Shown piece by piece: positions 1 through 64,000 of a DNA stretch of 64,000 nt. Position 1 is the stretch's first letter. The number at the start of each line of letters is the position of its first letter. Below the pieces are notes generated by a model. That model worked only from the letters and a program-made list of their open reading frames with translations. It was not told where the DNA came from and ran no database searches. Origin of the DNA: Candidatus Woesearchaeota archaeon (GTDB lineage Archaea; Nanobdellota; Nanobdellia; Woesearchaeales; ARS49); assembly GCA_016203305.1 (NCBI GenBank), contig JACQMY010000035.1, positions 574 to 64,573 of the forward strand, given 5' to 3'. The position numbers were made by a program, and so were the translations under genes.

Positions 1-960
1 TTTTCCAGCTTTGAACCAAGCTCGTGTGCCTTTTTGACAACCTTTTCCTTTGTATCGTCAAACATGATCGGAACAACAACAACGTGCAAAGGCGCCACCC
101 TTGGAGGAATAACCACGCCCTTATCATCACCATGATACAAAATCATCGCGCCGATACTCCTAGTAGAAAAACCCCAACTGTTCTGGAACGGCAAAGACTT
201 ATCGCCCTTCTCGTCAAGGAAAGAAATGCCAAAACTCTTCGCAAAACGCTGACCAAGATGATGACTGGTAGCAGCCTGAACGGCCTTGCCGCTAGGCGTC
301 AAAGTCTCAACAGAAGTCGAATAATCAGCGCCGGCAAACTTCTCATTCTCACTCTTCCTGCCCTTTATGACAGGCAAAGCAAGCATTTCCTCAAACACGC
401 GCTTGTAAAGCTCTAGAATATTCAGCACTTCAGTCTCTGCATCTGCCTTCTTCGCAAAAACAGTATGACCTTCCTGCCACAAAAACTCCCTGCTACGCAA
501 GAAAGGAACAGGATGCTTAAACTCCCAACGCACAACATTAACCCACTGATTAATTTTCAACGGCAAGTCACGATAACTCTGAATCCATTTAGCAAAAGCG
601 TCATACATGATTGTTTCGCTCGTAGGACGAACCGCCAACCTTTCTGACAACGGAGTATGACCGCCCTGAGTAACCCATGCAACCTCAGGAGCAAAGCCCT
701 CGACGTGCTCAGACTCCTTCTTCAACAACGCCTCAGGAATAAACAAAGGAAAATACGCATTCTTAACGCCAAGCTTCTTTATCTCAGCATCAAAAAAAGC
801 AGTAAGTTTTTCCCAAATGGCAAAAACTCTCGGACGGAAAATCATGCAGCCAGAAACGCCAGTGTACTCTGCCAACTCGGCTTTCTGAATAACCTGAGTA
901 TACCACTCAGAAATATCCTGAGACTTTTTAACAGTAAGACCTTGTTCTTCTTTTACCATG
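1..960 (-). CDS. proS: Prolyl-tRNA synthetase, archaeal/eukaryotic type, N-terminal part. The 3' end is truncated by the window start and the gene is not in the supplied ORF track.
   Basis: Manual translation of the minus strand from the ATG at 960 gives MVKEEQGLTVKKSQDISEWYTQVIQKAELAEYTGVSGCMIFRP...HHLGQRF..., the canonical archaeal ProRS N-terminus and class II motifs. The frame stays open to position 1. Confidence 0.85.
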
Positions 961-1030
961 GGCTGAAGGCAGAAGGGCGAAGGATGAAGACCGCCTTCTG
1001 CCTCACTCCTTCTTCCTTCATCCTCCTTTA
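961..1030. repeat. Heptamer (NNNNAGG) array plus inverted complement, forming a hairpin, in the divergent proS / lipoprotein promoter region
   Basis: ggctgaaggcagaagggcgaaggatgaag...ccttctgcctcactccttcttccttcatcctcc. Confidence 0.6.
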
Positions 1031-1106
1031 TAAAGGTTTGCGGGTGCCGATGAGTTGGCGAGCGACCTGAGCAAAGTTTATAAAATCCGCAAAAGGTGGC
1101 CACTCG

Positions 1107-2510
1107 ATGAGAAAAACCTTGGCAGGATTGATTCTGGCTCTCGCAGGCTGTGCACAAGTGGAAGTTGCCCCAGCACTGAAACGTGAGAAAGATTTGCAGG
1201 AAGCAGTTGCAAAAGAAATGCGCAAGCACGGCCAGTGGGTTGAGAAGGTTGTGCGACAAGACTACAATATCGCGCCAGTGGGTTCTATCGTGAGCATTGC
1301 ACTGGAACCTTCAAAAGAAGAGAGCTGTGGTTTTCTCGGCCATATTGCCGCGTTCAATGACCCGCGCAGCGTACTGCTGATACCAGAAAACGTTGACACC
1401 TGGGTTTTTGATGCGATCGACCACGAACTCGGCCACGTTGTGCAGTTTCGCGTTATCGGACAGCAGGGATACGCAGGCCCGTCATGGAATGATATTGCAA
1501 CGCACTGCACAAAGAAAGTGCAAAATAAAGGGATGGAAGAGTGGAGGACGATTCTCGAGAAAGAAAAAATGATTCTTGGTTTGAGCGAGGCACTCCAAGA
1601 AGGAATAAACGAGTTTAACAGTATAGAGGATACTTTGCGAAAGAAGGTACGCAGGAACAAACAGGAGCGCGAGCAGTTAAGCGAGCACGCCAAATACGTT
1701 GATGAATCCGACCGCAAAATGCTGGAAGCCGCTCGGGCAGATGTAAATGAGAAAATCAAAGCAGTATATGACTGGCGCGACAAGATGGGCGCCTGGGCAA
1801 AGTCCCATACCACTGATCAGAGTTTGGATGCCCTCTCAACGGCAGACATCGCAGCCGTGACGTCAAGCGTAGGAAAAAGCATCAGCGAGCTGGACAGCTT
1901 GGGAAAAAAGGCAATCGAGCTGACTGAAAAGTATGGAAAGGTTATTGACCAGTTAGCAGATAAAACATACAGTGCAGCTGAAAAGGATCTTCAGGAAAAA
2001 GCCAAAACCGCAAAGAATGAAATCGAAGCAATAAGTTACCGTTCGAAGCTTGAACGACTGCAGATTTCAAGTGAAGAAGCCAAAAAAAGGCGCGCTCGAC
2101 ACGAAAGTCTCGATGAACTCGACAGAAGCAATTTGCAAGGACTATTAAGGAAATTTGTCAAAGCAATTAATTCAGGAAGGGTGAACAAGATTGGTGAACC
2201 ATCAGAGTTTTTTGCACGAATGGTCGATAGCTTGTACAGTTTGCGCTTGCAAAAAGTCGGCCGCGACCAGTTCCCATTGACAGAAGAAGATCTCAAGTTG
2301 TTTGAACAATGCACGTTCGAAGGCAAACCTATCTTTGGAACAGCCGTCCAGAAATACCGATTGGGAATGCAAATGACGGCCGATGGCATTCCTGCAGAAC
2401 ATGTGAAAAATACATTGGAATACGCGACAAGTTTTGCATATAAGGGAAAAACGTATTGCTGGTCTCCTGCGCGCGTGGCATTCAGAGGCAGTTTTCCACG
2501 AGAACGATAA
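1107..2510 (+). CDS. Putative lipoprotein with an HExxH zinc-metalloprotease motif and a long coiled-coil region
   Basis: N-terminal MRKTLAGLILALAGCAQ is a lipobox-like signal. An AIDHELGHVV motif is present, and the central third is K/E-rich and predicted coiled coil. There is a GGTGG SD-like site upstream. Confidence 0.5.
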   Translation: MRKTLAGLILALAGCAQVEVAPALKREKDLQEAVAKEMRKHGQWVEKVVRQDYNIAPVGSIVSIALEPSKEESCGFLGHIAAFNDPRSVLLIPENVDTWVFDAIDHELGHVVQFRVIGQQGYAGPSWNDIATHCTKKVQNKGMEEWRTILEKEKMILGLSEALQEGINEFNSIEDTLRKKVRRNKQEREQLSEHAKYVDESDRKMLEAARADVNEKIKAVYDWRDKMGAWAKSHTTDQSLDALSTADIAAVTSSVGKSISELDSLGKKAIELTEKYGKVIDQLADKTYSAAEKDLQEKAKTAKNEIEAISYRSKLERLQISSEEAKKRRARHESLDELDRSNLQGLLRKFVKAINSGRVNKIGEPSEFFARMVDSLYSLRLQKVGRDQFPLTEEDLKLFEQCTFEGKPIFGTAVQKYRLGMQMTADGIPAEHVKNTLEYATSFAYKGKTYCWSPARVAFRGSFPRER

Positions 2511-2511
2511 A

Positions 2512-3162
2512 TTAGACGCTTGGCTGGTTTGAGAAGAACTCCAACAACTTCTTCCTGCCAGGAACATGATGATGCTGGCTGCATCTGGCTTCATAACTCT
2601 CAGTCGAACCAACAAGAATCAAAGGACTGTCGTAAGGAGCAGGCTTGCTGTTAATCAAGCGCTGAGTGTAGTCAGCAGACCTGCCACAAATCTCGCCAGA
2701 ACGGCTCTTATACGTGCAAATCGCTCTTAAAACAGTGATTGCAGAAGCGTGCGGCATCAACTCACCAATATGACGATGACTGTTCAGAAACTTGAAAGGC
2801 TCGCCACGAAAATCGCGACTCAAACAAGAAGCCAAAATCTTAACCTTCTTACTCTTATCCTGCACGGTTTGCACACAAAAAGGAATAATCTTGTCAGAAA
2901 AAAACTGAATTTCATCAATAACGACAACATCAACAGGACAATGCTGCAACCGTTCCAACATCTCCTCAGTAGACTGAACAACATGAGCGCTAATCATCGA
3001 ACGATTATGCGAAGCAACATGCGTAGGACTGTAACGCGTATCAATAGAAGGCTTGAACACGGCAACATTCCTGCCAGCAATGTATTCCTTCCTAGCACGA
3101 CGCATCAACTCCTCAGTCTTACCCGCGTACATGCAGCCAACGATAAGTTGAAGTTCGCCCAT
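2512..3162 (-). CDS. tdk: Thymidine kinase (TK1/bacterial type)
   Basis: The P-loop GCMYAGKTEEL follows the start MGELQLIVG, and the C-terminal zinc-ribbon cysteines are present. The likely start is the internal ATG at 3162, because the upstream 36 nt are heptamer-repeat sequence. Confidence 0.8.
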   Translation of the reverse strand: MGELQLIVGCMYAGKTEELMRRARKEYIAGRNVAVFKPSIDTRYSPTHVASHNRSMISAHVVQSTEEMLERLQHCPVDVVVIDEIQFFSDKIIPFCVQTVQDKSKKVKILASCLSRDFRGEPFKFLNSHRHIGELMPHASAITVLRAICTYKSRSGEICGRSADYTQRLINSKPAPYDSPLILVGSTESYEARCSQHHHVPGRKKLLEFFSNQPSV

Positions 3163-3165
3163 TTT

Positions 3166-3230
3166 TAGGTTGAAGGCGGAAGGACGAAGATCTTCCACCC
3201 TCGCCCTTCAACCTTCAGCCTACCTATAAG
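3166..3230. repeat. Heptamer (NNNNAGG) array followed by its inverted complement, giving a hairpin
   Basis: ggttgaaggcggaaggacgaag...cttccaccctcgcccttcaaccttcagcc. Confidence 0.6.
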
Positions 3231-3292
3231 CTTTCGTTATCACAAGACAGTAAGACAGCAATCTTATAAATAACGGAAAGCAACAGCACAAC

Positions 3293-3763
3293 ATGCGCAT
3301 AGTCCACCACGCAAGCCACCACATACTAATACACCTGGGACTATTTTCCGGATTTGCTCTCCTGATACCAGTAATCACAAAAGCATTCGAGCAAAACGCA
3401 AAGCCCTGGATACTCGAACCAAGCATATTCTTCGGAGGAGTAATGCTTGTCATCATATCGGCGTTCCTGCTGTACCGCGTCAAGGAAAACATGCCAGACG
3501 TGCTACAGAGCCTAGGAGCCATGATTTTTCTTCCAGGAGCAATCAACGTCATATCAGGAGTAATAAACATACACGACTTTCTCACGACAAAGACAAGCCT
3601 CTCAGGAATGGCAGTAGTAAAACCAATAGCACAATTCTACGTCGAACACAGCGTTCCAAGCGTGCTAAGCGTCGCAGCAGTGTATCTGTTCATCGGAGGC
3701 ATGCTATACTGGATCGGGTATAAGATGCAACGAGTAAAGGATAAGTTTTCATTTAACAACTGA
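3293..3763 (+). CDS. Hypothetical polytopic membrane protein
   Basis: A 156-aa ORF with four or more hydrophobic segments and no recognisable motif. Confidence 0.35.
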   Translation: MRIVHHASHHILIHLGLFSGFALLIPVITKAFEQNAKPWILEPSIFFGGVMLVIISAFLLYRVKENMPDVLQSLGAMIFLPGAINVISGVINIHDFLTTKTSLSGMAVVKPIAQFYVEHSVPSVLSVAAVYLFIGGMLYWIGYKMQRVKDKFSFNN

Positions 3764-4609
3764 AGAAAACAACTCCTCAACGCGCATTCTGCCATTCAAC
3801 ACGCGACGCAAGTTATGCAACAATGGAAGCTTGCCGTGCATGAATTCATGAATAGTCTCCAACGCGTGCAATCCCTCAACAGTTCCATCTGGCTTTGGAA
3901 TGCTCTTGCCCTCGCGCAACGCCTTGCCAACAAGATGGCCATAAGTATGGTTCCTGCTATCCTCACTAGCACACGTGGCAAACAAGTCACCCAAAAAGCT
4001 CAACTGCGGCAGAGAACCCTTCTTCTTATGCTTATAAAGCTGTTCGACTTCACGCACTGCCAATGCGGCAAAACTACCCATGGAATTACACGACTGATAA
4101 TAACCATCCATCAAGCCAACACCCAAAGCCACTATATTCTTCGCTGCAGCGCCAAACTCAGCACCAACAGCATCATTCTCAACAACAGGGAAAAAATTCT
4201 CAGATTTCAACAATGACGCCCATTCCTCTGCCCTGTCTCCAGCAATCGTGGTCAAAGTCGGCTTCCCAGCCATGATCTCAACACTCAAGTTCGGACCGTT
4301 CAATGTAGCGACAGGATTTTTCAAAACTTTGCGAATAATCTCTGTCGAAGTCTTCAAACCAGAAAACAATCCCTTAGTACAACTTAAAATCGGAATACCT
4401 CTTTTGACCAACGGCTTAACCATCTGCAAACAACCCTCCAAGAACGCAGACGGAACACACAACGCCAAACGATCGGCGTCTCCAATGCACTTTTTTGTCT
4501 TCTCGCTATAACTCCCGTCCTTCTCAACATCAACAAGAACATGCTGGTTTTCACCTAACAGCTTACTAATACACTGACCAAACTTGCCAGCACCGATAAT
4601 GGTGATCAT
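3749..4609 (-). CDS. gpsA: NAD(P)H-dependent glycerol-3-phosphate dehydrogenase (GpsA family)
   Basis: N-terminal Rossmann motif MITIIGAGKFG, and conserved GpsA blocks (NGPNLSVEI, GAAAKNIVALGVG). Confidence 0.75.
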   Translation of the reverse strand: MITIIGAGKFGQCISKLLGENQHVLVDVEKDGSYSEKTKKCIGDADRLALCVPSAFLEGCLQMVKPLVKRGIPILSCTKGLFSGLKTSTEIIRKVLKNPVATLNGPNLSVEIMAGKPTLTTIAGDRAEEWASLLKSENFFPVVENDAVGAEFGAAAKNIVALGVGLMDGYYQSCNSMGSFAALAVREVEQLYKHKKKGSLPQLSFLGDLFATCASEDSRNHTYGHLVGKALREGKSIPKPDGTVEGLHALETIHEFMHGKLPLLHNLRRVLNGRMRVEELFSSVVK

Positions 4610-5061
4610 GCCTCATCAACCACGTTTATGTTTTTAATTTTTTTGAATTGCTTGTCGAACGTTGCCATGGCAGAAATCCCGAGTTCCTGGCAGACAATAA
4701 CGTTCGTGCAATCGGTGAAACTCAAGCCTTTCGCACGTTTGAAAAGCGACCATGATACATCAAAAATCGTTTCAGTAATCTTTGCAACATGATATGATTT
4801 CAACAAAGCCTGCCCGAGCGCGCATGCATCCTCACGAGAAGCGTAACGCGCAGCCACGTTGAGCGCTTCATCAAAGACATAATCCGTGATGAATGCAGGC
4901 CCGTAAACATCTTGCCTGATGCGAACAAGGATTCTGAGCGCCTGCTCGTGACATGAATCATCAGGGTTCCATGCAGCAATTAGTAAGTTTGTATCGAGCA
5001 ATATCACGAGTATAACACCTTGTCGATGTTTTTGCTCACATCTCTCGTCGCCTTGCCCCAA
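4606..5061 (-). CDS. vapC: PIN-domain ribonuclease, VapC-like toxin
   Basis: ILLDTNLLIAAW acidic-quartet N-terminus, ~150 aa, overlaps the upstream RHH gene. Confidence 0.75.
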   Translation of the reverse strand: MGQGDERCEQKHRQGVILVILLDTNLLIAAWNPDDSCHEQALRILVRIRQDVYGPAFITDYVFDEALNVAARYASREDACALGQALLKSYHVAKITETIFDVSWSLFKRAKGLSFTDCTNVIVCQELGISAMATFDKQFKKIKNINVVDEA

Positions 5062-5226
5062 CCCTTCTTTGGAATAAAGTCCAGAAAATTCTGTTTGTCC
5101 TCTTGCTCGCTGAGCCAGCGCTGCATTGCAAGCGTGAGCGCTTGTCCGACATGAATGTTCTGCTTAACAGCCCGTGCTTTAAATGCGCGAAACACTTCCT
5201 CGCTAACATCCCTGACACTCAATTGC
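5004..5226 (-). CDS. vapB: Ribbon-helix-helix antitoxin (VapB/CopG-like)
   Basis: MQLSVRDVSEEVFRAFKARAVKQNIHVGQALTLAMQRWL is an RHH pattern, and the gene is 57 nt upstream-overlapping with vapC. The start was chosen at the internal ATG at 5226. Confidence 0.55.
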
Positions 5227-5265
5227 ATAAAGTATGACATGTATGACAAGTATTTAAACCTTTGC

Positions 5266-8200
5266 TCACAACAACTCCTTCCATTTCTGTTGCAAGAACT
5301 TCGCGATGTCATCATCCCAGTATTTGGGCACGCTCTTGGAGAATAAGTCCTTGAGCCACGCCAAGGTCTCCTTCCTAAACCCTTCTTTCTCCCCGTCGAT
5401 CATGTGATAAACATCATACCTCATTTGTGGGTCAAGCTTTGCTTTTTTCGCTGCTTTGTTAAACTGTTCGATAAGTTTGAACTTCAACTCGTCCTTGTCC
5501 TGCTCTTTCTTCTCATCCTGCTCGCGCCATAAATCCTCATAAGAGAACTCGCCAGTTTTCAGCTCTGCAAGAACTGTGAACAAGAACTTTTTCAACTCAT
5601 CAGGCCAATTTTCTTCAATTTCCTTGCGATACTGTTCAACACCCTTGAGAAAAGAAGGCTCTATGTTGGAACGCTCGCCATCAATAATACGAACAAGCTC
5701 CATCTTGGCGTAACGCGGAACGCGCGCCAAATTCCACGCCTCCTTCTTAAGCTGCTCCTTGAACTCGTTCTTCACAGAATGCGCGCGCTCGACAAACGCT
5801 GCACCGCTAACCGCCTTTGCTTCCTTTCCGCCGATCTTTGCCAAAATCTGCTCGTGCATACGCTTCAAGAATTCATACTTATCCTCAATGCGCAACACGT
5901 CCATATAACCCATCAATGCAAGGTTCAACGCGAATGGACTCGGCACTGTTGATTCAAGCTCCACAACTTTTATCGTACCATCAGCAACACCTTCCAACAC
6001 TTTGCGCGTGTTATCAATATCCATCAAGTCCTCCAAACACTCGCGCCTCGCCTCCTTCAAAATGCTGAAATCATTATCAATACGCTTCAACGCGCTCAAC
6101 AAAATCATAGAGCTAACTTGCTGACGGCCAACACGCTTCTGACGACCCATATAGTTCCGCAAAATCATAAAAGAACGAGTCGCACAATGCCTGAAACGCC
6201 TCTTGAACACCTCACTCTTCTCAATAGCGATGTCCATAACCATGTCAATCTTGTCAGGCTTCAACAATTTCAAAGCGTTGACGGGCTTGAGAGACTTTCC
6301 ACCATTAATGTAAAAGCCCCCATCATTCATGCCAAGCTCAACATCCTTATGAGTCGTCTTGCTCAAAGCAAAAGCAACCGCGCGGCTCAAACAATCATTC
6401 ACCCGACGACCAAACAAAGTATGAAAGACAATCTTTTCATCACGGCCATCGCTGCAATACTCGACCAAAATCATGCGATCATTCGGGATCCTCTTACAAT
6501 AATCAAACTGCTCCTTGAAATACTCATAAATCGCGCTAGCAGCATGATCATCAACATACAAATGCTTGTTGATGAACTCCAAAACATCCTTCTTACTTTC
6601 CTGCGAGACAAAACGCTCAAGCATCAAACGACGAAAACGGCCAATCTCGCTCGCAAGATCAAAGCTAAGAGGCAACATCTCACTCACCCAATGAGGAACG
6701 GTCGGCGGCCTGTTAACAGAAGTTGAAACTTGAGCAACCATGCCACGCGTGAACTTAAACAAATAAGTCTCACCACCCAAAACAAACACATCACCAGGCT
6801 TCAACCGCTCAACAAAACCCTCATCCAACATGCCAACAGTTTCAGTTCCAACCTTCACCGTTATGAATGATTCATCAGGAATAGTGCCAAGATTAGTCAT
6901 GTAAATAACACGACCCATCTTGCCCCTCTTGCCGAGCTTGCCGCCATCACGCCAAATCTTAGCGTAAATATTCCGATCCTCCAAAGAAGCAAACTCACCG
7001 GCAAGATAACTCAAAATATTGTTGAAATCACCAAGCTTCAAATCCTTGTAACAATAACTCTTACGAACGGCATTAAACAACTCGCGCTCCTCCCAAACCT
7101 GCTCGAGAGCCATGCCAATGATCTGCTGAGCAAGCACGTCCAAACAATTCGTAGGAATGTGTACCAAGTCAATCTTCTTCTCGACAGCGCTTTTTAACAG
7201 AACAGCACACTCTACAAGATCATCACGATCCATAACTATGATCCTTGCTTTGACAGTCTCGTGCAGCTTGTGCCCGGAACGACCGGCACGCTGCAAAAAT
7301 CTCGCAACACTCTTTGGCGAGCCAAGGCAAATAACCAAGTCGATATAACCAATGTCAATGCCAAGCTCCAAGCTAGTTGAGCAAACAACAGCCTTGAGCT
7401 CACCATTACGCAATTTGCCCTCAATATCATGACGCATCTGCTTGCTCATGCTACCATGATGCGCGCCGATGTTTCCAACGTACTTCTTCGGGAACCTCGT
7501 CTTGAGATGATCAACAACCCGCTCAGTCGCGCTTCTGGTATTAGTGAAGACTAATGTGGTACGATGCTGCTGGATAAGATCATCAATAAGTTCATACATC
7601 TTCTGATGCATCTCTCCATGAGAGGTTTCCACCAAGTTTTCAACAGGCGAAATAACCTTGAAATCAAGATTTTTCAAAAACTGAATATCAATTATTTTGC
7701 AGGGCCTGCACACACCAACAAGATAGTACGCAATCTCGTCCAACGGCGAGACAGTAGCGCTCAACCCAACACGACACATGCCCGGCGAAAGAATATGCAA
7801 CCGCTCCAAAGATAGAGACAGATGAACTCCACGCTTGTTCTCGGCCAATGCATGAATCTCGTCGACAATACACCATTCAACCTCGCGCAGGTGCTCGCGG
7901 AATTTGACCGAGGCGAGCAAAATCGCGAGGCTTTCTGGCGTTGTGATGAGAATGTGCGGCGGTTTCGCCAACATCTTCGCCTTCTCTCCTTGAGTCGTAT
8001 CACCCGTTCTGACACCAACGCGGATGCCTAATGGCGTTCCAGCGATACGTTCAATTTGTTCCAGAGGCTCCTTCAGGTTTTTCATAATGTCGTTCGAGAG
8101 CGCTTTAAGAGGGCTTATGTAAACACAGTAGACCTTGTCCTGCAGTTTTCCCTTTTCAGCGCTGTCAACAAGCTCGTTAAGAACTGACAGAAAACCGGTC

Positions 8201-8469
8201 AGAGTCTTTGTTGCGCCGGTTGGAGCGGAAACCAGCACGTTATTCCTGCAGTGAATCTCGTAAACGCCAAACAATTGCGGCAATGAGAAGTTTGTAAAGC
8301 GTGAGAAGAACCACTTTTTGATCGTTGGATTTAGAATGCCCTCTATCTCTTTTGCCTCATTGGGCTTCTCCTTCCTCGACAATAAGTTTTTATCCATATG
8401 GAAAATAATTAATAGTGCTTCACTAACAACAAAAACCAAAATGACACTATAAAAATCTAACGCGAACAA
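5266..8469 (-). CDS. lhr: Lhr-type large ATP-dependent helicase (DEAD/DEAH superfamily 2)
   Basis: Motif I APTGATKTL, DEIH box, SAT and HRxGRxGR-like motifs, ~1,067 aa with the Lhr C-terminal extension. Confidence 0.85.
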   Translation of the reverse strand: MFALDFYSVILVFVVSEALLIIFHMDKNLLSRKEKPNEAKEIEGILNPTIKKWFFSRFTNFSLPQLFGVYEIHCRNNVLVSAPTGATKTLTGFLSVLNELVDSAEKGKLQDKVYCVYISPLKALSNDIMKNLKEPLEQIERIAGTPLGIRVGVRTGDTTQGEKAKMLAKPPHILITTPESLAILLASVKFREHLREVEWCIVDEIHALAENKRGVHLSLSLERLHILSPGMCRVGLSATVSPLDEIAYYLVGVCRPCKIIDIQFLKNLDFKVISPVENLVETSHGEMHQKMYELIDDLIQQHRTTLVFTNTRSATERVVDHLKTRFPKKYVGNIGAHHGSMSKQMRHDIEGKLRNGELKAVVCSTSLELGIDIGYIDLVICLGSPKSVARFLQRAGRSGHKLHETVKARIIVMDRDDLVECAVLLKSAVEKKIDLVHIPTNCLDVLAQQIIGMALEQVWEERELFNAVRKSYCYKDLKLGDFNNILSYLAGEFASLEDRNIYAKIWRDGGKLGKRGKMGRVIYMTNLGTIPDESFITVKVGTETVGMLDEGFVERLKPGDVFVLGGETYLFKFTRGMVAQVSTSVNRPPTVPHWVSEMLPLSFDLASEIGRFRRLMLERFVSQESKKDVLEFINKHLYVDDHAASAIYEYFKEQFDYCKRIPNDRMILVEYCSDGRDEKIVFHTLFGRRVNDCLSRAVAFALSKTTHKDVELGMNDGGFYINGGKSLKPVNALKLLKPDKIDMVMDIAIEKSEVFKRRFRHCATRSFMILRNYMGRQKRVGRQQVSSMILLSALKRIDNDFSILKEARRECLEDLMDIDNTRKVLEGVADGTIKVVELESTVPSPFALNLALMGYMDVLRIEDKYEFLKRMHEQILAKIGGKEAKAVSGAAFVERAHSVKNEFKEQLKKEAWNLARVPRYAKMELVRIIDGERSNIEPSFLKGVEQYRKEIEENWPDELKKFLFTVLAELKTGEFSYEDLWREQDEKKEQDKDELKFKLIEQFNKAAKKAKLDPQMRYDVYHMIDGEKEGFRKETLAWLKDLFSKSVPKYWDDDIAKFLQQKWKELL

Positions 8470-8475
8470 GTCCAG

Positions 8476-8640
8476 TGGGTATTGGGTGTTAGGAAGTAGG
8501 ACGCAGGGTGAAGGACGAAGGTATTAGGATGAAGGTTGTAGGACGTAGGATGAAGGGTGAAGGCGATTGGTTGTTGGCTATTAGCCCGTAGTAAGTGGTT
8601 TGTAGTTCGTAGTTGGTAGCCTACCTACTACTTACTACAT
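8476..8640. repeat. Array of ~22 degenerate heptamers (NNNNAGG/NNNGTAG), ending in a GGCTATTAGCC motif and a short CTAC-rich inverted segment
   Basis: gggtatt gggtgtt aggaagt aggacgc agggtga aggacga aggtatt aggatga aggttgt agg... then cctacctactacttactac. Confidence 0.7.
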
Positions 8641-8692
8641 GTCGGAAATTTTCAATTTCCGATCACGCTCGGAATTGCGTTACAATTCCGAC
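8639..8692 (+). mobile_element. ~54-bp twin-hairpin MITE-like element with 9-bp TIRs (GTCGGAATT...AATTCCGAC), copy A
   Basis: It contains two adjacent perfect hairpins (tcggaaatt/aatttccga and tcggaattg/caattccga). It is 96% identical to the inverted copy at 36037-36088. A cognate flank without the insert occurs at ~11040. Confidence 0.55.
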
Positions 8693-8762
8693 GCACTACA
8701 AACTTTTAACAGGGACAAAACTTATAAGCAAGCACTCAATCGCAGCAAATAGTGAGTGAAGA

Positions 8763-9071
8763 ATGGCGTACAAAGCAACGTACTTCAATGCAACAGCCGA
8801 TCCTCGTTGGTATTCTGTCCGAGAAGAACGCGAAAACGACACTGTTACAGTCACCGTCACAGGTGATTGGAAGAGAACTCCCGAACCAAAAGCAGCAGAA
8901 ATAGGACAACTCTGCCGCGAACTCATCGACCTCAAAAGAAGAATCAAAGAAAATGGAGAAAAAGCAAAAATCTATGTTGACATTGCCAATTTTCCCAATG
9001 ATGAAACGGCCGAACCACTTTACAAAACAATTCTTACCGCGGCAAGCGCACGCCTGCCTACACAAAAGTGA
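8763..9071 (+). CDS. Hypothetical protein (102 aa)
   Basis: The ORF has an SD-like sequence and its stop overlaps the GTG start of the next ORF. Confidence 0.4.
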   Translation: MAYKATYFNATADPRWYSVREERENDTVTVTVTGDWKRTPEPKAAEIGQLCRELIDLKRRIKENGEKAKIYVDIANFPNDETAEPLYKTILTAASARLPTQK

Positions 9072-9790
9072 AACGACACCATTCTGAACCACTCAAAGGA
9101 AAGTTGCTAGTCATAACAAATGTAGAAGCACCACCAACCTACGTAAGCGATCAAGAACTAGACCCTGTCAGTAACGCCAAAAAAACCGTAACAAGAAGAG
9201 TAATTCCCGCACACGTTGAAGAACACCCTATCGTCTACGCAAGCATAAACCCATACGACCTTGTAGAATTTGAACGCGCACAACCAAACCGCACAGAACA
9301 GTGGCGGGATGCAAGCGACGAATTCGAACGTCAAGACCGCAAAAATCCAGACACCGCACCAGTATTCCTAAAACTTCTCGCAGAAAGACCAAAAGCACGA
9401 TATGACGTGACCATTATAACACCGCATACTAACAGACTCGCCTACAGAGTCATGCTCGACGAGGTCAGAAACTATTTCAAACAGCACGCACAACAACGAA
9501 CGCCTGAAAAAGTTGCTCAAGATTTTGTCGTCATCCACAGCAGGCTCACACGCTTAGAACAAGCAGGGCTGATCGCAACCCTTGAAAGATTGCTTGAAGA
9601 TCAAAAAATGCCACCTTACTTTGACGCGCTACAAAGAATAGTACAACACCCTGGCGCAACTCCTCAAGTAATAGCAAATTATGTTCAACTAATGGGCCTG
9701 GCAGCACAAGGAATTGATATTTACGAGCCAAAAAGAAACATCTCGCGACTCGTGCTCAACGGCTCAAACCAGCGATATCACGAAAACTAA
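9068..9790 (+). CDS. Hypothetical protein (240 aa), translationally coupled to the upstream ORF
   Basis: The GTGA start overlaps the upstream stop. No recognisable motif. Confidence 0.4.
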   Translation: MKRHHSEPLKGKLLVITNVEAPPTYVSDQELDPVSNAKKTVTRRVIPAHVEEHPIVYASINPYDLVEFERAQPNRTEQWRDASDEFERQDRKNPDTAPVFLKLLAERPKARYDVTIITPHTNRLAYRVMLDEVRNYFKQHAQQRTPEKVAQDFVVIHSRLTRLEQAGLIATLERLLEDQKMPPYFDALQRIVQHPGATPQVIANYVQLMGLAAQGIDIYEPKRNISRLVLNGSNQRYHEN

Positions 9791-10321
9791 TCCTGCGAGT
9801 GCAATTGAAACAACATAAACCGCCTTGTTCCACTGCCAAACAGCAGCACCATCAAAAGGAGGAAAAGGAATCAAGTTAAAAACTCCCAACAACGCGTTAA
9901 TGTAATAACCATACAATGCTACATCAGTTGGCAAGAAGCCAGCTGAAAAGAAAAACAACACTGCCAACAACACGTTCATCATCGGGCCAGCAAGAGCAAT
10001 CCAACCATGCTGACGATGAGACGCGCCACGAATGAAAACACCACCAGGAGCTGCCAGAATGAAACCTGTAAAGCTTAACAAAACACCGATAAGCAACGCC
10101 TGATCATTAGCTCTGAACTCAGCCCAGCATTGGTAACGCTGAGCGACAAACTTGTGTGCCAACTCGTGCAACAAAAACCCAACACCCGCAGTAATCAAAG
10201 CAACAACAATCGCCCACGGCAAACGCGCACCAATACCAACCTTAGCGATAGCAAACATCAAAGAAACAAGCACCCAAGCCTTAACGATCTCCTTAATTTC
10301 AAACCTTGAAAAACTTAACAT
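9764..10321 (-). CDS. Site-2 protease family (M50) intramembrane zinc metalloprotease, short form
   Basis: HELAHKFVA (HExxH) lies in a TM helix, with the downstream NLIPFPPFDGAAV (LxPxxxxDG) motif. The protein is polytopic. Confidence 0.7.
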   Translation of the reverse strand: MLSFSRFEIKEIVKAWVLVSLMFAIAKVGIGARLPWAIVVALITAGVGFLLHELAHKFVAQRYQCWAEFRANDQALLIGVLLSFTGFILAAPGGVFIRGASHRQHGWIALAGPMMNVLLAVLFFFSAGFLPTDVALYGYYINALLGVFNLIPFPPFDGAAVWQWNKAVYVVSIALAGLVFVISLV

Positions 10322-10839
10322 TGTGCCCTCACCGCCGCATCTTCCAAAAAGCTAACGAACAACGCAGTATCATTCCGCCACAAAGCAGCCCGCGCGCCAT
10401 TCAACGAGCTAACAGCATCACTACAACGGCTCCGCTCAACAGTCATCACTACAAGACGAGTATCCAAACCAGCCAGAGAATCAAACAATTTCCTGCTCTC
10501 ACCCTTAGTACGATCAGGACAAGAAGACCAGGAAACCTGATCAACAAGATTAAACAAAGAACGCTCACTCACAAAAAACAACTCAGGCAACACCAAACCA
10601 CTTGGCTCATAATAACGATCGTCAGCACCAAACCTTAACAATTGGTCAATACGACGCAACAACACTCTACACTCGGCAGAAACCCAACCAGAAAACGGAG
10701 CCCTGGCAAGCTGCAAACGCTCCAAACGCAACACGGCAACATCATTAACCACCAGCCCAGTCTGTTCTGATTTGAAATCCTGCAACAAGAACAACACTGG
10801 CAATAACAACAACAGGAATATGACTAACCCCTTTAGCAT
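10315..10839 (-). CDS. Hypothetical signal-anchored/secreted protein upstream-overlapping the S2P gene
   Basis: N-terminal MLKGLVIFLLLLLPVLFLL, with a 7-nt overlap to the S2P start. Confidence 0.4.
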   Translation of the reverse strand: MLKGLVIFLLLLLPVLFLLQDFKSEQTGLVVNDVAVLRLERLQLARAPFSGWVSAECRVLLRRIDQLLRFGADDRYYEPSGLVLPELFFVSERSLFNLVDQVSWSSCPDRTKGESRKLFDSLAGLDTRLVVMTVERSRCSDAVSSLNGARAALWRNDTALFVSFLEDAAVRAQC

Positions 10840-10867
10840 TACGGATAGAACGAGAAGGGAATATAAA

Positions 10868-11100
10868 AAGGGTGCAGGTTGTAGGGTGTAGGACGAAGGC
10901 GGAAGGATGTAGGACGTATTATGAAGAGCGAAGGCATTAGGTTGTAGGACGTAGGTTGTAGGTATTAGGACGAAGGATGTAGGTTGTAGGACGAAGGCGG
11001 AAGGGCGGAGATAGTTTGTAGTTGGTAGTGTGTGGTTTGTAGACTACTTACTACCTACTACGCACTACAAACTCGTTCTGTAAGACGAAGGCGAAGGTTA
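10868..11100. repeat. Long (~33 unit) heptamer array, with a short inverted CTAC segment that matches the flanks of the MITE copy A (candidate empty site)
   Basis: gggtgcaggttgtagggtgtaggacgaaggcggaagg... gtttgtagactacttactacctactacgcactacaaac. Confidence 0.7.
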
Positions 11101-11165
11101 GAAAGATACACCACAGACTGGATTACATACAAAGAAATATAAACAAAAAACGCTTTCTCAAATCC

Positions 11166-12014
11166 ATGATCAAAAAAGAAGAGGGAGTTGTTCTTATGGT
11201 CATCATGGTCGTCGGCTTTTTTGCATTATTCTCAGTATGGATACTCCACCAAAACAACCCAGTTGTATACGCCATCTCGCCCACACCTATCCAAACGATT
11301 TCCTCATTTTACTCAGTGCCAGAATTTCCTGTTGATCTGTCCGGCAAGGACGATTGCGATTTAGTCGGTTATGAAAACGAAATTGAGAACTACATCAAAA
11401 CAATGAGACGACACGCAGCATACCATGAACAACAAACACAAGAAATCAGACAAGAAGCGTTCGCAACAAAAGCGGCAATTAATGCAGGACTGGAAAATCC
11501 AACATACAGCGACGCGTACGGACTGTTGCTATGCACGTCAGCACCTTTAGCACCAATGAGTTCATCTTCATACTACTCGAGCAGTTTCTCAGATGACCAG
11601 TGCGCCACTGCACTTGAAAACATGCAAAAAGCATACCAATATTATCTTGATGCAAAACAAGACTCAAAAGACCAATTAGCAGAGCTCAAAGAATTATTAG
11701 AAGACGTAAGCGATGGACTCGATTATCCGGAAAATTGCTATGAAGATATGCTCGATGCATACTATACGGGCGTCCATAGCGCTGCCACAGACGCAGAGAA
11801 AGCATACGAAGACATGCAAAAATACATTGAAGAAGCAATAGAAGAATGCGAAGACTTATGCGAAGAGGAAACGAGCTCATACGGTATTCCTATTGATCGC
11901 TCACCGTTTATCCAGCCAAGACCCGGAGTATTACGTCCAATTGTTCGCCAGCCCACACGACCTCAATTACCAAGACAAGGGCCACGCCAAGGGCCGATTC
12001 GGCAAAGAAAATAG
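11166..12014 (+). CDS. Hypothetical N-terminally membrane-anchored acidic protein with a basic Pro/Gln/Arg-rich C-terminus
   Basis: A TM segment at residues ~8-28, an acidic middle (EE/DD-rich), and a ...RPQLPRQGPRQGPIRQRK tail. Confidence 0.4.
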   Translation: MIKKEEGVVLMVIMVVGFFALFSVWILHQNNPVVYAISPTPIQTISSFYSVPEFPVDLSGKDDCDLVGYENEIENYIKTMRRHAAYHEQQTQEIRQEAFATKAAINAGLENPTYSDAYGLLLCTSAPLAPMSSSSYYSSSFSDDQCATALENMQKAYQYYLDAKQDSKDQLAELKELLEDVSDGLDYPENCYEDMLDAYYTGVHSAATDAEKAYEDMQKYIEEAIEECEDLCEEETSSYGIPIDRSPFIQPRPGVLRPIVRQPTRPQLPRQGPRQGPIRQRK

Positions 12015-12108
12015 AAGGACGAAGGCGGAAGGAAGTAGGTTGTAGGAATTAGGACGAAGGATGACGGTATTAGGTTGTAGGATGAAGACTGGTGGCTATT
12101 AGCCAGTG
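12014..12108. repeat. Heptamer array ending in GGCTATTAGCC, between convergent genes
   Basis: aggacgaaggcggaaggaagtaggttgtaggaattaggacgaagg...tggctattagccagtg. Confidence 0.65.
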
Positions 12109-12177
12109 TTCTAAGATAAATATTCTTTAGCTGCTTATGACATCTGGTCGTTCAGACAGTACGGAAAGGTGAGAATT

Positions 12178-12909
12178 CTAATCCAGTGACTTCCATAGAT
12201 GCTCAAAGTATTTTCGGTAATTGTCTGCAAGCATCTTATGCTTGATTACAAATGCCATTGGTTTCTCCAGCCATAATACGTTAGCGACATTGTCGCCGTA
12301 GATGTAGATTACGTTGAGCCCGCTCAGTAATTTTGGCAGGATTTTATATTCGTAGTATTTTGATTTTGTGATGGGTTTGTTTCTTGCTTCATGCACGAGG
12401 AGCAGTTTCCATTTGCAACGTCGTTTTTCTCTTGTCTTGTTGTATTGGGGCCAAAAGTAGGGCAGTCTGTTTTCTACGTCGCCTGTTGCACCAATAAATA
12501 ATACTTCTTTGTGTTCCAGGCAGTCTTTGAGTATTGTTTTGATTCCCTCGGTTCCACGATAAATCTCAGCCTCGATTTCGGAGGTTTGCGACCTGAACAT
12601 GCTATTCAGTTCGGGCAATAATTTCTGGGTTGCGCATTTTAGCTCATCAATTTTTGCTTTCTTCTCATCCAAGTATGTTAGTACATTATCAGGGTTCTTG
12701 GCTTGAAAGAATTTTACTTTATTTTCTATAACAAACGTTACCAGTCCTTTCTCTATGAGCTTGTTTAACGCGTCGTAAAGATTCCTTCTGTAAATTCCTG
12801 TTTCTTCTATAATGCGTCTTGCTGAGGTAGCACCGACACTTAAGAGCGTCAGATATGCTTTAATCTCTGTTTCTGTCAAACCTATCTTTTTCAGTATTTG
12901 TGCATCCAT
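12178..12909 (-). CDS. TrmB-family transcriptional regulator
   Basis: N-terminal wHTH LTETEIKAYLTLLSVGATSARRIIEETGIYRRNLYDALNKLIEKGLV, typical of TrmB, with a ~240-aa two-domain layout. Confidence 0.65.
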   Translation of the reverse strand: MDAQILKKIGLTETEIKAYLTLLSVGATSARRIIEETGIYRRNLYDALNKLIEKGLVTFVIENKVKFFQAKNPDNVLTYLDEKKAKIDELKCATQKLLPELNSMFRSQTSEIEAEIYRGTEGIKTILKDCLEHKEVLFIGATGDVENRLPYFWPQYNKTREKRRCKWKLLLVHEARNKPITKSKYYEYKILPKLLSGLNVIYIYGDNVANVLWLEKPMAFVIKHKMLADNYRKYFEHLWKSLD

Positions 12910-12997
12910 AACTTTATCACTACGTTATAGTATTTAAACTTGTGGTAGTCTATGGATACTACGAAACTTAATAGTAGAGGTTGTTCTTCTGTTACAT

Positions 12998-13396
12998 ATG
13001 GAGTATATGTCAGGTTTAAGTACGGCAGTGTTTGAAGTCGAAGCTGCTTCTCCGCAATTGGAGGAGTTTATGCGTTCTAGCGGTGCTTCCTCATCGTCAG
13101 GAAGATTAGAGGAACGTATCGTGACTACGTACCGTGTGCCGATTCTTATACCCGTGGACCGTGGATATTTAGTTGGCGAAGTTGGTTCTTATCCAATCGA
13201 CCGTTTTCTGGATTGTCCGGTATGTGATAGATGGAAACTCCGAGGTCTCAGCCAGGCAGACTTACTGCAACAAATTTTTGATGGCGCAGGACCCATCAAA
13301 CCGATAAAATTGAGAGATATCGTCGCAAAAGTAGAAAATGAATCAGGGCCACATAAAATGTATGTTAGTTATATGTCTGGATCATTATTGGGCTGA
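12998..13396 (+). CDS. Hypothetical protein (132 aa)
   Basis: The ORF is divergent from the trmB-like gene, and a TATA-like tttaaa lies in the shared upstream region. Confidence 0.35.
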   Translation: MEYMSGLSTAVFEVEAASPQLEEFMRSSGASSSSGRLEERIVTTYRVPILIPVDRGYLVGEVGSYPIDRFLDCPVCDRWKLRGLSQADLLQQIFDGAGPIKPIKLRDIVAKVENESGPHKMYVSYMSGSLLG

Positions 13397-13518
13397 TCTT
13401 TCTATTCCATAATTTCGTAATTTAAAACACCTACTATTCCCAAACCGTTCGTTTACGTCTACCTTGTCAGCCTGTTAGAATAGCACATTCTTAAGCGGCC
13501 TATTTGTAGGCTTTGACA

Positions 13519-13785
13519 CTACAACCCGAACGCTTCTGTGAATTCTTTGACTTTTGCGAAGTCTTGCAAGAACTTTCTGCCTTCATCGGTGAGGGCGAAC
13601 ATCATCTTTCCTTTATGGTCTGTTTCAACGATAAGTTTGCGCTGTTTGAGCTCCTCAAGATAGATCTTCATCCGCTGGTGGGAAAGGTTTGACTTGTACA
13701 ACAAATGGGTCGGAAGAATCCTGCCGCCCTTCTCTTCAATTGCCTTCAACATGTCATAGACAATGTCGATCTTTGCACGCTTCAT
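13519..13785 (-). CDS. Small winged-helix DNA-binding protein
   Basis: An 88-aa wHTH-like sequence (IVYDMLKAIEEKGGRILPTHLLYKSNLSHQRMKIYLEELKQRKLI). Its 4-nt overlap with the upstream membrane protein gene suggests coupling. Confidence 0.5.
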   Translation of the reverse strand: MKRAKIDIVYDMLKAIEEKGGRILPTHLLYKSNLSHQRMKIYLEELKQRKLIVETDHKGKMMFALTDEGRKFLQDFAKVKEFTEAFGL

Positions 13786-14528
13786 ACTTGCCTTTTAAGA
13801 CGAACGACTTGTACACAAACAACTTTCGGATTACGCGCTGCCGCACTCTTCAAACGCAACAACGCGGCCAACAAGAACACAAAACCCAATGTTTGAGTAA
13901 CGTGAGCAGTAACGAACAAAAAGTTCCACGCCTGAGTGGACAAAATATAGAAACCCTGAACCAAAAATTGCACTTGAGCAGCAGTCAACAAGGCAAACGC
14001 CTCAAACACCAAAGCAGAAGCCTTGTTACCAACACGCTTGTAGTTCTGATAATAAGCAAGAGTTATGAACGCCAAAAACACCAAACTCAAGCCGTAAAAA
14101 GTACGGTAATAACTCCCGCTCATCAACAAGCTAGGAACCAAAGTCAAAAACAACAACGCAACAATCCGCCTGTCATGAATCTTATGAGTAATCGCTATCA
14201 AGATTATGTATCCAAGAAACGCCAACATAATATGAGTAACGTACCCTGCATAAAACACCAGCCCAGCAATACGCTCGGGCAATTTGATAAAAACCTCACG
14301 CAACAAAGCATCAGTCAAAGCCCTGGAAAGAAAAGAAACAGTCAACAAGCTAATACTGACAGTAAACCAGCCATACTTACGCTCGCCAGTCAAGCGCCAA
14401 GCCTTATAGCTGGCAAACGCCACCAACAAAGCAATAACACCAGCCAAAGCTTCCAACGCAGCATCAACACCCAAAAACCAGTGCGGGCCATGCAAGTAGA
14501 CATTAATCATAACGACGAAAAAAGACAA
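13782..14528 (-). CDS. Hypothetical polytopic membrane protein (248 aa)
   Basis: 6-7 hydrophobic helices. Confidence 0.4.
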   Translation of the reverse strand: MSFFVVMINVYLHGPHWFLGVDAALEALAGVIALLVAFASYKAWRLTGERKYGWFTVSISLLTVSFLSRALTDALLREVFIKLPERIAGLVFYAGYVTHIMLAFLGYIILIAITHKIHDRRIVALLFLTLVPSLLMSGSYYRTFYGLSLVFLAFITLAYYQNYKRVGNKASALVFEAFALLTAAQVQFLVQGFYILSTQAWNFLFVTAHVTQTLGFVFLLAALLRLKSAAARNPKVVCVQVVRLKRQV

Positions 14529-14591
14529 CTTTGCTTTTAAGCTTTATGGATGCAAAATCCAAATTAGTTCTTCACAAGGGATATTAAAACG

Positions 14592-14730
14592 AGGATAAAG
14601 GGTGAAGGGCGTAGGTATTAGAACGAAGGATGAAGGTTGAAGGTATTAGGACGAAGGTTGTAAGGCGAAGAATGCAGTCTTCATCCTTCAACCTTATACC
14701 TTCATCCTCTCTATTCTTCACCCTTATACC
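14592..14730. repeat. Heptamer array plus inverted complement, forming a ~140-bp imperfect palindrome
   Basis: gataaagggtgaagggcgtaggtattagaacgaaggatgaaggttgaaggtattagg...cttcatccttcaaccttataccttcatcctctctattcttcacccttatacc. Confidence 0.7.
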
Positions 14731-14746
14731 TAAAACGAGGTGCAAC

Positions 14747-14866
14747 ATGAAATACGAAACATGGAACGAAGACCTGCAAGCCATCAAAAGTTTGCTGGAC
14801 GCAGGAGCAATATCTGAAGAAGAGGCAACAGAAATGAGAAAATACTTGGAAGCGCTGGCTGCCTAG
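14747..14866 (+). CDS. Small SHOCT-like protein (39 aa)
   Basis: GAGGTG SD 6 nt upstream of the ATG. LQAIKSLLDAGAISEEEATEMRKYL resembles the SHOCT motif. Confidence 0.4.
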   Translation: MKYETWNEDLQAIKSLLDAGAISEEEATEMRKYLEALAA

Positions 14867-16644
14867 CCTCTCCTGCAAGAATCCATGAAAGCCCAGCGTG
14901 CAACACACATCACAACTGCAGCACCAAAGAAAATCACTATCAGGATAGCAAGAGGGCCCAGGAGGTCGGACAATGAGACGTTGTAAAATAAACTCTGCTG
15001 CAACATGGAAATTCCAGAAGTAAACGGAATGAGCGATGCAACCGTCGACATAAACGAAGCCATTCGCTCAACAGGATAAACAACGCCCCCCAGTATCAAA
15101 GTAACCATGAGGAAAAAAGCGCAGACAAGCAAAGAAGTCGTCTTCGTACGCACAACATACGCAATAGTCATGCCGATCAAAGTATGCGTGCCTATCAACA
15201 ACAAAAGAACTGCCAACAAGGTTCCCAAACTCTTCAAAATGTCCAGATAGAAAATGAAATAACCCATCAGCAAAATAACCAAAACCTGACAAGTTGTGAC
15301 AAACAACACTGTAAGAAACAACGATCCAAACGAAACCAGCCAAGAGCGAGGCATGAGCTGATTTCTCAAGAATGCAGGAGAGTGCAGTTCCTCCAACAAC
15401 AAAATGTTTGACAACATTGTAGCGACAAAACAAATAAGCAAACTAAGGACGAACGGCAAAAAAGTCTGGATCGTGCCAAAATTCAACAACCGCTGCTTTT
15501 GGTTTTCTGTCAAATCCCAACCTGCCTCAAGATCACGCAAACGCTCACTGCCAACAAACAAAGGCATAAAACCAACAGTAATAGGCTTGACAACCTCGTC
15601 AACAGAAGTTTTACCAAGATCATCCAACTTGCTGCCTTGTTGATCAATCCTCGTTTGCAAGTCCCTTAATTCAACAGAACGCTGATCAATAGTCTCGATA
15701 GCATTCGAAACACGCTGCTCGTTACGAATAATCACGTCACGAGCACGCTCCAAAGACTGCAAAGCTTCATCAATGCCATCAATAACTTTCTGAACGCGAG
15801 ACAGCTCACCATCAACCAAACTCCTTGCCTCTGACAAATCATTCCTAGAAGCCTGAACTTCAGATCTAGCTGCTGAAATAGCAGACATAGAAGCAGCATC
15901 ACCAGTTGCTGCAGCCACATTATACGCATTGTACAACGCAGCATCTGCCTCGCCAAGAGTAGCTTCTGCCTTTCCAAAACCCTGAGACTTCGCACTCTCG
16001 GCCTGCGAATGAGCGGAAGAAACCTCTGAACGAACCTCCCTCAACTCATCAATCCTCAACTCAACATCCTCTCTAGTTGACCGCAAATCTGATTTTGCCT
16101 GCACCAAATCAACACGCTGCCGTTCCAAATCCTTCAACAAAACAGCGGCAAAAGAGCCACTCGAGTCCAAAAAATCAGCAGTATTCTTCACCTCGCCAAG
16201 AAATCCAGCGGCCTTCTGCCGAACCAAAGCCTCCTTCTCAGCATTAACAGCAGCACGAACCTGATTAAGCAAAATCAACGAAATAAGCTCCCTGGTATTA
16301 TCAAAATACGCGTTAAGCGCGTCCCCTGAAGGTTGCAAGCACAAATGAAGCCTTTGTGTTTTCAAATCAGCAGTACAATCATCCAGAGAAGCATAAGGAA
16401 CAAAGTTACCAACATAAGAAAGCTTAGGCCAGAGCGAATCAAAACGCACATTTGCTGGATCAACAACGTGCCCGATCGTAATACTGTTGAAACCCAAATC
16501 TGAGAATGCAATGATCAAAACCAGCATAATGCTCAACGGCCCAATCACGGAAACAAACAACGACGTCCAATTCCTGAACAACAACTTCATATCCTTCTCA
16601 AAAGAAGCACTAAACGCGCGCATCACACACCTCACGGAAAACAA
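14863..16644 (-). CDS. ABC-2 family permease with a large extracytoplasmic coiled-coil domain (YhgE/Pip-like)
   Basis: An N-terminal TM segment, a ~300-aa coiled-coil-rich loop, then five C-terminal TM helices. The start overlaps the ATPase gene. Confidence 0.65.
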   Translation of the reverse strand: MFSVRCVMRAFSASFEKDMKLLFRNWTSLFVSVIGPLSIMLVLIIAFSDLGFNSITIGHVVDPANVRFDSLWPKLSYVGNFVPYASLDDCTADLKTQRLHLCLQPSGDALNAYFDNTRELISLILLNQVRAAVNAEKEALVRQKAAGFLGEVKNTADFLDSSGSFAAVLLKDLERQRVDLVQAKSDLRSTREDVELRIDELREVRSEVSSAHSQAESAKSQGFGKAEATLGEADAALYNAYNVAAATGDAASMSAISAARSEVQASRNDLSEARSLVDGELSRVQKVIDGIDEALQSLERARDVIIRNEQRVSNAIETIDQRSVELRDLQTRIDQQGSKLDDLGKTSVDEVVKPITVGFMPLFVGSERLRDLEAGWDLTENQKQRLLNFGTIQTFLPFVLSLLICFVATMLSNILLLEELHSPAFLRNQLMPRSWLVSFGSLFLTVLFVTTCQVLVILLMGYFIFYLDILKSLGTLLAVLLLLIGTHTLIGMTIAYVVRTKTTSLLVCAFFLMVTLILGGVVYPVERMASFMSTVASLIPFTSGISMLQQSLFYNVSLSDLLGPLAILIVIFFGAAVVMCVARWAFMDSCRRG

Positions 16645-17314
16645 CCTCCAACTGACGCGCGCCCTTCAAAGATTTCAGTTCCTGTCCACCGATCAACTTG
16701 CCATTTGAAACAATAACAAGCTCAGTGCACCACTTCTCCAGTTCCCTCAAATCATGACTCGAAATAATAACCGTCTTGCCCAACGCGTGAATACGATGGA
16801 TTAAAGACCAAACCATTTCCTGCAAGAAAACATCCAAACCAGTAGTTGGCTCGTCAAGCACAAGAATAGGAGGATCATGAATCAATGCCAAGGCAATATC
16901 CAAACGACGCTTCATGCCACCAGAAAGCTTCGATGCAATGCGATGCCTCGCTTCTTCCAACTGCATCAAAACAAGCAACTCCTTGATGCGTGAGGAAATA
17001 ACCCTTGAAGAAAGCCCGTACATCCTGCCAAAGTACCAAAGATTCTCAACAACAGAAAGTTGTGGGTAAAACGAATATTCCTGACTAGCAAAACCAACCA
17101 TCTTCTTCAAAGAGGCCCTGTTTGGCAGAAACACTTTACCAGAACTTGGCGCGATCATGCCAGTCAACACGCGCAACAAAGTAGTCTTACCAGCACCACT
17201 CCTGCCAACCAAGCCAAGAAGCGTACCCTGATTTATTGACAAGTTTACGTTTGAAAGAACATGCTTGCTGCCAAAACGCAGCGAAACATCACACAACTGC
17301 ATGATTGCTGACAT
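16610..17314 (-). CDS. ABC transporter ATP-binding protein
   Basis: Walker A GRSGAGKTTLLRVLTG, signature LSGGMKRRLDIALAL, Walker B ILVLDEPTTGLD. Confidence 0.85.
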   Translation of the reverse strand: MSAIMQLCDVSLRFGSKHVLSNVNLSINQGTLLGLVGRSGAGKTTLLRVLTGMIAPSSGKVFLPNRASLKKMVGFASQEYSFYPQLSVVENLWYFGRMYGLSSRVISSRIKELLVLMQLEEARHRIASKLSGGMKRRLDIALALIHDPPILVLDEPTTGLDVFLQEMVWSLIHRIHALGKTVIISSHDLRELEKWCTELVIVSNGKLIGGQELKSLKGARQLEVVFREVCDARV

Positions 17315-17405
17315 AGACGATGAGGGAAAGCAGCCCGTTATAAAGGTTACTATGTGTTGACTATTATATAGTGACTACATGACTAAAGTATCCGTGGGCC
17401 AGAAA

Positions 17406-17990
17406 CTATTTCTGAAGTATTTTTCGTATTTCCTCATTGAAAATCTTGGCCCTGCCGAGGCTGGTCTGAGCTTTGTTTTGCATTGCGATCTCTCCGAGCT
17501 CGTACGTGAATGTTGTTCGCTTTTCCTTCTCGTAATAGTACTCCTCGATCAGCATTTTTGCTCTTTCCTTTCCAAGAAGCTCTGCTGTCTCTGTTTTTGC
17601 TTCCGCGAAGTCTTCGATCAATTTCTTCTGGAGCTTGCCGGTCAAGTAGAAGTAGAACACAAGGGCATCAAATGTGACTGCATGAACTCCTATTTCTGTT
17701 TTGATTTTGATTCCGTTACTTTCGAGCAGTGCCCGTGCCATGTAAAACATCGAGTAATAACTTGTGTTAATGACCCAGAGGAATCCATTAAAATCAGCAT
17801 AACCAATTTGACTTTGCAGTTGTTGGCTTGTTGACATTTCGAATAACAGCTTAGCGGCACTGAGTGAATTCCTGGCGTTTGTCAAGAAGAAATCGACGAA
17901 CTTCTTTTGACTGTCAATAACTCTCTTTCCTTCCTTTACGCATTTTGGCACTCTGCCCCTGATTTCTTTGAGTTTTTTATCGTCTAGCAT
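17406..17990 (-). CDS. HEPN-domain protein (putative toxin of a HEPN–MNT pair)
   Basis: A ~190-aa helical protein, overlapping and downstream of a nucleotidyltransferase gene. The assignment rests mainly on context. Confidence 0.5.
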   Translation of the reverse strand: MLDDKKLKEIRGRVPKCVKEGKRVIDSQKKFVDFFLTNARNSLSAAKLLFEMSTSQQLQSQIGYADFNGFLWVINTSYYSMFYMARALLESNGIKIKTEIGVHAVTFDALVFYFYLTGKLQKKLIEDFAEAKTETAELLGKERAKMLIEEYYYEKEKRTTFTYELGEIAMQNKAQTSLGRAKIFNEEIRKILQK

Positions 17991-18573
17991 TTTTCAATAT
18001 CCTATAGTAGTTTTCTGCGCCAAACAGTATAATATGCTGATTCAGCGTTTCATTCGCCACATTTTGCTCGTCACGTTTCGAAAACATTTCGTGAGCACTC
18101 TCACTCGTGATTACTTTGATATCGAATGACGTTGCAAAGCTCGAGGCAATGTTATGGAGTATTTTCTCAACTTCATTGACACGCTGCGGGTTTTCAACAA
18201 CAAACAATACATCAACGTCTCTTGGCTGCGCTTTACAAATAGAAGAGCCAAAGATAAGGAAAACAAAAAAATCAAGCTTCAACCGCACTAGAACGTCATT
18301 CGCACAGAGAGCAATGGTTTTGTTCATCGCAAGAAAGTCTTTCGCCTTTAACGATTCAACATACGCAAGCACAGAGTGATTTTCTCTGTAATTAAGGCTG
18401 AGAAAGCTTTGCTTATCTTTGTCAAGAAACCTCAAGCTTAAGAGGCTCTTAACTGAGCGGTGAATAAGTGGGTAGGGTTTTTTTAATACTTCAGAAATCT
18501 TCTTAATGCTAAACTTCTCAGTAATATTTGAAGCGAAAACTTCCAACACCCGCAACTGCGTTTTTGTCAACAT
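17977..18573 (-). CDS. Minimal nucleotidyltransferase (MNT, Pol-beta superfamily) with an N-terminal wHTH
   Basis: GSS...DVDVLFVVEN nucleotidyltransferase motif, with a 14-nt overlap to the HEPN gene. Confidence 0.6.
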   Translation of the reverse strand: MLTKTQLRVLEVFASNITEKFSIKKISEVLKKPYPLIHRSVKSLLSLRFLDKDKQSFLSLNYRENHSVLAYVESLKAKDFLAMNKTIALCANDVLVRLKLDFFVFLIFGSSICKAQPRDVDVLFVVENPQRVNEVEKILHNIASSFATSFDIKVITSESAHEMFSKRDEQNVANETLNQHIILFGAENYYRILKNARR

Positions 18574-18711
18574 AACTTTAAAGGTATAGTGCTATATCTT
18601 TTTGGATATATAAACCTTTCTGTTTAAGACAGCCAAAAAACCATAGTCAGACCAATAGAAGAACTGCACAGAAGAGAACAGGCAAAGATATCCGTTCATC
18701 CAAATAATTAT

Positions 18712-19155
18712 TCAACATAGTGGCCATACATCGGACTCTTTGAGTTTAGGGAATTTTTTATCGGTTGTTTCTTGAACAGAGGTGATGTTCATCGTTCGCC
18801 CGTCGATGGTTACATAGTAAATAAATTTTGTAGTACTCAAGACAGACTTTGTTGGAACAACCACTTTAACAATATAAAAGTCCGCCAACCAGTCCAGCGC
18901 AGTATCCTCTGACAGAGTCGAGTCAACACAGTGAACACTCTTAACTGCGGTCACAGCAACAGTATCAAATTTATGGTTCTTAACCCATTCGACAGCAACA
19001 TCTTCCGCTATTAGAATGTCCTCAGATTTTGAACAACCAACAACCACTAACATTAGTAATGCAAGCAAAAACTTAACTCTTATGGACGATTGAATCGGCT
19101 GTTTCTTTATATTATTTGCTCCCATGCCTTTTCCTATATCTAGAACAATCCCCAC
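18712..19155 (-). CDS. Putative lipoprotein
   Basis: [16 protein letters not shown] lipobox. Confidence 0.45.
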
Positions 19156-20195
19156 TTTTTGCTTCCTTCTTTTTCAAACTCTTTCAACAACTCAATCTGT
19201 TTTTTAGTAACCTTCTTCGGAAGCGTGATGTTGACATTCACAACAATGTCTCCTTTGTGCTTGCTACGCAACTCTGGCAAGCCCTCACCTTCCAAACGAA
19301 TCTGAGCACCATTCTGCGTTCCAGAAGGAATGTCCACCTTCTTCTTACCATGCAACGTTTCAACTGTTATTTCGCCGCCAATGCAAGCGGTAACAAAACT
19401 AACAGGCTGAACAACAAGCAAGTCCGTTCCTTCACGCACGAAACGCTCGTCATTCTCAACATGAACAACAACGTAAAAATCGCCAGCAGAACCACCCTTA
19501 ACAGCCTCACCCTCACCAGCAAGACGCAACTTCATCCCATCCTCAATGCCAGCAGGAATCTTAACACTCAAAGGCTCACGAGAAACTAAAACACCATCAC
19601 CATCACACTCCTTGCAAACGTTTTCTGCCCGCTCGCCAGAACCCTTGCACGCATTACAGGTAGTTGTAGTAGCAAAAACGCCAAAAGGAGTCCTCCGTGC
19701 CTGACGCACAACACCTTGGCCTTGACAAGTATTACACGTTGTAAAATCCGTGCCTCCCTTGCCACGACAAGTATCACAAGCAACATGACGCGAAACGTGC
19801 AAGTCCTTCACAGCACCTTTCGCGACATCATCAAGAGAAATTGTAACCTCTGCAACCAAGTCACGGCCAGAACGACCATTCCCACGCCTGCCAAAACCAA
19901 AACCTGAAAAAAAGCTGTCAAAAATATCATCAAAATTAGAGCCGGCAGCAAAATCACGAAAATCAAACCCGGAAAACTGCTGGCCACCAGCACTGCCAAA
20001 CTGATCGTACTGCTTCCGCTTCTCAGGATCACCAAGAACAGCAGCAGCCTCATTCACCTGCTTGAACTTATCAGTAGCATCAGGACTCTTATTCAAGTCA
20101 GGATGATACTGCTTGGCAAGCTTCTTGTAAGCCCGCTTAATATCCTCTTGCGAAGCATCCTTGCTGACACCAAGAGTTTCGTAATAATCAACCAT
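19140..20195 (-). CDS. dnaJ: Chaperone DnaJ (Hsp40)
   Basis: J-domain with HPD (YHPDLN), G/F region, four CxxCxGxG zinc-finger repeats. Confidence 0.9.
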
Positions 20196-20345
20196 ACCGT
20201 CCTTTCACGCGATGCTTGTCAGAGTTGAGAACTTCCTCAAGCTCAACCTCGGCCATGCGCGACAAAGCAAACTGCGACAATGCACGCATGACAAAGTACA
20301 GCACGACAATACCCAACAGGGCACCGCCAGCCAGCCGGTAGTCAA

Positions 20346-22163
20346 TCATGCTTTTTCGCCCTCGATCGTATCATCAGCAGAAGGTGCTTTATCAGCTTTT
20401 CCACCAGCTTTCTTGTACAACTCACCAGCAAGCTTATGGAAGCCGGCATTACACTCTTCCAGCTTTTTCTTCAAGGCTGCCAGGTCGCGAGGAGAAGCTG
20501 CAAGCAAACTCTTCAGCTCGCCAATCTTCTTCTTAACATCAGCCAATTCCTTTTCAGGAACCTTGCCCTCGAACTCCTTAAACTGGGCTTCAGCAGAGTA
20601 CACCAAGCTATCCGCATGGTTAACAGTCTCAATCTCCTCACGCTTCTGCTTGTCAGCATCAGCAAACTGCTCAGCCTCCTTGCGCATACGCTCAACCTCT
20701 GCAGCATCAAGCTTATTAGGAGCAGTAATCTTCATGCTCTGCACCTTGCCAGTGCCCAAGTCCTTCGCAGTCACGCTCAAGATTCCATTTGCATCAATAT
20801 CAAAAGTCACCTCAATCTGCGGAACCCCTCTAGGAGCAGGCGGAATGCCAACCAAGTCAAACTGGCCGAGCAACTTGTTGTCATTAAACATCGGACGCTC
20901 ACCCTGCGCGATCCTTATGGTAACGGCAGGCTGGTTGTCAGCAGCAGTGCTGAAAGTCTGGCCTTTCTTCGCAGGAATAGTCGTGTTGCGCTCAATCAAT
21001 TTAGTCAACACGCCACCCAACGTCTCAATGCCCAAGCTCAAAGGAGTAACGTCAAGCAAAAGAATATCCTTAACTTCTCCTGCAAGAACACCAGCCTGGA
21101 CAGCAGCACCCATAGCGACACACTCCATTGGATCAATAGAGCGCTCAACTTTCGAGCCAAACCACTTCTCAACATAATTCTGAACGATAGGCATGCGGGT
21201 AGGACCGCCAACCAAAATAACACGAGCAAGATCCTTCTGAGCAAGCTTGGCATCAGATAAAGCCTGATCAACAGACTTCTGACAACGCTTCACAATAGGA
21301 TCAACAAGCTCCTCTAATCTTGCACGAGTAAGCTTCATCTGCAGATGCTTCGGACCCTTGCTTGTCGCACTGATGAAAGGCAAATTAATCTCAGTCTCCA
21401 TCACAGTGCTAAGCTCTATCTTTGCCTTCTCAGCAGCCTCACGAACACGCTGCATTGCAACAGCATCCTCATTCAAATCAATACCGGCATCCTGCTGGAA
21501 CTGCTTGACAACAAAGTTGATCAATGCATTGTCCATATCAGTACCACCAAGCTGGGTGTCACCAGAAGTTGAAAGAACCTCGAAAACACCGTCACCAAAC
21601 TCCATAATGGTAACGTCCAGAGTTCCACCACCCAAGTCAAAGACAAGGATTTTCTGTTCCTTGCCTCCCTTGTCCAAACCATACGCAAGAGATGCAGCGG
21701 TCGGCTCGTTGATAATACGAACAACTTCCAAGCCGGCAATCGTTCCAGCATCCTTAGTAGCCTGACGCTGGTTGTCATCAAAATAAGCAGGCACTGTAAT
21801 AACCGCCTTCTTTATCGGCTCACCAAGGAAACCTTCAGCATCCCGCTTGATCTTCTGCAAGATAAAAGCGGAAATCTGCTGAGGAGTATACTCCTTGCCA
21901 TGGATGTTATACTTGAAATTCGTGCCCATCTTACGCTTAGCAGCATAAACAGTACCCTCTGGATTGCTAACAGCCTGACGCCTTGCAGGCTCTCCAACAA
22001 GCACCTGACCGTCCTTTGTAAACGCGACAAACGACGGGAACGCCTTACCGTACAACGACGCTCCTTCAGCAGACGGCACAATCTTCGGCCTGCCAGCTTC
22101 CAAAACAGAAGCAGCACTGTTACTTGTTCCCAGATCTATCCCGATAATTTTTTCTTTAGACAT
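20346..22163 (-). CDS. dnaK: Chaperone DnaK (Hsp70)
   Basis: [23 protein letters not shown] and the full Hsp70 signature set. The start was taken at [13 protein letters not shown] (22163), which overlaps the grpE stop. Confidence 0.95.
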
Positions 22164-22686
22164 TTTGAGTACCTCCCAATACTTTCTTTCCAGCATGAAC
22201 TTTACCCTTCGACACTGCGACACGCGCGTACCGAATTACTTTCCCATTCATCTCATATCCCTTCTGAAGCTCTTCAACAACAGTATCAGCAGGAGCTTCG
22301 CTCTCAACCTGCACCATGACTTCGTGCTTGTACGGATCGAACTTCTTGCCAACAGAATCAATCGGCTCAACATGTTCCTCGTCAAGCACTTTGTGCAAAT
22401 TCTTGAATATCATCTCAATGCCCTTGCGCGTTTCCTCAGGAACACCAGCAAGCTGTTTCAAAGCACGCTCGAAATCATCAATTATTAACAATAATTTCAC
22501 AACTAAATGCTCAGATGCAAAAGCCACGAATTCCTTACGCTCCTTATCTGTCCGCTTGCAATAATTCTCAAACTCTGCCTGCAAACGCTTCAAATGATCG
22601 GTATAGTCTGCGATGACAGCATCCTTTTTTGTAATCTCGTCCTTGAGCGCTGCCAATTCTGCTTCGGCTTTTGAAAGTTTGTCCAT
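22156..22686 (-). CDS. grpE: Nucleotide exchange factor GrpE
   Basis: Coiled-coil N-terminus, GrpE core ([10 protein letters not shown]...[25 protein letters not shown]). Confidence 0.85.
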
Positions 22687-22695
22687 GCTTCTTCC

Positions 22696-22712
22696 GTTGA
22701 CTTAAAGTCAAC
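22696..22712. promoter_or_regulatory. Perfect 17-bp palindrome GTTGACTTAAAGTCAAC between the TATA-like element and the grpE start codon (candidate heat-shock operator)
   Basis: Seen directly. It lies 10-26 nt upstream of the grpE ATG, and a TATA-like ctatataaat sits ~25 nt further upstream on the transcribed side. Confidence 0.45.
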
Positions 22713-22789
22713 TGAGCAGATGTAGAACTGAACTACTATATAAATGTTTGGCTTCTGAACGGAAGATTTAAATATATGTAATGGTTGGT

Positions 22790-22872
22790 GGTTCATGGGT
22801 ATTAGGCGTTAGGTATTAGGATGAAGGAAGAAGGCGGAAGATCTTCAACCTTCGCCCTTCCGCCTTCACCCA
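22790..22872. repeat. Heptamer array plus inverted complement (hairpin)
   Basis: gggtattaggcgttaggtattaggatgaaggaagaaggcggaag atcttcaaccttcgcccttccgccttcacc. Confidence 0.7.
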
Positions 22873-22886
22873 ACCCGAGGTGCACA

Positions 22887-23237
22887 ATGACACAAGAACA
22901 AATAAACCTAAACATCCACGAAGGAGAACCATTCTTCGCACACGAAGTAACAGTAAACTTCACACCAACACAGCTCACAATGGACTTCAAATGCATCACG
23001 CCAAGAAGCGATCCCAGAAGCAAGAAGCCAAACTTCCAACTCAAGCACAACGTAGTAATGCTCGACCCATGGCATGCAAAAGCGTTAATCAGCGTGCTTT
23101 CAAACGTTGTACAGAAATACGAACAAGAATTTGGAAAAATACAAAAACCCAAATCCCTTCTAAAAGCAGAAAAAAAGCAAAAAGAACTCGCAGAACAAGG
23201 ACAAAAACCAAGCGACATCCCAACATACATGGGTTGA
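22887..23237 (+). CDS. Hypothetical protein, DUF3467-like
   Basis: GAGGTG SD. MTQEQINLNIHEGEPFFAHEVTVNFTPTQLTMDFKCITPRSDP resembles the DUF3467 family, assigned from memory. Confidence 0.4.
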   Translation: MTQEQINLNIHEGEPFFAHEVTVNFTPTQLTMDFKCITPRSDPRSKKPNFQLKHNVVMLDPWHAKALISVLSNVVQKYEQEFGKIQKPKSLLKAEKKQKELAEQGQKPSDIPTYMG

Positions 23238-23238
23238 A

Positions 23239-23640
23239 ATGATCGTCAGAAGAATAACCATCGTAACCAATCGACGACCAACAACGCCGAACCTCAACGA
23301 CGAACTCCAATGGCTCGGCAACAGTTTAGGCTTGCTCGGCGAGCGCGACAGAGACAAAAGCTGCTTCCGCATCTTCATAGAGCTGCTAAAAGCAATAAAA
23401 GCAACAGGCGGCCTAACAAGCGACCAACTCTCAGACAAACTTGCCCTAACAAGAGCAACAGTGGTACACCACCTCAACAGCCTACAAGAACGAGGCATAG
23501 TCCTCCACCAAGGCAACCAATACATAATGCGAGAACACCAACTCACCAATCTAGTAGACGACATAAAACGAGACATGGAACGAGCACTATCAGACATGAA
23601 AAAAGCAGCAGAAGAACTGGATAGAATTCTGGAACTATAG
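23239..23640 (+). CDS. Winged-helix transcriptional regulator (ArsR/MarR-like)
   Basis: ELLKAIKATGGLTSDQLSDKLALTRATVVHHLNSLQERGIV. Confidence 0.55.
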   Translation: MIVRRITIVTNRRPTTPNLNDELQWLGNSLGLLGERDRDKSCFRIFIELLKAIKATGGLTSDQLSDKLALTRATVVHHLNSLQERGIVLHQGNQYIMREHQLTNLVDDIKRDMERALSDMKKAAEELDRILEL

Positions 23641-23733
23641 GTATTAGGCGTTAGGACGAAGGTATTAGGTTGTAAGACGAAGGCGGAAGGAAGAAGGTAT
23701 TAGGCGTTAGGTTGTAGGGCGGAAGGATGAAAT
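23636..23733. repeat. Heptamer array (G-rich only)
   Basis: taggtattaggcgttaggacgaaggtattaggttgtaagacgaaggcggaaggaagaaggtattaggcgttaggttgtagggcggaaggatg. Confidence 0.7.
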
Positions 23734-23804
23734 TCTTGTTAGACATTCGAAAAACGAAACTCGAACGCCGAAACCTATTTTAACACCCTGAACAGAATAA
23801 GATT

Positions 23805-24239
23805 ATGAGCATATTAAAGCGAATAAAAAAGGCGTTCTCACGCGCCAGCAAACGCGTTATCAAAAAGAACGAGAAAGAATACCAACTACTCTGCCAAGAA
23901 TGCGGAAAAATAGCAGCAACATTTGATCTTGGACCAGGCCAACTGGGAAAACAAATAGCACTCAACTACAACGGCATCACAGGATACAGCCACTTCGACG
24001 CAACAGACGCGCCAACAATTTTCGCACGGCTTGAAAAAGATGACATAGACAAAATCCACACATTCCTAGACAAATACAGCCGGCGAGGAGTCAGGGGAAT
24101 AGACGCATACTGCCCGGAATGCAAAAAAATCTACTGCCAAGACCACTACAAACAATACGAAGAACGTGACGAGCACAACTTCTACAGCTGCACATACGGA
24201 ACCTGCCCAAAAGGACACCAAAGGATAATTGACGATTAA
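23805..24239 (+). CDS. Zinc-ribbon/zinc-finger protein
   Basis: CQECGK...CPECKKIYCQDH...C cysteine pairs. Confidence 0.45.
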   Translation: MSILKRIKKAFSRASKRVIKKNEKEYQLLCQECGKIAATFDLGPGQLGKQIALNYNGITGYSHFDATDAPTIFARLEKDDIDKIHTFLDKYSRRGVRGIDAYCPECKKIYCQDHYKQYEERDEHNFYSCTYGTCPKGHQRIIDD

Positions 24240-24813
24240 AATGACACAAGAACTACAACAAAACAACAAAAACCATCCTATCTTCAAAGCAGTAGTGTTT
24301 GCAGCACAAGCACATGCAGGCCAATACCGCAAAGGAACACGCATCCCCTACCTAATACACCCGCTAGGCGTCATGAAAACACTGCTCGAACACGGCGCAA
24401 GCGACGAAGCGGCCATTGCAGGAGTCCTGCATGATACAATCGAAGATACGGACACAACGCCAGAACAAATCGAAAAAGCATTTGGAAAGAAAGTTCTAGA
24501 ACTCGTACAAGCAGCAACCGAGCCACACCGCAACGAGCCCTGGGAAAAACGCAAAGAACACACAATAGCATTCCTAAAAACAGCAAACGAAGAAATCTGC
24601 ATGGTCAGTTGCGCAGACAAGCTAGACAACATCAAAAGCATCAAAAACGACCTGGCAACCATAGGAGAAGACGTCTGGACGAAGTTCAACAGACCAAAAG
24701 AAAAACAAGCATGGTATTACCAAGCACTAGCAGAAGCATTCAATAGAAAAGACCTAACAAACAAACTATTCAAAATATTCAGAGAAGAAGTAAAACAAGT
24801 ATTCGGAGAGTAA
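24229..24813 (+). CDS. HD-domain phosphohydrolase of the RelA/SpoT (small alarmone hydrolase-like) type
   Basis: HAGQYRKGTRIPYLIHPLGV...AGVLHDTIEDTDTT matches the ppGpp-hydrolase HD signature. Length 194 aa. Confidence 0.65.
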   Translation: MTIKMTQELQQNNKNHPIFKAVVFAAQAHAGQYRKGTRIPYLIHPLGVMKTLLEHGASDEAAIAGVLHDTIEDTDTTPEQIEKAFGKKVLELVQAATEPHRNEPWEKRKEHTIAFLKTANEEICMVSCADKLDNIKSIKNDLATIGEDVWTKFNRPKEKQAWYYQALAEAFNRKDLTNKLFKIFREEVKQVFGE

Positions 24814-24850
24814 TTAGTGTGTAGTTTGTAGAGCGAATAAAGAACGAAAA

Positions 24851-25639
24851 ATGACAACCAACATCAAGAAACTGGTCATTGAAGAATTCTCAGGAGAAAA
24901 CGCACAACAACTCTACATCAAAAAAGCAGAAGAAGGATTTTGGGCCGGCGAACAACACTTCATCACCAAATACTTCACCAAAAAAGACGGCAAAGTCCTT
25001 GACCTTGGGTGCGGAACAGGAAGAACAACAATCCCCCTGCTCAAAATGGGCTTTCACGTCATCGGCATCGACCTAGTGCCTGCCATGATCGCCAGCGCAA
25101 AACGCATCGCCAAAAACAAAAAACTCAAGATAGACTATCGCATTGCTGACGCCACCAAACTCCCCTTCAAAAACAACACCTTTGACTACGCACTCTTCTC
25201 AAACCAAGGATGGACACAAATCCCTGGCAAAGAAAACCGATTACAATCACTCAAAGAAGCACTCAGAGTTTTAAGACCAGGAGGAATATTCATCTTCACC
25301 GCACACCCAAGAGTCATGAGCCGCGAGTTCACCCTATTTTGGATCAAACAACGCATCCGCCTCCACATCCTCAAACCACTGGGCTTTCAAATCCTCGAGC
25401 AAGACTATGGAGACCGCTTCTTCGAACGAGAATCCAGCGACCCACAACGAACCTACAAAACCCAACAATACATCCACATACCATCAGTAAACGAAGTCAA
25501 AAACGAAATAGCCCGCGCAGGATTCACCCTCCTTGAAGCAAACGGAACATTCCAAATATCAGACAAAGAAAAAAGAAAATATCCTCCTGTCTTTTATGTA
25601 TGTAAAAAAAATCAACAAACCTCATTCTCGCCGGAATAG
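24851..25639 (+). CDS. Class I SAM-dependent methyltransferase
   Basis: [15 protein letters not shown] motif I, acidic residue at the motif II position (IGID). Confidence 0.75.
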
Positions 25640-25947
25640 TCAATTGCTCGATACAAATCCCGCAGCAGCGTGTACGGAAAATCCGCTCCTTCCTTTAGCC
25701 CACGAACACTATCCGCCTCGTTCGCGGTCAAAACACCACACTTGAGCCCTCCCCCGACCAGTAAATCGATCGTCGCCTCCTGCATTCTCTGTTCACCCTG
25801 AAACAGATCGACGTGTACCTCACTTGGCAGAATCACTGCGTCATTGACAGCTCTCTTCTTCACTTCGTCCGACCAGTACAACACCCGCTCCACATGGCCC
25901 CCTCCCACAAAGTCGTTCACAACCACTCGCACTTCATTTGTTCCCAT
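25612..25947 (-). CDS. Hypothetical protein (~111 aa)
   Basis: ORF downstream-overlapping the wHTH gene. The start is uncertain. Confidence 0.3.
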
Positions 25948-26269
25948 CTTTCTTACCTCCTCCCTCATTTCTGATGAACTCGGGAGAACCCGATTCAAAA
26001 TTAGAAGCCAACCAAGCCCCTGTTGACGTAAGACGCAACGGAACCCTTCTGCTCTGAAAATCAACAAAACCAAACTCTCTTAACTGTCTTAACACCAACC
26101 ACGTTGAAGACGCAGAAAAAGAAAAATTGTGGACAATGGTGTGAACAACACGAGTCGCAGGCAAACCCTCATTCTCTCGAATGAAACTAAGAACAGCTTT
26201 TTGCCTAGCTGTCAAGTGATTCTGCACAAACCCAAGAAGAACCGTAGAAAGTGCAAAGTACACCAGCAA
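25934..26269 (-). CDS. Winged-helix regulator (MarR-like)
   Basis: LTARQKAVLSFIRENEGLPATRVVHTIVHNFSFSASSTWLVLRQLREFGFV. Confidence 0.45.
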   Translation of the reverse strand: MLVYFALSTVLLGFVQNHLTARQKAVLSFIRENEGLPATRVVHTIVHNFSFSASSTWLVLRQLREFGFVDFQSRRVPLRLTSTGAWLASNFESGSPEFIRNEGGGKKDGNK

Positions 26270-26363
26270 TTCCTTGCAAGCGCTCCTGCTTCCTTGAGTT
26301 CTGCATCATAAAAACCAGAAATGACACGCACTATATTAACTTTTTGTGCGGAAAAAATTAGAG

Positions 26364-29300
26364 TTAGTCAAAACTCAAAGGCTCAAACATTGACATTATC
26401 GCATAAGCAGCGAGGCCAAGCAGAACAATAATCACAACTATCGCTATCTTAACTGCCTGGCTGTCAGGAGCGACGTCAAACTTTGCCGCAATGCTCTTCT
26501 TGGCATTTGACAAAAGCCTTCCCAACTTTGTGAACAAGCCCTCTTTAACAACTGCAGTTACTGGAACAGTAACCTCTGTCGGCTCAACAACAGGCTTTTC
26601 TGCCACTTTTTCAACCGGCTTCTCAACCGGCTTTTCAGGACGAGGCTGAATATTAAACGTAGGCAAGAACGGAACATTCGCAACAGTCTGGCCATTGGCA
26701 AGCTTGAACTCAACAGTCGCAGAGTTTCTACCAAAACTTAATACTTTCAAATCCAAATCTGCAACGCCGTCCTTGGACAAGTCAAACAAGCCACTCTCGC
26801 CCTTTGCAACAGGAATAAACTGAGCATTCAAAGCCCACTCAGTCGTCTGCCTACCAAGATCCACCTTACGCATGAAAATACTTGAAGGCAAAACAACCCC
26901 TCCAATGGTGAAAGACATAGGTTGACCAACAAACACTTCGCGAGCAACAGGAACTTCAGTCAAAGCAATACGAACACCGGCGCCTCCGCCAGAGCCACCA
27001 CCTCCACCACCGCCACCTCCGCCTCCGCCGCCAACACTTGGTGGAGGAGGAACTGCAACAGTCACGCTGCTCGAACCAACACTCGTGAAATTAAATCTAT
27101 CAGTAACAGTCAAAGTAACTGGGAAAGTTCCTGTCGTGTTATAACTCTTGTTAACACTTGAACTCGTGCTATTCGTACCGTCACCAAAGTTCCAGAAGAA
27201 CGACAAAGAATCATTCAAAGGTCCTGGAATGTTCGGATCAGTACTCGCGCTTGTGAATGTAATAACTGCATTCGGCTGCACTGCAGTAGCTGTCTGAGTA
27301 AATGACGCAACAGGTGGCAAAGGAATAACTTGCGACAAGTTTGCAGGACCAGACGCAGTAGCATTGTATGTTATGCCCCCCACCGCAATAGTACCTGAAG
27401 AGATCACGTTATTGGTAATGTTAGCGCTCGTGACAACAGCGTTGCTAAATTGGCTGTTAACAATCACGCTACCGACAATAACTGAGTTGTTGATGTTGCT
27501 GTTGACAATCGTGCTATTCGTAACATTGCTAAACGTCACATTGCTCTCAACAATAGAACTGCTGCCTTGAATGATGCTGCCAGTCAAATTGCTCGGGTCA
27601 ACAAAACTATCGGTAAACACGCAATTTGTTGCAGTAATGCCTTTAACCGTGCTGTTACGCACAACACAGTTTGTCAATAAAGAATTGGTAAATCTGCTAT
27701 CCAACCCGGAAACGTTCCGCAGCGTGCTATTCGAACCATTAACATTTATCAAAGAGCTATTTGAAGAAGTTGTTGTAGTCATATTCGCATTCAAAACAGT
27801 TGAAACGTTGATTGAGCCAGAAGTAAACACGCTATTGTTCATCGAGTTAACACCTGTAAGAGTTGACCCATCAAGGATATTCTGAGCAACATAAACCAGA
27901 TCTGAATTTGTAACATTACTTTGATTGTTGCATGCTACAAACACATTATTGCTGCCTAGAGTCAAGTTAGTGATGTTTGCAGTATGAGTCGTGCCATTGC
28001 CAGAGAAACCATTCGACATGCTGCCCTGCGCGACATCCTGAGTACTCCACCTGCACGATGTAACACCATTCGTTGTGACAGTCATTATGAATGAACTGAG
28101 GTTTAACAAAGTCCCGCTGGCTGGAACAATACTGGTCTGCGTTATCACGGGAGTAACAGTCACGAACAAAGTAGCACTCGCACCAGTCGCGTTCACATCA
28201 CCTGGGAAGACAGCAGTAACGTTGAACGTTCCTAACGATGTGAAATTAGTAACGTTCGTCAAAGGAGACGTTCCGTTTTGCGCAAGAGAGCCATTGATAA
28301 ACAAGTTCACAAAGCCGCCAAACGGATTTGTAACGTTTGCAACAATAGTCGCGGCATCATTAACTTGAACTGACGTGCTGGCTGCAACACCGTTAATAGT
28401 CAACGTAATCGCGCCAATGCCTGGGTTAATAGTATAAGTTGCATTTGCAGTCAAGTTGACATTGCCGGACGTATCATTCGCAAACCAGCGATAGGAATGA
28501 TTGCCAACAGTCAAGCCAGTCAAGTTCACTTCAAAAGTATTTGAAACACCAACACGAAGAGCTGAACGATTCAAGCCATCAAGCTCCAAAGTCATATTAG
28601 CAACTGCAAGATTATCAGTAACATCACGACGGAACGTGTAAACAGGACTAAAGTTTGCAGGAGACGCCGGGCTTAGTAATTCTGAACCAAACACCGGCGG
28701 AGTTGAATCAGGAACCACAACAAAGCGAGTCACACTCGAATTTGTGAAGTTCTGACTGCCAGCAAATACTGCAGTAATGTTAAACACGCCCTGAACGCCA
28801 AACAACTCATTCCTCGTCAAAGGAGCAGCTCCAGACGCAAGAAGCGCACCATTCTTGAAAATACTAACAGTTCCAGAAGTGTTTGTCAAGTTTGCAAATA
28901 ATGGAATAGTGCTGCCTTGCACAACAGTCACGTTGCCAGCAGTACCATTCAAAGTCAAGCTCAAATTACTAAACGCCTGACGAACACTATAGACACTTGC
29001 AGCGGTCACGTTCAAATTGCTGGAAGTATCACGAGCAAACCACTTGTACGAATAATTACCAGCTGCAAGCGTTGAAACATTAGCCTCAAACTCATTAGTC
29101 AGCCCAACACGCTGTGTTGTAACGTTCGCGCCATTAAACTCAAGGGAGACGTTTGAAACAGAAACGTCGTCAGTCACGTTACGCCTGAAAACATATTGTG
29201 CTTGAGGGAAGAAGCTGTTGTTCGCTGGAACAATAAGCTCTCCGCCAAACACAGGAGCCTGAGTGTCAATAACAGACACAAAACGCGTCAAGTTCGCAGG

Positions 29301-32300
29301 AGCAAAGTTTTGACTTCCGGCAAACTCAGTTGTAACATTAAACACGCCAGCAAAGTTAAAAGTCTGATTCGTACTCAAAGGAGCACTACCTGAAACAACA
29401 AACACTCCTGCTACTGAAATGTTAACAAGACCTGTTGTGTTAGCCAAGCTTGCAACAAGCTGAACCGTGCTGCTCTTTGATACTGTGATGTTTCCAGCAA
29501 CACCATTCAACGTCAAAGTCAAAGCGCTCTGCGCCTGCAAAATAGTATAATTGCTCGCAGTGCTGATATTTGTGTTGTTAGACGCATCAGTTGCGAACCA
29601 CCTGTAGGAATGATTACCCGCACTTGCATTTGAAATGTTAACTTCAAATGTGTCAGAAGCGCCAGCACGCAATGCAGTCAAATTAGTGCCATTAAACTCC
29701 AAGCGCACAGCAGCGACAGCATGGTCATCAGTAATATTTCTCCGGAAATTCGCCAATGAACCAAATACTGAGCTGTTCACAGGTACAACAGTCTCATTAC
29801 CGAAAGATGGCGGAAGAGTGTCAACAACAAAAACTGTAAACGAACGGTTTGCAGCAGAATAATTCTGATTGCCATCAAATGATGCGTTAATGGTGTAATT
29901 GCCTGGAATTATGAAAGTTTGATTTATACTTGCAGGATTATTCTGCGACAAGATCAAGGTTCCATTGTTGAACAACTTAACCAAACCAGAGGTATTAGTC
30001 AGATTTGCGGAAATGTTCAATATCGTCCTTGGCGAGACAGTGATGTTCGCAGCAGAGCCATTCAACAACAAGCTCAAATCACTTTGCGCGCGCAAAATCG
30101 ACAAAACAGAAACATTCGTGCTGTTCAAATTATTCGCACCATCCCTTGCAAACCAGCGAAAAGAATGGTTGCCGGCAGGAAGGTCCAAAACAGTAATGTT
30201 ATAGAAACTGCCATTCTGAGTGACATTTGTCAAGTTCTGACCATTCAGCTCGAATGTCACATTAGTGATATTTCCATTATCAGTCCAGTTAATGCCCCAC
30301 ATATAGCTCGCATTCGGTGCATAAACAGATCCATTCAACGGAGTAATTTGCCCACCAGGAGCAGGAGGAGTGATGTCAGAAATGTTCAAAGTGAAGTTGC
30401 CAGATGTGCATGCACCAACGTTATCACAAACCAGCAAAGGTATCACAAACACGCCATTGAATGCAGGCGTGAAGTTGATAACTCCGGTTAAATTGCTGAT
30501 GTTGAACAATGAGGCACTATCATTGAACGTTAAAATGTCATTCGTGGGATCACTGTCAGTCGCGTTCACATCAAAGAAAAACTCCCTGCCTGCCTCGCCA
30601 ATCTGGCTAGTGAAGTTCACAAACGCAGGAGCATCATTCAAGTTTGTAACACTAAAAGTGATGTTCTGCGAAACATTTTTTCCGGTACGATCGAACAAGA
30701 ACAAAGTCAAGTTCAAACTTCCAGTTGCATTAACTATTGGAACAAAAGCCAATCTGTCATTAGGAACGTCCAAGACCATATTAACAAGAGAAGTGTTCAA
30801 AACAGTAACCAACGTCAAGTTCGACTGGTTTGCAAGCTGGAACTTCCAAGAAAGATTGTTATTATTCGCGCCAGGACCATCCTCAGGATCATTCTCAAAT
30901 GGAGTAAGATCAATACTGTTATTCTGCTCCTCAAAGGTCGTGACGTTCGGAATAACTACTGTGAAGAATGGAACATCATCAACACCGTTCAAAACAATCG
31001 TGAACTCAGCAGTAACATTCTTACCAAACGGATCCTCTGCCGTCACGTTCACTTTTCTGACACCATTAACATTGAACTGAGGAATTATCAGCATACTGTT
31101 ATTCGAATTGTTAAACGTCAAAGTCACATTCGCCACAGACGACGCACGATATCCCAACGGATCACCATCAACATCAAAGAAAACCTGACTAAGATTTACT
31201 GTGAAAGTTGTGCTTTCATTAAATGGAGGGATTGTAGGAACACTCACGACAACAGGAGCATCGTTAACAGGAGTAACGTTAATTGTGATGTTCGCAGTAG
31301 AGGACAATCCCTGCGGGTCTGTTACAATCAATGTTGCCGTACCTATCCCGAAATCATCCGCAACAGGAACAACCGTCACGAACTGGTTCTGCTCGATCGA
31401 AACCGTGAAGCCAACAGTGCCAGAAACATTCAGAATGCCATACGTGAGCTGAGCCAGAGGAGTATCCACATCGGTCGTGAACTGGTGCAGGTTGACAACA
31501 CGAACGGCAGAACCGTCTTCAGTTATGTTAATCTGCGGCAATGCTGAAAACACCGGAGCACTTGCACTTGCAGAAACAATTATTGCGATAGTGTCAAACG
31601 CTGTCGCGTTCTGCGTGTCACGAACCGTAAAAACCACGTTGTCTGTGCCCACAAAGCCAGTGTTCGGCGTAAACTGCACGTCCTGGCCAAAGTCAACTCG
31701 AATTCCGATACTCGTGTTGCCAGAAAAGTTCAACGTCAAACTACCATCAGGATCCTGCGCGTCATCAATGAAAGGACTCACGTTAAACCGCGTCACGCTG
31801 TTTGCAAGAATCGTCAAGTTCTGCGGCAAATTAATTGTTGGAGGCGTATTTCCTGTTGAAACATTGCCGGGCTGCAAGAGAACAGAAACCGTTGCGTCAC
31901 CAAAAATGTCAACACTGTCCGTCACAGTTGTGAAATTTCCACTGCTGGTATTTGTTCCATTCACAACATACAAATAATTACCTTCAGGAACATTTGAAAA
32001 TCTAGCAGACCCATTCTCATCAGTTCTGTTCGAACCAATACCGGCCAAAGTCACGTTCGAACCGTTAATCTTCGCGCCAGTCTGAGCATTAAGAACATTA
32101 AACGTAACATTCCCACTCTGAGTTCCAATTACATTCACAAGCATACTCACTTCAGCAGTTATTTCCGGCAAAGTGGTAGGCAAAGCCGAGTTTGCACGCG
32201 CACGAACAGTAACATTATGCACGCCAGCCAGAGTTGGAACAAAAGAAAACTGTTGAAGCGTGGCATTTACAGGATCGGGGTTTTTGATCAACGTATTTCC

Positions 32301-33284
32301 TAACGAGCTGAATACTGTCGCGCTATTCCTTGCCACTATATAGTCAACATCCGTCTGCACAGGCGTCAAAGTTGAACCGTTGCCCTGCGCGTGATTTGTG
32401 ATCTTCGTGTATGAAAATCCCAACTCCAGACCAACACGCGCGCTTGTCGTCGTCTGCAGGTCAGCAAGAATGCTATAAAACTGGGAAGCAGGAGAAGTAA
32501 CAGTAAAAGGCGATTGCGTGGACTGAGTTTCCTGAGACGCACAAGTATCATCAACAACACTCGCACTCACGCGCGCAGTGAAAGTACCATTGGCTTGAGG
32601 GATGAAAGCAAACGAAACAGGAACTGTTGAATCTGCAACAATCGCGGTATTTGTAGCAGCGGTAAAGTTCTGCTGCTGGCTGTGAATGACCGTGCTGCCA
32701 TTCAAAACTTCAAACAAAACAGAAGTGTCGGCAGCCCAGAACTCCTGAACAAATTGAGGAGGAAGATACTGCACGTCCGTCCTCGTGATGCGGAACGCAC
32801 TCGATGTCTCAGCATCCAACTGAGCGCTAGTCTGGAACGCCAACGGCTTGTTCAGCTCAACGTTATTCGTAAAGCTCAACGCGCCAACACTCGCACGACA
32901 AGTATTAGGATACTTTGTAAAAGTGTTTGACTCTGAAGTTTGCGCAACACCACCAATGCCACGCGTGTTCCAAGTATGCTTACCAACCAAAGGACGATAA
33001 CCCTTTGCAAGGAAATACTCAGCATACCCGAACGCTGTTGCCAAACTATCAGGATAACGGAAAATCACATTACCATCAGTTGCCTGTGGTCCTTTGATAA
33101 TCTGACCAGAGAAAGCACCAACGCTGGCACAATTCGCGTCATTACAGTTCACAACAGTAGAGTTCAGCGAGACATTTATTCCAGGCAAGTCAGCATACGA
33201 AAAACGATACGTCACATCAACAGCAGCATACGCTACCTGAACTGCCAACAATGCTACCAATGCAAGTAACAATTTCTTCATCAT
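26364..33284 (-). CDS. Giant secreted surface protein (2,306 aa): signal peptide, ~4.5 Ig-like tandem repeats of ~230 aa, a beta-solenoid segment, a PKD domain, a poly-Gly linker and a C-terminal TM anchor. It is extremely rich in N-x-S/T sequons.
   Basis: MMKKLLLALVALLAVQVAYA signal. Repeated FRRxVTDD...GNHSYRWFA...LNG.AGN.TV modules. WNFGDGTNS PKD motif. A GGGGGGGGGGGGGSGGGAG run. PEKPVEKPVEKVAEKP then IAIVVIIVLLGLAAYAIM at the C-terminus. Confidence 0.8.
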   Translation of the reverse strand: MMKKLLLALVALLAVQVAYAAVDVTYRFSYADLPGINVSLNSTVVNCNDANCASVGAFSGQIIKGPQATDGNVIFRYPDSLATAFGYAEYFLAKGYRPLVGKHTWNTRGIGGVAQTSESNTFTKYPNTCRASVGALSFTNNVELNKPLAFQTSAQLDAETSSAFRITRTDVQYLPPQFVQEFWAADTSVLFEVLNGSTVIHSQQQNFTAATNTAIVADSTVPVSFAFIPQANGTFTARVSASVVDDTCASQETQSTQSPFTVTSPASQFYSILADLQTTTSARVGLELGFSYTKITNHAQGNGSTLTPVQTDVDYIVARNSATVFSSLGNTLIKNPDPVNATLQQFSFVPTLAGVHNVTVRARANSALPTTLPEITAEVSMLVNVIGTQSGNVTFNVLNAQTGAKINGSNVTLAGIGSNRTDENGSARFSNVPEGNYLYVVNGTNTSSGNFTTVTDSVDIFGDATVSVLLQPGNVSTGNTPPTINLPQNLTILANSVTRFNVSPFIDDAQDPDGSLTLNFSGNTSIGIRVDFGQDVQFTPNTGFVGTDNVVFTVRDTQNATAFDTIAIIVSASASAPVFSALPQINITEDGSAVRVVNLHQFTTDVDTPLAQLTYGILNVSGTVGFTVSIEQNQFVTVVPVADDFGIGTATLIVTDPQGLSSTANITINVTPVNDAPVVVSVPTIPPFNESTTFTVNLSQVFFDVDGDPLGYRASSVANVTLTFNNSNNSMLIIPQFNVNGVRKVNVTAEDPFGKNVTAEFTIVLNGVDDVPFFTVVIPNVTTFEEQNNSIDLTPFENDPEDGPGANNNNLSWKFQLANQSNLTLVTVLNTSLVNMVLDVPNDRLAFVPIVNATGSLNLTLFLFDRTGKNVSQNITFSVTNLNDAPAFVNFTSQIGEAGREFFFDVNATDSDPTNDILTFNDSASLFNISNLTGVINFTPAFNGVFVIPLLVCDNVGACTSGNFTLNISDITPPAPGGQITPLNGSVYAPNASYMWGINWTDNGNITNVTFELNGQNLTNVTQNGSFYNITVLDLPAGNHSFRWFARDGANNLNSTNVSVLSILRAQSDLSLLLNGSAANITVSPRTILNISANLTNTSGLVKLFNNGTLILSQNNPASINQTFIIPGNYTINASFDGNQNYSAANRSFTVFVVDTLPPSFGNETVVPVNSSVFGSLANFRRNITDDHAVAAVRLEFNGTNLTALRAGASDTFEVNISNASAGNHSYRWFATDASNNTNISTASNYTILQAQSALTLTLNGVAGNITVSKSSTVQLVASLANTTGLVNISVAGVFVVSGSAPLSTNQTFNFAGVFNVTTEFAGSQNFAPANLTRFVSVIDTQAPVFGGELIVPANNSFFPQAQYVFRRNVTDDVSVSNVSLEFNGANVTTQRVGLTNEFEANVSTLAAGNYSYKWFARDTSSNLNVTAASVYSVRQAFSNLSLTLNGTAGNVTVVQGSTIPLFANLTNTSGTVSIFKNGALLASGAAPLTRNELFGVQGVFNITAVFAGSQNFTNSSVTRFVVVPDSTPPVFGSELLSPASPANFSPVYTFRRDVTDNLAVANMTLELDGLNRSALRVGVSNTFEVNLTGLTVGNHSYRWFANDTSGNVNLTANATYTINPGIGAITLTINGVAASTSVQVNDAATIVANVTNPFGGFVNLFINGSLAQNGTSPLTNVTNFTSLGTFNVTAVFPGDVNATGASATLFVTVTPVITQTSIVPASGTLLNLSSFIMTVTTNGVTSCRWSTQDVAQGSMSNGFSGNGTTHTANITNLTLGSNNVFVACNNQSNVTNSDLVYVAQNILDGSTLTGVNSMNNSVFTSGSINVSTVLNANMTTTTSSNSSLINVNGSNSTLRNVSGLDSRFTNSLLTNCVVRNSTVKGITATNCVFTDSFVDPSNLTGSIIQGSSSIVESNVTFSNVTNSTIVNSNINNSVIVGSVIVNSQFSNAVVTSANITNNVISSGTIAVGGITYNATASGPANLSQVIPLPPVASFTQTATAVQPNAVITFTSASTDPNIPGPLNDSLSFFWNFGDGTNSTSSSVNKSYNTTGTFPVTLTVTDRFNFTSVGSSSVTVAVPPPPSVGGGGGGGGGGGGGSGGGAGVRIALTEVPVAREVFVGQPMSFTIGGVVLPSSIFMRKVDLGRQTTEWALNAQFIPVAKGESGLFDLSKDGVADLDLKVLSFGRNSATVEFKLANGQTVANVPFLPTFNIQPRPEKPVEKPVEKVAEKPVVEPTEVTVPVTAVVKEGLFTKLGRLLSNAKKSIAAKFDVAPDSQAVKIAIVVIIVLLGLAAYAIMSMFEPLSFD
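27600..30350 (-). repeat. In-frame tandem ~690-bp coding repeats (~4.5 copies) within the giant surface protein gene
   Basis: Recurrent protein blocks (FRRNxTDD / GNHSYRWFAxD / LNGxAGNxTV / FAGSQNF). Coordinates are approximate. Confidence 0.5.
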
Positions 33285-34933
33285 CAGTTGCCCGTACCTG
33301 GCTGAGTATCTCCACCACCGTCAATTGGAGGCGGCGTGCTTGGGCCAGGAGAGGGACTTGGAGACGGACTCGGGGACGGGCTTGGAGACGGACTCGGAGA
33401 CGGACTGGGCGACGGGCTTGGAGAAGGGTCCGGAGACGGACTGGGCGACGGATCAGGAGATGGATTTGGAGATGGGCTCGGAGACGGACTTGGAGATGGA
33501 GGAGCTGCAGAACTGTCACGATCTTTCTTGCCAGAAGTCAGCGCATAAGCAGTTGCTCCTCCTGCCGCGACTGTTTCCATCCACGACCATGCTTCCATGA
33601 CGCGTGGCCGCAGATTCTCCCCGATAAAATTTGTCCCAGAATTCTTTGCGCCACGTGTGCGACTGGCACCCTCCTGGAGTACATCGGCGAGTTGTTCAAC
33701 ATCGCTGGAGCCATCTGGTGAATAGACATTGCGCGTCCAGGAATTACGACCATGACCGCTCGCATAGTGGAAGATTAGATTTATTGCAGGCACCGCGTAA
33801 ATTGCAAGATTGGGATGCAAGAGGCTCGGATCAACACAGTGCTGATCGAATGTTTCACGGATTCTCCTAACCACATGTGCTTGAAGAGCAAGCGTATCAG
33901 GGCCGTTCAAACCACGCTTTCGTGCGATTTCAAGCGGAATGCGCAACGCATAAACAGCTCGATTCTGAAATGCAAGGTGCCTGTTTTCATACGTGTCCTC
34001 TGCAACAAGAGTTTGCACATCAAGCATCAATTCCCGCATGAAGTTTTCTAGCGTCAGCCCCCTGCCACGTGCAATACCCTGCTCGTACAGTACGCTATTA
34101 TTCTCAAACAAATCTTGCAGCGTTTCACCTTTATATTTATCCCACACCGCGTCAGGAGTAATAGTTGCCGCATTATCCTCCAATGCAAGAGTAAGCTGTA
34201 TCACTCTCCGGTAGGCATCGTCCATAGGTTGAACTCTGAATTCAAGTGCGTTCGCATGTGCTACACCAGAGAGAACAGCGCGGAGGAACTCCAGAGATGC
34301 CCTATTATACTCTGCAATGGACTTATGCTCCACATTGTTTCCTGAAATCGCGGCATCACGTGCTGCCTTATTCGCAGGATTGATTGTGCCCAAAAGTTTA
34401 GTAAGTTCAGTTTCGCACGCTGCCAACTGCTCCGCACTCAATGGTTCAATATCACCAACACTGTCAAGTGTACTGTTCGCGTCAACGTTCGTCATCAAAT
34501 ATCTCTGAACAAGATTTTGTTCGAACAGCCGTGCAAGCAGTGTGTTCTGGCTGTGAAGTTCTGCAACTAACGGAGGTAATGCGGCTGCTGATTGAGTCGC
34601 ATAAGGTCTCGCGGCGAGGAAACGCGTGCTAACAAACTCATCGATCGTTCCATTATATTCGTACCTCGTTGCCTGTGCATTAACTGCACGAACCGGAACG
34701 TCCATATCTGGCTTATATCCCACAGGCGTTGCGCAACCGCTTCCTGACAAGGAAACAAGACCTACTAGTCCGAGTATGCTGCCTCCCGCGGTAAATCTGC
34801 GATTTGCAGGCAGCTTTTCAGTTTTATCTGAAACATCACGATCGTAGAAACGACCCACTAAATACCCAAAAAGTCCTCTGCGAGAAGATTGTTCCGGTGA
34901 GTATACCATTTGCCCCCAAGACGCGAAAAACAC
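33284..34933 (-). CDS. Putative Tat-exported lipoprotein with a C-terminal (PS)n linker, translationally coupled to the giant surface protein gene
   Basis: NRRFTAGGSILGLVGLVSLSGSGCA is a twin-arginine motif with a lipobox Cys. The C-terminus is SPSPSPSPSPNPSPDPSPSPSPDPSPSP... and the stop overlaps the next start at 33284. Confidence 0.55.
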   Translation of the reverse strand: MFFASWGQMVYSPEQSSRRGLFGYLVGRFYDRDVSDKTEKLPANRRFTAGGSILGLVGLVSLSGSGCATPVGYKPDMDVPVRAVNAQATRYEYNGTIDEFVSTRFLAARPYATQSAAALPPLVAELHSQNTLLARLFEQNLVQRYLMTNVDANSTLDSVGDIEPLSAEQLAACETELTKLLGTINPANKAARDAAISGNNVEHKSIAEYNRASLEFLRAVLSGVAHANALEFRVQPMDDAYRRVIQLTLALEDNAATITPDAVWDKYKGETLQDLFENNSVLYEQGIARGRGLTLENFMRELMLDVQTLVAEDTYENRHLAFQNRAVYALRIPLEIARKRGLNGPDTLALQAHVVRRIRETFDQHCVDPSLLHPNLAIYAVPAINLIFHYASGHGRNSWTRNVYSPDGSSDVEQLADVLQEGASRTRGAKNSGTNFIGENLRPRVMEAWSWMETVAAGGATAYALTSGKKDRDSSAAPPSPSPSPSPSPNPSPDPSPSPSPDPSPSPSPSPSPSPSPSPSPSPSPSPSPGPSTPPPIDGGGDTQPGTGN

Positions 34934-34985
34934 CAGCCATTATATAAAGGTTTCACTTTTTTAGCATTTGACAATAGTAACAAAC

Positions 34986-35165
34986 TAGGATGAAGGATGT
35001 AGGGCGAAGGATGAAGGTATTAGGATGAAGGCGGAAGGAAGAAGGGATTAGGCATTGGGTATTAGGACGAAGGGCGAAGGTGGAAGGAAGAAGACGAGGA
35101 TGAAGGTGGAAGGGTGAAGGAAGAAGGTTGGAGGACGAAGGCTTTTGGCAATTAGCTATTAGAAA
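34986..35165. repeat. Longest G-rich heptamer array in the window (~25 units), ending in GGCAATTAGCTATTAG
   Basis: ggatgaaggatgtagggcgaaggatgaaggtattaggatgaaggcggaaggaagaagggattaggcattgggtattaggacgaagggcgaaggtggaaggaagaag... Confidence 0.7.
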
Positions 35166-35204
35166 TCAGGCACGAAAAATAATGGGAAAAAGAATCAGAA
35201 AAAA

Positions 35205-35393
35205 TCACTCGGCATCCGCCCAAGCATCTGCCGCCTCATCGCTGGCAGCTTCATCACTTTCCAAGTCCTCTTCATACTCCGTATCTTCATCGACAGGAAC
35301 CTTGTCATCCTCCTCAAAGGTCTCTTCCTTTTCCTCTTCAGATTCCTGCTCTACTTCTTGTGTTGTCTCCTTTTTCACCTTCTTTCCAACCAT
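35205..35393 (-). CDS. Small highly acidic protein (62 aa). It is uncertain whether this is a real gene.
   Basis: MVGKKVKKETTQEVEQESEEEKEE...DEAADAWADAE, 12 nt downstream of rpl15e. Confidence 0.3.
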   Translation of the reverse strand: MVGKKVKKETTQEVEQESEEEKEETFEEDDKVPVDEDTEYEEDLESDEAASDEAADAWADAE

Positions 35394-35405
35394 TCATTAC
35401 CACCT

Positions 35406-35972
35406 CTACAGTCTTCGTGAATGCGAACGTCGCGAAGGTCGAGCCTTCTCAGCGCCCATGCCCTTATACCGGAGTCCGCGCACCTTCCTGCCCGCGCTAG
35501 TCAACCCGCGGAAAACACGGCCAACATGCTGTGGCTCGCCTATCCAAGAAATCCGATGATCAGCAAGAACACCAGGATGAGACCTGTCAACCAAGACAAC
35601 CTCAAACCAGTAATGCTTACCATCCTCGTCAACATAATAAGAATTCAAAACTTCACAATTCTTGAAAACACGCCCAGCACGCTCCTCTGCAATCATCTGA
35701 TAGTTCTTACGCAGATTCAAACGAGCACCCATGTTGTGCGAATGCCTGCCACCACTCCAATCGTGACGCCTGTGCGATCCACGAGAAACACGCTGGCGAA
35801 CAAGCATAAAACCCTGCTTAGCACGATAGCCAACAGAACGCGCACGATCCAACCTAGTCGGGTGCTCGATACGTTGAGTAACAGGCTCGCGCCTCCAAAG
35901 AACCATACGATCCCGGTGAGCAGCACCAGCGAATTCCTTCCACGACTTTTGCAAGTATTTATAGACACCCAT
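35406..35972 (-). CDS. rpl15e: Ribosomal protein L15e
   Basis: MGVYKYLQKSWKE...YRAKQGFMLVRQRVSRG...YWFEVVLVD is the canonical L15e sequence. Confidence 0.9.
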   Translation of the reverse strand: MGVYKYLQKSWKEFAGAAHRDRMVLWRREPVTQRIEHPTRLDRARSVGYRAKQGFMLVRQRVSRGSHRRHDWSGGRHSHNMGARLNLRKNYQMIAEERAGRVFKNCEVLNSYYVDEDGKHYWFEVVLVDRSHPGVLADHRISWIGEPQHVGRVFRGLTSAGRKVRGLRYKGMGAEKARPSRRSHSRRL

Positions 35973-36036
35973 GTGAGAAGCGGGAAGAGGAGGGCTTTTT
36001 AAAGGTTGCGTTTTTGGTTTGCAGTTGGTAGTTCAT

Positions 36037-36088
36037 CGGAATTGTAATGCAATTCCGAGGTGATCGGAAATTGAAAATTTCCGACATG
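36037..36088 (-). mobile_element. Twin-hairpin MITE-like element, copy B (inverted relative to copy A)
   Basis: The reverse complement differs from 8639-8692 by one indel and one mismatch. Confidence 0.55.
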
Positions 36089-36090
36089 TG

Positions 36091-36140
36091 GTTTGTAGAC
36101 TAGGATATAGGTTGTAGGACGTAGGGTGAAGACGGAAGAA
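36091..36140. repeat. Short heptamer array adjacent to MITE copy B
   Basis: gtggtttgtagactaggatataggttgtaggacgtagggtgaagacggaag. Confidence 0.6.
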
Positions 36141-36150
36141 ATGTGACAGA

Positions 36151-38556
36151 CTAAAACCCTGACAAACTACTCTGCTTGGTCTCACTTATCAAGTCATCAA
36201 CCTTTATGTCCAACACTGCAAAAATACGCTCAACACCAGGAACAACTTGGTTCTGAATATAATACTCACCGTCATAATCATCCTGTTTTGCTTCATGTGG
36301 CAGACGAACCTTGTCACGAATCTTTCCCTTGCCCTTTATCACCACATACTTAACGATCGTGCCACTGCCAACCTCAACACCTTGTGATTCCAAACGCCGA
36401 GCAGCAGCAACATGCGGACCAATCGAAGAATACGCACCGGTGCCCTTTGACAAAGCAGTATGAATGACCACTTTGTCCAAAGGAATCTTGTTCTTCCGCA
36501 AATCATCAACAACCTGACGAACGTACGCCTTTGCCTTTTTCGCATCATGATCCTTCAAAATAATCTCCAAAACGCGCTTCTGCACATCCTTCGCGATAAA
36601 ACTCCAATTCCTCCGAACACTCTCAAAACCCTTAATCTTCATATTGCCTTTTTCGTCCAACAACGCATACTTCTTCTTCGCGCCGGCCTCGCCTGCTTTC
36701 AAAGAAACAAACACCCCTGACGGATAAAATCCCTCAAAGTCAAGCTCCATCAAACCAGGCAAACTCTTGTTAACCTGCTCAACTAACGCCAAAGCTTCAT
36801 CTTTTGATTTCTTGTCCAACAACAAAAAGACGCTATCGGTATCAGAATAAAGCACTGTGAAACCTGCTTGTTGAGCAGTTTCAATCGCCTTATGAATATA
36901 ATGCCTTGCCCAAGCAGTCGTGCTCTCCGCACACTCTATGCAATACCAACGCGCAGGCGCAAAACCCATGTAGCCGTAAAAACTATTTGCAAGCACCTTC
37001 AAAGCTTCAGAACGCGCAGCCAACAAAGGATCCTGGCTTTTTTTGATCTCTTTCTTAATCTCAGCACGACGCAAAATCAATTCCTGAATAACCTCGCTGA
37101 ACAACCCCTTACGCTTGGCACAATACCTGAACTTTCCTCTTTCAGTATCAATCGTCGGACCATCAGTACAACAATTACAATTCAAAACACCCTTGCTAAT
37201 ATTGTGAGACGCTATAATGCTAGGATACAAACTCCGATAATCAAACACTGCAATCTTCTCATAAAACCCTGGCTTGGGCTCAAACACAAACGCGCCTTTA
37301 ACCCGATCAGCCATACGCCCACCCTCCATATCACGCGAAGGCCTGTTCAGAATAATCTCATTCCTACCAGCAGCCTGATGAATCAAATACCACTCAACAA
37401 AAGTAGAAAACGGCATCCGGTTAATGTCATAAGGTGGAAGACGAATAATCCTTACAAACTCCAACAACAACGGCAAAACCTTAACTGCCAGATCGTAAGT
37501 TAACTTGCAATCCTGAAGGTTATATTTGCAGAACTCCTCCAAGTCCTGGCTGCATTCATCCCATGCCGGAGCAAGCCGGTTCATGTCAACCTTATGCTTC
37601 TGAGCCCCGAGAAGCTCCTTAGAAACAGCATCCAAAGTAAACACGTCTGTCTTGAGCGAACGACTCATAACACGACGAACAAACTTGAAAATATCCACAT
37701 GAGAAATTCCTGCAATCCTCGCCTCATTCTCAATCTTGCCAGCAATATCAATCTTACTTCCATCCAAACCAATATCCAATTGAACTTTGCACACTTTTGC
37801 ACGCTCAGCCAAGTATGGAAAATCAAAACCGTCAGAAAAATAGCCAGTTATGACATCTGGCCCGCATTCATGAACGAGCTCAACAAACCGTTTCAACATG
37901 TCTGCCTCAGAACCAACAAACTCAACATAATCCAGCTTTGACGAGAACTTCTTCCACGTCACAACTCTTGAAAAGTTTGCACCGTATAATCCGATCATTA
38001 AAATAGGATTCTTCTTCATATTCACCTTGTTATCAGGATTATAAGTCTCAATATCGACAGCCAGAACTCGTGGAGCAAGAATGTCGTCTGCTTCCTGCCA
38101 AATCTTTGACACGCGCAAGCAAGGAACACGGAAACCAAGCTGGACCTCCTCGCCTTCAACCTCGGTGCGCACCATTGGAATAATTCGTTTATCAATCAAA
38201 TACCTGCGCGCGAAAAGAACATCATACTCGTAAACTGCAACACCCGGGATGCTCTTCGCAAGATCCTTCAAAACTGGAACACCCTTCGGCAAGTTTGTAA
38301 ACACACGCAACGCGTCAACATCATGCTCGTTCAAATTCTTATTAACTTTCTCAACACGCGTTACGAAAAAATCACCATCTCGCAGAGCCTCCAACAGTAC
38401 AGGGTCTATATTGCCAACAACTGTGAAATACGGCTCGAAAGAATCATCAACAACACAAACCTGCCTGCCAGAAACATCCCTCCCATAAAGAAGAATTGCC
38501 GCGCGACCATCACGCACAACATACGTCACATCCACAGGATAAAAGCTCAGCCTCAC
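36151..38556 (-). CDS. polB: Family B DNA polymerase
   Basis: Exonuclease motifs, YxxxLYPS-like (DYRSLYPSII), KxxxNSxYG (KVLANSFYGYMG), YSDTDS (TVLYSDTDSVFL). Confidence 0.9.
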   Translation of the reverse strand: MRLSFYPVDVTYVVRDGRAAILLYGRDVSGRQVCVVDDSFEPYFTVVGNIDPVLLEALRDGDFFVTRVEKVNKNLNEHDVDALRVFTNLPKGVPVLKDLAKSIPGVAVYEYDVLFARRYLIDKRIIPMVRTEVEGEEVQLGFRVPCLRVSKIWQEADDILAPRVLAVDIETYNPDNKVNMKKNPILMIGLYGANFSRVVTWKKFSSKLDYVEFVGSEADMLKRFVELVHECGPDVITGYFSDGFDFPYLAERAKVCKVQLDIGLDGSKIDIAGKIENEARIAGISHVDIFKFVRRVMSRSLKTDVFTLDAVSKELLGAQKHKVDMNRLAPAWDECSQDLEEFCKYNLQDCKLTYDLAVKVLPLLLEFVRIIRLPPYDINRMPFSTFVEWYLIHQAAGRNEIILNRPSRDMEGGRMADRVKGAFVFEPKPGFYEKIAVFDYRSLYPSIIASHNISKGVLNCNCCTDGPTIDTERGKFRYCAKRKGLFSEVIQELILRRAEIKKEIKKSQDPLLAARSEALKVLANSFYGYMGFAPARWYCIECAESTTAWARHYIHKAIETAQQAGFTVLYSDTDSVFLLLDKKSKDEALALVEQVNKSLPGLMELDFEGFYPSGVFVSLKAGEAGAKKKYALLDEKGNMKIKGFESVRRNWSFIAKDVQKRVLEIILKDHDAKKAKAYVRQVVDDLRKNKIPLDKVVIHTALSKGTGAYSSIGPHVAAARRLESQGVEVGSGTIVKYVVIKGKGKIRDKVRLPHEAKQDDYDGEYYIQNQVVPGVERIFAVLDIKVDDLISETKQSSLSGF

Positions 38557-38561
38557 AAGAA

Positions 38562-39269
38562 TTACAAGTCCTGCGCGGGTTTTAAATGTTGTGGGACACG
38601 CCCAGCAACTAGTGCCTTAAGACCAAAAGGATTGAACGGCTTGGCCAAAAACAGCGCTTCTTTTGCGCTGACCTCATACCGCTCATCTCCGGACATAAGA
38701 ACAAAAGGCAACTGAGTTTCATCGTATATTCTACGAGCACACCGCAACAGTTCAACGCCAAGCGGAGCACCTTGCTGTTCAACATCACTTATGGCCATAT
38801 GCACTGAAGGAATTGCTGGTTTGGCAGCCAACGCGTTGTCGAACTCAACAAGATCATAGGAATCCCCGAGAACTGCTTGCACCAATCCCCTGGACGCTTC
38901 TTCATCCTCAACAAACAAAATCCTTGCACGAGGAGCAGTATATTTCCTGACTAGCGATTCAAGAACTTCAACACTTGGACCAGTCCAGAGCTCATTAACA
39001 CCAAACTTCTTGTACTCCCTTTGGTCACCCTCACCATTGTGACGCACAAGCACAACACCCTGATAAACAGGCCTCTTGCGCTGCGCGTAACCAAGACCGC
39101 TTGGGCCAAGGAAAACCAAAGAAGCACGACCAAGAAGCGCGTCTGACTCCACATCATTCGCACGGCATTCAACAACCGCATTACAATGCTCTGCAGCATC
39201 TCTATACGTGTAATTATAAGACCCGTGTTCGCCGAGAACCACAACCAATGGTTTCTGCAACTGCCCCAT
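38562..39269 (-). CDS. Protein with a C-terminal CheY-like receiver domain, 6 nt upstream of polB
   Basis: ILFVEDEE...MAISDVEQ...VLMSG...LAKPF matches the receiver acid pocket, phospho-Asp, S/T and K positions. The N-terminal ~110 aa are unassigned. Confidence 0.5.
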   Translation of the reverse strand: MGQLQKPLVVVLGEHGSYNYTYRDAAEHCNAVVECRANDVESDALLGRASLVFLGPSGLGYAQRKRPVYQGVVLVRHNGEGDQREYKKFGVNELWTGPSVEVLESLVRKYTAPRARILFVEDEEASRGLVQAVLGDSYDLVEFDNALAAKPAIPSVHMAISDVEQQGAPLGVELLRCARRIYDETQLPFVLMSGDERYEVSAKEALFLAKPFNPFGLKALVAGRVPQHLKPAQDL

Positions 39270-39386
39270 AAATGGACCAGCTTATCGACGATTTATAAAT
39301 TTGACTATTTCCTGCAAGGTATATTCTGCGAAATAGCTTTTCCATCTCACGATACATTTTTAAAACGCGCGCACAAACTAATTCCA

Positions 39387-39527
39387 ATGGCGATGCCAAA
39401 AGAGGTAATACCGCCAACCAGCACACAACGCTGTCCAAAATGCCACAAAATGACCTGCTCATTTAACGTGGACACAAACAGCATTGAATGCACGGCATGC
39501 GGCTTCGAAGCAAAAATAAAGGTATAA
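39387..39527 (+). CDS. Small zinc-ribbon protein (46 aa)
   Basis: CPKCHK...CTACGF. The stop abuts the NYN gene start. Confidence 0.4.
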   Translation: MAMPKEVIPPTSTQRCPKCHKMTCSFNVDTNSIECTACGFEAKIKV

Positions 39528-40103
39528 ATGACAGAAATCCATAAAGCACAACGTGTAGGAGTATTTGTTGACGTACAAAACCTCTACTACTCAGCACGCT
39601 ATGAATACAACGCGCACGTAAACTTCAAAAGCATACTACTCGACGCGGTAAAAGGGCGAACCCTTGTACGCGCGCTCGCATACGTAATCCGCACAGAAGA
39701 AGTAAGCAAGGAAAAATTCTTCGAAGCACTAAGCCACATTGGCTTTGAAGTAAGAGCGAAAGACCTGCAAATATTCGCAGGCGGGGCAAAAAAAGGAGAC
39801 TGGGACATCGGCATAGCAATGGACGCAATCGAACTCGCCCCACGACTAGACACAATAGTTCTCGTAAGCGGAGATGGCGACTTCATACCACTCGTCGAGC
39901 ATTTGAAACGCGCCCTCGGCTGCAGAGTAGAAGTCATCGCATTCGGAAAAAGCGCCAGCGGCAAACTAAGAGAAGCAGCAGACGATTTCACAGACCTTGA
40001 CAAAAACATCAAACGCTACTGCATAAAGCCAGCACAAAAAGCCACACCAACCAGAGAACTTGACACTCACGCAATAGAAGGAGAGAAACGTGGAGCTAAG
40101 TAA
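39528..40103 (+). CDS. NYN/LabA-like (DUF88) domain protein
   Basis: GVFVDVQNLYYSAR...DIGIAMDAIELAPRLDTIVLVSGDGDFIPLVEHL. Confidence 0.7.
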   Translation: MTEIHKAQRVGVFVDVQNLYYSARYEYNAHVNFKSILLDAVKGRTLVRALAYVIRTEEVSKEKFFEALSHIGFEVRAKDLQIFAGGAKKGDWDIGIAMDAIELAPRLDTIVLVSGDGDFIPLVEHLKRALGCRVEVIAFGKSASGKLREAADDFTDLDKNIKRYCIKPAQKATPTRELDTHAIEGEKRGAK

Positions 40104-40404
40104 GGAAACATTCGAACATGAAGTAATCAAAAGCGACAAGCCGGTAATCGTAGACTATTGGGCGTCGTGGTGTGGCCCGTGCAAGATGATAGCACCGGTA
40201 TTTGAGAAACTTTCACAACAAATGCCACACGTCAAGTTCGCCAAAGTAAATGTAGACGACCACACAGAACTCGCGCACGAACAAGGGGTCATGGGAATAC
40301 CCTGCCTAATTATATACAAAAACGGGGAAGAAGTCACCAGAATACCAGGATATCAGCCAGAAGAACAATTAAAGCAAAAAATCAACAGCGCACTATCAAA
40401 TTGA
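40090..40404 (+). CDS. trxA: Thioredoxin
   Basis: WASWCGPCKMIAP active site, 104 aa. It starts at GTG. Confidence 0.85.
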   Translation: MELSKETFEHEVIKSDKPVIVDYWASWCGPCKMIAPVFEKLSQQMPHVKFAKVNVDDHTELAHEQGVMGIPCLIIYKNGEEVTRIPGYQPEEQLKQKINSALSN

Positions 40405-41051
40405 TCTGCATAATAAACTTCAAAACGTATCCAGCAGGAACTGGAAAAAAGGCACTCCAGCTAGCACGCATCTGCGAACGAGTGGCCAAACGCGAACACG
40501 CAAACATTGCAATCGCGGTACAAGCAACAGACATACGCATGATTTCTCAACATGTAGAAATACCGGTGCTTGCGCAACACGTTGATGATCTTGAACAAGG
40601 CGCACACACAGGATGGGCAATACCAGAAGCCATCAAAGAAGCAGGAGCAATTGGAAGCTTGGTAAACCATTCAGAACACCCACTTCCGCTTGCCACCATC
40701 AAAGAGACCATAAAAAGATTGCACGCGCTAGGCCTGATAAGCGTTGCATGCGCACCAACACCTTCAATGGAAGCAAAAATAGCCAAATTCAAGCCAGACC
40801 TTGTCGCGATAGAACCACCAGAGTTAATCGGCGGAAAAATTTCAGTATCGCAAGCAGAACCACAAATAATAACACAAAGCTTGAGAAGAGTAAACGGAAT
40901 ACCTCTTCTGTGCGGAGCGGGAATTCACACAAAAAGAGACGTTTCAAAAGCAACACAACTAGGAGCACAAGGAATACTCGTTGCGTCAGGTGTTGTTAAT
41001 GCTAAAAACCCAGAAAAAGTTCTAACACAACTAGTCAGAAGGCGCGTATAG
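40401..41051 (+). CDS. tpiA: Triosephosphate isomerase, short archaeal type
   Basis: IINFKTY N-terminus, ~216 aa, catalytic block AIEPPELIGG, and GAGI...G near the C-terminus. It starts at TTG, overlapping the trx stop. Confidence 0.8.
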   Translation: MICIINFKTYPAGTGKKALQLARICERVAKREHANIAIAVQATDIRMISQHVEIPVLAQHVDDLEQGAHTGWAIPEAIKEAGAIGSLVNHSEHPLPLATIKETIKRLHALGLISVACAPTPSMEAKIAKFKPDLVAIEPPELIGGKISVSQAEPQIITQSLRRVNGIPLLCGAGIHTKRDVSKATQLGAQGILVASGVVNAKNPEKVLTQLVRRRV

Positions 41052-41135
41052 CTCTCTGGATGCAATAAAGGAAGCAACGCAGTCACCACGCATAAACAGT
41101 CACGCAAGTAAGCAGTATATAAAACCGCACCCTGT

Positions 41136-41948
41136 TCAATACGTGAGCAATGCCTGGAAAACGCTTGCAGTCACGTACGTCTCTATAAATGCTGCAACTA
41201 TCAAACAACCAATCGCGCCCAGCAATAACAGGAAACAATTGCGAACAACATTCCTGAACGCATCACTGCCCCACTGCTCCTTCACAATAGCGCGAGAAAA
41301 AGTCGCACCCGCAATGGCCCCAAGAATAAAGCCTGCGCTCTCTGGCAACAAGTGAGACAATGAAACAATTGTAAGCTGTGGAGCAACAGACCAGCGCAAG
41401 AACAATTGAAGTATGAAGGCGGCAAAAAAAGACGCATTATACGCAATGAGGAATACCGAGCCAGCACCGTACGCAACTGAAATGAGCACGCCAATCAACA
41501 AGTACCAAAGATTATTGCTAAATAACGCAAGCGCTATATCAAAAGAAGGACTGTAACCCTGCAAAAACTGAGTGATCAACTCAGGCTTCAAATGACCAGT
41601 TTGCAATTGCATTGTCTGATAAGACAATGAAGATGGCTCAAAAATACCAAGCAAGAGAAAACCAGCAAGCAACCCAAAAAAACCACCCAAATAGCACTTA
41701 ACAATCGTGTGATGACGCGACCAAAAATGCCTTGAACCGCTACGTTCAATAGTTTCCTCAACAATAATCAAATGATGCAAACTAGGCAACAATAAGATTG
41801 TGACCAACAAAACACTAGCCAAGCCCTGCCCTGGAAAAAACACTTCCTGAACTCCAAACGCAATAAAAACATACAATGCACTCAAAAGAAAAAGAAAATA
41901 GAAATGCCGCAACACAATCCTTTTGTGAAAAAATTGCTCAAGCACCAT
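41136..41948 (-). CDS. Polytopic membrane protein, possibly SpoIIM/DUF95-like, coupled to the upstream surface protein gene
   Basis: 270 aa with 5-6 TM helices. The start abuts the stop of 41949..43817. Confidence 0.35.
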   Translation of the reverse strand: MVLEQFFHKRIVLRHFYFLFLLSALYVFIAFGVQEVFFPGQGLASVLLVTILLLPSLHHLIIVEETIERSGSRHFWSRHHTIVKCYLGGFFGLLAGFLLLGIFEPSSLSYQTMQLQTGHLKPELITQFLQGYSPSFDIALALFSNNLWYLLIGVLISVAYGAGSVFLIAYNASFFAAFILQLFLRWSVAPQLTIVSLSHLLPESAGFILGAIAGATFSRAIVKEQWGSDAFRNVVRNCFLLLLGAIGCLIVAAFIETYVTASVFQALLTY

Positions 41949-43817
41949 TTACTTCTCAAAATAATTATCCCAGTTAACCTGCCCATCCTTTGGTTCGCCC
42001 TTTGCCCTCCTTTGGTAAGCATAAGAACCAACACCAGCAAGCACGAGCAATCCAATGAACAATGCCAACCATTTAACAGGACCGGGCAGCGTGAACGCAC
42101 CAGTTGCCTTAGGAGTCAATGCCTGTCTAGGAACCTCAGGATCAAGAGGTTGGTATACAGCAGACCTTGACCGGCTAACATTCTTCGGTGCAGACTCTTC
42201 AGCAGACGAAACAGTTGAATCAGAAGAGGAATCAGAAGACCTCCCACCCGAGCTTCCTCCTGAGCTGGAACGTCTTCCTCCGCCACGCGCAATTCCACTA
42301 CCACCATTAAACGAAGGATCGGCATTCACAGTGCTTGCAACAGTCAAAGTGCTCTGGTTAACATAAGTAACCCCATTCTCAACAAATTCAACATATATCA
42401 AGTACGATCCAGCAGCAGGAGCGCCAAAGTTCACGCTATACGAACCATTTGACAATGGAGTTGTAAAGTTACCTGAAGGCGTACGCACAAGAACTGATGA
42501 AGCCGCAAATGCACCGTCTCCAACAACACTGCCAGAGGCAGTTATCGTGCTAGTCGGGTTTGCCGGATTTGGAGACAAAGACAAAGTAACACGATGATTT
42601 GGAACAACCTGAACTGATACATTTGAAGCAGTCGTTCTGCCCGCATTATCACGCGCCTGCACAACCAACTGCTTTGCGCCAAGAACTGCAGAATTCATAA
42701 CACCCTGGTATACAGAGCCATTCTGCGCCAACCCAACAGCAGAGCCATCAAATGATGCATTCACTGATGCAACACCAATAGTATCTGTGATCAGCGAGCT
42801 GAAAGAGGTGGAAACACCGCGCAATATTGTCGCCGGAGTGTTCACAGTTATGACAGGAGGCTGCTTGTCAAGAACAATACCTTGCTGAGAGCTGCCTGAC
42901 AAACCAACACCATCAACACAAGAGACACTCCATACCAACGAGCCTTCAGAGAAATTTGACAAGTTACTTGAAGCAACCACATTAGTATTATTCGCTGCGG
43001 AAAGAGTCTGCAATACACTACCATTCACGCTTAACGCGCAGGAAAGAGATGATGCAAGATTATCGGCAGCTTGGAAACGGAAGTCAACAGACTCGTTAAC
43101 AAAACCAGTCGGACCAAATGCAGTAACACTCGGAGGAGTAGCATCAACTCTCAACTGGCCAGAAAAATTTGCAGTCTCACCAGCATTATTGGTTGCAGTC
43201 ACAGTATAACACACCGTGCTGCCCTCAGCAAATCCTGCAAAGTTCGCCAGGCCTGTGAACAAGCTTCCCGATCGAGTCAATGACACACTGACCGGACTGC
43301 CTGAACAATCACTCCATTGATACGACGCATTCTGCACGCCAGTCTCAGAATCAACAACAAGCAAAGAAACATTCTGCGCAGCAGGAGCAACAAAACCATT
43401 AGGAGACACAACAGTAACGTTAGGCGGGGAGACGTCATTCAAAACGTTCAAGTTCAAAAACAAAGGAGCGCCGTTCATACGCGCCTCAACAATCACCTGA
43501 ACATCGCTCAATACTAGCGGAGCACGAACTTGGAATTCAAACAATGCAGAACGCACGTTAGTTTCAACAGAGCCGCCAGACCAAGTTGCACTTTGAGCAG
43601 TTGTGCTTGTAGTCCAGCCCGAATAAGTAGCTGCGCTCAACAAAGACAAAGAACTGTTAGCGATAACTTGAGTTACTATCGAGGACCCGTTCAAATTGTT
43701 AACATCAAGACTAAGCCAGGAACTAGTTGATTCATAAACTGAGGTTGGTGACAAGGTCACCGTTGCAGCCTGCGCTGCAGCTACCATCACAAGTAATAAC
43801 ACAACTGGCGTTTTCAC
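41949..43817 (-). CDS. Secreted surface protein (622 aa) with Ig-like domains, a Ser-rich linker and a C-terminal TM anchor with a basic tail
   Basis: MKTPVVLLLVMVAAAQA signal. The C-terminus is ...SSGGSSGGRSSDSSSDS...LPGPVKWLALFIGLLVLAGVGSYAYQRRAKGE. Confidence 0.65.
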   Translation of the reverse strand: MKTPVVLLLVMVAAAQAATVTLSPTSVYESTSSWLSLDVNNLNGSSIVTQVIANSSLSLLSAATYSGWTTSTTAQSATWSGGSVETNVRSALFEFQVRAPLVLSDVQVIVEARMNGAPLFLNLNVLNDVSPPNVTVVSPNGFVAPAAQNVSLLVVDSETGVQNASYQWSDCSGSPVSVSLTRSGSLFTGLANFAGFAEGSTVCYTVTATNNAGETANFSGQLRVDATPPSVTAFGPTGFVNESVDFRFQAADNLASSLSCALSVNGSVLQTLSAANNTNVVASSNLSNFSEGSLVWSVSCVDGVGLSGSSQQGIVLDKQPPVITVNTPATILRGVSTSFSSLITDTIGVASVNASFDGSAVGLAQNGSVYQGVMNSAVLGAKQLVVQARDNAGRTTASNVSVQVVPNHRVTLSLSPNPANPTSTITASGSVVGDGAFAASSVLVRTPSGNFTTPLSNGSYSVNFGAPAAGSYLIYVEFVENGVTYVNQSTLTVASTVNADPSFNGGSGIARGGGRRSSSGGSSGGRSSDSSSDSTVSSAEESAPKNVSRSRSAVYQPLDPEVPRQALTPKATGAFTLPGPVKWLALFIGLLVLAGVGSYAYQRRAKGEPKDGQVNWDNYFEK

Positions 43818-43905
43818 AATAAAGCACTAAACAGAACCAGTATATAAAAATTACTTTTTTGTATACTGGACTCCTGCGCCAGAACAAATTCACTTGACAG
43901 TAATT

Positions 43906-44400
43906 ATGAAGTTACTTAAGCACGACAGACAGCCATCATACGGGGGAATTGGTATGATGAAGGTCGTATTAACAATGCTAGTATTAGCCATAATAGCAGG
44001 GCCAACAGTTGAAACACGCCTAGCATACAGCACAGAACCATTCACGAGCACACAACAAATACCATTTGACGCCATAATCGTCTACAACGACCACTTAACA
44101 ATCAACTATCCAGGACTACGCTATGCAAAAGTAACAAGCAACAGCATGGCCCCAATCATAACAGACACATCAACAGCACTAGAACGCATACCAACATCAC
44201 CAGACGAAATACACACAGGAGACATAATTTCATTCTACGAGCCAAGCGTTGACGGAGTAGTACTACATTTAGTAACTGAAGTTCTCACTAAAGACGGCAC
44301 AACACATTACAAAACCAAAGGAGTAGCAAACCCAGAAGAAGACCCCTGGGAAGTGCCCTACGAGAACGTGAAAGGAATATTGGTTGGAGTAATTAAGTAG
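43906..44400 (+). CDS. Signal peptidase I (S26/Sec11-like)
   Basis: An N-terminal TM segment, then SNSMAP (the catalytic Ser box, SxSMxP) and a GDII box. The start was chosen at the ATG at 43906. Confidence 0.5.
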   Translation: MKLLKHDRQPSYGGIGMMKVVLTMLVLAIIAGPTVETRLAYSTEPFTSTQQIPFDAIIVYNDHLTINYPGLRYAKVTSNSMAPIITDTSTALERIPTSPDEIHTGDIISFYEPSVDGVVLHLVTEVLTKDGTTHYKTKGVANPEEDPWEVPYENVKGILVGVIK

Positions 44401-44530
44401 GACGAAGGTAGTAGGACGAAGGGTGAAGGTAGAAGAAACGCAATCTTCACCCTTCCGCCTTATACCTTCAACCTCAATTAGTTGTTGGCTGTTAGCTAAT
44501 GACTATTAGTACTAATGGCTAACAGCGGCT
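44398..44530. repeat. Heptamer hairpin plus a GGCTGTTAGC...GCTAACAGC palindrome between convergent genes
   Basis: gtaggacgaaggtagtaggacgaagggtgaaggtagaag...cttcacccttccgccttataccttcaacc then ttggctgttagctaatgactattagtactaatggctaacagcggc. Confidence 0.7.
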
Positions 44531-45203
44531 AAATTACCCTAACCGTCGCCTGATAAACTTTCTCAGTATAGAATTGCTTCCGGTTCTCAGGCTTGCACTC
44601 AGGAGGAGACTGTCCCTCATCCTTATACACGCAAACATTAAACACATAGTCGCCCTTTTGCGTTGGAATACCCTGACCAGCATTCACGTCAGCACGAATC
44701 AACAAAGGCCTAACCTCCTGCTGATTCTTCTTCAAAGTAAAAGGAGGAACACTCTTGAAGTTGCCCAACCACCTCTGCTCAACAAACTGAGCGTTCTTCT
44801 GAGAGATAACAGAGCCATCAGGAGCATAAGCCTCATCAAAACTCAAAATAGCACCGAAACGCGCCTGTGCACCAATATTACGAACACCAAGTGCAAATTT
44901 TGCCATCGCGCCACGCTTTGCGTCTACAACAGTAAAAGGAATAACAACCAACTGATTGCCAGACTTCAAAGTCTGCAAAATCTGCTCCTGAGTCTGGCGG
45001 TCAATCTCCTGCTCCAACTCCTGAGCGCTGCCAAACCATTTGAACAACAAGTTAACAGACAATATGAAAACTAGCACGCCAATAATTAGCGCGACCACCA
45101 TTCCGATGCTGAACTCAATACCCTTTTTGGAAGGTAGAAGGAAGAAGGAAGAAGGAAGAAGACCTGCTCCATTCAAATCAGTCACTATTTTTTTGCTCTT
45201 CAT
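44529..45203 (-). CDS. Putative class-III-signal (archaeal type IV pilin-like) protein. The start is uncertain.
   Basis: ...KKG|IEFSIGMVVALIIGVLVFILSV resembles an archaeal prepilin cleavage site plus a hydrophobic helix. The 5' 90 nt of the ORF are heptamer-repeat sequence, so the true start may be the internal Met. Confidence 0.35.
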   Translation of the reverse strand: MKSKKIVTDLNGAGLLPSSFFLLPSKKGIEFSIGMVVALIIGVLVFILSVNLLFKWFGSAQELEQEIDRQTQEQILQTLKSGNQLVVIPFTVVDAKRGAMAKFALGVRNIGAQARFGAILSFDEAYAPDGSVISQKNAQFVEQRWLGNFKSVPPFTLKKNQQEVRPLLIRADVNAGQGIPTQKGDYVFNVCVYKDEGQSPPECKPENRKQFYTEKVYQATVRVI

Positions 45204-45232
45204 CCTACAACCTTCGTCCTATTCCGGCCTTA
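45128..45232. repeat. Heptamer array (gaagg aagaagg x4) and a downstream inverted C-rich segment, overlapping the 5' end of the pilin-like ORF
   Basis: ggaaggtagaaggaagaaggaagaaggaagaag ... cttcatcctacaaccttcgtcctattcc. Confidence 0.6.
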
Positions 45233-46610
45233 TCAAAGTAACCTTGCCCAAAGGCTTCTGGAAGTTACCACGCTTCTCCTGATCATTCTGGACATACATA
45301 TACCAAACACCAACAATCAAATTATGGTCCTCTTCATACTCAACAATGCCAGGAATAGAAACGCTCACTGTGCTCGCTGAGGAACTCAACTCCTGATTTG
45401 GACTAGCGTCTGCAAGCTGCTGCTGGCCATCCAACACGCGAACAGTCTCTACAACAACACGAGACACAGAAGGATCAGACTTGTAAATCTTCAAATCAAT
45501 CTGCAACTCATCCTTGCCAACAGTAAACGGATTGTTAAACTTGAAATTATTATTCAACTGAACAGGACCAAAATTCCTATCATCAAACAAGCTATTCGGC
45601 TGAACGGATGTGCCTGGCTTCAAAATAGTCACGCACTGATTGCCCCTGCACGTGAAGTCCAAAAAGTTACCAGCGCTACCCTGACAAGGACCACAGTCCT
45701 GCGCACAAGAACACTTCGTTTCAGTCTGGTCACACTGATAATTGCCACAAGCATTCGGAATAGGCTCATGCCTGCAGAAGAAACCAGTCTGCGCACTACA
45801 AGTATCACGCGTTCCCAAGTTCTTATCATCACAACTTGAAGGACAAGAATAACTCGCACCCGGTTTAACGAACACAAGCTTGTCCTTCACATTCACCTTG
45901 AATGAGCCCTGCTTTGGAACACGCTTGCTTCCCTGCAACAGAACATATTCAAAATCAATACTCAAAACAAGATTTGAAAGCTCTCCTTCAAGCTCAACAG
46001 TCGGGAAGTCCAAAATAAAATCGTGCGTGACAGAACTACCGCTCGTCCACAAATACCTATTGATATCCTCTCTTAATACCGTGATGGTTCGCTTATCTTT
46101 AGTCGTGCCTATTAACTCTGCACGCACCAACCGCTCATCACGATTCTGAGGACTCTGACTCAAAGTGAAAGTCACAGTGAACAAGTCCTTCTTCATGTTG
46201 AATGGCATATTATAACTAAAATCAACCTTGAACTTATCACCAGACATGGAAGCTTCAGCAGCGGCAAACACAGGTTTCGCACCAGAAACCTCCTCAACAC
46301 ACAACTTCTGCTCAGTACATTTATACGACAAGAACTGGCTCTGTGGAACCTTGCCAGAACACTGACCGCAATCCTGCGGATGACTGCACTTGTTCTCACC
46401 AGAATCACACACACCATTACCCACAACACCAGGAATAGGCTTGTAAACACACTTTTTCTCCTCACAACTCGCAGTAAAAGTAGACTTTGGTTTGCCAACA
46501 CAATCCTCAGTCTTCTTACACTCAGCCTTCGTGCATGCAACAAGAACTACCAATAATATACATACCAACAGGAAGACCTTTGACCTCATTTTTACCACTC
46601 TTAAAAACAA
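45219..46610 (-). CDS. Secreted Cys-rich protein with a duplicated Cys module flanking a beta-rich core
   Basis: MRSKVFLLVCILLVVLVAC signal. Two copies of a C-x-KCS-x3-DCG-x-C-xn-F-x-[FY]-x-C-xn-CV pattern. The start overlaps the giant gene's stop region. Confidence 0.6.
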   Translation of the reverse strand: MFLRVVKMRSKVFLLVCILLVVLVACTKAECKKTEDCVGKPKSTFTASCEEKKCVYKPIPGVVGNGVCDSGENKCSHPQDCGQCSGKVPQSQFLSYKCTEQKLCVEEVSGAKPVFAAAEASMSGDKFKVDFSYNMPFNMKKDLFTVTFTLSQSPQNRDERLVRAELIGTTKDKRTITVLREDINRYLWTSGSSVTHDFILDFPTVELEGELSNLVLSIDFEYVLLQGSKRVPKQGSFKVNVKDKLVFVKPGASYSCPSSCDDKNLGTRDTCSAQTGFFCRHEPIPNACGNYQCDQTETKCSCAQDCGPCQGSAGNFLDFTCRGNQCVTILKPGTSVQPNSLFDDRNFGPVQLNNNFKFNNPFTVGKDELQIDLKIYKSDPSVSRVVVETVRVLDGQQQLADASPNQELSSSASTVSVSIPGIVEYEEDHNLIVGVWYMYVQNDQEKRGNFQKPLGKVTLIRPE

Positions 46611-46624
46611 AGATACTTTTAAAC

Positions 46625-49600
46625 CTACCGCTTCCGCAACTTACGCTCATACACTTTCAACAACTTGTTAACACGCCCAATATCCTTATCCAAAGCATCA
46701 AACGCGTTAACCTGGCCCCTGACGTCAGGTTTCTGCGACAACTTGTCAACCTTAACCGGCTTCTTCCACAACACATCATTACTCAAATCACGCCTATACC
46801 TTCTCAACAACCTGCCAACAAGACCAGACTCTTTCTCCAAAGGCAGTTGGCTAGTAGTTTGTAGTTTGTAGTTGATATCTCGTGGCGCTGGCTTCCTGGC
46901 AATTGCATCAACACGCTCCTTCCAAAGTCTGCCAGTCAGATCTTTTCTATACTTATGCAACAAACTATCAATCCTGCCAGCATTCAAACCAACACGAGGT
47001 ATCTCCCTTGCAACAAACCTACGCTGCTCTGCACGACGCGCCTGATACGCAGCCCACTTGCCACGCACCACGCCAGGAACACGAACCGCAACCTGGCCAG
47101 CACGGAACGTCACTACCGCCAACAAAACAACCAGCAAAACAGCCCCAAGCATGTATCCAACACTCTTCCAGTCAACTTCTCTTGCTTTCTGAGCAACAGA
47201 ACGCCCAATAACAGAAACAGAGTCTGCTGCATCTCTTGCTGTGCTAACAGCACGGTCCACCAAACCATTAGCTATTGGCGGTTGGCCAGCAGTTTGTGGT
47301 TGGTAGTTTGTAGTTTGTAGTGGGTAGTTTGTAGTTTGTGGAGACAATTTCGCCAACGCCAAAGACACCTGGTTGTTGAACAACATGACAACCTGAACAC
47401 GCAAATCAGGCAAACCATCATCTGTAACATCAACATCCTTTGACTGACCAGATGAAAGTACAAACTCCTGAGGCTCACTCTGCACGCGCAACAAAACATT
47501 ATTCACACCAACATTCAAAACAGTCAAAACATGCCGCTCGCCAGCAACATCAAACACAACACGATCAAACTTATTCAAATACGGCGTAACAAATGAAGCA
47601 GCAGGCATGTTGAATTCCCTTGGAATACTCACGTTCTGCGTTGCACGCGTAGCACCACCACCGCCACCACCCGACGGAGCAGGAGACGGAACAGGCGGAA
47701 CAACAGTAACGTTAACCGTTGTAAGCTCAGAAACAACAACAGAACCATTACCACCAGACAAGTTCTGGAATGATGCGTTAACAGTATTGTTCAACGTACC
47801 ACTTGCTCCCGCACTAACGTTCACAGTAATATTTACAGTCGTGCTATTGCCTGGAGAAAGATTGCCCAACAACCAAGTATTGTTACCAACACTCGGAACC
47901 GGCTGACTACCATTAAACACCACACTGCCAGGATACGTTTCAACCAAAGTCACATTAAACGCAGTCTCAGTACCCGTATTATTGATTGTAATATTGTAAG
48001 ATAGCGTAGAACCATTATTCACAGGATCAGAACCATCAGACTTGGATACGTTGATTGTAATGTTGCCTAGTTCTCCAGCAGCATAACTCGTAAAGCTAGA
48101 AACGTTAAACACAAGCACGCCACCTACATAACTCACTTCTATGCACTGCGGAGGATTACACTGCTCAAACACACCATCATCATTAAAATCAACACGCGGA
48201 CGAGGATCTGTGAAAGACAAACCACGCAACGTGATTTGAGCGGAAGTGTTCAAGAAAGTAAGGTTTGTGCTGTTGAGGAAGGAATTGTTGAAGCTTGTGT
48301 TGAGATTGTTGTTGTCCGGCTCATGGACTATTGATGTGCTCACCGGGATTATTGCAGTGTTGATCATAAGAATGCTTCCGTTGTTTGAATGGAAGAGAGT
48401 ACGCGTGAATGAGTTATTTTGACTTGTCGCATCGACTTCCACCCAAGTACTCCCAGTGACAAGAGTCGTGTTCACAAAGGTATTATTACTCGAAGCAGTA
48501 AACCGCATCGCATTTTGACCGCCCAGAATGCTGGTGTTGGCGAGGTTGTTGCCTTCACCGGAAATATCAATCGCGCTTCCGGTTGTATTGGTTATCGCAA
48601 TCACGAATGTGTTGTTATAAAACGTATTGTTGTTTCCTGCAAGTTCCATTCCATTGCCACTGTTGCTCAGTCCGGTGTTGTGGAACAAGATATTGTTATT
48701 GCTGCCAGAAAGCAAATCCATGCCTCTGTTGGACCCGCTCGTGCCTCTATTCCTTATCAGGGTATTGTTCACACTTGATGCTGAGAGCGAAATGCCTCTC
48801 GCATCGGCCAACCCAGTACCATTGTTCCCACTCAGTGTGTTATTGCTACTACCCTCCAAACCGATTCCTGCCAACGACCCGCTCACTCCTGTGTTTTCAA
48901 TAAGAGTATTATTCGTTGCCGAATTCAAACGTAAGCCGATAGAGGTAGAGCTATTACCCGTGTTTCCAAACAGGAAATTGGCAGAGGCAGACTGAACGTG
49001 CAGCCCATAGCCACCGCTCGTGCTCCGGCCAGTATTCCCCCGCAAGGTATTATTCGTACTACTGCCAACAACAATGCCCTCATCACTCACTCCAACCCCC
49101 GTATTATTCTCAAAAGTACTGTTTATCACGCTTACTATCAACATTCCTCGCGAACCAGCTCCATTCGTAGTCGCAGAGTTGTTAACGAACCTGCTGTTGT
49201 TTGTTGACTGCACCAAAAAGCCTGAAGATCCTACTACACTCGCGTTCGTCTTCACAACATTACAATTCCTAACCGTGACATTCGACCTCTGGAATACAAA
49301 AATCCCATTTCCTGCCGCACTATTCGCATAACTTACATTGAATCCAGCACAATCCAATTCAACATTGTTCGACTGAATCTGGATCGCAGTAGCAGGACAA
49401 GTCACGTTCTCAGCCAATGTCGTGCTTGTCGTAATGTTGAGTGGACAGGCTGCTGACTCTGAAGCAGCATAACTTGTAAAGCTAGAAACGTTGAAAACAT
49501 ACACGCCGCCAGCAAAGCTCACTTCAGTACATTGAGGAGCATTACAGTTTGTAAACGTTCCATCGTCTTCAAAGTCAACACGCGGACGAGGATCTGTGAA

Positions 49601-52600
49601 TGGAACTCCATTCAAAGTCACTTGCGCAGTTGTGTTGAACAAAGACAAGCTCGTGCTATTAACGAATGAATTATTGGTAGTAACGTTGAGCTTAAACTGT
49701 GTGACGTCCTGCGCACCAGACAATAATATAAGATCAGGGAAACGAACGCTTCCATTGCCAGTAACGAACGTTGTGTTTGTGAAATTACTAGTAACAGGAC
49801 CTGAAGAAATCACTCCCGAACTAATCCAACTCGGTGCAGAAATGATCGTATCAGTGAAGTTCGAGAAGTTTGCTCCTTGAATAGTAATACCTGCAAGACC
49901 TCCCGCACTCACATTGATAATATTACCAGTGAAATTGTTCGAGTTTGCAGTTGCCGCACCACCACCAACACCAATAGCAATTCCTATTACGCTTGCACCA
50001 CTTGCTCGTATGACGTTACGGCTCACGTTATTATCAGAAGACGCAACAGTAATGCCAGAACCAGCAGCAACTATCGAGTTATTGTCAAAAAAGTTGTTTG
50101 TCGAGGTTGTTTCAACGGACATGCCAGTCCCGCTGGTAGTAACAACAGTGTTGTTGCGCACCATGTTACCCGTACTAGAGAATTGAACCGCAATACCCCG
50201 ATCATTACTAAAGCCAGAAGCCCGCACAGTATTATTCTCAACCAGATTGTTCAGAGTGTTCAAACGAATACCCCAGTTTGAACCCCCCGCACCACTCGTT
50301 GTGATAGTGTTGCTGCCGATTGCGTTGTTATTCGCTCCACTAGCCAAGAACATACCAAAGCCAAGACCTCCAGCAGACACAGTAACTATATTGTTGTTAA
50401 CTATGGAGTGAGCAGTAGCGCCAACCATCCTCAGACCATCATTATCCGAACCCGAACCACGCGCGATGATCGAGTTATTACGCACAACATTGCCCGCTGT
50501 AGAACCCTCCAAACGCAAGCCATGATTTAACGTGCTACCATTCGTGATGATTGAATTGTTTTCAACCAAGTTGTTTGAACCGCCAATGAAACGCACTCCA
50601 ATATTCGTGTTCCCAGCAGTGCTTCCAGTATTGATCGTGTTGTTCCCAAAAGCACTGCTGCTCATAGAAGTTGCTTGTATGCCAATACCATTGGATGAGC
50701 TGCTATTGGTCAGAATAGTATTGTTCAGCACAACAATACCAGACCCACTGCTCACAACAATGCCGATTCCAGAAGAAGTCCCATTAGTCCCTATCGTATT
50801 ATTCATCAACGAAACGTTGGACGAACCGGATTGCAACAAAACACCATAATTATCATTCGTACCATTCGTCTGCAAAGAATTATTTGCAAACAAGTTGTTG
50901 TTGGAATTCGTCACATTGATTCCAATTCCAAACGCGCCTCCAGCATTACCATCAACAATCGCGCAATTTCTTACTGTGACATTATTCCTTCCACTAACCA
51001 AAACACCCTGATCCTGCCCGCCACCAGCAGTATCATAAGTCACAACATTCCCAGCACAATCCAGCATCACGTTGTCCGAATCAACCTGCACTGCAGTAGC
51101 AGGACACGTCACGTTCTCAGTTAGCATCGTGCTTGATGTTATGCTGAGCGGACAGACTGCTTCTGAAATGATTGTTACATTGTTGCTTAACACCGTAGAA
51201 CCATCAGTATTCGGCTGATTATCATTCGGAGTAACGGCGACAGACCAGTTCTGGCCAACAGAAAGTTCATTGCTAACTATTGTTTCGAGATGCCTGCTGC
51301 GGTTGCCGTCAAGGTAGAGTTGATAGACTTGTGCCGCGGAAAGCGAACGATTATAAATGCGTACTTCGTCAATCGTGCCGTTGAAAAGTTCATCAGGACC
51401 GCTTTCATCCTGTATAGTCCCAATCTTAAGATTATTAACGCTAATAGCCCCCAATGACGCTGTTGCAGGAGTGCCATTAACCCCATCAACATAAACATTC
51501 ACAGTATTGCCAGCCCTCACACCAACAACATGATGCCACACATTAGCCGTCAGTGCAGAAGATTTTGTTGCAGTAGCAACTGTCAATGCATTATCCCTCA
51601 CAAGAAATCTGACATCCGCATTAAACTGGTCCAACAATAACAAAAACGGATTAGGCTCAGTAAGAGTAGTTGAATAACCAACAACAGCGTGCAGCCCAGA
51701 CACTGTCCTTGGACGAATCCACGCCTCAACAGAATAATTAAACCCAAGCTGCGTCTTTACCACATCACCAAGACTAATCATATCATTAACACCATCAAAA
51801 ACATAACCCCCACCAACTTGCCCGGACAAATTCCACACAGGCACAGTCCCTGCAGTACCATTCCCCAACGTACCATTATTACCAAACTGCGAATAATCAC
51901 GAACAGCACCAGATGAAGTGGAACTACTGTTCGTCTCAAACGGCATATTCAAAACAGCAATACTAGTTCCATTCACGCGCCAATCAGTAATGTTCTGAAC
52001 TGCGTCATTGTCTGCATCGGTAGCGTTGATAACGAATACTGTCAGATTCTCACTTGTTGACGCATTATTTGCCGTTGCACCACTGCCATCAGTACTGTTC
52101 AAGATGACTTGAGCGATGGCAGGGTCTGAGTTCAGAATAGTCACATTGTTGCTAAGAACCGTCGCACCATCAGTATTCGGCTGATTATCATTAGGAGTAA
52201 CGGCGACAGACCAGTTCTGGCCAACAGAAAGTTCATTGCTAACTATTGTTTCGAGATGCCTGCTGCGGTTGCCGTCAAGGTAGAGTTGATAGACTTGTTC
52301 CGCGGAAAGCGAACGATTATAGATGCGTGCTTCATCAATAGTGCCATCCATGAACTCACTGCACCCAGCAGGATCACCCCCTATGCGAACCGGCTGACCA
52401 TTCACGCCAAGAGCACGAGTCTCTGATGTCTGATTCTCAAGAACACCATTAACGTAAATCCTCTTCGTACTACGATCATAAGTTCCAACCACGTGATACC
52501 ATTGACCTGTGCTTATCGACGTTGTACTCGAAAGACAGCCAAAATCGTTTGTCCCATCAGAAAGAACAAGACAAAACTTATTACCAGACGCCAACTCAAG

Positions 52601-55600
52601 CCCATACACCCTAAAAGGACTCGCACATGAACCAGTATATTTCCCGAAAATCCTATCAAAGCTGGTAAGAGAATCATAATTCACCCACGCCTCAAGAGCA
52701 ATAGCATTCTGAATATCAAGCGAATCAGAATCAGGAACCACAACATGATCGTTGACCCCATCAAACGAATACGCACCGCCAACTTTACCTGCGGAAGTCC
52801 ACGCCGGCGCATTGGCCGCAGTTCCGCCACCGAGCTGACCGCCATTTCCTGATTGCGAATAATCCCTCACCGCGCCAGATACTGTTGAACTCGTGTTCGT
52901 CTCAAACGGCATGTTTAAAACTGCAATACTTGTTCCATTAATGCGCCAGTCAGTAATATTCTGAACACCATCATCGTTCGCATCAGTTGCGTTGATGATG
53001 AAAACCGTCAAGTTCTCACTTGTCGATGCATTATTGCCAGAAGCACCAGAACCATCGGTACTGTTCAGAATGACTTGCGTGATGGAAGGAGCGACATTCG
53101 CAGACACAATCGTCACGTTATTGCTTAACACCGTAGAACCATCACTCGCATTCTGATTATCATTCGGAGTCACGGCGACAGACCAATTGTCACCAAGAGA
53201 GGTTTCCTGCTCTACAAAAGTCTCTGGATGATGAGAACGATTACCGTCAAGGAATAATTGTTGAACCTGGGCTGCAGTCAACGTACGATTGTAAATCCTC
53301 ACTTCATCTATAGTTCCGTTGAAATATAAGAGTCCCGCCGGACCGAACCACCCAATTTGGGCAACCAGGTTCGTGATACTTGGAGTATTGGCCGATGATG
53401 TAGACAGAGCCTGCAGCACGCCATCAACGTAGATGGAAGTTGTCGTGCTGATCGGCCCAGGAGTCTTGACTGCCACGATGTGATGCATCGTGTTCGCTGA
53501 AATGATTCCACCAGCAGTTCTCGCTCCATTCCCTCCTGCAAACTCAAGACTCACCCCGCCCGCGCCAACAACATTGATGCACAAACCCGCTGCTGCAAGA
53601 GCCACGGTCTCGTCGCCAGCAAGGACCGCGCACTGGGCGGCACTCGTTGTATTCGTCTTAAGCCACGTCTCTATAGAGAATGAAGGATTGCCCGATATCC
53701 CTGTGTTCTGCTGCGTGACGATGTAGTCAGTAGTCCCATCAAACACATACGCACCACCAACACGACCAGAAGAATTCCACACAGGAGCATTCGCCACACT
53801 CCCATTCCCCAGAGTTCCATTATTTCCATATGATGAATAATCACGGATCGCACCAAGAGCAGTGGAGTTCGTATTCGTCTCAAACGGCATATTCAACACA
53901 GCAATACTAGTTCCATTCACACGCCAATCAGTAATATTCTGCACCCCGTCACCATCCGCATCAGTCGCGTTGATGACGAACACGGTCAGGTTCTCTCTCA
54001 AAGAGGCATTATTTGCTGTAGCCCCACTACCATCGGTGCTGTTCAAGATGACCTGTGCAATAGCAGGATCAGCATTCAAAATAGTCACATTATTACTGAG
54101 CACAATCGAACCATCACTTGCATTCTGATTATCATTAGGAGTAACAGCAACACTCCAAACATCACCGCGACGAAGCTGTGAGGAACTGATCGTTTCCAAA
54201 TGCCTGCTGCGATTGCCATCAACATATAATTGGTATACCTGATCTGCAGACAATGAACGATTAAAAATTAAAACTTCATCTATAACCCCGTTAAAGTATC
54301 TACCATCAGAGGCAGAACCTATTAATACGGGAAGCGAATTGGAAGGCAGAGTGCCAGGTATAGTGCCCGAGAAGGATAAACTAACAGAGCTGCCATTAAT
54401 GTAAGCTTTTAAACGTCCCGCATTGCCAATCCCGGAACCATCATAAACCATTACCACCTGTGTCCATACATTATTATCCAAAAAATTTCCTGTTGTGAAA
54501 CCAATATCAAGCCCTCCAATAGCGGTAGGTGCAAAAACGAGATCATTCATGTCAAACTCAGCAGTCCCTACGAAAAAGTTTCCAGTAGCGGCGCTGTATT
54601 TGCTTATCAATGATTTTAACGCGCTAAGAGATATTGGTTTAACCCATAAGCTTATCGATAAAGAAGACAAGCCATCTAACGCGTTTATATCCCCGAAATC
54701 AACATAATCATCAACACCATCAAAAGTATACGCGCCACCAACCCTTCCAGAAGCAGTCCAAACAGGAGCGTTCGCAACAATTCCATTGCCCAAAGTACCA
54801 TTATTCCCAAACGACGAATAGTCTCTAACTACTCCTGTAACAGTTGAACTCGCATTCGTCTCAAACGGCAAATTCAACACTGCAATAGAAGTGCTATTTA
54901 TTCTCCAATCAGTTATGTTCTGAACAGAATCACCATCCGCATCAGACGCGTTAATGACAAAGACTGTGATATTCTCACTCGTAGACGCATTATTACCCAA
55001 AGCACCACTGCCATCAGTCGAGTTCAAGATGACCTGCGCGATGGAAGGATGCGCATTCACGATTGTCACATTATTGCTCAACACAGTAACACCATCAGTA
55101 TTCGGCCGATTATCATTAGGAGTAACGGCAACAGACCACACATCGCTGCGACGCAGTTCGGCTGATGCGATCGCGCTCAAATGCTTGCCTTGATTCGTGT
55201 CGTTATACAACTGCACGACTTCAGCTGTGCTCAGCGTGCGATTGAAAATCATGATTCCATCCATCGTGCCATCGAAGAATGTCCCCAGGTTATTACTGTT
55301 GAAATAACGCTCGCCAATGACGATCGGCTGGCTGTTTGTCTGCAAGTTTGCATATGCTCCACTATTATTCAACGAACCATTCTTGTATAACCGCAAGGTT
55401 GATCCATCTGCAGTAATCACATAATGCGTCCACACATTTATCTGGATTGGCACGCTCTCCGATACAACAGTGATGGTCCCAACATTGTTGCGCACAAACG
55501 CGCCCACCGCACTGAAATCAATCCACGCCCCAAAATTGTTATTGACGCTATCTAAATCACGGGTCCCCACGATGATCGTTGCAAGATTCGCCCCCGTAGC

Positions 55601-58600
55601 CGTGATCACGTCAGGCCTTAGCCAAAAGGCAATGCTGTACGTCGAAGGTTTGAGAGACGCATTATTTGCAACATGAATAAAATCATTCGCGCCATCAAAC
55701 GTGTACGCACCGCCGACCTTCCCTGAACCATTCCATTGCGGAGCAGCACCAGAAGACCCCTCACCTAATTGCGCGTTGTTACCCGCAGTCGAATAACTCC
55801 TGATCGCCCCGCTGCTCACATCGCTTGAATTCGTCTCAAACGGCAAATTCAAGACTGCAATACTCGTTCCATTGACACGCCAGTCAGTGATGTTCTGAAC
55901 TGAATTGTTGTCAGAGTCAGACGCGTTGATGACAAAGACAGTCAGATTCTCGTCTCTTGTTGCGTTATTGCCCAAGTAGCCAGACCCATCCGTGCTGTTC
56001 AATATCACTTGGCCAATGAATGGATCTGTGTTCGCGGAGACAATGGTGACGTTATTACTCAAGACTGTCGTACCGTCGCTTGCGTTCTGGTTGTCGTTTG
56101 GAGTAACTGCGACCGACCAGTTCTGGCCAATCGAGAGCTCATTGCTCACAACAGTTTCAATGTGCTTGCTGCGGTTGCCGTCAATAAAAGACTGATTAAC
56201 TTCTTGAGCGGAAAGCACACGGCCATACACCCGCACCTCATCCAGAGTTCCTGCAAATGCATCAGACGTCGTATCAGGACGCCCACCAACAGCCTTCTGC
56301 GCTGAAGCAAATCCCGGATTGGCATACGCGACACTGGAATCAAGGCTTCCGTTGAAATAAAAGCGAGCAGTTGAGGCATCATACGTTACGGCCACATGAT
56401 GCAAACTCGCAGTATCAGTGATTGTTCCAGTACTGCACGCTTCACTAATGCCGACCATTCCAATACAAAGCTTGTTCAGAGGGGAGAAATAGAACCCCCA
56501 CCCATTGGTCGCTGAAGAAACTATACCATCGCTCGTGCCAACACCATGTCGCCTCACCCACGCCTCAGCAGTCAGCGTTGTAATCTGCAGACTCGCAGGA
56601 GTACCAAGATCAATGTAATCATCCACACCATCAAAAGTATACGCCCCACCAACCTTTCCAGAAGAGTTCCACACAGGAACATTCGCAGCAGTACCCGCAC
56701 CAAGAGTGCCATTATTCCCAAACGTTGAATAATCACGAATCGCTCCCGCCGCAGTCGAACTGCTGTTAGTCTCAAACGGCAAATTAAGAACAGCTATTGA
56801 AGTTCCATTCACGCGCCAATCAGTGATGTTTTGAACGCTGTCGCCATCAGCATCAGTTGCGTTGATCACAAACACTGTCAAATTCGCACTCGAAGAAGCA
56901 TTATTACCCAAAGCACCACTGCCATCAGAACTGTTCAAGATGACCTGGGCAATCGCAGGATCGCTATTGAGAATAGTAACGTTGTTGCTGAGAACTGTTG
57001 TTCCATCCGTATTAGGCTCGTTATCATTAGGAGTCACAGCAACACTCCAAACATCGCCACGATGAAGCTCTTGCGAGACGAAAGTCGTCGGATGATTGCC
57101 ATTCAGACTGTCATTGTAAAGTCTGGCAACTTGCGCGGCCGAGAGCGAACGGTTATAGATGCGTGCTTCGTCAATCAACCCATTAAAGAACTCTGACCCT
57201 CCATCGAGCGAACCGATGTACAGATCCCCTGCATAATTCACCGAACCAAGCGATTGAGTCACGCTCGCCTGCAACGTTCCATTTACATAAAGATGAGCAG
57301 TGCTCGTTGAACGATCATAAACACCAACCAAGTGATACCAAGTATTCGCAGTAATCGGAGCGTTCGGTTGCGCAACATTTGTACCATCCCCAATCCCAAA
57401 GAATGCCGAGCTCCCAGAAGTCATCAAATAAATCCCATTGAAAACGGCCCCGCCCGAGTTTTTCCACAATATCCTATTGAATGCCGGAAGCGAAGATGCC
57501 TTAAACCACGCCTCATAACTGTATCCTTGCAAATTCGGAGTTATGCTCACACTATTGGGCACCCTGACAAAATCATTTGACCCATCAAACGAATACGCGC
57601 CGCCCACCTTTCCCGATGAAGTCCACCCTGGCGCATTCGAAGACACCCCATTGCCAAGCGTACCATTGTTAGTAAATGCTGAATAATCCCTAATCGCTCC
57701 TGTTGCAGTACTGCTAGAATTCGTCTCAAACGGCATATTCAAAACCGCAACAGAAGTTCCATTCACCCGCCAGTCGGTAATGTTTTGCACCGACGCATTA
57801 TCCGCGTCTGTCGCGTTGGTGATGAAAACAGTCAAGTTCTCATTCGTCGTAGCATTATTACCAAGATAACCGCTCCCATCCGTGCTATTCAAAACCACCT
57901 GAGCAATAGAAGGAGCGGTATTCGCTGATACAATAGTCACGTTATTACTTACCACAGTCGCGCCATCAGTATTCGGCTGATTATCATTTGGAGTAACCGC
58001 AACCGACCACGCCTGACCCGCCAAAAGCTCATTGCTCACCACAGACTCCAAATGCCTGCTGTTATTCCCATCAAGATAAAGCCGGTAGGCTTGCGCAGAA
58101 GTCAACGTACGATTAAAAATGGCAACCTCATCAAGCGTTCCTGTGAAAAAGTTCGAACCAGTCGCCCCAGAACCAACATATATCTCTTCTGTAAAGAACG
58201 TATGACTCGTCGTCAACTGCGTCGCATTCTTAAGCACACCATCAAGATAAATCCACTGGAACTTTGACGAATTCACCGCACACACAAAATGATGCCAAGC
58301 GTTATCCGCAACATTGACACCTGCCCCAGCAACCTCCCCGCCAGGATAGCCAAAACCACACGCAAACACGCTATTACTCACATATGGATGATACCCTCGT
58401 GTGTGTGCAGTGTCGCCCATTATTAACAACAAATCATCACCAGAAGAATCTGAAGTCTTAAACCACCCGCTAAAACTAAGCGCACTATTACCACTCGCAG
58501 GGAAACCAACAAGCGAACCAATCAAAATATTATCCCCCCCATCAAAAGTAAACGCGCCACCAACACGACCAGACAAATTCCACACAGGCGAAGCAGAAGA

Positions 58601-61600
58601 CACACCATTTCCAAGAGTACCATTATTCGACACACTCGCATAACTCTTCACCGCACCAGAAACCAAACTCGAAACATTCGTCTCAAAAGGCATGTTCAAA
58701 ACCGCTATTGAATTTCCATTCACACGCCAATCAGTAATGTTCTGGATTGAATCGCCATCCGCATCAGTTGCGTTGATTACGAACACCGTCAAGTTCTCAC
58801 TTGTCGATGCGTTATTTCCAGTGAAACCACTGCCATCAGTAGAATTCAAAATGACCTGTGCGATGCTCGGATCACTATTCAAAATTGTAACATTATTGCT
58901 CAACACTGTTGAACCATCCGAAGCGTTCTGGTTATCGTTAGGAGTAACAGCAACACTCCAGTTCTGGCCGTGACGCAATTCCTGAGAAACAAACGTTTCT
59001 GGATGCTTACTTCGATTACCATCTACATACAACTGCCTGACCTGCTGCGAGGACAGCGAACGATCATACATCCTGAACTCGTCCATCTTTCCATCAAACC
59101 TTGCCACTTCGCTTGGAGCGAACGTCAATGTATTGGCGAACGTGTTCTGCATATCAACCCCTGTAGCTGATGCCTGCAAAGTTCCATTCAAGTAAATACT
59201 CGCGTTTTGTGTTATCGAATCATATGTTGCAACCAAGTGATTCCATGTCCCTGCAGCAGTGGTGCCCGTATTCACATTAGCAACCTCGCCACAGCCATCA
59301 AACTCAATCGTACCCGTGCCACCTGACATAAAGATACGCCAACCATTGGTGCACGCGCAACAACTGGCAACTTTATGGAAAAGAAGTTGTATCCTCAGCT
59401 GATCGGGATTAAACCAGAACTCAACAGAAAAAGAACCAGTGTTCATCGCTGCTGTGTTTGCGACCGTCATGAGGCTGTTCGAACCGTCAAAGTCTATCGC
59501 GCCCCCCACCTTGCCAGTGCTCATCCAGGAAATACTTGTAGGCGAGCCATTGTTGCCACCAGGAGCATAATTGCGCGCGGTTGACGCAGTGTTCGTCTCA
59601 AACGGCATGTTCAGCACTGCAATCGAAGTTCCGTTGACACGCCAGTCAGTAATGTTTTGGATGGAGTCACTGTCTGCATCAGTTGCGTTGATCACGAACA
59701 CCGTCAAATTCTCATTCGTACTTGCGTTATTGCCTGTTGCGCCAGAACCATCAGTACTATTCAAAATAACCTGTGCAATGGAAGGATCCACGTTCGCACT
59801 GATCGTTACGCTATTGCTCGTCTTGGTCGTCCCATCTGTGTTCGGCTGATTATCATTCGGAGTAACCGCAACAGACCAATTCTGACCAACAGAGAGTTCC
59901 TGGCTAACGATTGTCTCAAGATGCTTACTGCTATTACCATCAAGGTAAGACTGGTTTATTTCCTGAGCGCTTAGCGTCCTGTTAAACATCAGCACTTCAT
60001 CAATAGAACCACTCCACGGCTGGTTGGTACCGTCACGAGCGCCCATCTCAAAATTCGCCGCATTGCTCAAACTTCCCGCAAATGATGAACTATCATGATC
60101 AGTGACTGCTTGCAACGCGCCATCCACATAGACACTCATCCCGCTGCGCGTCTTGCTTCCGTCATACGTAACAACCACTTGATGCCATGCACCATCGTTG
60201 AACGTGGCAGTCGTCTGCCTTCGCATGACAGTCGTCGAACCATCGACAAGGACAAACCCCACTTTGCCCGCATCACCTGCACCAGCCGTCACCACGTTCA
60301 TACCAACTTGATAACCGGCGAAAGACCCTGAGAACAATTCCTTGCTGGCAATCGTATAGACCGCCGCACCACCCGCAGTCGTCTTAAACCATGAATGAAT
60401 CGAGAAAGGCCCTGAACCAGACTGATCAAGAACATTGCCCAGATTGATATAGTCATTCGAACCATCGAAAATATAATAGCCCCCTACTTTTCCAGACGTG
60501 TTCCAAACAGGCGCGTTCGCTGCAGTGCCCGCGCCGAGCGTGCCATTATTGCCAAAAGTAGAATAATCCCTAACTGCTCCAGAAATGACCGTCGTGACAT
60601 TAGTCTCAAACGGCATATTCAAAACTGCGATAGATGTCCCATTGATACGCCAGTCCGTGATGTTCTGGACAGAATCATTATCCGCATCACTCGCATTAAT
60701 CACGAACACCGTCAAATTCTCATTCGTAGAAGCGTTATTGCCAGTTGCGCCGCTGCCATCCGTGCTGTTCAAAATTACTTGATCAATTTCAGGATGAGAA
60801 TTGATGATTGTCACGTTATTGCTCAGCACAGTCGTACCATCAGTATTCGGCTCGTTATCATTAGGAGTCACCGCGACGGACCAAACGTCGCCGCGGCGAA
60901 TCTGATTCGCATGCATCGTTTCCACGTGACGAGAACTGTTGCCATCCAGATACGTCTGATAAATCTGGCCTGATGACAATGACGTGTTAAAGATCGCGAC
61001 CTCATCAACCCGTCCATCATAAAAGTTCGCCGCGGTTGAATACTTACCCATCTGCAACGCATTCGCAGAATGTGAAACAGAACCAGTGACCGCGGTCTGA
61101 CCCGTCAGCTGACCGTCAACATACGCAAGAAGATGCGTTTGGTTGTACACTCCCACGAAATGGCGCCAAGAACCCAGCATATTTGTCGTGTTAAACGTCA
61201 CCGTTGATGGAGTCAAACCGTACGCGAAGAACGTCCACGTATTCCCTACACAATCCTCATAGAACATATACCCTTGCGTACCGATCGTTATCTTTCCAAC
61301 AGGAACGAAATTATCCCTCGTCCCATCACACGTCGAGTTGACATCCTGATTGATCCACGCTGAAACGGTAAACGCCCCGCTTGGACGCAACGATGCACTG
61401 TCCGCCACGCTGATGAAATCGTTCACCCCATCGAAATCGTATGCTCCTCCCACACGACCCGAAGTCGTCCAGACAGGAACCTGCGCCGCAGCGCCAGCAC
61501 CAAGCGTCCCATTATTGATCGAGGTCGAATAATCCCTCACCGCGCCGGTTGTGACCACAGAAAGATTCGACTCAAACGGCATATTGAGCACGGCCATACT

Positions 61601-63997
61601 TGACCCATTGACACGCCAATCAGTGATGTTTTGAACTCCCTCGTTGTCTGCATCAGTTGCGTTGATAACAAAGACTGTGAGATTGCTTGATGCGTTCGAG
61701 ATGTTCAGGTTGTAGCCTGCGCCATTCGAATTATTGAGAATAACCTGCGAGATAGAAGGCTGCGTGTTCGAAACGATAACCACTGCATTGCTCAACACCA
61801 CGGTCCCATCGCTCTCATTCTGCTGGTCGTTTGGCGTCACCGCGACAGTCCAGTTGTTTCCGACCGCAAGCTCACTGCTCACAATAGTCTCAAGATGCTT
61901 ACTGCGGTTACCGTCAGAATATAACTGATAGATCTGAGCCGCGGAAAGAGTCCTATTGAAAATCAAGACCTCATGAATCGCACCCACAAACGTATTACCT
62001 GCAGTGTCAGGTCTTCGGCCAACCGCTTTCGCAGTCGTCGTAAAGCCTGGACTCGCGTACGCGACACTTTGGTTTAACGTACCGTTCACATAAAACGACG
62101 CGGTCACGCCGTCGTACACGACCGCGACATGACTCACGCCGGTACCAAAAGTGGCAGTTGTACACGCCTCACTCGTGCCGACTTTTCCAAAACACAAGAA
62201 GTTGCCAAATTGATAATAGAACGCATAACCCCCGAAACTACTCGCAACAACCCCACCCGTGCCCGTCCTATTCGTCCAAGCAGCAATCGTAAACGAAGAT
62301 AATTGCAGACTCGAATCACTGCCCAACGCAATCGCGTCATCAACCCCATCAAACACAAAAGCACCGCCCTGATTCGTTCGCGCCCACACCGGAGAAGTGC
62401 CCGCAGTCCCGTTCCCGAGCGTCCCATTATTGACAAACGTCGAATAGTCGCTGATTGCACCTGCCGTGGTGACACTGACGTTCGTCTCAAACGGCATGTT
62501 GAGCACCGCGATGGAGGTTCCATTGATTCGCCAGTCAGTGATGTTTTGAACTCCCTCGTTGTCTGCATCAGTTGCGTTGATGATGAAGACCGTCAAGTTC
62601 TCGTCGGTCGACGCGTTATTGCCGGTTTCGCCAGAACCATCAGAACTATTCAAAATAACCTGATCAATCACTGGATGAGTATTGCTGGAAAAGCTTATGT
62701 TGATCGTTCGCGTGCTAAAGTGCGGAGTAATAGTCACATTACTTGTATCAAAAGAAAGCTGGTATTGGAAATACCGTCCTTGCAAGCTAAGCAAAGTAGA
62801 CCCGTTTGTATTTTGAGTTCCAAAACCGGCGTCTGAACAATCTGTAGCGTTACACGCCCTCGCACGCAACCTAACATCAGTTGAATTAAAGCCAACACTC
62901 AATTCAGCAGCAGGACTCGGACTTGTACCGCTAAAGCTGCTGGAAGCAATCTTTATTCCACCATTACCGCCTGCGCCACCCGGAGCTGTTGCGGAACCTC
63001 CTGCGCCGCCAGTTGCAGTAATGCTTCCCGTATTCGTTATGTTATTTGCCGCAAGAAGCACCATTCCACCTGCGCCACCTCCAGGACCACCGTCAATAAC
63101 ACCGCCAGCACCAGCGTTTCCATTCGCACTAATGCTCCCAGTAACGTTGATACGCATCGCTTTGACCAGGATAATGCCTCCTCCATTTGCACCAGCAGTA
63201 CAACAATCATTCGCTCCAGGAATGTCCCCTCCAACTCCTCCGCCACCACCCATTGTAAGTCTTGTTTCTGCAGCGCTGCCAAAAGTACCTCCTCCTGCAC
63301 CCGGACCAGTGCCGGACCCAGAGCTTCCTGACACGCGATTCCCGCCACCGCCACCACCACCATTAGGACTGCCACCAGTCCCGCCACCGCCGCCACCGTT
63401 GTTTGCAGAAGTGCTAACCGCGCCCTTACCTGTGAATCCTTCCCCTTGCTTTCCAGAACCAACTCCTGACCCCGCATCAGAACCGCGATACCCCCGTCCT
63501 GCCACGCTGATACTTCCTTGAACTGTAACGTTGTCCGCGCGGAAAACCACAATGCCTCCTGTGAAACCATTCCACGTATTTGCAACAACACTCGCACCAC
63601 CATTAACCGTGAGAACAGAATAATGCGGAACACGAACAATTTGAGTAACAGTTGCAGCAGTACTATCAAACGTACCACTATTGTAACTATTCGTAAGACT
63701 TTGATTGAGTGTGAGACTAGAAGTACCTCCTCCCGAACTAATCGTGCGGAACTCATACGTGCCAACCGTACCTCCTCCGCTCGTCTGCATCTGAATGATG
63801 AGAATCTCGTCACCATTGCTGAAACCAGCACCTGAATTCACAGCTATGACGTTATCGCCTGCTGCCTCATTGCCTGTGAGATAAGTATACGTGTTGACAA
63901 CAGTATTTGCACTACTGACTGTGAGACTCCCGCTCAGCCCAGTGCCCCACTCATTGTTGGAAATCTCGTCCCATGCCACATTCGTCCACGTTGTCAC
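46625..63997 (-). CDS. Giant surface protein of at least 5,790 aa, with its 5' end beyond the window. It has a Gly-rich N-region, 12 tandem ~320-aa repeats (Ig-like plus LamG/ConA-like lectin fold), two parallel beta-helix (PbH1/NosD-like) modules, a CARDB/DUF11-like domain, a Gly run, a TM anchor and a ~155-aa repetitive cytoplasmic tail.
   Basis: The reading frame is uninterrupted to the window edge. NITDWR[VI]NG[TS]SIAVLN[ML]PFETN occurs 12 times, followed by ...VGGAY.FDG.DD.I... LamG_3-like cores. Block 1 is CPLSITSSTMLTENVTCPATAVQVD plus NNT/NNS 22-aa turns, and block 2 is CPLNITTSTTLAENVTCPATAIQIQ. LSYNITINNTGTETAFNVTLVETYP is CARDB-like. The TM segment is VGYMLGAVLLVVLLAVVTF. Confidence 0.85.
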   Translation of the reverse strand: MTTWTNVAWDEISNNEWGTGLSGSLTVSSANTVVNTYTYLTGNEAAGDNVIAVNSGAGFSNGDEILIIQMQTSGGGTVGTYEFRTISSGGGTSSLTLNQSLTNSYNSGTFDSTAATVTQIVRVPHYSVLTVNGGASVVANTWNGFTGGIVVFRADNVTVQGSISVAGRGYRGSDAGSGVGSGKQGEGFTGKGAVSTSANNGGGGGGTGGSPNGGGGGGGNRVSGSSGSGTGPGAGGGTFGSAAETRLTMGGGGGVGGDIPGANDCCTAGANGGGIILVKAMRINVTGSISANGNAGAGGVIDGGPGGGAGGMVLLAANNITNTGSITATGGAGGSATAPGGAGGNGGIKIASSSFSGTSPSPAAELSVGFNSTDVRLRARACNATDCSDAGFGTQNTNGSTLLSLQGRYFQYQLSFDTSNVTITPHFSTRTINISFSSNTHPVIDQVILNSSDGSGETGNNASTDENLTVFIINATDADNEGVQNITDWRINGTSIAVLNMPFETNVSVTTAGAISDYSTFVNNGTLGNGTAGTSPVWARTNQGGAFVFDGVDDAIALGSDSSLQLSSFTIAAWTNRTGTGGVVASSFGGYAFYYQFGNFLCFGKVGTSEACTTATFGTGVSHVAVVYDGVTASFYVNGTLNQSVAYASPGFTTTAKAVGRRPDTAGNTFVGAIHEVLIFNRTLSAAQIYQLYSDGNRSKHLETIVSSELAVGNNWTVAVTPNDQQNESDGTVVLSNAVVIVSNTQPSISQVILNNSNGAGYNLNISNASSNLTVFVINATDADNEGVQNITDWRVNGSSMAVLNMPFESNLSVVTTGAVRDYSTSINNGTLGAGAAAQVPVWTTSGRVGGAYDFDGVNDFISVADSASLRPSGAFTVSAWINQDVNSTCDGTRDNFVPVGKITIGTQGYMFYEDCVGNTWTFFAYGLTPSTVTFNTTNMLGSWRHFVGVYNQTHLLAYVDGQLTGQTAVTGSVSHSANALQMGKYSTAANFYDGRVDEVAIFNTSLSSGQIYQTYLDGNSSRHVETMHANQIRRGDVWSVAVTPNDNEPNTDGTTVLSNNVTIINSHPEIDQVILNSTDGSGATGNNASTNENLTVFVINASDADNDSVQNITDWRINGTSIAVLNMPFETNVTTVISGAVRDYSTFGNNGTLGAGTAANAPVWNTSGKVGGYYIFDGSNDYINLGNVLDQSGSGPFSIHSWFKTTAGGAAVYTIASKELFSGSFAGYQVGMNVVTAGAGDAGKVGFVLVDGSTTVMRRQTTATFNDGAWHQVVVTYDGSKTRSGMSVYVDGALQAVTDHDSSSFAGSLSNAANFEMGARDGTNQPWSGSIDEVLMFNRTLSAQEINQSYLDGNSSKHLETIVSQELSVGQNWSVAVTPNDNQPNTDGTTKTSNSVTISANVDPSIAQVILNSTDGSGATGNNASTNENLTVFVINATDADSDSIQNITDWRVNGTSIAVLNMPFETNTASTARNYAPGGNNGSPTSISWMSTGKVGGAIDFDGSNSLMTVANTAAMNTGSFSVEFWFNPDQLRIQLLFHKVASCCACTNGWRIFMSGGTGTIEFDGCGEVANVNTGTTAAGTWNHLVATYDSITQNASIYLNGTLQASATGVDMQNTFANTLTFAPSEVARFDGKMDEFRMYDRSLSSQQVRQLYVDGNRSKHPETFVSQELRHGQNWSVAVTPNDNQNASDGSTVLSNNVTILNSDPSIAQVILNSTDGSGFTGNNASTSENLTVFVINATDADGDSIQNITDWRVNGNSIAVLNMPFETNVSSLVSGAVKSYASVSNNGTLGNGVSSASPVWNLSGRVGGAFTFDGGDNILIGSLVGFPASGNSALSFSGWFKTSDSSGDDLLLIMGDTAHTRGYHPYVSNSVFACGFGYPGGEVAGAGVNVADNAWHHFVCAVNSSKFQWIYLDGVLKNATQLTTSHTFFTEEIYVGSGATGSNFFTGTLDEVAIFNRTLTSAQAYRLYLDGNNSRHLESVVSNELLAGQAWSVAVTPNDNQPNTDGATVVSNNVTIVSANTAPSIAQVVLNSTDGSGYLGNNATTNENLTVFITNATDADNASVQNITDWRVNGTSVAVLNMPFETNSSSTATGAIRDYSAFTNNGTLGNGVSSNAPGWTSSGKVGGAYSFDGSNDFVRVPNSVSITPNLQGYSYEAWFKASSLPAFNRILWKNSGGAVFNGIYLMTSGSSAFFGIGDGTNVAQPNAPITANTWYHLVGVYDRSTSTAHLYVNGTLQASVTQSLGSVNYAGDLYIGSLDGGSEFFNGLIDEARIYNRSLSAAQVARLYNDSLNGNHPTTFVSQELHRGDVWSVAVTPNDNEPNTDGTTVLSNNVTILNSDPAIAQVILNSSDGSGALGNNASSSANLTVFVINATDADGDSVQNITDWRVNGTSIAVLNLPFETNSSSTAAGAIRDYSTFGNNGTLGAGTAANVPVWNSSGKVGGAYTFDGVDDYIDLGTPASLQITTLTAEAWVRRHGVGTSDGIVSSATNGWGFYFSPLNKLCIGMVGISEACSTGTITDTASLHHVAVTYDASTARFYFNGSLDSSVAYANPGFASAQKAVGGRPDTTSDAFAGTLDEVRVYGRVLSAQEVNQSFIDGNRSKHIETVVSNELSIGQNWSVAVTPNDNQNASDGTTVLSNNVTIVSANTDPFIGQVILNSTDGSGYLGNNATRDENLTVFVINASDSDNNSVQNITDWRVNGTSIAVLNLPFETNSSDVSSGAIRSYSTAGNNAQLGEGSSGAAPQWNGSGKVGGAYTFDGANDFIHVANNASLKPSTYSIAFWLRPDVITATGANLATIIVGTRDLDSVNNNFGAWIDFSAVGAFVRNNVGTITVVSESVPIQINVWTHYVITADGSTLRLYKNGSLNNSGAYANLQTNSQPIVIGERYFNSNNLGTFFDGTMDGIMIFNRTLSTAEVVQLYNDTNQGKHLSAIASAELRRSDVWSVAVTPNDNRPNTDGVTVLSNNVTIVNAHPSIAQVILNSTDGSGALGNNASTSENITVFVINASDADGDSVQNITDWRINSTSIAVLNLPFETNASSTVTGVVRDYSSFGNNGTLGNGIVANAPVWTASGRVGGAYTFDGVDDYVDFGDINALDGLSSLSISLWVKPISLSALKSLISKYSAATGNFFVGTAEFDMNDLVFAPTAIGGLDIGFTTGNFLDNNVWTQVVMVYDGSGIGNAGRLKAYINGSSVSLSFSGTIPGTLPSNSLPVLIGSASDGRYFNGVIDEVLIFNRSLSADQVYQLYVDGNRSRHLETISSSQLRRGDVWSVAVTPNDNQNASDGSIVLSNNVTILNADPAIAQVILNSTDGSGATANNASLRENLTVFVINATDADGDGVQNITDWRVNGTSIAVLNMPFETNTNSTALGAIRDYSSYGNNGTLGNGSVANAPVWNSSGRVGGAYVFDGTTDYIVTQQNTGISGNPSFSIETWLKTNTTSAAQCAVLAGDETVALAAAGLCINVVGAGGVSLEFAGGNGARTAGGIISANTMHHIVAVKTPGPISTTTSIYVDGVLQALSTSSANTPSITNLVAQIGWFGPAGLLYFNGTIDEVRIYNRTLTAAQVQQLFLDGNRSHHPETFVEQETSLGDNWSVAVTPNDNQNASDGSTVLSNNVTIVSANVAPSITQVILNSTDGSGASGNNASTSENLTVFIINATDANDDGVQNITDWRINGTSIAVLNMPFETNTSSTVSGAVRDYSQSGNGGQLGGGTAANAPAWTSAGKVGGAYSFDGVNDHVVVPDSDSLDIQNAIALEAWVNYDSLTSFDRIFGKYTGSCASPFRVYGLELASGNKFCLVLSDGTNDFGCLSSTTSISTGQWYHVVGTYDRSTKRIYVNGVLENQTSETRALGVNGQPVRIGGDPAGCSEFMDGTIDEARIYNRSLSAEQVYQLYLDGNRSRHLETIVSNELSVGQNWSVAVTPNDNQPNTDGATVLSNNVTILNSDPAIAQVILNSTDGSGATANNASTSENLTVFVINATDADNDAVQNITDWRVNGTSIAVLNMPFETNSSSTSSGAVRDYSQFGNNGTLGNGTAGTVPVWNLSGQVGGGYVFDGVNDMISLGDVVKTQLGFNYSVEAWIRPRTVSGLHAVVGYSTTLTEPNPFLLLLDQFNADVRFLVRDNALTVATATKSSALTANVWHHVVGVRAGNTVNVYVDGVNGTPATASLGAISVNNLKIGTIQDESGPDELFNGTIDEVRIYNRSLSAAQVYQLYLDGNRSRHLETIVSNELSVGQNWSVAVTPNDNQPNTDGSTVLSNNVTIISEAVCPLSITSSTMLTENVTCPATAVQVDSDNVMLDCAGNVVTYDTAGGGQDQGVLVSGRNNVTVRNCAIVDGNAGGAFGIGINVTNSNNNLFANNSLQTNGTNDNYGVLLQSGSSNVSLMNNTIGTNGTSSGIGIVVSSGSGIVVLNNTILTNSSSSNGIGIQATSMSSSAFGNNTINTGSTAGNTNIGVRFIGGSNNLVENNSIITNGSTLNHGLRLEGSTAGNVVRNNSIIARGSGSDNDGLRMVGATAHSIVNNNIVTVSAGGLGFGMFLASGANNNAIGSNTITTSGAGGSNWGIRLNTLNNLVENNTVRASGFSNDRGIAVQFSSTGNMVRNNTVVTTSGTGMSVETTSTNNFFDNNSIVAAGSGITVASSDNNVSRNVIRASGASVIGIAIGVGGGAATANSNNFTGNIINVSAGGLAGITIQGANFSNFTDTIISAPSWISSGVISSGPVTSNFTNTTFVTGNGSVRFPDLILLSGAQDVTQFKLNVTTNNSFVNSTSLSLFNTTAQVTLNGVPFTDPRPRVDFEDDGTFTNCNAPQCTEVSFAGGVYVFNVSSFTSYAASESAACPLNITTSTTLAENVTCPATAIQIQSNNVELDCAGFNVSYANSAAGNGIFVFQRSNVTVRNCNVVKTNASVVGSSGFLVQSTNNSRFVNNSATTNGAGSRGMLIVSVINSTFENNTGVGVSDEGIVVGSSTNNTLRGNTGRSTSGGYGLHVQSASANFLFGNTGNSSTSIGLRLNSATNNTLIENTGVSGSLAGIGLEGSSNNTLSGNNGTGLADARGISLSASSVNNTLIRNRGTSGSNRGMDLLSGSNNNILFHNTGLSNSGNGMELAGNNNTFYNNTFVIAITNTTGSAIDISGEGNNLANTSILGGQNAMRFTASSNNTFVNTTLVTGSTWVEVDATSQNNSFTRTLFHSNNGSILMINTAIIPVSTSIVHEPDNNNLNTSFNNSFLNSTNLTFLNTSAQITLRGLSFTDPRPRVDFNDDGVFEQCNPPQCIEVSYVGGVLVFNVSSFTSYAAGELGNITINVSKSDGSDPVNNGSTLSYNITINNTGTETAFNVTLVETYPGSVVFNGSQPVPSVGNNTWLLGNLSPGNSTTVNITVNVSAGASGTLNNTVNASFQNLSGGNGSVVVSELTTVNVTVVPPVPSPAPSGGGGGGATRATQNVSIPREFNMPAASFVTPYLNKFDRVVFDVAGERHVLTVLNVGVNNVLLRVQSEPQEFVLSSGQSKDVDVTDDGLPDLRVQVVMLFNNQVSLALAKLSPQTTNYPLQTTNYQPQTAGQPPIANGLVDRAVSTARDAADSVSVIGRSVAQKAREVDWKSVGYMLGAVLLVVLLAVVTFRAGQVAVRVPGVVRGKWAAYQARRAEQRRFVAREIPRVGLNAGRIDSLLHKYRKDLTGRLWKERVDAIARKPAPRDINYKLQTTSQLPLEKESGLVGRLLRRYRRDLSNDVLWKKPVKVDKLSQKPDVRGQVNAFDALDKDIGRVNKLLKVYERKLRKR
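51200..62700 (-). repeat. Array of 12 tandem ~920-1,010-bp in-frame coding repeats (LamG-type units) with stretches over 95% identical
   Basis: The ctcaaacggcat(a/g)tt(c/g)a(a/g)(a/c)ac(a/t)gc(a/c)at landmark recurs at 51941, 52901, 53881, 54862, 55842, 56764, 57723, 58682, 59598, 60610, 61564 and 62497. For example, 51236-51330 and 52196-52290 are nearly identical. Confidence 0.8.
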
Positions 63998-64000
63998 CGC

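Follow-up and report, generated by a model that had tools for sequence, protein, structure and literature searches.

Arrays of degenerate in-phase heptamers in the intergenic DNA of a woesearchaeal archaeon: a possible periodic recognition track

We found arrays of in-phase heptamers at 12 intergenic loci (A to L; positions 961 to 45224) in a 64,000-nucleotide stretch of Candidatus Woesearchaeota DNA, referred to here as the window. There are two unit types, NNGWAGG (class 1: two free bases, G, A or T, then A-G-G) and NNNGTAG (class 2), and the arrays take up about 1.1 kb of the 3.75 kb of non-coding DNA (about a third). Judging from the sequence, we tentatively suggest that they are a lineage-specific, degenerate variant of the heptanucleotide arrays of the STRR/LSSR kind and may serve as a periodic recognition track for a putative factor. 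They look like a track of binding sites rather than a slipping microsatellite.

Extent and arrangement of the arrays

The arrays reported in an earlier note on this DNA are real and far above chance. A pattern of five AGG-N4 units gave 36 matches, against none in 100 dinucleotide-preserving shuffles, and the stricter pattern of four AGGNNGW units gave 10 against none. The second unit type, NNNGTAG, is also genuine (20 matches versus 0.19 expected), and the arrays do occur in divergent, tandem and convergent gene settings. The note had placed them in every sizeable intergenic region, which was too broad, since they occupy 12 of the 20 gaps of at least 60 nt. Instead of runs of up to 33 units, the longest has about 23 (34983-35141, with one indel break), and the range of array lengths is continuous from 3 to 23. 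The 7-nt phasing is strict but not perfect, with breaks at 35088-35096 and around 23719. On the plus strand, uninterrupted in-phase NNNNAGG runs of 4-15 units each lie at 8487-8563, 10865-10913, 10928-11004, 12012-12081, 14588-14657, 22800-22834, 23635-23718, 34983-35087, 35093-35141, 36098-36125, 44395-44429 and 45128-45155. Only three such runs lie on the minus strand (994-1024, 14685-14708 and 44451-44474), and all are second arms of hairpins. The arrays are restricted to non-coding DNA, except for class-2 heptamers on the plus strand within the 3' part of a giant minus-strand ORF (46854-46873 and 47289-47341). These follow a 21-nt register and code for PQTTNY-type repeats.

Five loci consist mainly of paired arms. 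Locus A (961-1030) has convergent class-1 arrays, with a G arm at 961-990 and a C arm at 993-1026, between the start of gene 3-959(-) on the left and gene 1107-2510(+) on the right. Locus F (14588-14733) has a long G arm (14588-14677) and a shorter C arm (14679-14733), with the start of gene 13782-14528(-) to its left and the small gene 14738-14866(+) to its right. Both of these hairpins thus lie between divergent gene starts. Loci B (3163-3226) and G (22796-22876), convergent arrays centred on GAAGATCTTC and 82% identical to each other, lie between tandem minus-strand genes: B separates the thymidine kinase start codon (ATG at 3162, -) from the stop of gene 3220-3570(-), and G, which is identical on Logan contig L001, is upstream of grpE (22156-22686, -). 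The Pfam match of the thymidine kinase begins at residue 14 of its long ORF. Locus K (44395-44520), between convergent genes, carries convergent arrays (44395-44478), after which NNNTTAG/NNNTTGG units continue in phase.

The other loci contain direct arrays, all read on the plus strand, or class-2 units. At locus C, the class-1 array (8471-8587) starts directly upstream of the conserved Lhr promoter module and comprises two lead-in NNNNTGG units, 11 NNNNAGG units and an in-phase tail (CGATTGG TTGTTGG CTATTAG) that contains the 12-mer TGGCTATTAGCC (8575-8586). It is followed by a class-2 palindrome (8588-8706) of GTAGTNN and then NNACTAC units, the right arm of which is split by a 52-nt double-hairpin element (8639-8692). 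The class-2 units at 8564-8619 keep the same 7-nt register as the AGG units. An inverted second copy of the 52-nt element (36034-36086; ~90% identity) lies in locus J (36010-36139); both copies are inside class-2 units and have the same orientation relative to them. Locus J continues with four class-1 units and closing GTGAAGA CGGAAGA, and lies in the gap that separates the start of L15e (35972, -) from the stop of PolB (36151, -). Locus D has 20 class-1 units, two of them broken (ACGTATT and ATGAAGA; 10865-11004), adjoining the TATA box (10860-10869) of gene 10315-10839(-), and a class-2 palindrome (11011-11075). Locus E (12012-12108), in a convergent region, begins at the stop codon of gene 11166-12014(+) and has 10 units, a closing ATGAAGA and then TGGCTATTAGCC (12093-12104). 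Locus H (23635-23727) has 12-13 units. The longest class-1 array, at locus I (34983-35165), has 15 + 7 units on either side of its phase break and an in-phase tail of CTTTTGG CAATTAG CTATTAG units. Locus L (45128-45224) has class-1 units at 45128-45161 and, some way off, a weak C arm (45197-45224), and a short class-2 run (TTAGTGTGTAGTTTGTAG; 24814-24831, +) is flanked by two plus-strand genes. The full order of class-1 array, TGGCTATTAGCC 12-mer and class-2 GTAG palindrome is seen at C, with E, I and K showing part of it.

Unit grammar and lineage specificity

We then analysed 129 units, of which 47 are distinct. A5, G6 and G7 carry 1.87-1.93 bits of information each, G3 carries 0.85 bits, W4 0.67 bits and positions 1-2 only 0.09-0.16 bits. 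The near-invariance of AGG is partly circular, because the arrays were located via AGG periodicity, but broken units account for ~8 of the ~125 internal ones, and up to 15 units follow one another without interruption. NNGAAGA is the closing unit at 15 of 20 array ends; in a strict count, AGA stands on the 3' side of 9 of 18 arrays and on the 5' side of 2 of 18, the corresponding figure in public arrays being 4-16%. The frequency of G at positions 3, 6 and 7 is 73-99%, compared with 13.6% at neutral 4-fold sites of the same strand, and the unpaired arrays contain 42.6% G and 5.8% C, with a coding GC skew of -0.17. Since the G-rich positions are so far from the neutral strand composition, the motif persists against mutational drift. 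There is no copy signature between neighbours: identical adjacent units occur once versus 4.6 expected (P=0.04), and at lags 1-6 units resemble each other just as much as randomly paired ones do. Strings common to different loci are at chance level (two-unit strings, 8 versus 7.5 expected; three-unit strings, 0 versus 0.26). The loci conserve a motif, not a sequence. The earlier idea of a protein-binding array agrees with this conservation: AGG recurs unchanged at 7-nt intervals, the spacer is free and neighbouring units show no similarity. A few heptamers dominate (ACGAAGG, TATTAGG, TTGTAGG and ATGAAGG), so the unit words are not independent draws and could reflect a few ancestral units.

The arrays are specific to the host lineage within the DPANN archaea: none was found in ~110 kb, mostly syntenic, from five loci of four relatives with 79% Lhr identity. 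In these relatives, intergenic DNA makes up 3.2-3.5%, the strand skew is the same as in the host window, and the TATA-containing Lhr promoter module, immediately upstream of which the host array starts, is kept. This absence is what a recent selfish or neutral burst would be expected to leave and counts against a recognition track. NNGWAGG arrays are found in many cyanobacteria, Bacteroidota, Planctomycetota, Verrucomicrobiota and phages, and no archaea are among the matches listed (from at least 119 genome matches).

If the arrays are a recognition track, each would be a series of equivalent sites, read per 7-nt unit by a sequence-specific nucleic-acid-binding factor, either oligomeric or built of repeats, with GWAGG on the G-rich strand as its contact. 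The weak hairpin would be a by-product of an inverted second array, not a selected feature, and a 5' position of the G arm could let the factor bind there while the complementary arm is not yet available. The Lhr array is outside the promoter-to-gene unit, which makes DNA, or else a transcript that is divergent or reads through, a likelier putative target than an mRNA leader. Pfam scans of the window ORFs revealed no obviously linked candidate for the binding protein.

Hairpins, strand orientation and rival explanations

Folded as single-stranded DNA, all five hairpins singled out in the earlier note form, with z-scores from -2.3 to -5.6: A (961-1030; -13.6 kcal/mol) -2.3, B (3160-3228) -4.2, F (14586-14734) -5.6, G (22796-22876) -2.4 and K (44392-44478) -5.5. 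Locus J (z -5.7) and the class-2 palindromes of loci C (-6.9) and D (-2.9) also fold, and locus L (-1.0) is not significant. The arms show no co-adaptation, as cognate arms give -0.98 and arms swapped between loci -1.08 kcal/mol per nt.

A strong rival, although we consider it somewhat unlikely, is that the arrays are a non-functional by-product: heptamer minisatellites generated by slippage and fold-back synthesis and persisting in dispensable spacer. AGG would be kept by molecular drive, with only units having 3' microhomology misaligning and propagating, and the orientation bias would come from replication-strand-dependent expansion and deletion. Lineage specificity, with no arrays in the ~110 kb from five loci of four relatives, agrees with this, and so does the filling of dispensable spacer only, upstream of the Lhr promoter or right after stop codons. 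The small dominant vocabulary is compatible with few founders, and the very strong replication-type strand asymmetry could bias repeat dynamics. Among the long simple repeats of prokaryotes, heptamers are the most common, and a proposed cause is polymerase slippage (PMC4679880, summarising Mrazek 2007; PMC4692102). However, slippage yields identical neighbours, which are depleted here (1 versus 4.6 expected), and similarity at lags 1-6 is missing; nor are multi-unit strings common to loci beyond chance or the hairpin arms copies of each other. The G-rich positions are far from the neutral composition of the strand, and the closing unit NNGAAGA is not predicted. Unlikely, in our view, is an action at the RNA level, in which the convergent loci would be intercistronic or 3' hairpins (terminators, attenuators or mRNA stabilisers) and the direct arrays leader or trailer elements, a protein on the G arm possibly blocking the hairpin in the manner of TRAP or HutP. 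HutP sites, UAG-N4 repeats, likewise have a 7-nt spacing. Three of the five hairpins (B, G and K) lie where a terminator or intercistronic hairpin could act, and phage contig L325 (Mu-like head gpT, tail tube) has heptamer hairpins of like kind ~10 nt past the stop codons of consecutive co-oriented genes. The G arm comes first in 49 of 52 public pairs as well, which fits a co-transcriptional logic or, alternatively, a pyrimidine/U-rich 3' arm in both transcription directions. However, hairpins A and F are between divergent gene starts, and the Lhr array, being upstream of the conserved TATA-containing module, is not within the Lhr mRNA. Ordinary terminators therefore cannot explain the whole set, as the earlier note had argued. 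Archaeal termination relies on oligo-T, and no T-run follows the stems in the array sequences. The stems are weak and mismatched, their cognate arms are not co-adapted, seven arrays lack a complementary arm, and Rfam gave no match.

The order of G-rich before C-rich had also been taken as a sign of chromosome polarity. This does not hold: a G-arm/loop/C-arm palindrome reads the same on both strands, so that arm order carries no polarity information, and the 52 public pairs, of which 49 have the same order, consist of AGG heptamers lying next to each other in inverted orientation in unrelated bacteria, metagenomes or phages. A replication-linked polar signal appears quite improbable to us. Under this proposal, the lagging-strand template, where exposed as single strand, would be marked by the CCT-N4 arrays of the G/T-rich (minus) strand, which might, for instance, serve for priming or for loading single-strand-binding protein, and array orientation would flip at the origin and terminus. 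Primases recognise template trinucleotides. The seven unpaired class-1 arrays, the only strand-informative ones, are all G-rich on the plus strand, as are the unpaired class-2 runs, whatever the orientation of the flanking genes. The skew of the window is a replication-type signature independent of gene orientation: genes of both strands, with four exceptions, typically show an AT skew of about +0.5 to +0.7 and a GC skew of about -0.3 to -0.6 at third codon positions on the plus strand, and the 4-fold sites are A 47%, C 25%, T 15% and G 14%. The orientation of the unpaired arrays opposes this strong C/A-rich skew. On the other hand, seven informative loci are few (binomial p=0.016), and directly to the left of six of the seven, a minus-strand gene begins, so that the array is just upstream of it. 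Replication polarity and promoter-linked orientation are thus inseparable in the window. Relatives with the same skew lack arrays, G-rich heptamer arrays in other genomes slightly favour the G-rich strand (46 versus 27), and those of Xanthomonas show no strand preference (PMC4692102). Mobile elements of the REP/BIME or MITE kind, spread with strand-specific insertion by a single-strand transposase (HUH/RAYT, IS200/IS605-type), seem very improbable. The composite loci with their recurring order (at C, partly at E, I and K) and the two similarly oriented, ~90% identical copies of the 52-nt element would suit them; REPs carry a conserved GTAG, and IS200/IS605 insertions show a replication-strand bias. 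However, besides this element and the 12-mer, the loci have only the motif in common, Pfam scans of the window ORFs detected no transposase or RAYT gene, and array lengths are continuous.

Comparison with known repeat systems

REP/BIME elements resemble the woesearchaeal arrays in being intergenic, hairpin-capable mosaics of sub-motifs with a GTAG tetranucleotide, but REP copies have a common sequence, whereas the loci here share only a motif and no RAYT gene was seen in the window. The ribbon-helix-helix protein omega of pSM19035 binds contiguous 7-bp WATCACW heptads, direct and inverted. Contiguous 7-bp units in both orientations within promoter-containing intergenic DNA are common to both systems. 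The omega heptads are near-identical, confined to a few plasmid operator/centromere sites and close to the omega gene, whereas the woesearchaeal units are chromosomal, dispersed and degenerate in their spacer, with no linked gene seen in the window. The RNA targets of TRAP and HutP, GAG/UAG triplets with free spacers of 2-3 nt or 4 nt, likewise combine an invariant short core, a fixed spacing and unconserved spacers. In contrast to the arrays, they have a triplet number fixed by the oligomer (11, or 2x3, versus 3-23 units), a known cognate protein and a single leader RNA with a terminator/antiterminator; the arrays lie at a dozen loci per 46 kb, and at least that of Lhr is outside the mRNA.

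The closest likeness is to the bacterial STRR/LSSR arrays. The cyanobacterial STRR arrays were reportedly described by Mazel in 1990, and to our knowledge, no function has been established for STRR/LSSR arrays after decades (see also PMC4692102). Regarding the woesearchaeal arrays as an undescribed repeat family was only partly right: arrays of heptanucleotides in intergenic DNA, inverted pairs among them, are known (PMC4692102, PMC4679880 and, as cited there, Mrazek 2007 on long simple sequence repeats), and we found no description of the degenerate archaeal form in the literature. Known examples are GGGAATC / GGGGA(C/T)T arrays of Xanthomonas and Nostoc (PMC4692102) and TAACTGA arrays of Beggiatoaceae (PMC4679880). 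Heptamer repeats located close to promoters of Nostoc alter reporter expression, and the authors propose an unidentified binding partner (bioRxiv 10.1101/2022.06.06.494920). Bacterial and woesearchaeal arrays both have 7-nt head-to-tail units at many dispersed loci and a strong intergenic excess near gene starts and stops, and inverted pairs able to form stem-loops occur occasionally in bacteria too (PMC4692102). However, bacterial arrays mostly iterate one heptamer, whereas the woesearchaeal ones have 47 distinct heptamers among 129 units, avoid identical neighbours and possess the closing unit NNGAAGA. Unlike the Xanthomonas arrays (PMC4692102), the unpaired woesearchaeal arrays are uniform in strand, and their host is a DPANN archaeon.

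Heptamer arrays and their unit grammar

The plus strand of the window (45.9% G+C) carries twelve uninterrupted in-phase NNNNAGG runs of 4-15 units each at ten loci; two further short hairpin loci with 3-unit runs (961-1030 and 3163-3226) bring the total to twelve loci, named A to L. On the minus strand, NNNNAGG runs occur only as the second arms of hairpins, in which a G-rich array (G arm) is followed by its inverted complement (C arm). As the earlier note held, the arrays are real: a five-unit AGG-N4 pattern gave 36 matches against 0 in 100 dinucleotide-preserving shuffles, and the stricter AGGNNGW pattern gave 10 against 0 in shuffles. Class-2 units (NNNGTAG) gave 20 matches where 0.19 were expected, and those at 8564-8619 keep the register of the preceding AGG units. 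The array loci (12 in 46 kb) are dispersed and intergenic, and apart from class-2 units inside a giant ORF, we found no arrays in the coding DNA of the window. Arrays occupy ~1.1 kb of the 3.75 kb of non-coding DNA (~30% of non-coding bases). The note had put them in every sizeable intergenic region and counted up to 33 units, which overstates both figures; 12 of the 20 gaps of at least 60 nt hold arrays, and the longest has ~23 units. The hairpins that it described do fold, the five it cited and two class-2 palindromes scoring better than shuffles (z -2.3 to -6.9). TRF reports period 7 and its multiples in the window, and its higher-order repeats (14-35 nt) are unsupported by unit-level tests. 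A plain period-7 self-similarity detector picks up only the coding class-2 run and overlooks the arrays, because they are too degenerate. No known RNAs were detected in the window with Rfam at gathering thresholds or with ARAGORN.

The 129 units counted comprise 47 distinct heptamers, the commonest being ACGAAGG, TATTAGG, TTGTAGG and ATGAAGG. Positions 1-2 are nearly free (0.09-0.16 bits), position 3 is G (0.85 bits), position 4 is A/T (0.67 bits), and positions 5-7 are A-G-G (1.87-1.93 bits). Within the arrays, an invariant triplet thus recurs at constant intervals between free spacers (AGG 1.9 bits per position, positions 1-2 0.1 bit), part of the AGG invariance being built in because the arrays were found through AGG periodicity. 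Despite this caveat, the length of the unbroken runs and the scarcity of broken units (~8 of ~125) point to core and spacer changing at very different rates. A closing unit, NNGAAGA, stands at 15 of 20 array ends. By a strict count, AGA is found at the 3' side in 9 of 18 arrays and at the 5' side in 2 of 18, the figure in public arrays being 4-16%. The arrays have a direction. At loci C, E, I and K, in-phase NNNTTGG or NNATTAG units come after the AGG units, and an exact 12-mer, TGGCTATTAGCC, is among the trailing units at 8575 and 12093.

This 12-mer is an inverted repeat (GGCTA-T-TAGCC) located 3' of two arrays (8575-8586 and 12093-12104), with 2-mismatch versions at 35146 and 44486. A dimeric DNA-binding protein might recognise it. 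We also found a 52-nt element with two small hairpins, TCGGAAATT...AATTTCCGA and TCGGAATTG...CAATTCCGA, in two copies of ~90% identity (8639-8692 on the plus strand and 36034-36086, inverted). Both copies lie within class-2 heptamers in the same relative orientation, and the element looks like a small insertion element. The giant minus-strand ORF (>5790 aa, running off the window) has class-2 heptamers in its 3' part (46854-46873 and 47289-47341). In a 21-nt register, these encode repeats of PQTTNY type that directly precede a predicted C-terminal membrane helix, so heptamer arrays may have moved into coding sequence in multiples of three units. Other coding repeats are a 12-nt unit, GGAGACGGACTT, in 12.8 copies (33348-33500) in the 3' part of a minus-strand gene (33284-34933), and ~555-nt repeats (28473-30178) inside a 2306-aa minus-strand ORF (26364-33284), the latter probably repeated domains of surface proteins.

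Origin and genomic setting of the arrays

Slippage or dispersal is expected to leave copies, and we saw none among neighbours, shared strings, units at lags 1-6 or hairpin arms. Identical units adjoin each other less often than expected (1 pair against 4.6, P=0.04). Strings common to different loci are at chance level, both for two units (8 against 7.5 expected) and for three (0 against 0.26 expected), and at lags 1-6 the units are as similar as in shuffled arrays. Fold-back copying and co-adapted stems were rejected as explanations for the hairpins, since arms swapped between loci pair as well as cognate arms (-1.08 and -0.98 kcal/mol per nt, respectively). The hairpins are the result of two motif arrays set in convergent orientation. 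The G-rich positions of the units run counter to the local mutational background: four-fold sites on the plus strand are 47% A, 25% C, 15% T and 14% G, while unpaired arrays, that is, class-1 (NNNNAGG) arrays without a complementary second arm, contain 42.6% G and 5.8% C.

The genes of the window are archaeal and chromosomal, and include those for Lhr helicase, TrmB, PIN, thymidine kinase, GrpE-DnaK-DnaJ, ribosomal protein L15e, family B DNA polymerase, TIM and thioredoxin. Lhr is identical to MBI4146680.1 (Candidatus Woesearchaeota archaeon), and the next relatives show 79% Lhr identity. No arrays were found at five loci in four relatives (~110 kb, mostly syntenic), whose intergenic DNA amounts to only 3.2-3.5%. 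Because they are absent from relatives at 79% Lhr identity, the arrays are specific to the window lineage. Logan contigs assembled independently from three runs (SRR12113383-85) match the window at 100% identity, but they probably derive from one and the same population. Exact-protein matches in Logan lie on contigs of only 1.9-6.5 kb that break at hairpins, and three of the identical contigs (L001, L121 and L216) break at or beside hairpin loci (1028, 8620 and 23231), so the arrays fragment short-read assemblies of this lineage.

The arrays occur in every gene arrangement named by the earlier note: four loci are divergent (A, D, F and H), six lie between tandem minus-strand genes (B, C, G, I, J and L) and two are convergent (E and K). 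Upstream of Lhr, a promoter module, CACTGGAC-(~13 nt)-TTTTTATAG (8398-8470), is conserved in four Woesearchaeota relatives (for example, contigs L122 at 9915-10000, L124 at 9880-10000 and L219 at 9885-10000). The Lhr array starts directly upstream of this module, and the locus D array abuts the TATA box of a minus-strand gene. These two arrays, at least, are not part of the mRNA of the gene next to them. The upstream box of the Lhr module may be a regulator site.

Strand orientation

A chromosome polarity had been read from the order of the G-rich and C-rich copies, and this argument fails. The palindromes (five class-1 and two class-2) are uninformative on polarity because G arm, loop and C arm read the same on both strands. 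Moreover, among 52 adjacent inverted AGG-heptamer pairs of public data, 49 have the G arm ahead of the C arm (8:0 in genomes, 8:0 in metagenomes and 33:3 in viral contigs). This order is a property of the repeat kind and not of this chromosome, and it constitutes a cross-kingdom rule that any model has to explain.

Strand information comes from the unpaired class-1 arrays, all seven of which are G-rich on the plus strand (p=0.016), and a few class-2 runs add to it. Third codon positions, read on the plus strand for genes of both strands, typically show an AT skew of ~+0.5 to +0.7 and a GC skew of ~-0.3 to -0.6, with four genes excepted. The window has a single skew sign, and the unpaired arrays run counter to it. 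The four exceptions (12178-12909, TrmB; 17406-17990, HEPN-like; 1107-2510; 12998-13396) have a skew reversed or absent relative to all their neighbours, which suggests recent inversion or acquisition. Six of the seven unpaired arrays sit directly upstream of a minus-strand gene start, and none of the gaps between tandem plus-strand genes is large enough to serve as a comparison. A general rule placing G-rich arrays on the C-rich strand was rejected, as other genomes trend slightly the opposite way (46 on the G-rich strand against 27). Heptamer arrays of Xanthomonas have no strand preference (PMC4692102). Because of the adjoining minus-strand starts and these differing genomes, a link of the arrays to replication is to be regarded as no more than possible.

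Two relatives (L122 and L124) share the strong strand asymmetry, independent of gene orientation, and carry the GrpE-DnaK-DnaJ...Lhr block on the A/C-rich strand; the block in the window organism is therefore inverted relative to the skew. Genes were called from third-position phase skew and Pfam, by which L15e was correctly chosen. A gene caller based on codon usage, for which minus-strand genes had served as training set, was discarded, having rejected all plus-strand genes on account of the strand skew. These data reveal a Woesearchaeota clade with unusually strong strand asymmetry independent of gene orientation, in which repeat orientation could serve to read replication direction.

Possible roles and comparison with known repeats

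We know of no accepted function for heptamer arrays since their description in cyanobacteria. The best-supported reading, which we hold tentatively, is that the arrays form a track of equivalent sites that a putative binding factor, repeated or oligomeric in nature, would recognise. Such a factor would contact GWAGG every 7 nt along the array; we infer it from the observed conservation pattern, and its substrate would be either DNA or RNA. A strong and only somewhat less likely rival is that the arrays are a non-functional by-product of slippage or molecular drive: they are lineage-specific and placed in dispensable spacer, as such a by-product might be, but they bear no copy signature of any kind. 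The archaeal variant separates two features that are confounded in homogeneous bacterial arrays. It has kept the 7-nt spacing and the GWAGG core, and has lost what slippage would keep, namely unit identity, neighbour similarity and arm complementarity, which makes the binding-track model directly testable.

A role as RNA hairpins or attenuators is improbable in our estimate. Loci B, G and K do lie downstream of a gene, where terminators or intercistronic hairpins belong, but loci A and F are flanked by divergent gene starts, and a second arm is missing from seven arrays. The stems contain mismatches (z -2.3 to -5.6) and are not followed by a T-run, in agreement with the earlier view that these are not ordinary terminators. 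We give still less weight to replication-polar signals, a reading in which the arrays would be strand-specific marks on an archaeal chromosome whose strands are very strongly asymmetric. On the G/T-rich template, exposed as single strand, CCT-N4 tracks would then be lagging-strand priming or loading sites, and array orientation would track replication direction, reversing at origin and terminus. Polar motifs such as KOPS, Chi and archaeal ASPS are single short words spread across coding and non-coding DNA, unlike the tandem, exclusively intergenic arrays of the window. Mobile elements of REP/MITE type are very improbable: copies of REP/BIME conserve a palindromic sequence, whereas multi-unit strings are shared here at chance level, and Pfam scans of the window ORFs revealed no RAYT or IS200-IS605 transposase. 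Two other ideas, judged from the sequence alone, were set aside: Shine-Dalgarno mimicry (anti-SD matches are limited to AGGA or GGTGA) and G-quadruplexes (the units have GG, not GGG).

Among the long simple repeats of prokaryotes, heptamer arrays are the most common kind (Mrazek 2007, as summarised in PMC4679880). The earlier note had not recognised a described family. Heptanucleotide arrays, including inverted pairs, are in fact known and unexplained (PMC4692102, PMC4679880, bioRxiv 10.1101/2022.06.06.494920), while the degenerate archaeal form was indeed not found in the literature that we searched. Our literature search likewise yielded no report of an archaeal (DPANN) host for such arrays, of degenerate, motif-only conservation, of a closing unit, or of uniform array orientation against a strong skew. 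Among the matches listed in a genome motif scan, NNGWAGG arrays occur in many bacteria, notably filamentous cyanobacteria, Planctomycetota, Bacteroidota and Verrucomicrobiota, and in no archaea. Nearly all of the bacterial matches listed are homogeneous, and they are uninformative on GWAGG conservation because the search pattern itself imposes that core. A mixed-unit pattern retrieved 91 metagenome contigs (32-68% G+C) with degenerate NNNTAGG arrays, none of them close kin (the best, L210, has a protein match of 38%). Convergent pairs are numerous in viral contigs. Five phage contigs (L325, L323, L235, L275 and L316; 56-68% G+C) have degenerate AGG-heptamer hairpins in consecutive intergenic gaps. 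Those of L325 (8865-9000, 9660-9742, 10246-10313 and 11312-11392) lie ~10 nt past the stop codons of the Mu-like major head, tail tube and neighbouring genes, a position typical of terminators or intercistronic hairpins.

With the heptanucleotide tandem repeats of the STRR/LSSR kind, the window arrays have in common head-to-tail 7-nt units (up to 15 uninterrupted) and many dispersed, intergenic-enriched copies. However, STRR/LSSR iterate one heptamer, altered by few substitutions, and the window has 47 distinct heptamers in 129 units with one identical neighbour pair. G-quadruplex heptamers (GGGNATC type, PMC4692102) carry runs of three or more G in each unit and favour arrays of four, whereas the window units carry GG (in AGG), with GGG occasional, and number 3-23 per array without a peak at four. 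Sites of the TRAP/HutP type are leader-RNA sites with a terminator or antiterminator and a repeat number fixed by the oligomer, whereas the Lhr array lies upstream of its promoter module and unit numbers vary. What the window arrays do share with TRAP/HutP-type sites is an invariant triplet at fixed spacing, separated by free spacers.

Follow-up and report, generated by a model that had tools for sequence, protein, structure and literature searches.

DPANN archaea are tiny-celled and have genomes of approximately 1 Mb, short spacers, and few recognized mobile elements. Among archaeal MITEs, the Sulfolobus SM-type elements are small, non-autonomous intergenic repeats of 80-350 bp that carry TIRs matching a resident IS and generate target-site duplications (TSDs). 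Non-autonomous elements derived from IS200/IS605, the palindrome-associated elements (PATEs), occur in Haloquadratum and cyanobacteria; they have a hairpin at each end, lack TIRs and TSDs, are inserted beside a short conserved sequence with cleavage 10-20 nt from the hairpin feet, and have a TnpA/TnpB source element in the genome. In bacteria, the RAYT-associated REP/BIME sequences are extragenic palindromes of 20-40 bp that stand singly, in pairs, or in clusters; they are non-coding, follow no TIR/TSD logic, are patchy among relatives, and combine a conserved stem base with a variable upper stem (PMC3733652). REPs are imperfect palindromes directly tagged by GTAG or CGTC, and they number tens to hundreds of copies, usually with a RAYT gene (PMC3733652). 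The double-hairpin elements of fungal and sponge mitochondria consist of one or two hairpins, invade intergenic spacers, and form clusters; duplications do not flank them, their distribution among close relatives is scattered, and they are not known to serve a function (PMC2800124).

This study analyzed a 64-kb stretch of a Candidatus Woesearchaeota MAG (hereafter, the window), in which a first-pass annotation had described a MITE-like twin-hairpin element in two inverted copies. The copies and their hairpins were located as follows.

8639..8692, forward strand: copy A of the twin-hairpin unit, 54 nt (sequence; reproduced by Logan contig L002)
8642..8662, forward strand: hairpin 1 of copy A, TCGGAAATT-ttc-AATTTCCGA, 9-bp perfect stem (hairpin search, DNA fold)
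8669..8691, forward strand: hairpin 2 of copy A, TCGGAATTG-cgtta-CAATTCCGA, 9-bp perfect stem (hairpin search, DNA fold)
36035..36087, reverse strand: copy B of the twin-hairpin unit, 53 nt (sequence; hairpin-2 part reproduced by Logan contig L001)
36064..36084, reverse strand: hairpin 1 of copy B, same sequence as hairpin 1 of copy A (hairpin search, DNA fold)
36036..36058, reverse strand: hairpin 2 of copy B, loop cATta against cGTta in copy A (hairpin search, DNA fold)

Copy A reads ATG-TCGGAAATTttcAATTTCCGA-TCACGC-TCGGAATTGcgttaCAATTCCGA-C on the forward strand. In each unit, a 21-bp and a 23-bp palindrome are separated by 5-6 nt, and both copies are intergenic. The hairpin search bore out the description of two copies with two perfect stem-loops each; copy B, which had been placed at 36037-36088, was present with ends shifted by 1-2 nt. 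The indel and the substitution reported between the copies were also found (one G in the linker and G/A in the loop of hairpin 2), and a C/T difference at the last base must be added to them. All three differences fall outside the 36 stem positions. Between hairpin 1 and hairpin 2, both arms differ, and the differences are compensated such that each stem is still perfect. Apart from these four 9-bp stems, the window contained no perfect hairpin with a stem of 9 bp or more (loop 3-8), and the DNA folds of the copies reached -17.9 and -17.3 kcal/mol (z approximately -7). A pattern search allowing at most 3 mismatches revealed exactly 2 occurrences of each half-pattern in the 64 kb, compared with 0 in shuffled sequences, and no third copy of the unit in the window. 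The Logan contig L002 contains the entire copy A, and L001 contains the hairpin-2 part of copy B together with its flank; the agreement of these independent assemblies argues against an assembly artefact.

The surroundings of both copies, and a third site near 11040 that the first-pass annotation had proposed as an empty site, contained the following features.

8587..8638, forward strand: left flank of copy A, a GTAG-phase and then CTAC-phase heptamer array (sequence)
8693..8704, forward strand: right-flank 12-mer of copy A, GCACTACAAACT (alignment)
11039..11073, forward strand: paralogous unfilled site, matching the joined flanks of copy A (32/35, ungapped, across the junction)
36088..36130, reverse strand: CCT-phase and CTAC-phase heptamers from the PolB stop codon to copy B (sequence)

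After removal of 8639-8692, the joined flanks of copy A aligned with 11039-11073 at an E value of 8e-8, the best non-self match within the window, which confirms the proposed empty site as a paralogous one. The insertion boundary at copy A is ambiguous by 2 nt (AC). The unit sits after ...YAC and before G(C/A)ACTAC(A/C)AAC; the left flank ends in YAC at copy A, copy B, and the empty site, an agreement of 3 nt only within a repetitive array. The left flanks of the two copies are identical at 10/14 positions, and the left boundary of the unit is sharp. On the right, GCACTACAAACT recurs unchanged at the empty site (11062-11073), and its counterpart beside copy B, GAACTACCAACT, matches it at 10/12 positions; the true unit may therefore be longer, or it may have spread by array recombination and not by transposition. 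GTAG is found on the opposite strand at a distance of 4 nt ahead of hairpin 2 in each copy and of 3 or 10 nt past hairpin 1; these occurrences are part of the GTAG/CTAC heptamer arrays around the unit.

The unit shares with REP/BIME sequences the arrangement of short paired extragenic palindromes, the lack of coding capacity and of TIR/TSD logic, the patchiness among relatives, and a conserved stem base below a variable upper stem. It differs from REPs in its perfect stems, its archaeal host, and its tag, which, if there is one, is CATG (seen in family members in other DPANN loci), whereas GTAG occurs only within heptamers, 3-10 nt from the stem feet; moreover, there are 2 units in 64 kb, and no RAYT gene was seen in the window. 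A PATE-like recognition of hairpins in single-stranded DNA would explain the anatomy of the unit. However, PATEs are longer, the boundaries of the unit lie 1-3 nt from the hairpin feet, and the window holds no TnpA/TnpB. The unit has neither the size nor the TSDs of the Sulfolobus elements, and no IS-matched TIR was seen within the window. The mitochondrial elements are organellar and unrelated in sequence and provide an analogy only (PMC2800124). The best reading is that the nearest description is a REP/BIME-like or double-hairpin-element-like dispersed palindromic repeat, small and apparently selfish, for which a cis-acting function is also possible.

Related hairpins were present in other DPANN loci. 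In the PolB-rpl15e spacer of L127, four hairpins (TCGGAATTTTATC.., TCGGAAAGC.., TCGGAAATGC.., and TCAAAAAT..) formed a clean insertion of 126 nt when compared with L130, L132, and L134, and this family-level orthologous pair of filled and empty sites adds to the paralogous one at 11039-11073. L125 carried four different hairpins directly before the rpl15e TATA box, and each of the two blocks is positioned immediately behind a stop codon and immediately ahead of a promoter. No hairpins were found at this spacer in L130, L131, L132, L133, and L134 (5/7 relative loci), where the layout from the TATA box to the ATG was unchanged. Five loci of Woesearchaeota/Nanoarchaeia (L049, L070, L081, L118, and L123) contained arrays of perfect hairpins with related stems (8-10-bp stems, 3-5-nt loops, and a period of approximately 26 nt), and hairpin chains were located upstream of the 16S rRNA gene or beside tRNA genes in L081, L012, and L023. 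Across several DPANN loci, the wider set is chained and intergenic, with stem bases TCGGAA...TTCCGA and linkers often centred on CATG, and related blocks occupy different positions in relatives without any heptamer arrays.

The pattern TCGGAAWTKN{3,5}MAWTTCCGA, searched against a genome collection of 596 Gb, was too loose to serve as a census and yielded mostly chance palindromes among the matches listed; the DPANN hairpin arrays came to light among these same listed matches. The evidence for the family comprises about a dozen loci, most of them found by a pattern that fixes the stem sequence. The ATG/CAT flanks (GAGCATGCTC junctions), which were not part of the search pattern, accompanied 5/13 archaeal and 8/107 bacterial matches among those listed (Fisher p = 0.005). 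A metagenome scan with hairpin 1 and the start of hairpin 2 returned one locus, L123, from a 30%-GC organism, which is a 12-hairpin array and not a copy of the 54-mer. Viral-contig scans revealed chance or coding matches only, BLAST against phages and plasmids gave no match to the element, and the match in the phage-like contig L129 is a peptide repeat. By our own count, approximately 9 of the 12 located clusters follow the 3' end of a gene and 3 occupy divergent spacers, close to the split expected without preference, and the neighboring genes are functionally unrelated; a link to translation-apparatus genes, drawn from the rpl15e, 16S rRNA, and tRNA neighbors, was not upheld at other loci. 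The spacing of the TCGGAA and TTCCGA arms varies among members (9, 11, and approximately 30 nt), which fits a stem base and not a protein operator of fixed spacing. The operator of a dimeric transcription factor was rejected on this basis and on the absence of hairpins at the rpl15e promoter in 5/7 relative loci.

In the window, copy A occupies the spacer separating the divergent Lhr gene from an ORFan operon, which was also called in L002, and copy B lies between the tandem PolB and rpl15e genes, 63 nt after the PolB stop codon. Relative to the next gene, whose ATG follows at 62-70 nt, the two copies are oriented alike, and both are upstream of TATA-like boxes.

8703-8710, forward strand: second TATA-like box, cTTTTAAc, on the ORFan operon side (by eye, candidate)
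8721..8728, forward strand: TATA-like box, cTTATAAg, approximately 35 nt before the ATG at 8763 of the ORFan operon (by eye, candidate)
35996..36003, reverse strand: TATA box of rpl15e, TTTAAAAA, 23 nt before the ATG (sequence; same layout in hairpin-less relatives)

No homologue was found for the 240-aa protein encoded after copy A. Neither copy is followed by a T-run of at least 5, and copy A has no co-directional gene upstream; a hairpin of the intrinsic-terminator type was rejected on these grounds. Rfam revealed no family matching the element or the rest of the window, no tRNA gene lies within the window, and a C/D-box or H/ACA sRNA was rejected because no boxes common to both copies were seen by eye.

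It is very improbable that the unit is a classical TIR/TSD MITE moved by an IS-encoded DDE transposase, with the inverted copies forming a composite or invertible 27-kb segment. The inverted orientation and the short terminal complementarity (GTCGGAA...TTCCGAC) are what such an element would display. However, the 9-bp TIRs reported as a MITE mark proved to be 7 bp (GTCGGAA) plus a 1-nt indel and TT in copy A and 6-8 bp (TCGGAA..TT only) in copy B, and they appear because two related palindromes stand in tandem. The TSDs and the cognate transposase that the first-pass annotation had suggested seeking were not recovered: the flanks hold no consistent duplication (the 2-nt AC ambiguity at copy A; AC to the left of copy B and AT to its right), and Pfam analysis of the ORFs scanned revealed no transposase, integrase, or HUH enzyme and no RAYT, TnpA, or TnpB gene in the window. 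The proposal of a mobile element in the heptamer arrays held for a discrete, array-embedded unit with a sharp left boundary and one unfilled site, and for related blocks that come and go at the PolB-rpl15e spacer; it was not supported for the TIR and TSD hallmarks or, among the window ORFs scanned, for a transposase. The view that the copies bracket an accessory-rich or invertible segment was not supported either: DnaK, DnaJ, an ABC transporter, and rpl15e are encoded in the interval, the order PolB, rpl15e, a gene of approximately 500 aa, and a gene of approximately 2000 aa across copy B is the same in 7/7 relative loci, and the GC skew has no break at copy A or copy B. Because the synteny of PolB, rpl15e, and the giant gene is the same in all seven relative loci, the copies delimit no island, and the 27-kb interval is ordinary chromosome. 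A replication origin or terminus was rejected (the GC skew is uniformly negative, with no switch), as was a casposon or self-synthesizing transposon, considered on account of the PolB gene by copy B (PolB and its neighbors are syntenic in all relative loci, and rpl15e lies inside the interval).

An origin without dedicated mobility, in which the unit arose once and was copied by ectopic conversion or recombination between CTAC-phase arrays, the "empty site" being another array, appears unlikely. It would account for the embedding of both copies and the empty site in one kind of heptamer array, for flank similarity beyond the unit (right, 12/12 for copy A and the empty site and 10/12 for the two copies; left, 10/14), for the two copies seen in the 64-kb window, and for the lack of a TSD and of a transposase in the window; nevertheless, the left boundary between the copies is sharp, and the related blocks in relatives without heptamer arrays indicate that the family spreads without them. 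Slightly less unlikely is a selected cis-acting cruciform or RNA hairpin pair acting as an insulator, a terminator, or upstream control of the next promoter, its spread being incidental. The shared orientation and distance to the next ATG upstream of TATA-like boxes, the perfect stems with differences confined to loops or linker, the positions of copy B and the L127 and L125 blocks after a stop codon and before a promoter, and the chains near 16S rRNA and tRNA genes are consistent with such a function. By contrast, the rpl15e promoter keeps its layout without hairpins in 5/7 relative loci, copy A in its divergent spacer lacks a co-directional gene upstream that it could terminate, neither copy precedes a T-run, the arm spacing is not constant, cluster placement has almost no preference among functionally unrelated neighbors, and it is implausible that rpl15e and an ORFan operon are co-regulated.

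We give about an even chance to the unit being a dispersed palindromic repeat of the wider DPANN hairpin set that was copied between heptamer arrays and does not border a mobile or invertible segment. It is supported by the two copies where none are expected by chance, the confinement of their differences to positions outside the stems, the compensated arms, the empty site with its exact junction, the differing contexts of the copies, the patchy related hairpins and hairpin arrays in other loci, the archaeal enrichment of ATG/CAT flanks, and the variable arm spacing. As a dispersed repeat, it would consist of two diverged copies of one palindrome of approximately 21-23 bp (stem base TCGGAA/TTCCGA) joined by a 5-6-nt linker, and chained intergenic hairpins would come and go over the divergence times of related Woesearchaeota. 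The whole two-hairpin unit would have been copied between two intergenic heptamer arrays without transposon-type ends of its own, most likely through recognition or exploitation of hairpins in single-stranded DNA. One candidate route is a Y1/HUH-type enzyme whose gene lies elsewhere, by analogy with REP/BIME and IS200/IS605-derived elements; another is template switching or ectopic conversion between near-identical heptamer arrays. The element would probably be neutral and act at most as a weak spacer or insulator between neighboring transcription units. Counting against this dispersed-repeat reading are the limitation to two copies in the 64-kb window, the lack of a TSD, the lack of an enzyme among the window ORFs scanned, the similar right flanks of the copies, and the family evidence from about a dozen loci. 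The perfect stems, the differences in loop and linker only, and the same orientation before two promoters could likewise reflect selection for a cis-acting function.

The findings for this window are largely deflationary: a genuine but small element in two copies that defines no island. The ends of Logan contigs fall inside the element or at its edge; units of this kind interrupt short-read assemblies, and they could also seed rearrangements. More speculatively, and with a probability well below even, the twin hairpin may be a small visible part of a hitherto undescribed system in which chained perfect palindromes extend across DPANN archaea together with a conserved hairpin-specific protein. 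Its stem bases would follow (C)TC(G/A)(G/A)AA...TT(Y)(Y)GA(G), often with the palindrome GAGCATGCTC as linker, and stem similarity would be kept across distant lineages by a protein that makes, moves, or uses the hairpins, for which an archaeal RAYT/HUH counterpart or a DNA/RNA processing or termination factor would be candidates. Hairpin chains that vary among close relatives while the stem base is kept across distant lineages point to a hairpin-specific mobilizing enzyme or to a cis-acting signal, either of them so far unrecognized in these uncultured organisms. If the DPANN-wide system is real, archaeal genomes regarded as almost devoid of mobile DNA would harbor a REP-like system.

The twin-hairpin unit, an intergenic DNA unit of approximately 54 nt with two perfect 9-bp stem-loops, was present in the window in two copies, as the first-pass annotation had claimed, although its coordinates for copy B were 1-2 nt off. 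The copies and their neighboring genes are as follows.

8639-8692, + strand, copy A: ATG-TCGGAAATTttcAATTTCCGA-TCACGC-TCGGAATTGcgttaCAATTCCGA-C
36035-36087, - strand, copy B, read as the reverse complement
5266-8469, - strand, Lhr helicase
35406-35972, - strand, rpl15e
36151-38556, - strand, family-B DNA polymerase (PolB)

The copies differed by one G in the linker, a G/A change in the hairpin-2 loop, and a C/T change at the final base; the indel and the substitution claimed earlier were both present, the last-base change being additional. None of the 36 stem positions differed. Each half of the unit had exactly 2 matches in the 64-kb window (≤3 mismatches), dinucleotide shuffles yielded no match to either half, and looser search rules revealed no degenerate copies in the window. 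A search of the window for perfect hairpins with stems of 9 bp or more (loops 3-8) identified the four 9-bp stems of the two copies and no others, and just four 8-bp hairpins were found elsewhere in it. Single-stranded DNA folding yielded -17.9 and -17.3 kcal/mol for the two units, compared with an average of approximately -5 for shuffles (z approximately -7); RNA folding yielded -23.9 and -21.0.

Hairpins 1 and 2 are diverged forms of one palindrome (TCGGAAATT/AATTTCCGA and TCGGAATTG/CAATTCCGA), and the left arm of hairpin 1 is therefore complementary to the right arm of hairpin 2. All stems are Watson-Crick paired without G-T positions, and the differences between the units are compensated. 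These features point to a DNA-level constraint or to the birth of each unit as an inverted duplication, neither of which points to purely RNA-level selection. Complete copy A and its unique downstream flank were contained in a Logan contig (L002, run SRR12113383) starting at the left boundary of the shared sequence, and the hairpin-2 portion of copy B with its flank was contained in another (L001, SRR12113384) starting within hairpin 2. Because these independent contigs reproduce copy A and part of copy B, the repeat is unlikely to be an assembly artefact.

The window is archaeal; its PolB was 100% identical to a protein assigned by NCBI to a Candidatus Woesearchaeota archaeon and approximately 72% identical to the closest other polymerases, and the window also encodes a TrmB-family protein, DnaK/DnaJ, an ABC transporter, and two giant ORFs. 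Copy A occupies the spacer separating Lhr from a divergently oriented two-gene operon (102 and 240 aa; 8763-9790); copy B follows the PolB stop codon and precedes rpl15e. The two copies are oriented alike toward the downstream gene, end 70 nt (A) and 62 nt (B) before its ATG, and are followed by putative TATA-like boxes, recognized by eye. The two operon proteins had no match in Pfam, PHROG, or NCBIfam, and the 240-aa protein had no homologue among 5.8 billion proteins.

The unit had been interpreted as a MITE-like element. Our results indicated that it is not a classical MITE: no consistent target-site duplication was found at A and B, no Pfam match to a transposase, integrase, or HUH enzyme was found among the window ORFs scanned, and the terminal inverted repeats are a by-product, explained by two tandem versions of one palindrome. 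The proposed empty site was confirmed as a paralogous site. After in silico removal of 8639-8692, the flanks of copy A, once joined, aligned gap-free to 11039-11073 (32/35, E 8e-8, junction inside the alignment), which was their top non-self match in the window. The right-hand 12 nt (GCACTACAAACT) are identical at copy A and the empty site and match at 10/12 positions beside copy B, and the last left-flank bases are YAC at each of the three sites. These similar flanks place both copies where the heptamer arrays, the 7-nt repeats of the window spacers, are in CTAC phase. The unit had been claimed to target these arrays; insertion may have been site-preferring, or the arrays themselves may have supplied the homology for ectopic copying.

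Degenerate heptamer arrays fill most intergenic spacers of the window, progressing from (G/T)(A/T)AGGNN through GTAGNNN to CTACNNN. Some meet their own reverse complement, forming long imperfect palindromes centered on AGATCT or similar, with 27-nt arms that are 78-81% complementary.

960-1028, heptamer array
3167-3214, heptamer array
8491-8640, heptamer array
10869-11072, heptamer array
12016-12082, heptamer array
14592-14731, heptamer array
22798-22870, heptamer array
23639-23722, heptamer array
34987-35145, heptamer array
36088-36130, heptamer array
44396-44478, heptamer array
45130-45215, heptamer array
3167-3214, array palindrome
22818-22865, array palindrome
~985-1000, array palindrome
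~14660-14690, array palindrome
~44430-44450, array palindrome

The + strand carries 15 AGG-phase and 3 CCT-phase arrays, despite being C-rich overall. A small palindrome, GGCTATTAGCC, recurs at array ends (8576-8586 and 12095-12105; variants near 35143-35160 and 44484-44520). GTAGTTT-type runs at 46854-46874 and 47291-47341 fall within the 3' part of an ORF of >5790 aa (46625-63997, - strand); here, coding sequence has been invaded by the arrays, or else the true ORF end lies elsewhere. A near-perfect palindrome, CCAGTATATAAAAAttactTTTTTGTATACTGG (43837-43869), in a 76-bp divergent spacer looks like a putative symmetric bidirectional TATA promoter. Among the loci checked, no heptamer arrays were found in the relative loci of approximately 71% identity or in the metagenome contig L123, suggesting that the arrays are lineage-specific. 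They may be more unusual than the twin-hairpin unit itself, and their palindromes may be this lineage's counterpart of the relatives' hairpin blocks.

We compared the surroundings of copy B with seven relative loci. The order PolB, a 48-aa zinc-ribbon ORF (in the relatives), rpl15e, a small ORF, a ~500-aa gene, and a 1900-2300-aa gene was observed in 7/7 loci (L125, L127, L130-L134), with a few additional genes separating PolB from the 48-aa ORF in L125 and L133. The gene order spanning copy B is thus the ancestral one, not an inversion. The GC skew of the + strand was negative throughout (-0.04 to -0.25) without a break, and its AT skew was positive along the entire strand; this uniformity regardless of gene orientation places the window inside one replichore. 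The copies had been thought to bracket an accessory-rich segment; the interval comprises ordinary chromosomal genes, and the unit is not an island boundary.

Compared with L130, L132, and L134, L127 carries a clean insertion of 126 nt in the orthologous spacer after PolB, consisting of four hairpins (TCGGAATTTTATC...GATAAAATTCCGA, TCGGAAAGCaaaGCTTTCCGA, TCGGAAATGCcatGCATTTCCGA, and TCAAAAATcttttATTTTTGA). Four other hairpins lie immediately upstream of the rpl15e TATA box in L125, and none were found at this spacer in L130-L134. Hairpins have therefore been gained or lost between relatives, and because the hairpin-free loci retain an unchanged rpl15e promoter layout, the hairpins are dispensable for this promoter. 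The relatives also share, between PolB and rpl15e, a palindromic promoter-like motif, TTTTATAT-N16-ATATAAAA, followed by the four-cysteine 48-aa ORF (zinc-ribbon-like); both are missing from the window.

L125 17002-17035, promoter-like motif
L127 12538-12569, promoter-like motif
L131 12498-12529, promoter-like motif
L133 13838-13869, promoter-like motif
L134 12415-12446, promoter-like motif

Among the matches listed, arrays comprising as many as 12 perfect hairpins were identified in other Woesearchaeota/Nanoarchaeia loci (L049, L070, L081, L118, and L123), with 8-10-bp stems of the type TC(G/A)(G/A)AAWTN, 3-5-nt loops, and a ~26-nt period, neighboring units frequently being linked by the palindrome GAGCATGCTC. 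ATG/CAT flanks, on which the search pattern set no condition, were more common in the archaeal than in the bacterial matches listed (5/13 vs 8/107, Fisher p = 0.005); hairpin 1 of the window shares the 5' ATG, and the linker TCACGC resembles GCATGC. The TCGGAA-to-TTCCGA arm distance varies (9, 11, and ~30 nt), which fits a stem base rather than a fixed-spacing operator. By our own count of the clusters located, the spacer is tandem or convergent for approximately 9/12 and divergent for 3/12, roughly as expected without preference. Neighboring genes are functionally unrelated; some clusters precede a 16S rRNA gene or adjoin tRNA genes, which is not general. In L081, a Nanoarchaeia MAG, CATG-linked hairpins (TCAAAAACAC...GTGTTTTTGA-gCATGc-TCGAAAATCA...TGATTTTCGA-cATG; 1900-2052) directly precede the 16S rRNA 5' end. 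A literature search revealed no account of such hairpin arrays in DPANN archaea.

The unit is a discrete two-hairpin sequence with near-identical copies in two unrelated spacers and one unfilled paralogous site, and it belongs to a hairpin set patchily distributed at an orthologous site. It is most likely a palindromic repeat of selfish or neutral nature, comparable to the palindromic repeats REP/BIME (PMC3733652), to IS200/IS605-derived hairpin elements, or to organellar double-hairpin elements (PMC2800124). Copying may have used a mechanism acting on hairpins in single-stranded DNA, or may alternatively have proceeded by template switching or by conversion among the heptamer arrays. A cis-acting role as an insulator, terminator, or upstream element is possible but less likely, considering that the element is missing in relatives, that no T-runs follow the unit, and that the spacer of copy A is divergent. 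To our knowledge, small extragenic palindromic repeats have not previously been described in this archaeal group; the twin-hairpin unit is a real and modestly interesting member of this already known kind.

What the first reader, a model, noticed from the sequence alone, without database searches (positions are those of the whole stretch)
22696..22712. Perfect 17-bp palindrome over the predicted grpE-dnaK-dnaJ transcription start
GTTGACTTAAAGTCAAC lies between the TATA-like box and the grpE ATG. This is the position where archaeal repressors such as Phr/HSR1 act. The sequence does not match CIRCE or the published Phr consensus, so it may be the operator of a different heat-shock regulator. Candidates are the adjacent wHTH gene 23239-23640 or the nearby MarR-like genes.
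Basis: partly seen in the sequence, partly recalled or inferred. Interest (0 to 1): 0.5.

Follow-up and report, generated by a model that had tools for sequence, protein, structure and literature searches.

The report
Heat-shock operator of DPANN archaea
The 17-bp palindrome is real and is the conserved probable binding site of a small, previously undescribed repressor encoded next door, which probably switches the Hsp70 (grpE-dnaK-dnaJ) chaperone genes of Woesearchaeota and related tiny archaea on and off.

Summary
Confirmed. GTTGACTTAAAGTCAAC lies at 22696-22712, 24 nt downstream of a consensus archaeal TATA box and 9 nt upstream of the grpE ATG. Such a palindrome is not rare in this window by itself; conservation is what makes it significant. 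Among 80 GrpE loci from reference genomes, 23 of the 24 that carry a homologue of the neighbouring 133-aa wHTH gene have GTTGA-N7-TCAAC in front of the operon. None of the 56 loci without that gene has it. Of 120 exact copies found in metagenomes, 67 lie beside this wHTH gene and/or grpE. One further copy precedes a stand-alone hsp20. The site lies 23-27 nt after the TATA box, over the predicted start. In a divergent clade it lies only 10 nt after the TATA box, so there it cannot be a transcribed hairpin. The inner stem positions vary without compensation, and no Rfam, CIRCE or HAIR match exists. The regulator is an ArsR/Lrs14-like wHTH with a long C-terminal helix. Sequence searches do not place it in the Phr/HSR1 family. 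Best reading: a new repressor-operator pair that controls a horizontally acquired bacterial Hsp70 operon from an archaeal promoter. Binding, repression and heat response are inferred, not shown.

The parts
22696..22712 (.). Palindromic operator GTTGACTTAAAGTCAAC; family consensus GTTGAnnTnAnnTCAAC
   Evidence: for the window. Searches show it conserved at the same promoter position in 31 independently sampled loci. Searches show that 67 of 120 exact metagenomic copies lie next to wHTH and/or grpE.
22737..22751 (-). grpE promoter: TATA box TTTATATA (22744-22737 on the minus strand) preceded by a BRE-like CCAAACA (22751-22745)
   Evidence: Sequence. Related loci have (C)CGAAAG-TTTATATA, and the TATA-to-palindrome distance is 23-27 nt.
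22713..22736 (-). 24-nt spacer between TATA box and operator. The predicted transcription start lies at about 22713-22715, inferred from archaeal TATA-to-start spacing.
   Evidence: for the sequence and for the geometry. The start site itself is inferred, not measured.
22156..22686 (-). grpE, first gene of the regulated operon
   Evidence: Pfam GrpE 3.2e-43.
20346..22163 (-). dnaK (Hsp70). The likely ATG is at 22163 ([12 protein letters not shown]...); the mechanical ORF extends to a GTG at 22223.
   Evidence: Pfam HSP70 1e-224; translation.
19140..20195 (-). dnaJ
   Evidence: Pfam DnaJ, DnaJ_C and DnaJ_CXXCXGXG.
22767..22774 (+). Back-to-back TATA box TTTAAATA of the divergent DUF3467-wHTH transcription unit
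   Evidence: Sequence. The same back-to-back TATA arrangement appears in related loci. Its function is inferred.
22887..23237 (+). DUF3467 gene, a conserved companion of the Hsp70 operon. Here it is co-transcribed with the regulator; in other genomes it lies between grpE and dnaK.
   Evidence: Pfam DUF3467 1.7e-10, 41.2 bits against a cut-off of 25. Synteny.
23239..23640 (+). 133-aa wHTH protein, the proposed repressor that binds the palindrome
   Evidence: Pfam HTH_20, HTH_24 and HTH_5. Homologues of 46-74% identity lie divergently beside grpE in 24 genome loci and in loci found through the protein itself. The AF2 model shows a wHTH plus a C-terminal helix at 102-131.

Best explanation
The palindrome is the DNA operator of a dimeric winged-helix repressor, the 133-aa protein encoded at 23239-23640. 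This protein is divergently transcribed together with a DUF3467 gene. Each monomer would read one GTTGA half-site; the half-site centres are 12 bp apart and flank an A/T-rich core with invariant T8 and A10. The site begins 23-27 nt after a near-consensus BRE/TATA, which puts it at about +1 to +20. A bound dimer would therefore let TBP and TFB bind but block RNA polymerase recruitment or promoter escape. That would keep grpE-dnaK-dnaJ (plus hsp20 and DUF3467 in some genomes) low until stress releases the repressor. What is shown: the motif, its position, its conservation, its co-occurrence with the wHTH gene, and the wHTH fold. What is inferred: that this protein binds this site, that it represses rather than activates, and that heat or unfolded protein is the releasing signal.
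For: (1) Gene and site co-occur. Among 80 GrpE loci, 23 of the 24 with the wHTH gene have GTTGA-N7-TCAAC (at most 1 mismatch) upstream of the operon, and 0 of the 56 without it do. Loci recovered through diverse wHTH homologues (Woesearchaeota, Pacearchaeota, Nanoarchaeia) again show the wHTH divergent from (DUF3467-)grpE-dnaK-dnaJ with the motif in the roughly 90-nt gap.
(2) Of 120 exact 17-mers found in metagenomes, 67 lie next to wHTH and/or grpE. Of the other 53, only one has an archaeal TATA box at 24 nt, and there the downstream gene is hsp20. In at least 8 loci hsp20 is the first gene after the site.
(3) The geometry is fixed. The TATA-to-site distance is 23-27 nt in about 90 loci.
(4) In the L030/L201/L021 clade (wHTH 37% identical) the site is GTTTA-N7-T(C/A)AAC. 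It lies 10 nt after the TATA box, between face-to-face promoters, so the start falls inside it. That fits a DNA site, not a transcribed hairpin.
(5) In the logo from 31 sites the outer five bases, T8 and A10 are nearly invariant. Positions 6, 7, 11 and 12 vary without keeping complementarity. The covariation score is no better than shuffles (0.138 against 0.120 +/- 0.018; 69 of 500 shuffles reach it).
(6) The recognition helix (T/S)R(A/G)T(V/I)(V/I)HH(L/I)N is invariant across all clades, matching the conserved half-site.
(7) The AF2 model (pLDDT 86.7) shows a wHTH plus a 30-residue C-terminal helix suited to dimerisation.
(8) In L214 the wHTH gene lies at the end of the grpE-dnaK-dnaJ operon, as hrcA and hspR lie within the bacterial operons they control.
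Against: There is no experimental evidence of binding, repression or heat induction, and no transcription start data. The co-occurrence of gene and motif is confounded by phylogeny: every locus with both belongs to one archaeal lineage. Some wHTH homologues (L210-L213) are not next to dnaK and have no motif nearby. L001 and L003 keep the promoter geometry but have a degenerate site (GTCGACGCTAAGTTGGC and GACGACGTGAGGTCGCA), and in L001 the remaining pairs would still form in RNA through G-U wobbles. In the window-type architecture the regulator's own promoter has no visible site, so autoregulation is not evident here.
Confidence: 0.72

Rival explanations
1. The palindrome acts as RNA: a 5'-terminal hairpin of the grpE mRNA that stabilises the transcript or serves as an RNA thermometer.
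For: If transcription starts about 23 nt after the TATA box, the palindrome forms the first 20 nt of the mRNA, and it folds as a 7-bp hairpin. In L001 the diverged site keeps all six pairs through one compensatory change and two G-U changes.
Against: The hairpin does not include the ribosome-binding region or the AUG. No Rfam family matches. The inner pairs are broken in 8 and 10 of 28 sequences, and covariation is no better than shuffles. The loop bases T8 and A10 are nearly invariant, which a stem-loop does not require. In the L030/L201/L021 clade the site lies 10 nt after the TATA box and so would be only partly transcribed.
Confidence: 0.08
2. It is a genuine operator, but it is bound by a regulator other than the neighbouring wHTH, for example another HTH protein encoded elsewhere. 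The neighbour would then have a different role.
For: Nothing here shows physical binding. Some homologues of the wHTH are not linked to dnaK.
Against: The wHTH gene is the only regulator gene syntenic with the site across distant clades and three gene orders. The other local HTH gene (17977-18573) has no counterpart in any related locus.
Confidence: 0.1
3. The wHTH binds the site but activates transcription, or acts as both repressor and activator.
For: Related Lrs14/Sta1-type and TrmB-type archaeal factors can activate. NCBIfam gives a weak Sta1 hit (3.9e-06, below the cut-off).
Against: The site lies downstream of a near-consensus BRE/TATA and over the predicted start. From established knowledge of archaeal regulators such as Phr, MDR1 and LrpA, this is the position of repressors; activators bind upstream of BRE.
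Confidence: 0.05
4. It is a chance palindrome without function.
For: Palindromes of this size are as frequent in the window as expected by chance (8 seen, about 6 expected).
Against: Sequence and position are conserved in more than 90 loci whose GrpE proteins are only 36-74% identical to the window's.
Confidence: 0.01

Closest known systems
Phr (Pyrococcus furiosus) and HSR1 (Archaeoglobus fulgidus) heat-shock repressors
   Same: Both are archaeal wHTH proteins that act on a palindromic site downstream of the TATA box and over the transcription start of heat-shock genes, including hsp20. These are described as the only known archaeal heat-shock transcription factors (PMC10653856; PMC10746257). 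The N-terminal wHTH plus C-terminal helix architecture is broadly similar (the Phr architecture is recalled from Liu et al. 2007).
   Different: There is no detectable sequence relationship: a family profile searched against all PDB sequences does not list Phr (2P4W) among the 60 shown of 67 matches at E <= 10, and Phr is not among the 50 matches listed by Foldseek. The protein is about 133 aa rather than about 200. The operator consensus differs (GTTGAnnTnAnnTCAAC). The main target is a bacterial-type Hsp70 operon, which Thermococcales lack. The hosts are mesophilic DPANN archaea.
HrcA-CIRCE and HspR-HAIR of bacteria
   Same: The logic is the same: a dedicated repressor encoded in or beside the grpE-dnaK-dnaJ operon binds an inverted repeat at its promoter. 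In L214 the wHTH gene even lies inside the operon. The HAIR half-site CTTGAGT superficially resembles GTTGACT.
   Different: The window has no CIRCE and no HAIR. The regulator has neither an HrcA domain nor a MerR domain. The promoter is archaeal BRE/TATA, not sigma-dependent. The spacing of the repeat differs.
Lrs14/Sta1/AbfR and ArsR-type small archaeal wHTH regulators (ST1889 2D1H, AbfR2 6CMV, Sso10a 1R7J)
   Same: These are the closest by sequence profile (2D1H at 1e-06, Sso10a at 1.5e-03) and by fold (2D1H with TM 0.53/0.67, AbfR2 with TM 0.50/0.58). Sso10a also has a wHTH followed by a long C-terminal helix.
   Different: All NCBIfam family scores are far below the curated cut-offs. The conserved N-terminal segment RRITIVNxRRP...ELQWFGxSLGLFGxRDRDKSCFRIF is specific to this family. 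No link to chaperone genes is known to me for the Lrs14 or Sso10a proteins.

Membership tests
Phr/HSR1 archaeal heat-shock regulators | Sequence homology to Phr (PF1790; structure 2P4W) | tested here: not met
   A profile of 32 family members searched against all PDB sequences at E <= 10 does not list 2P4W among the 60 shown of 67 hits. The best hits are ST1889 (1e-06) and Sso10a. A single-sequence search gives the same result.
Phr/HSR1 archaeal heat-shock regulators | Operator downstream of the TATA box and overlapping the transcription start of heat-shock genes | tested here: met
   The site starts 23-27 nt after the TATA 8-mer in about 90 loci. The start position is inferred from TATA spacing.
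Phr/HSR1 archaeal heat-shock regulators | Published operator consensus (Phr: TTTA..T..C..AAC-N5-GTT..; HSR1: CTAAC-N5-GTTAG; both recalled from the literature, not retrieved here) | tested here: not met
   The consensus here is GTTGAnnTnAnnTCAAC. The paper that gives the Phr consensus could not be opened.
Phr/HSR1 archaeal heat-shock regulators | Regulon includes hsp20 and an AAA+ ATPase | tested here: inconclusive
   hsp20 follows the site in at least 8 operons and in one stand-alone gene. No AAA+ gene with a site was seen. Whole genomes could not be scanned.
HrcA-CIRCE | CIRCE element TTAGCACTC-N9-GAGTGCTAA and an HrcA-domain repressor | tested here: not met
   There are 0 matches with up to 3 mismatches, and no HrcA Pfam domain in the neighbouring genes.
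HspR-HAIR | HAIR element CTTGAGT-N7-ACTCAAG and a MerR-type repressor | tested here: not met
   There are 0 matches with up to 2 mismatches. The regulator is ArsR/MarR-like, not MerR-like.
Winged-helix (ArsR/HTH_20-like) DNA-binding superfamily | wHTH domain above Pfam gathering scores; three-helix bundle plus beta-hairpin wing | tested here: met
   HTH_20 scores 30.8 bits (cut-off 27), HTH_24 27.8 (21.9) and HTH_5 25.0 (22). The AF2 model has helices at 41-55, 61-68 and 72-84 and a wing at 88-97. Foldseek hits are to MarR, ArsR and Lrs14 proteins.
ArsR/SmtB metal sensors | Metal-binding cysteine or histidine sites (alpha3N or alpha5) | not tested
   Only one nearly invariant cysteine (C42) is present. 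No metal-site analysis was done.
RNA thermometers (ROSE, fourU) or other known leader RNAs | A hairpin that sequesters the ribosome-binding site or AUG; covariation; an Rfam model match | tested here: not met
   The hairpin excludes the SD region and the AUG. There is no Rfam hit on the palindrome. There is no covariation beyond shuffles.

The most novel reading that the evidence does not exclude
The regulator may be the sensor of a chaperone-titration loop, which would be the first in archaea. Its invariant N-terminal tail, RRITIVNxRRP, has no predicted secondary structure. It is a hydrophobic core flanked by arginines, like classical DnaK-binding peptides. DnaK/DnaJ, possibly with the always co-located DUF3467 protein, would bind this tail and keep the repressor active. 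Unfolded proteins would titrate the chaperones away and de-repress the operon, as in HspR-DnaK or sigma32-DnaK. A horizontally acquired bacterial Hsp70 system would then have been rewired under an archaeal promoter with a newly evolved feedback repressor.
Probability: 0.15. Interest if true: 0.8.

Novelty: new variant of a known kind. Interest (0 to 1): 0.6.

Why it matters
According to recent papers, only Phr and HSR1 are known as dedicated heat-shock transcription factors in archaea (PMC10653856). No cis-regulatory system has been described for DPANN archaea. A survey of the widespread DnaK-DnaJ-GrpE system in DPANN does not mention a regulator (PMC8204110). The result here is a concrete, testable protein-site pair: a 133-aa protein and a 17-bp site. 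It shows how a bacterial chaperone operon acquired by gene transfer was placed under archaeal BRE/TATA control with its own repressor. Because these organisms are uncultivated, a sharply defined operator and a small soluble regulator make the circuit directly testable in vitro. The work also links DUF3467 to Hsp70 biology.

Tried and rejected
(1) Significance within the window: palindromes of this size are not enriched, so the case rests on comparative data.
(2) Extra copies in the window: only a 1-2-mismatch site inside a giant ORF at 62880, judged to be chance.
(3) Known elements: no CIRCE, HAIR or Rfam match.
(4) RNA hairpin or thermometer: rejected as the main explanation (geometry of the L030 clade).
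(5) Phr membership: not supported by sequence or fold ranking.
(6) Other local candidates ('MarR-like genes'): ORF 17977-18573 has only weak Lrs14-like hits and no syntenic counterpart.
(7) Co-variation of recognition helix and operator: the helix is invariant even where the site is GTTTA or degenerate, so this test gave no information.
(9) The paper with the Phr consensus (PMC2820856) is not held.
(10) A whole-genome regulon scan was not possible because only flanks of at most 10 kb can be fetched.

Full report
OBSERVATION. The sequence GTTGACTTAAAGTCAAC is present at exactly 22696-22712 as a perfect 8+1+8 palindrome. The genes to its left on the minus strand are grpE (22156-22686), dnaK and dnaJ (Pfam). 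On the grpE strand the promoter reads CCAAACA-TTTATATA-24 nt-GTTGACTTTAAGTCAAC-GGAAGAAGC-ATG. This is a BRE/TATA-like element (22737-22751), a 24-nt spacer and then the palindrome, which ends 9 nt before the start codon. On the other side a back-to-back TATA box (TTTAAATA, 22767-22774) faces a two-gene unit. The first gene is a 116-aa DUF3467 protein (22887-23237; Pfam 1.7e-10). The second is a 133-aa winged-helix protein (23239-23640; HTH_20, HTH_24 and HTH_5). Within this window alone the palindrome is not statistically remarkable. Eight perfect palindromes with arms of at least 8 bp occur where about six are expected. The only other near-copy lies inside a giant ORF.

ORIGIN. The wHTH and DUF3467 proteins are identical to NCBI proteins from a Candidatus Woesearchaeota MAG contig of 112,799 bp. 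GrpE relatives place the window among Woesearchaeota and Nanoarchaeota (DPANN) genomes.

CONSERVATION. I fetched 80 loci that encode GrpE relatives from one-genome-per-species contigs. Twenty-four of them carry a homologue of the wHTH gene in the flank (37-73% identity). Twenty-three of these have GTTGA-N7-TCAAC, with at most one mismatch, in front of the operon. None of the 56 loci without the wHTH gene has such a site; these are bacteria plus a few other archaea. The exception, L001, keeps the promoter geometry but has a diverged site; so does its truncated relative L003, whose contig is cut so that its wHTH status is unknown.

Sixty-seven of them lie next to the wHTH gene and/or grpE. The other 53 have varied G+C content (0.26-0.68) and no archaeal TATA box at the right distance, with one exception. 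That exception is L131, where the site precedes a stand-alone hsp20 gene. In at least eight operons hsp20 is the first gene after the site, for example L155: wHTH <- site -> hsp20-grpE-x-x-DUF3467-dnaK.

Starting instead from diverse wHTH homologues gave the same picture in a Pacearchaeota genome, a Nanoarchaeia genome and further Woesearchaeota. There are three gene orders. In the first, DUF3467-wHTH is divergent from grpE, as in the window. In the second, wHTH alone is divergent and DUF3467 lies inside the operon. In the third, wHTH lies at the end of the operon (L214). A few homologues (L210-L213) are not linked to dnaK and have no site nearby.

ANATOMY OF THE SITE. Thirty-one sites sampled without reference to the motif give G T T G A n n T n A n n T C A A C. 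The outer five positions, T8 and A10 are each conserved in 28-31 of the 31 sites. Positions 6, 7, 11 and 12 vary freely. The distance from the end of the TATA 8-mer to the site is 23-27 nt in about 90 loci. By the usual archaeal spacing this puts the site at roughly +1 to +20. The promoters have near-consensus BRE/TATA elements (CGAAAG-TTTATATA), so they are probably strong promoters that need to be held down.

In the most divergent clade (L030, L201, L021) the site is GTTTA-N7-T(C/A)AAC and lies only 10 nt after the TATA box. It is sandwiched between face-to-face TATA boxes of the wHTH gene and the DUF3467-grpE operon. One bound dimer would therefore block both promoters, and the start would fall inside the palindrome. 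The Pacearchaeota locus L202 has two tandem sites.

DNA SITE OR RNA HAIRPIN. The transcribed palindrome can fold as a 7-bp hairpin at the 5' end of the mRNA, but this hairpin does not cover the ribosome-binding region or the AUG. No Rfam family matches it. On 28 distinct sites the inner pairs are broken in 8 and 10 sequences. The covariation score (0.138) is within the range of shuffles (0.120 +/- 0.018; 69 of 500 shuffles reach it). The putative loop bases T8 and A10 are almost invariant, which suggests sequence readout rather than structure. The L030-clade geometry is incompatible with a fully transcribed hairpin. One observation points the other way: in L001 the degenerate site would still pair fully as RNA through G-U wobbles. 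I therefore keep the RNA model as a minor rival.

THE REGULATOR. The family is compact. It has 284 clusters (at 50% identity) with E <= 1e-10 among 1.84 billion representatives, nearly all 130-146 aa and matching over their full length. Public annotations say only 'winged helix-turn-helix' or 'ArsR family' transcriptional regulator. Conserved features are:
- an N-terminal RRITIVNxRRP segment;
- an ELQWFGxSLGLFGxRDRDKSCFRIF segment;
- a recognition helix (T/S)R(A/G)T(V/I)(V/I)HH(L/I)N, invariant in all clades;
- a C-terminal amphipathic helix.

AlphaFold2 (pLDDT 86.7) gives an N-terminal tail without regular structure, a canonical wHTH with a wing, and a helix at 102-131. The closest solved relatives are ST1889 (Lrs14-like; profile E 1e-06, TM 0.53/0.67), Sso10a and AbfR2, together with generic MarR and ArsR proteins. 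Phr (2P4W) does not appear. The protein is therefore a wHTH of the ArsR/Lrs14 kind and not a detectable member of the Phr/HSR1 family.

MECHANISM. This is inferred. A dimer held together by the C-terminal helices reads the two GTTGA half-sites, whose centres are 12 bp apart. Because the dimer sits downstream of BRE/TATA and over the start, it blocks RNA polymerase recruitment. This is the established mode of archaeal repressors such as Phr. Stress would release it and induce grpE-dnaK-dnaJ, plus hsp20 and DUF3467 where present. The releasing signal is unknown. It could be intrinsic thermolability, as assumed for Phr. It could also be chaperone titration, since the conserved N-terminal tail without predicted secondary structure resembles DnaK-binding peptides; that is a speculative idea. 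CIRCE and HAIR are absent.

COMPARISON AND NOVELTY. Recent papers name Phr and HSR1 as the only dedicated archaeal heat-shock transcription factors (PMC10653856; PMC10746257). The paper that documents the bacterial-type DnaK-DnaJ-GrpE system across DPANN does not contain the word 'regulator' (PMC8204110). Full-text searches found no description of this motif or protein. The logic, a dedicated repressor with an inverted repeat at a chaperone promoter, is well known from HrcA-CIRCE, HspR-HAIR and Phr. The protein family, the operator and the host lineage are new. I class it as a new variant of a known kind.

LIMITS. Everything about binding, the direction of regulation and the stimulus is inference. 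The co-occurrence statistics are not phylogenetically independent. Whole genomes could not be scanned, so the regulon (for example groES/EL or the thermosome) is incompletely known.

Noticed in passing
window 8642-8691 and 36036-36084: Two different 9-bp-arm palindromes, TCGGAAATT-N3-AATTTCCGA and TCGGAATTG-N5-CAATTCCGA, occur as an adjacent pair at two intergenic places in mirror orientation. Each pair lies about 65-70 nt upstream of a start codon: ORF 8763-9071 (+) and ribosomal protein L15e (35406-35972, -). The pairs also lie next to an Lhr-type helicase gene and a family-B DNA polymerase gene. This could be a second operator pair or a structured element.
   Followed up: partly
window 22798-22877, 23640-23711 and about 12 other intergenic places (e.g. 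3172, 10895, 10993, 12021, 35027): There is a dispersed purine-rich intergenic repeat family (GGTATTAGGCGTTAGG, GAAGGCGGAAG). GAAGGCGGAAG occurs 14 times against 0.76 expected, almost always on the + strand whatever the gene orientation. In the leader of the DUF3467-wHTH unit two copies form an 11-bp inverted repeat (22830-22840 and 22857-22867). That repeat gives only sub-threshold miRNA-like Rfam hits.
   Followed up: partly
[not shown]
   Followed up: partly
L097 484-580: A small metagenome contig carries four tandem copies of the same motif (GTTGAC[CT]TAAnnTCAACGG) spaced about 25-30 bp apart, with no chaperone genes. This iteron-like array could belong to a plasmid or virus that uses a related DNA-binding protein.
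   Followed up: partly
L001 2870-2900 and its wHTH gene (2034-2432): This is the one genome in which a wHTH gene accompanies a degenerate operator (GTCGACGCTAAGTTGGC). It is also the only wHTH homologue among those compared that has lost the otherwise nearly invariant cysteine (KSCFRIF becomes KSRFRIF).
   Followed up: no
window 46625-63997 (-) and 26364-33284 (-): There are two giant ORFs. One has more than 5790 aa and runs off the window end; the other has 2306 aa. They are typical of DPANN surface proteins but were not examined.
   Followed up: no
window 22156-22223: The mechanical dnaK ORF starts at a GTG at 22223, inside grpE. The conserved N-terminus [12 protein letters not shown] starts at the ATG at 22163, which overlaps the end of grpE by 8 nt. 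This suggests translational coupling.
   Followed up: no
window 17406-18573 (-): Downstream of dnaJ lie overlapping ORFs: a weakly Lrs14-like HTH protein (17977-18573) and a weakly HEPN-like protein (17406-17990). They could be a toxin-antitoxin-type pair. They are not conserved next to the operon in related loci.
   Followed up: partly
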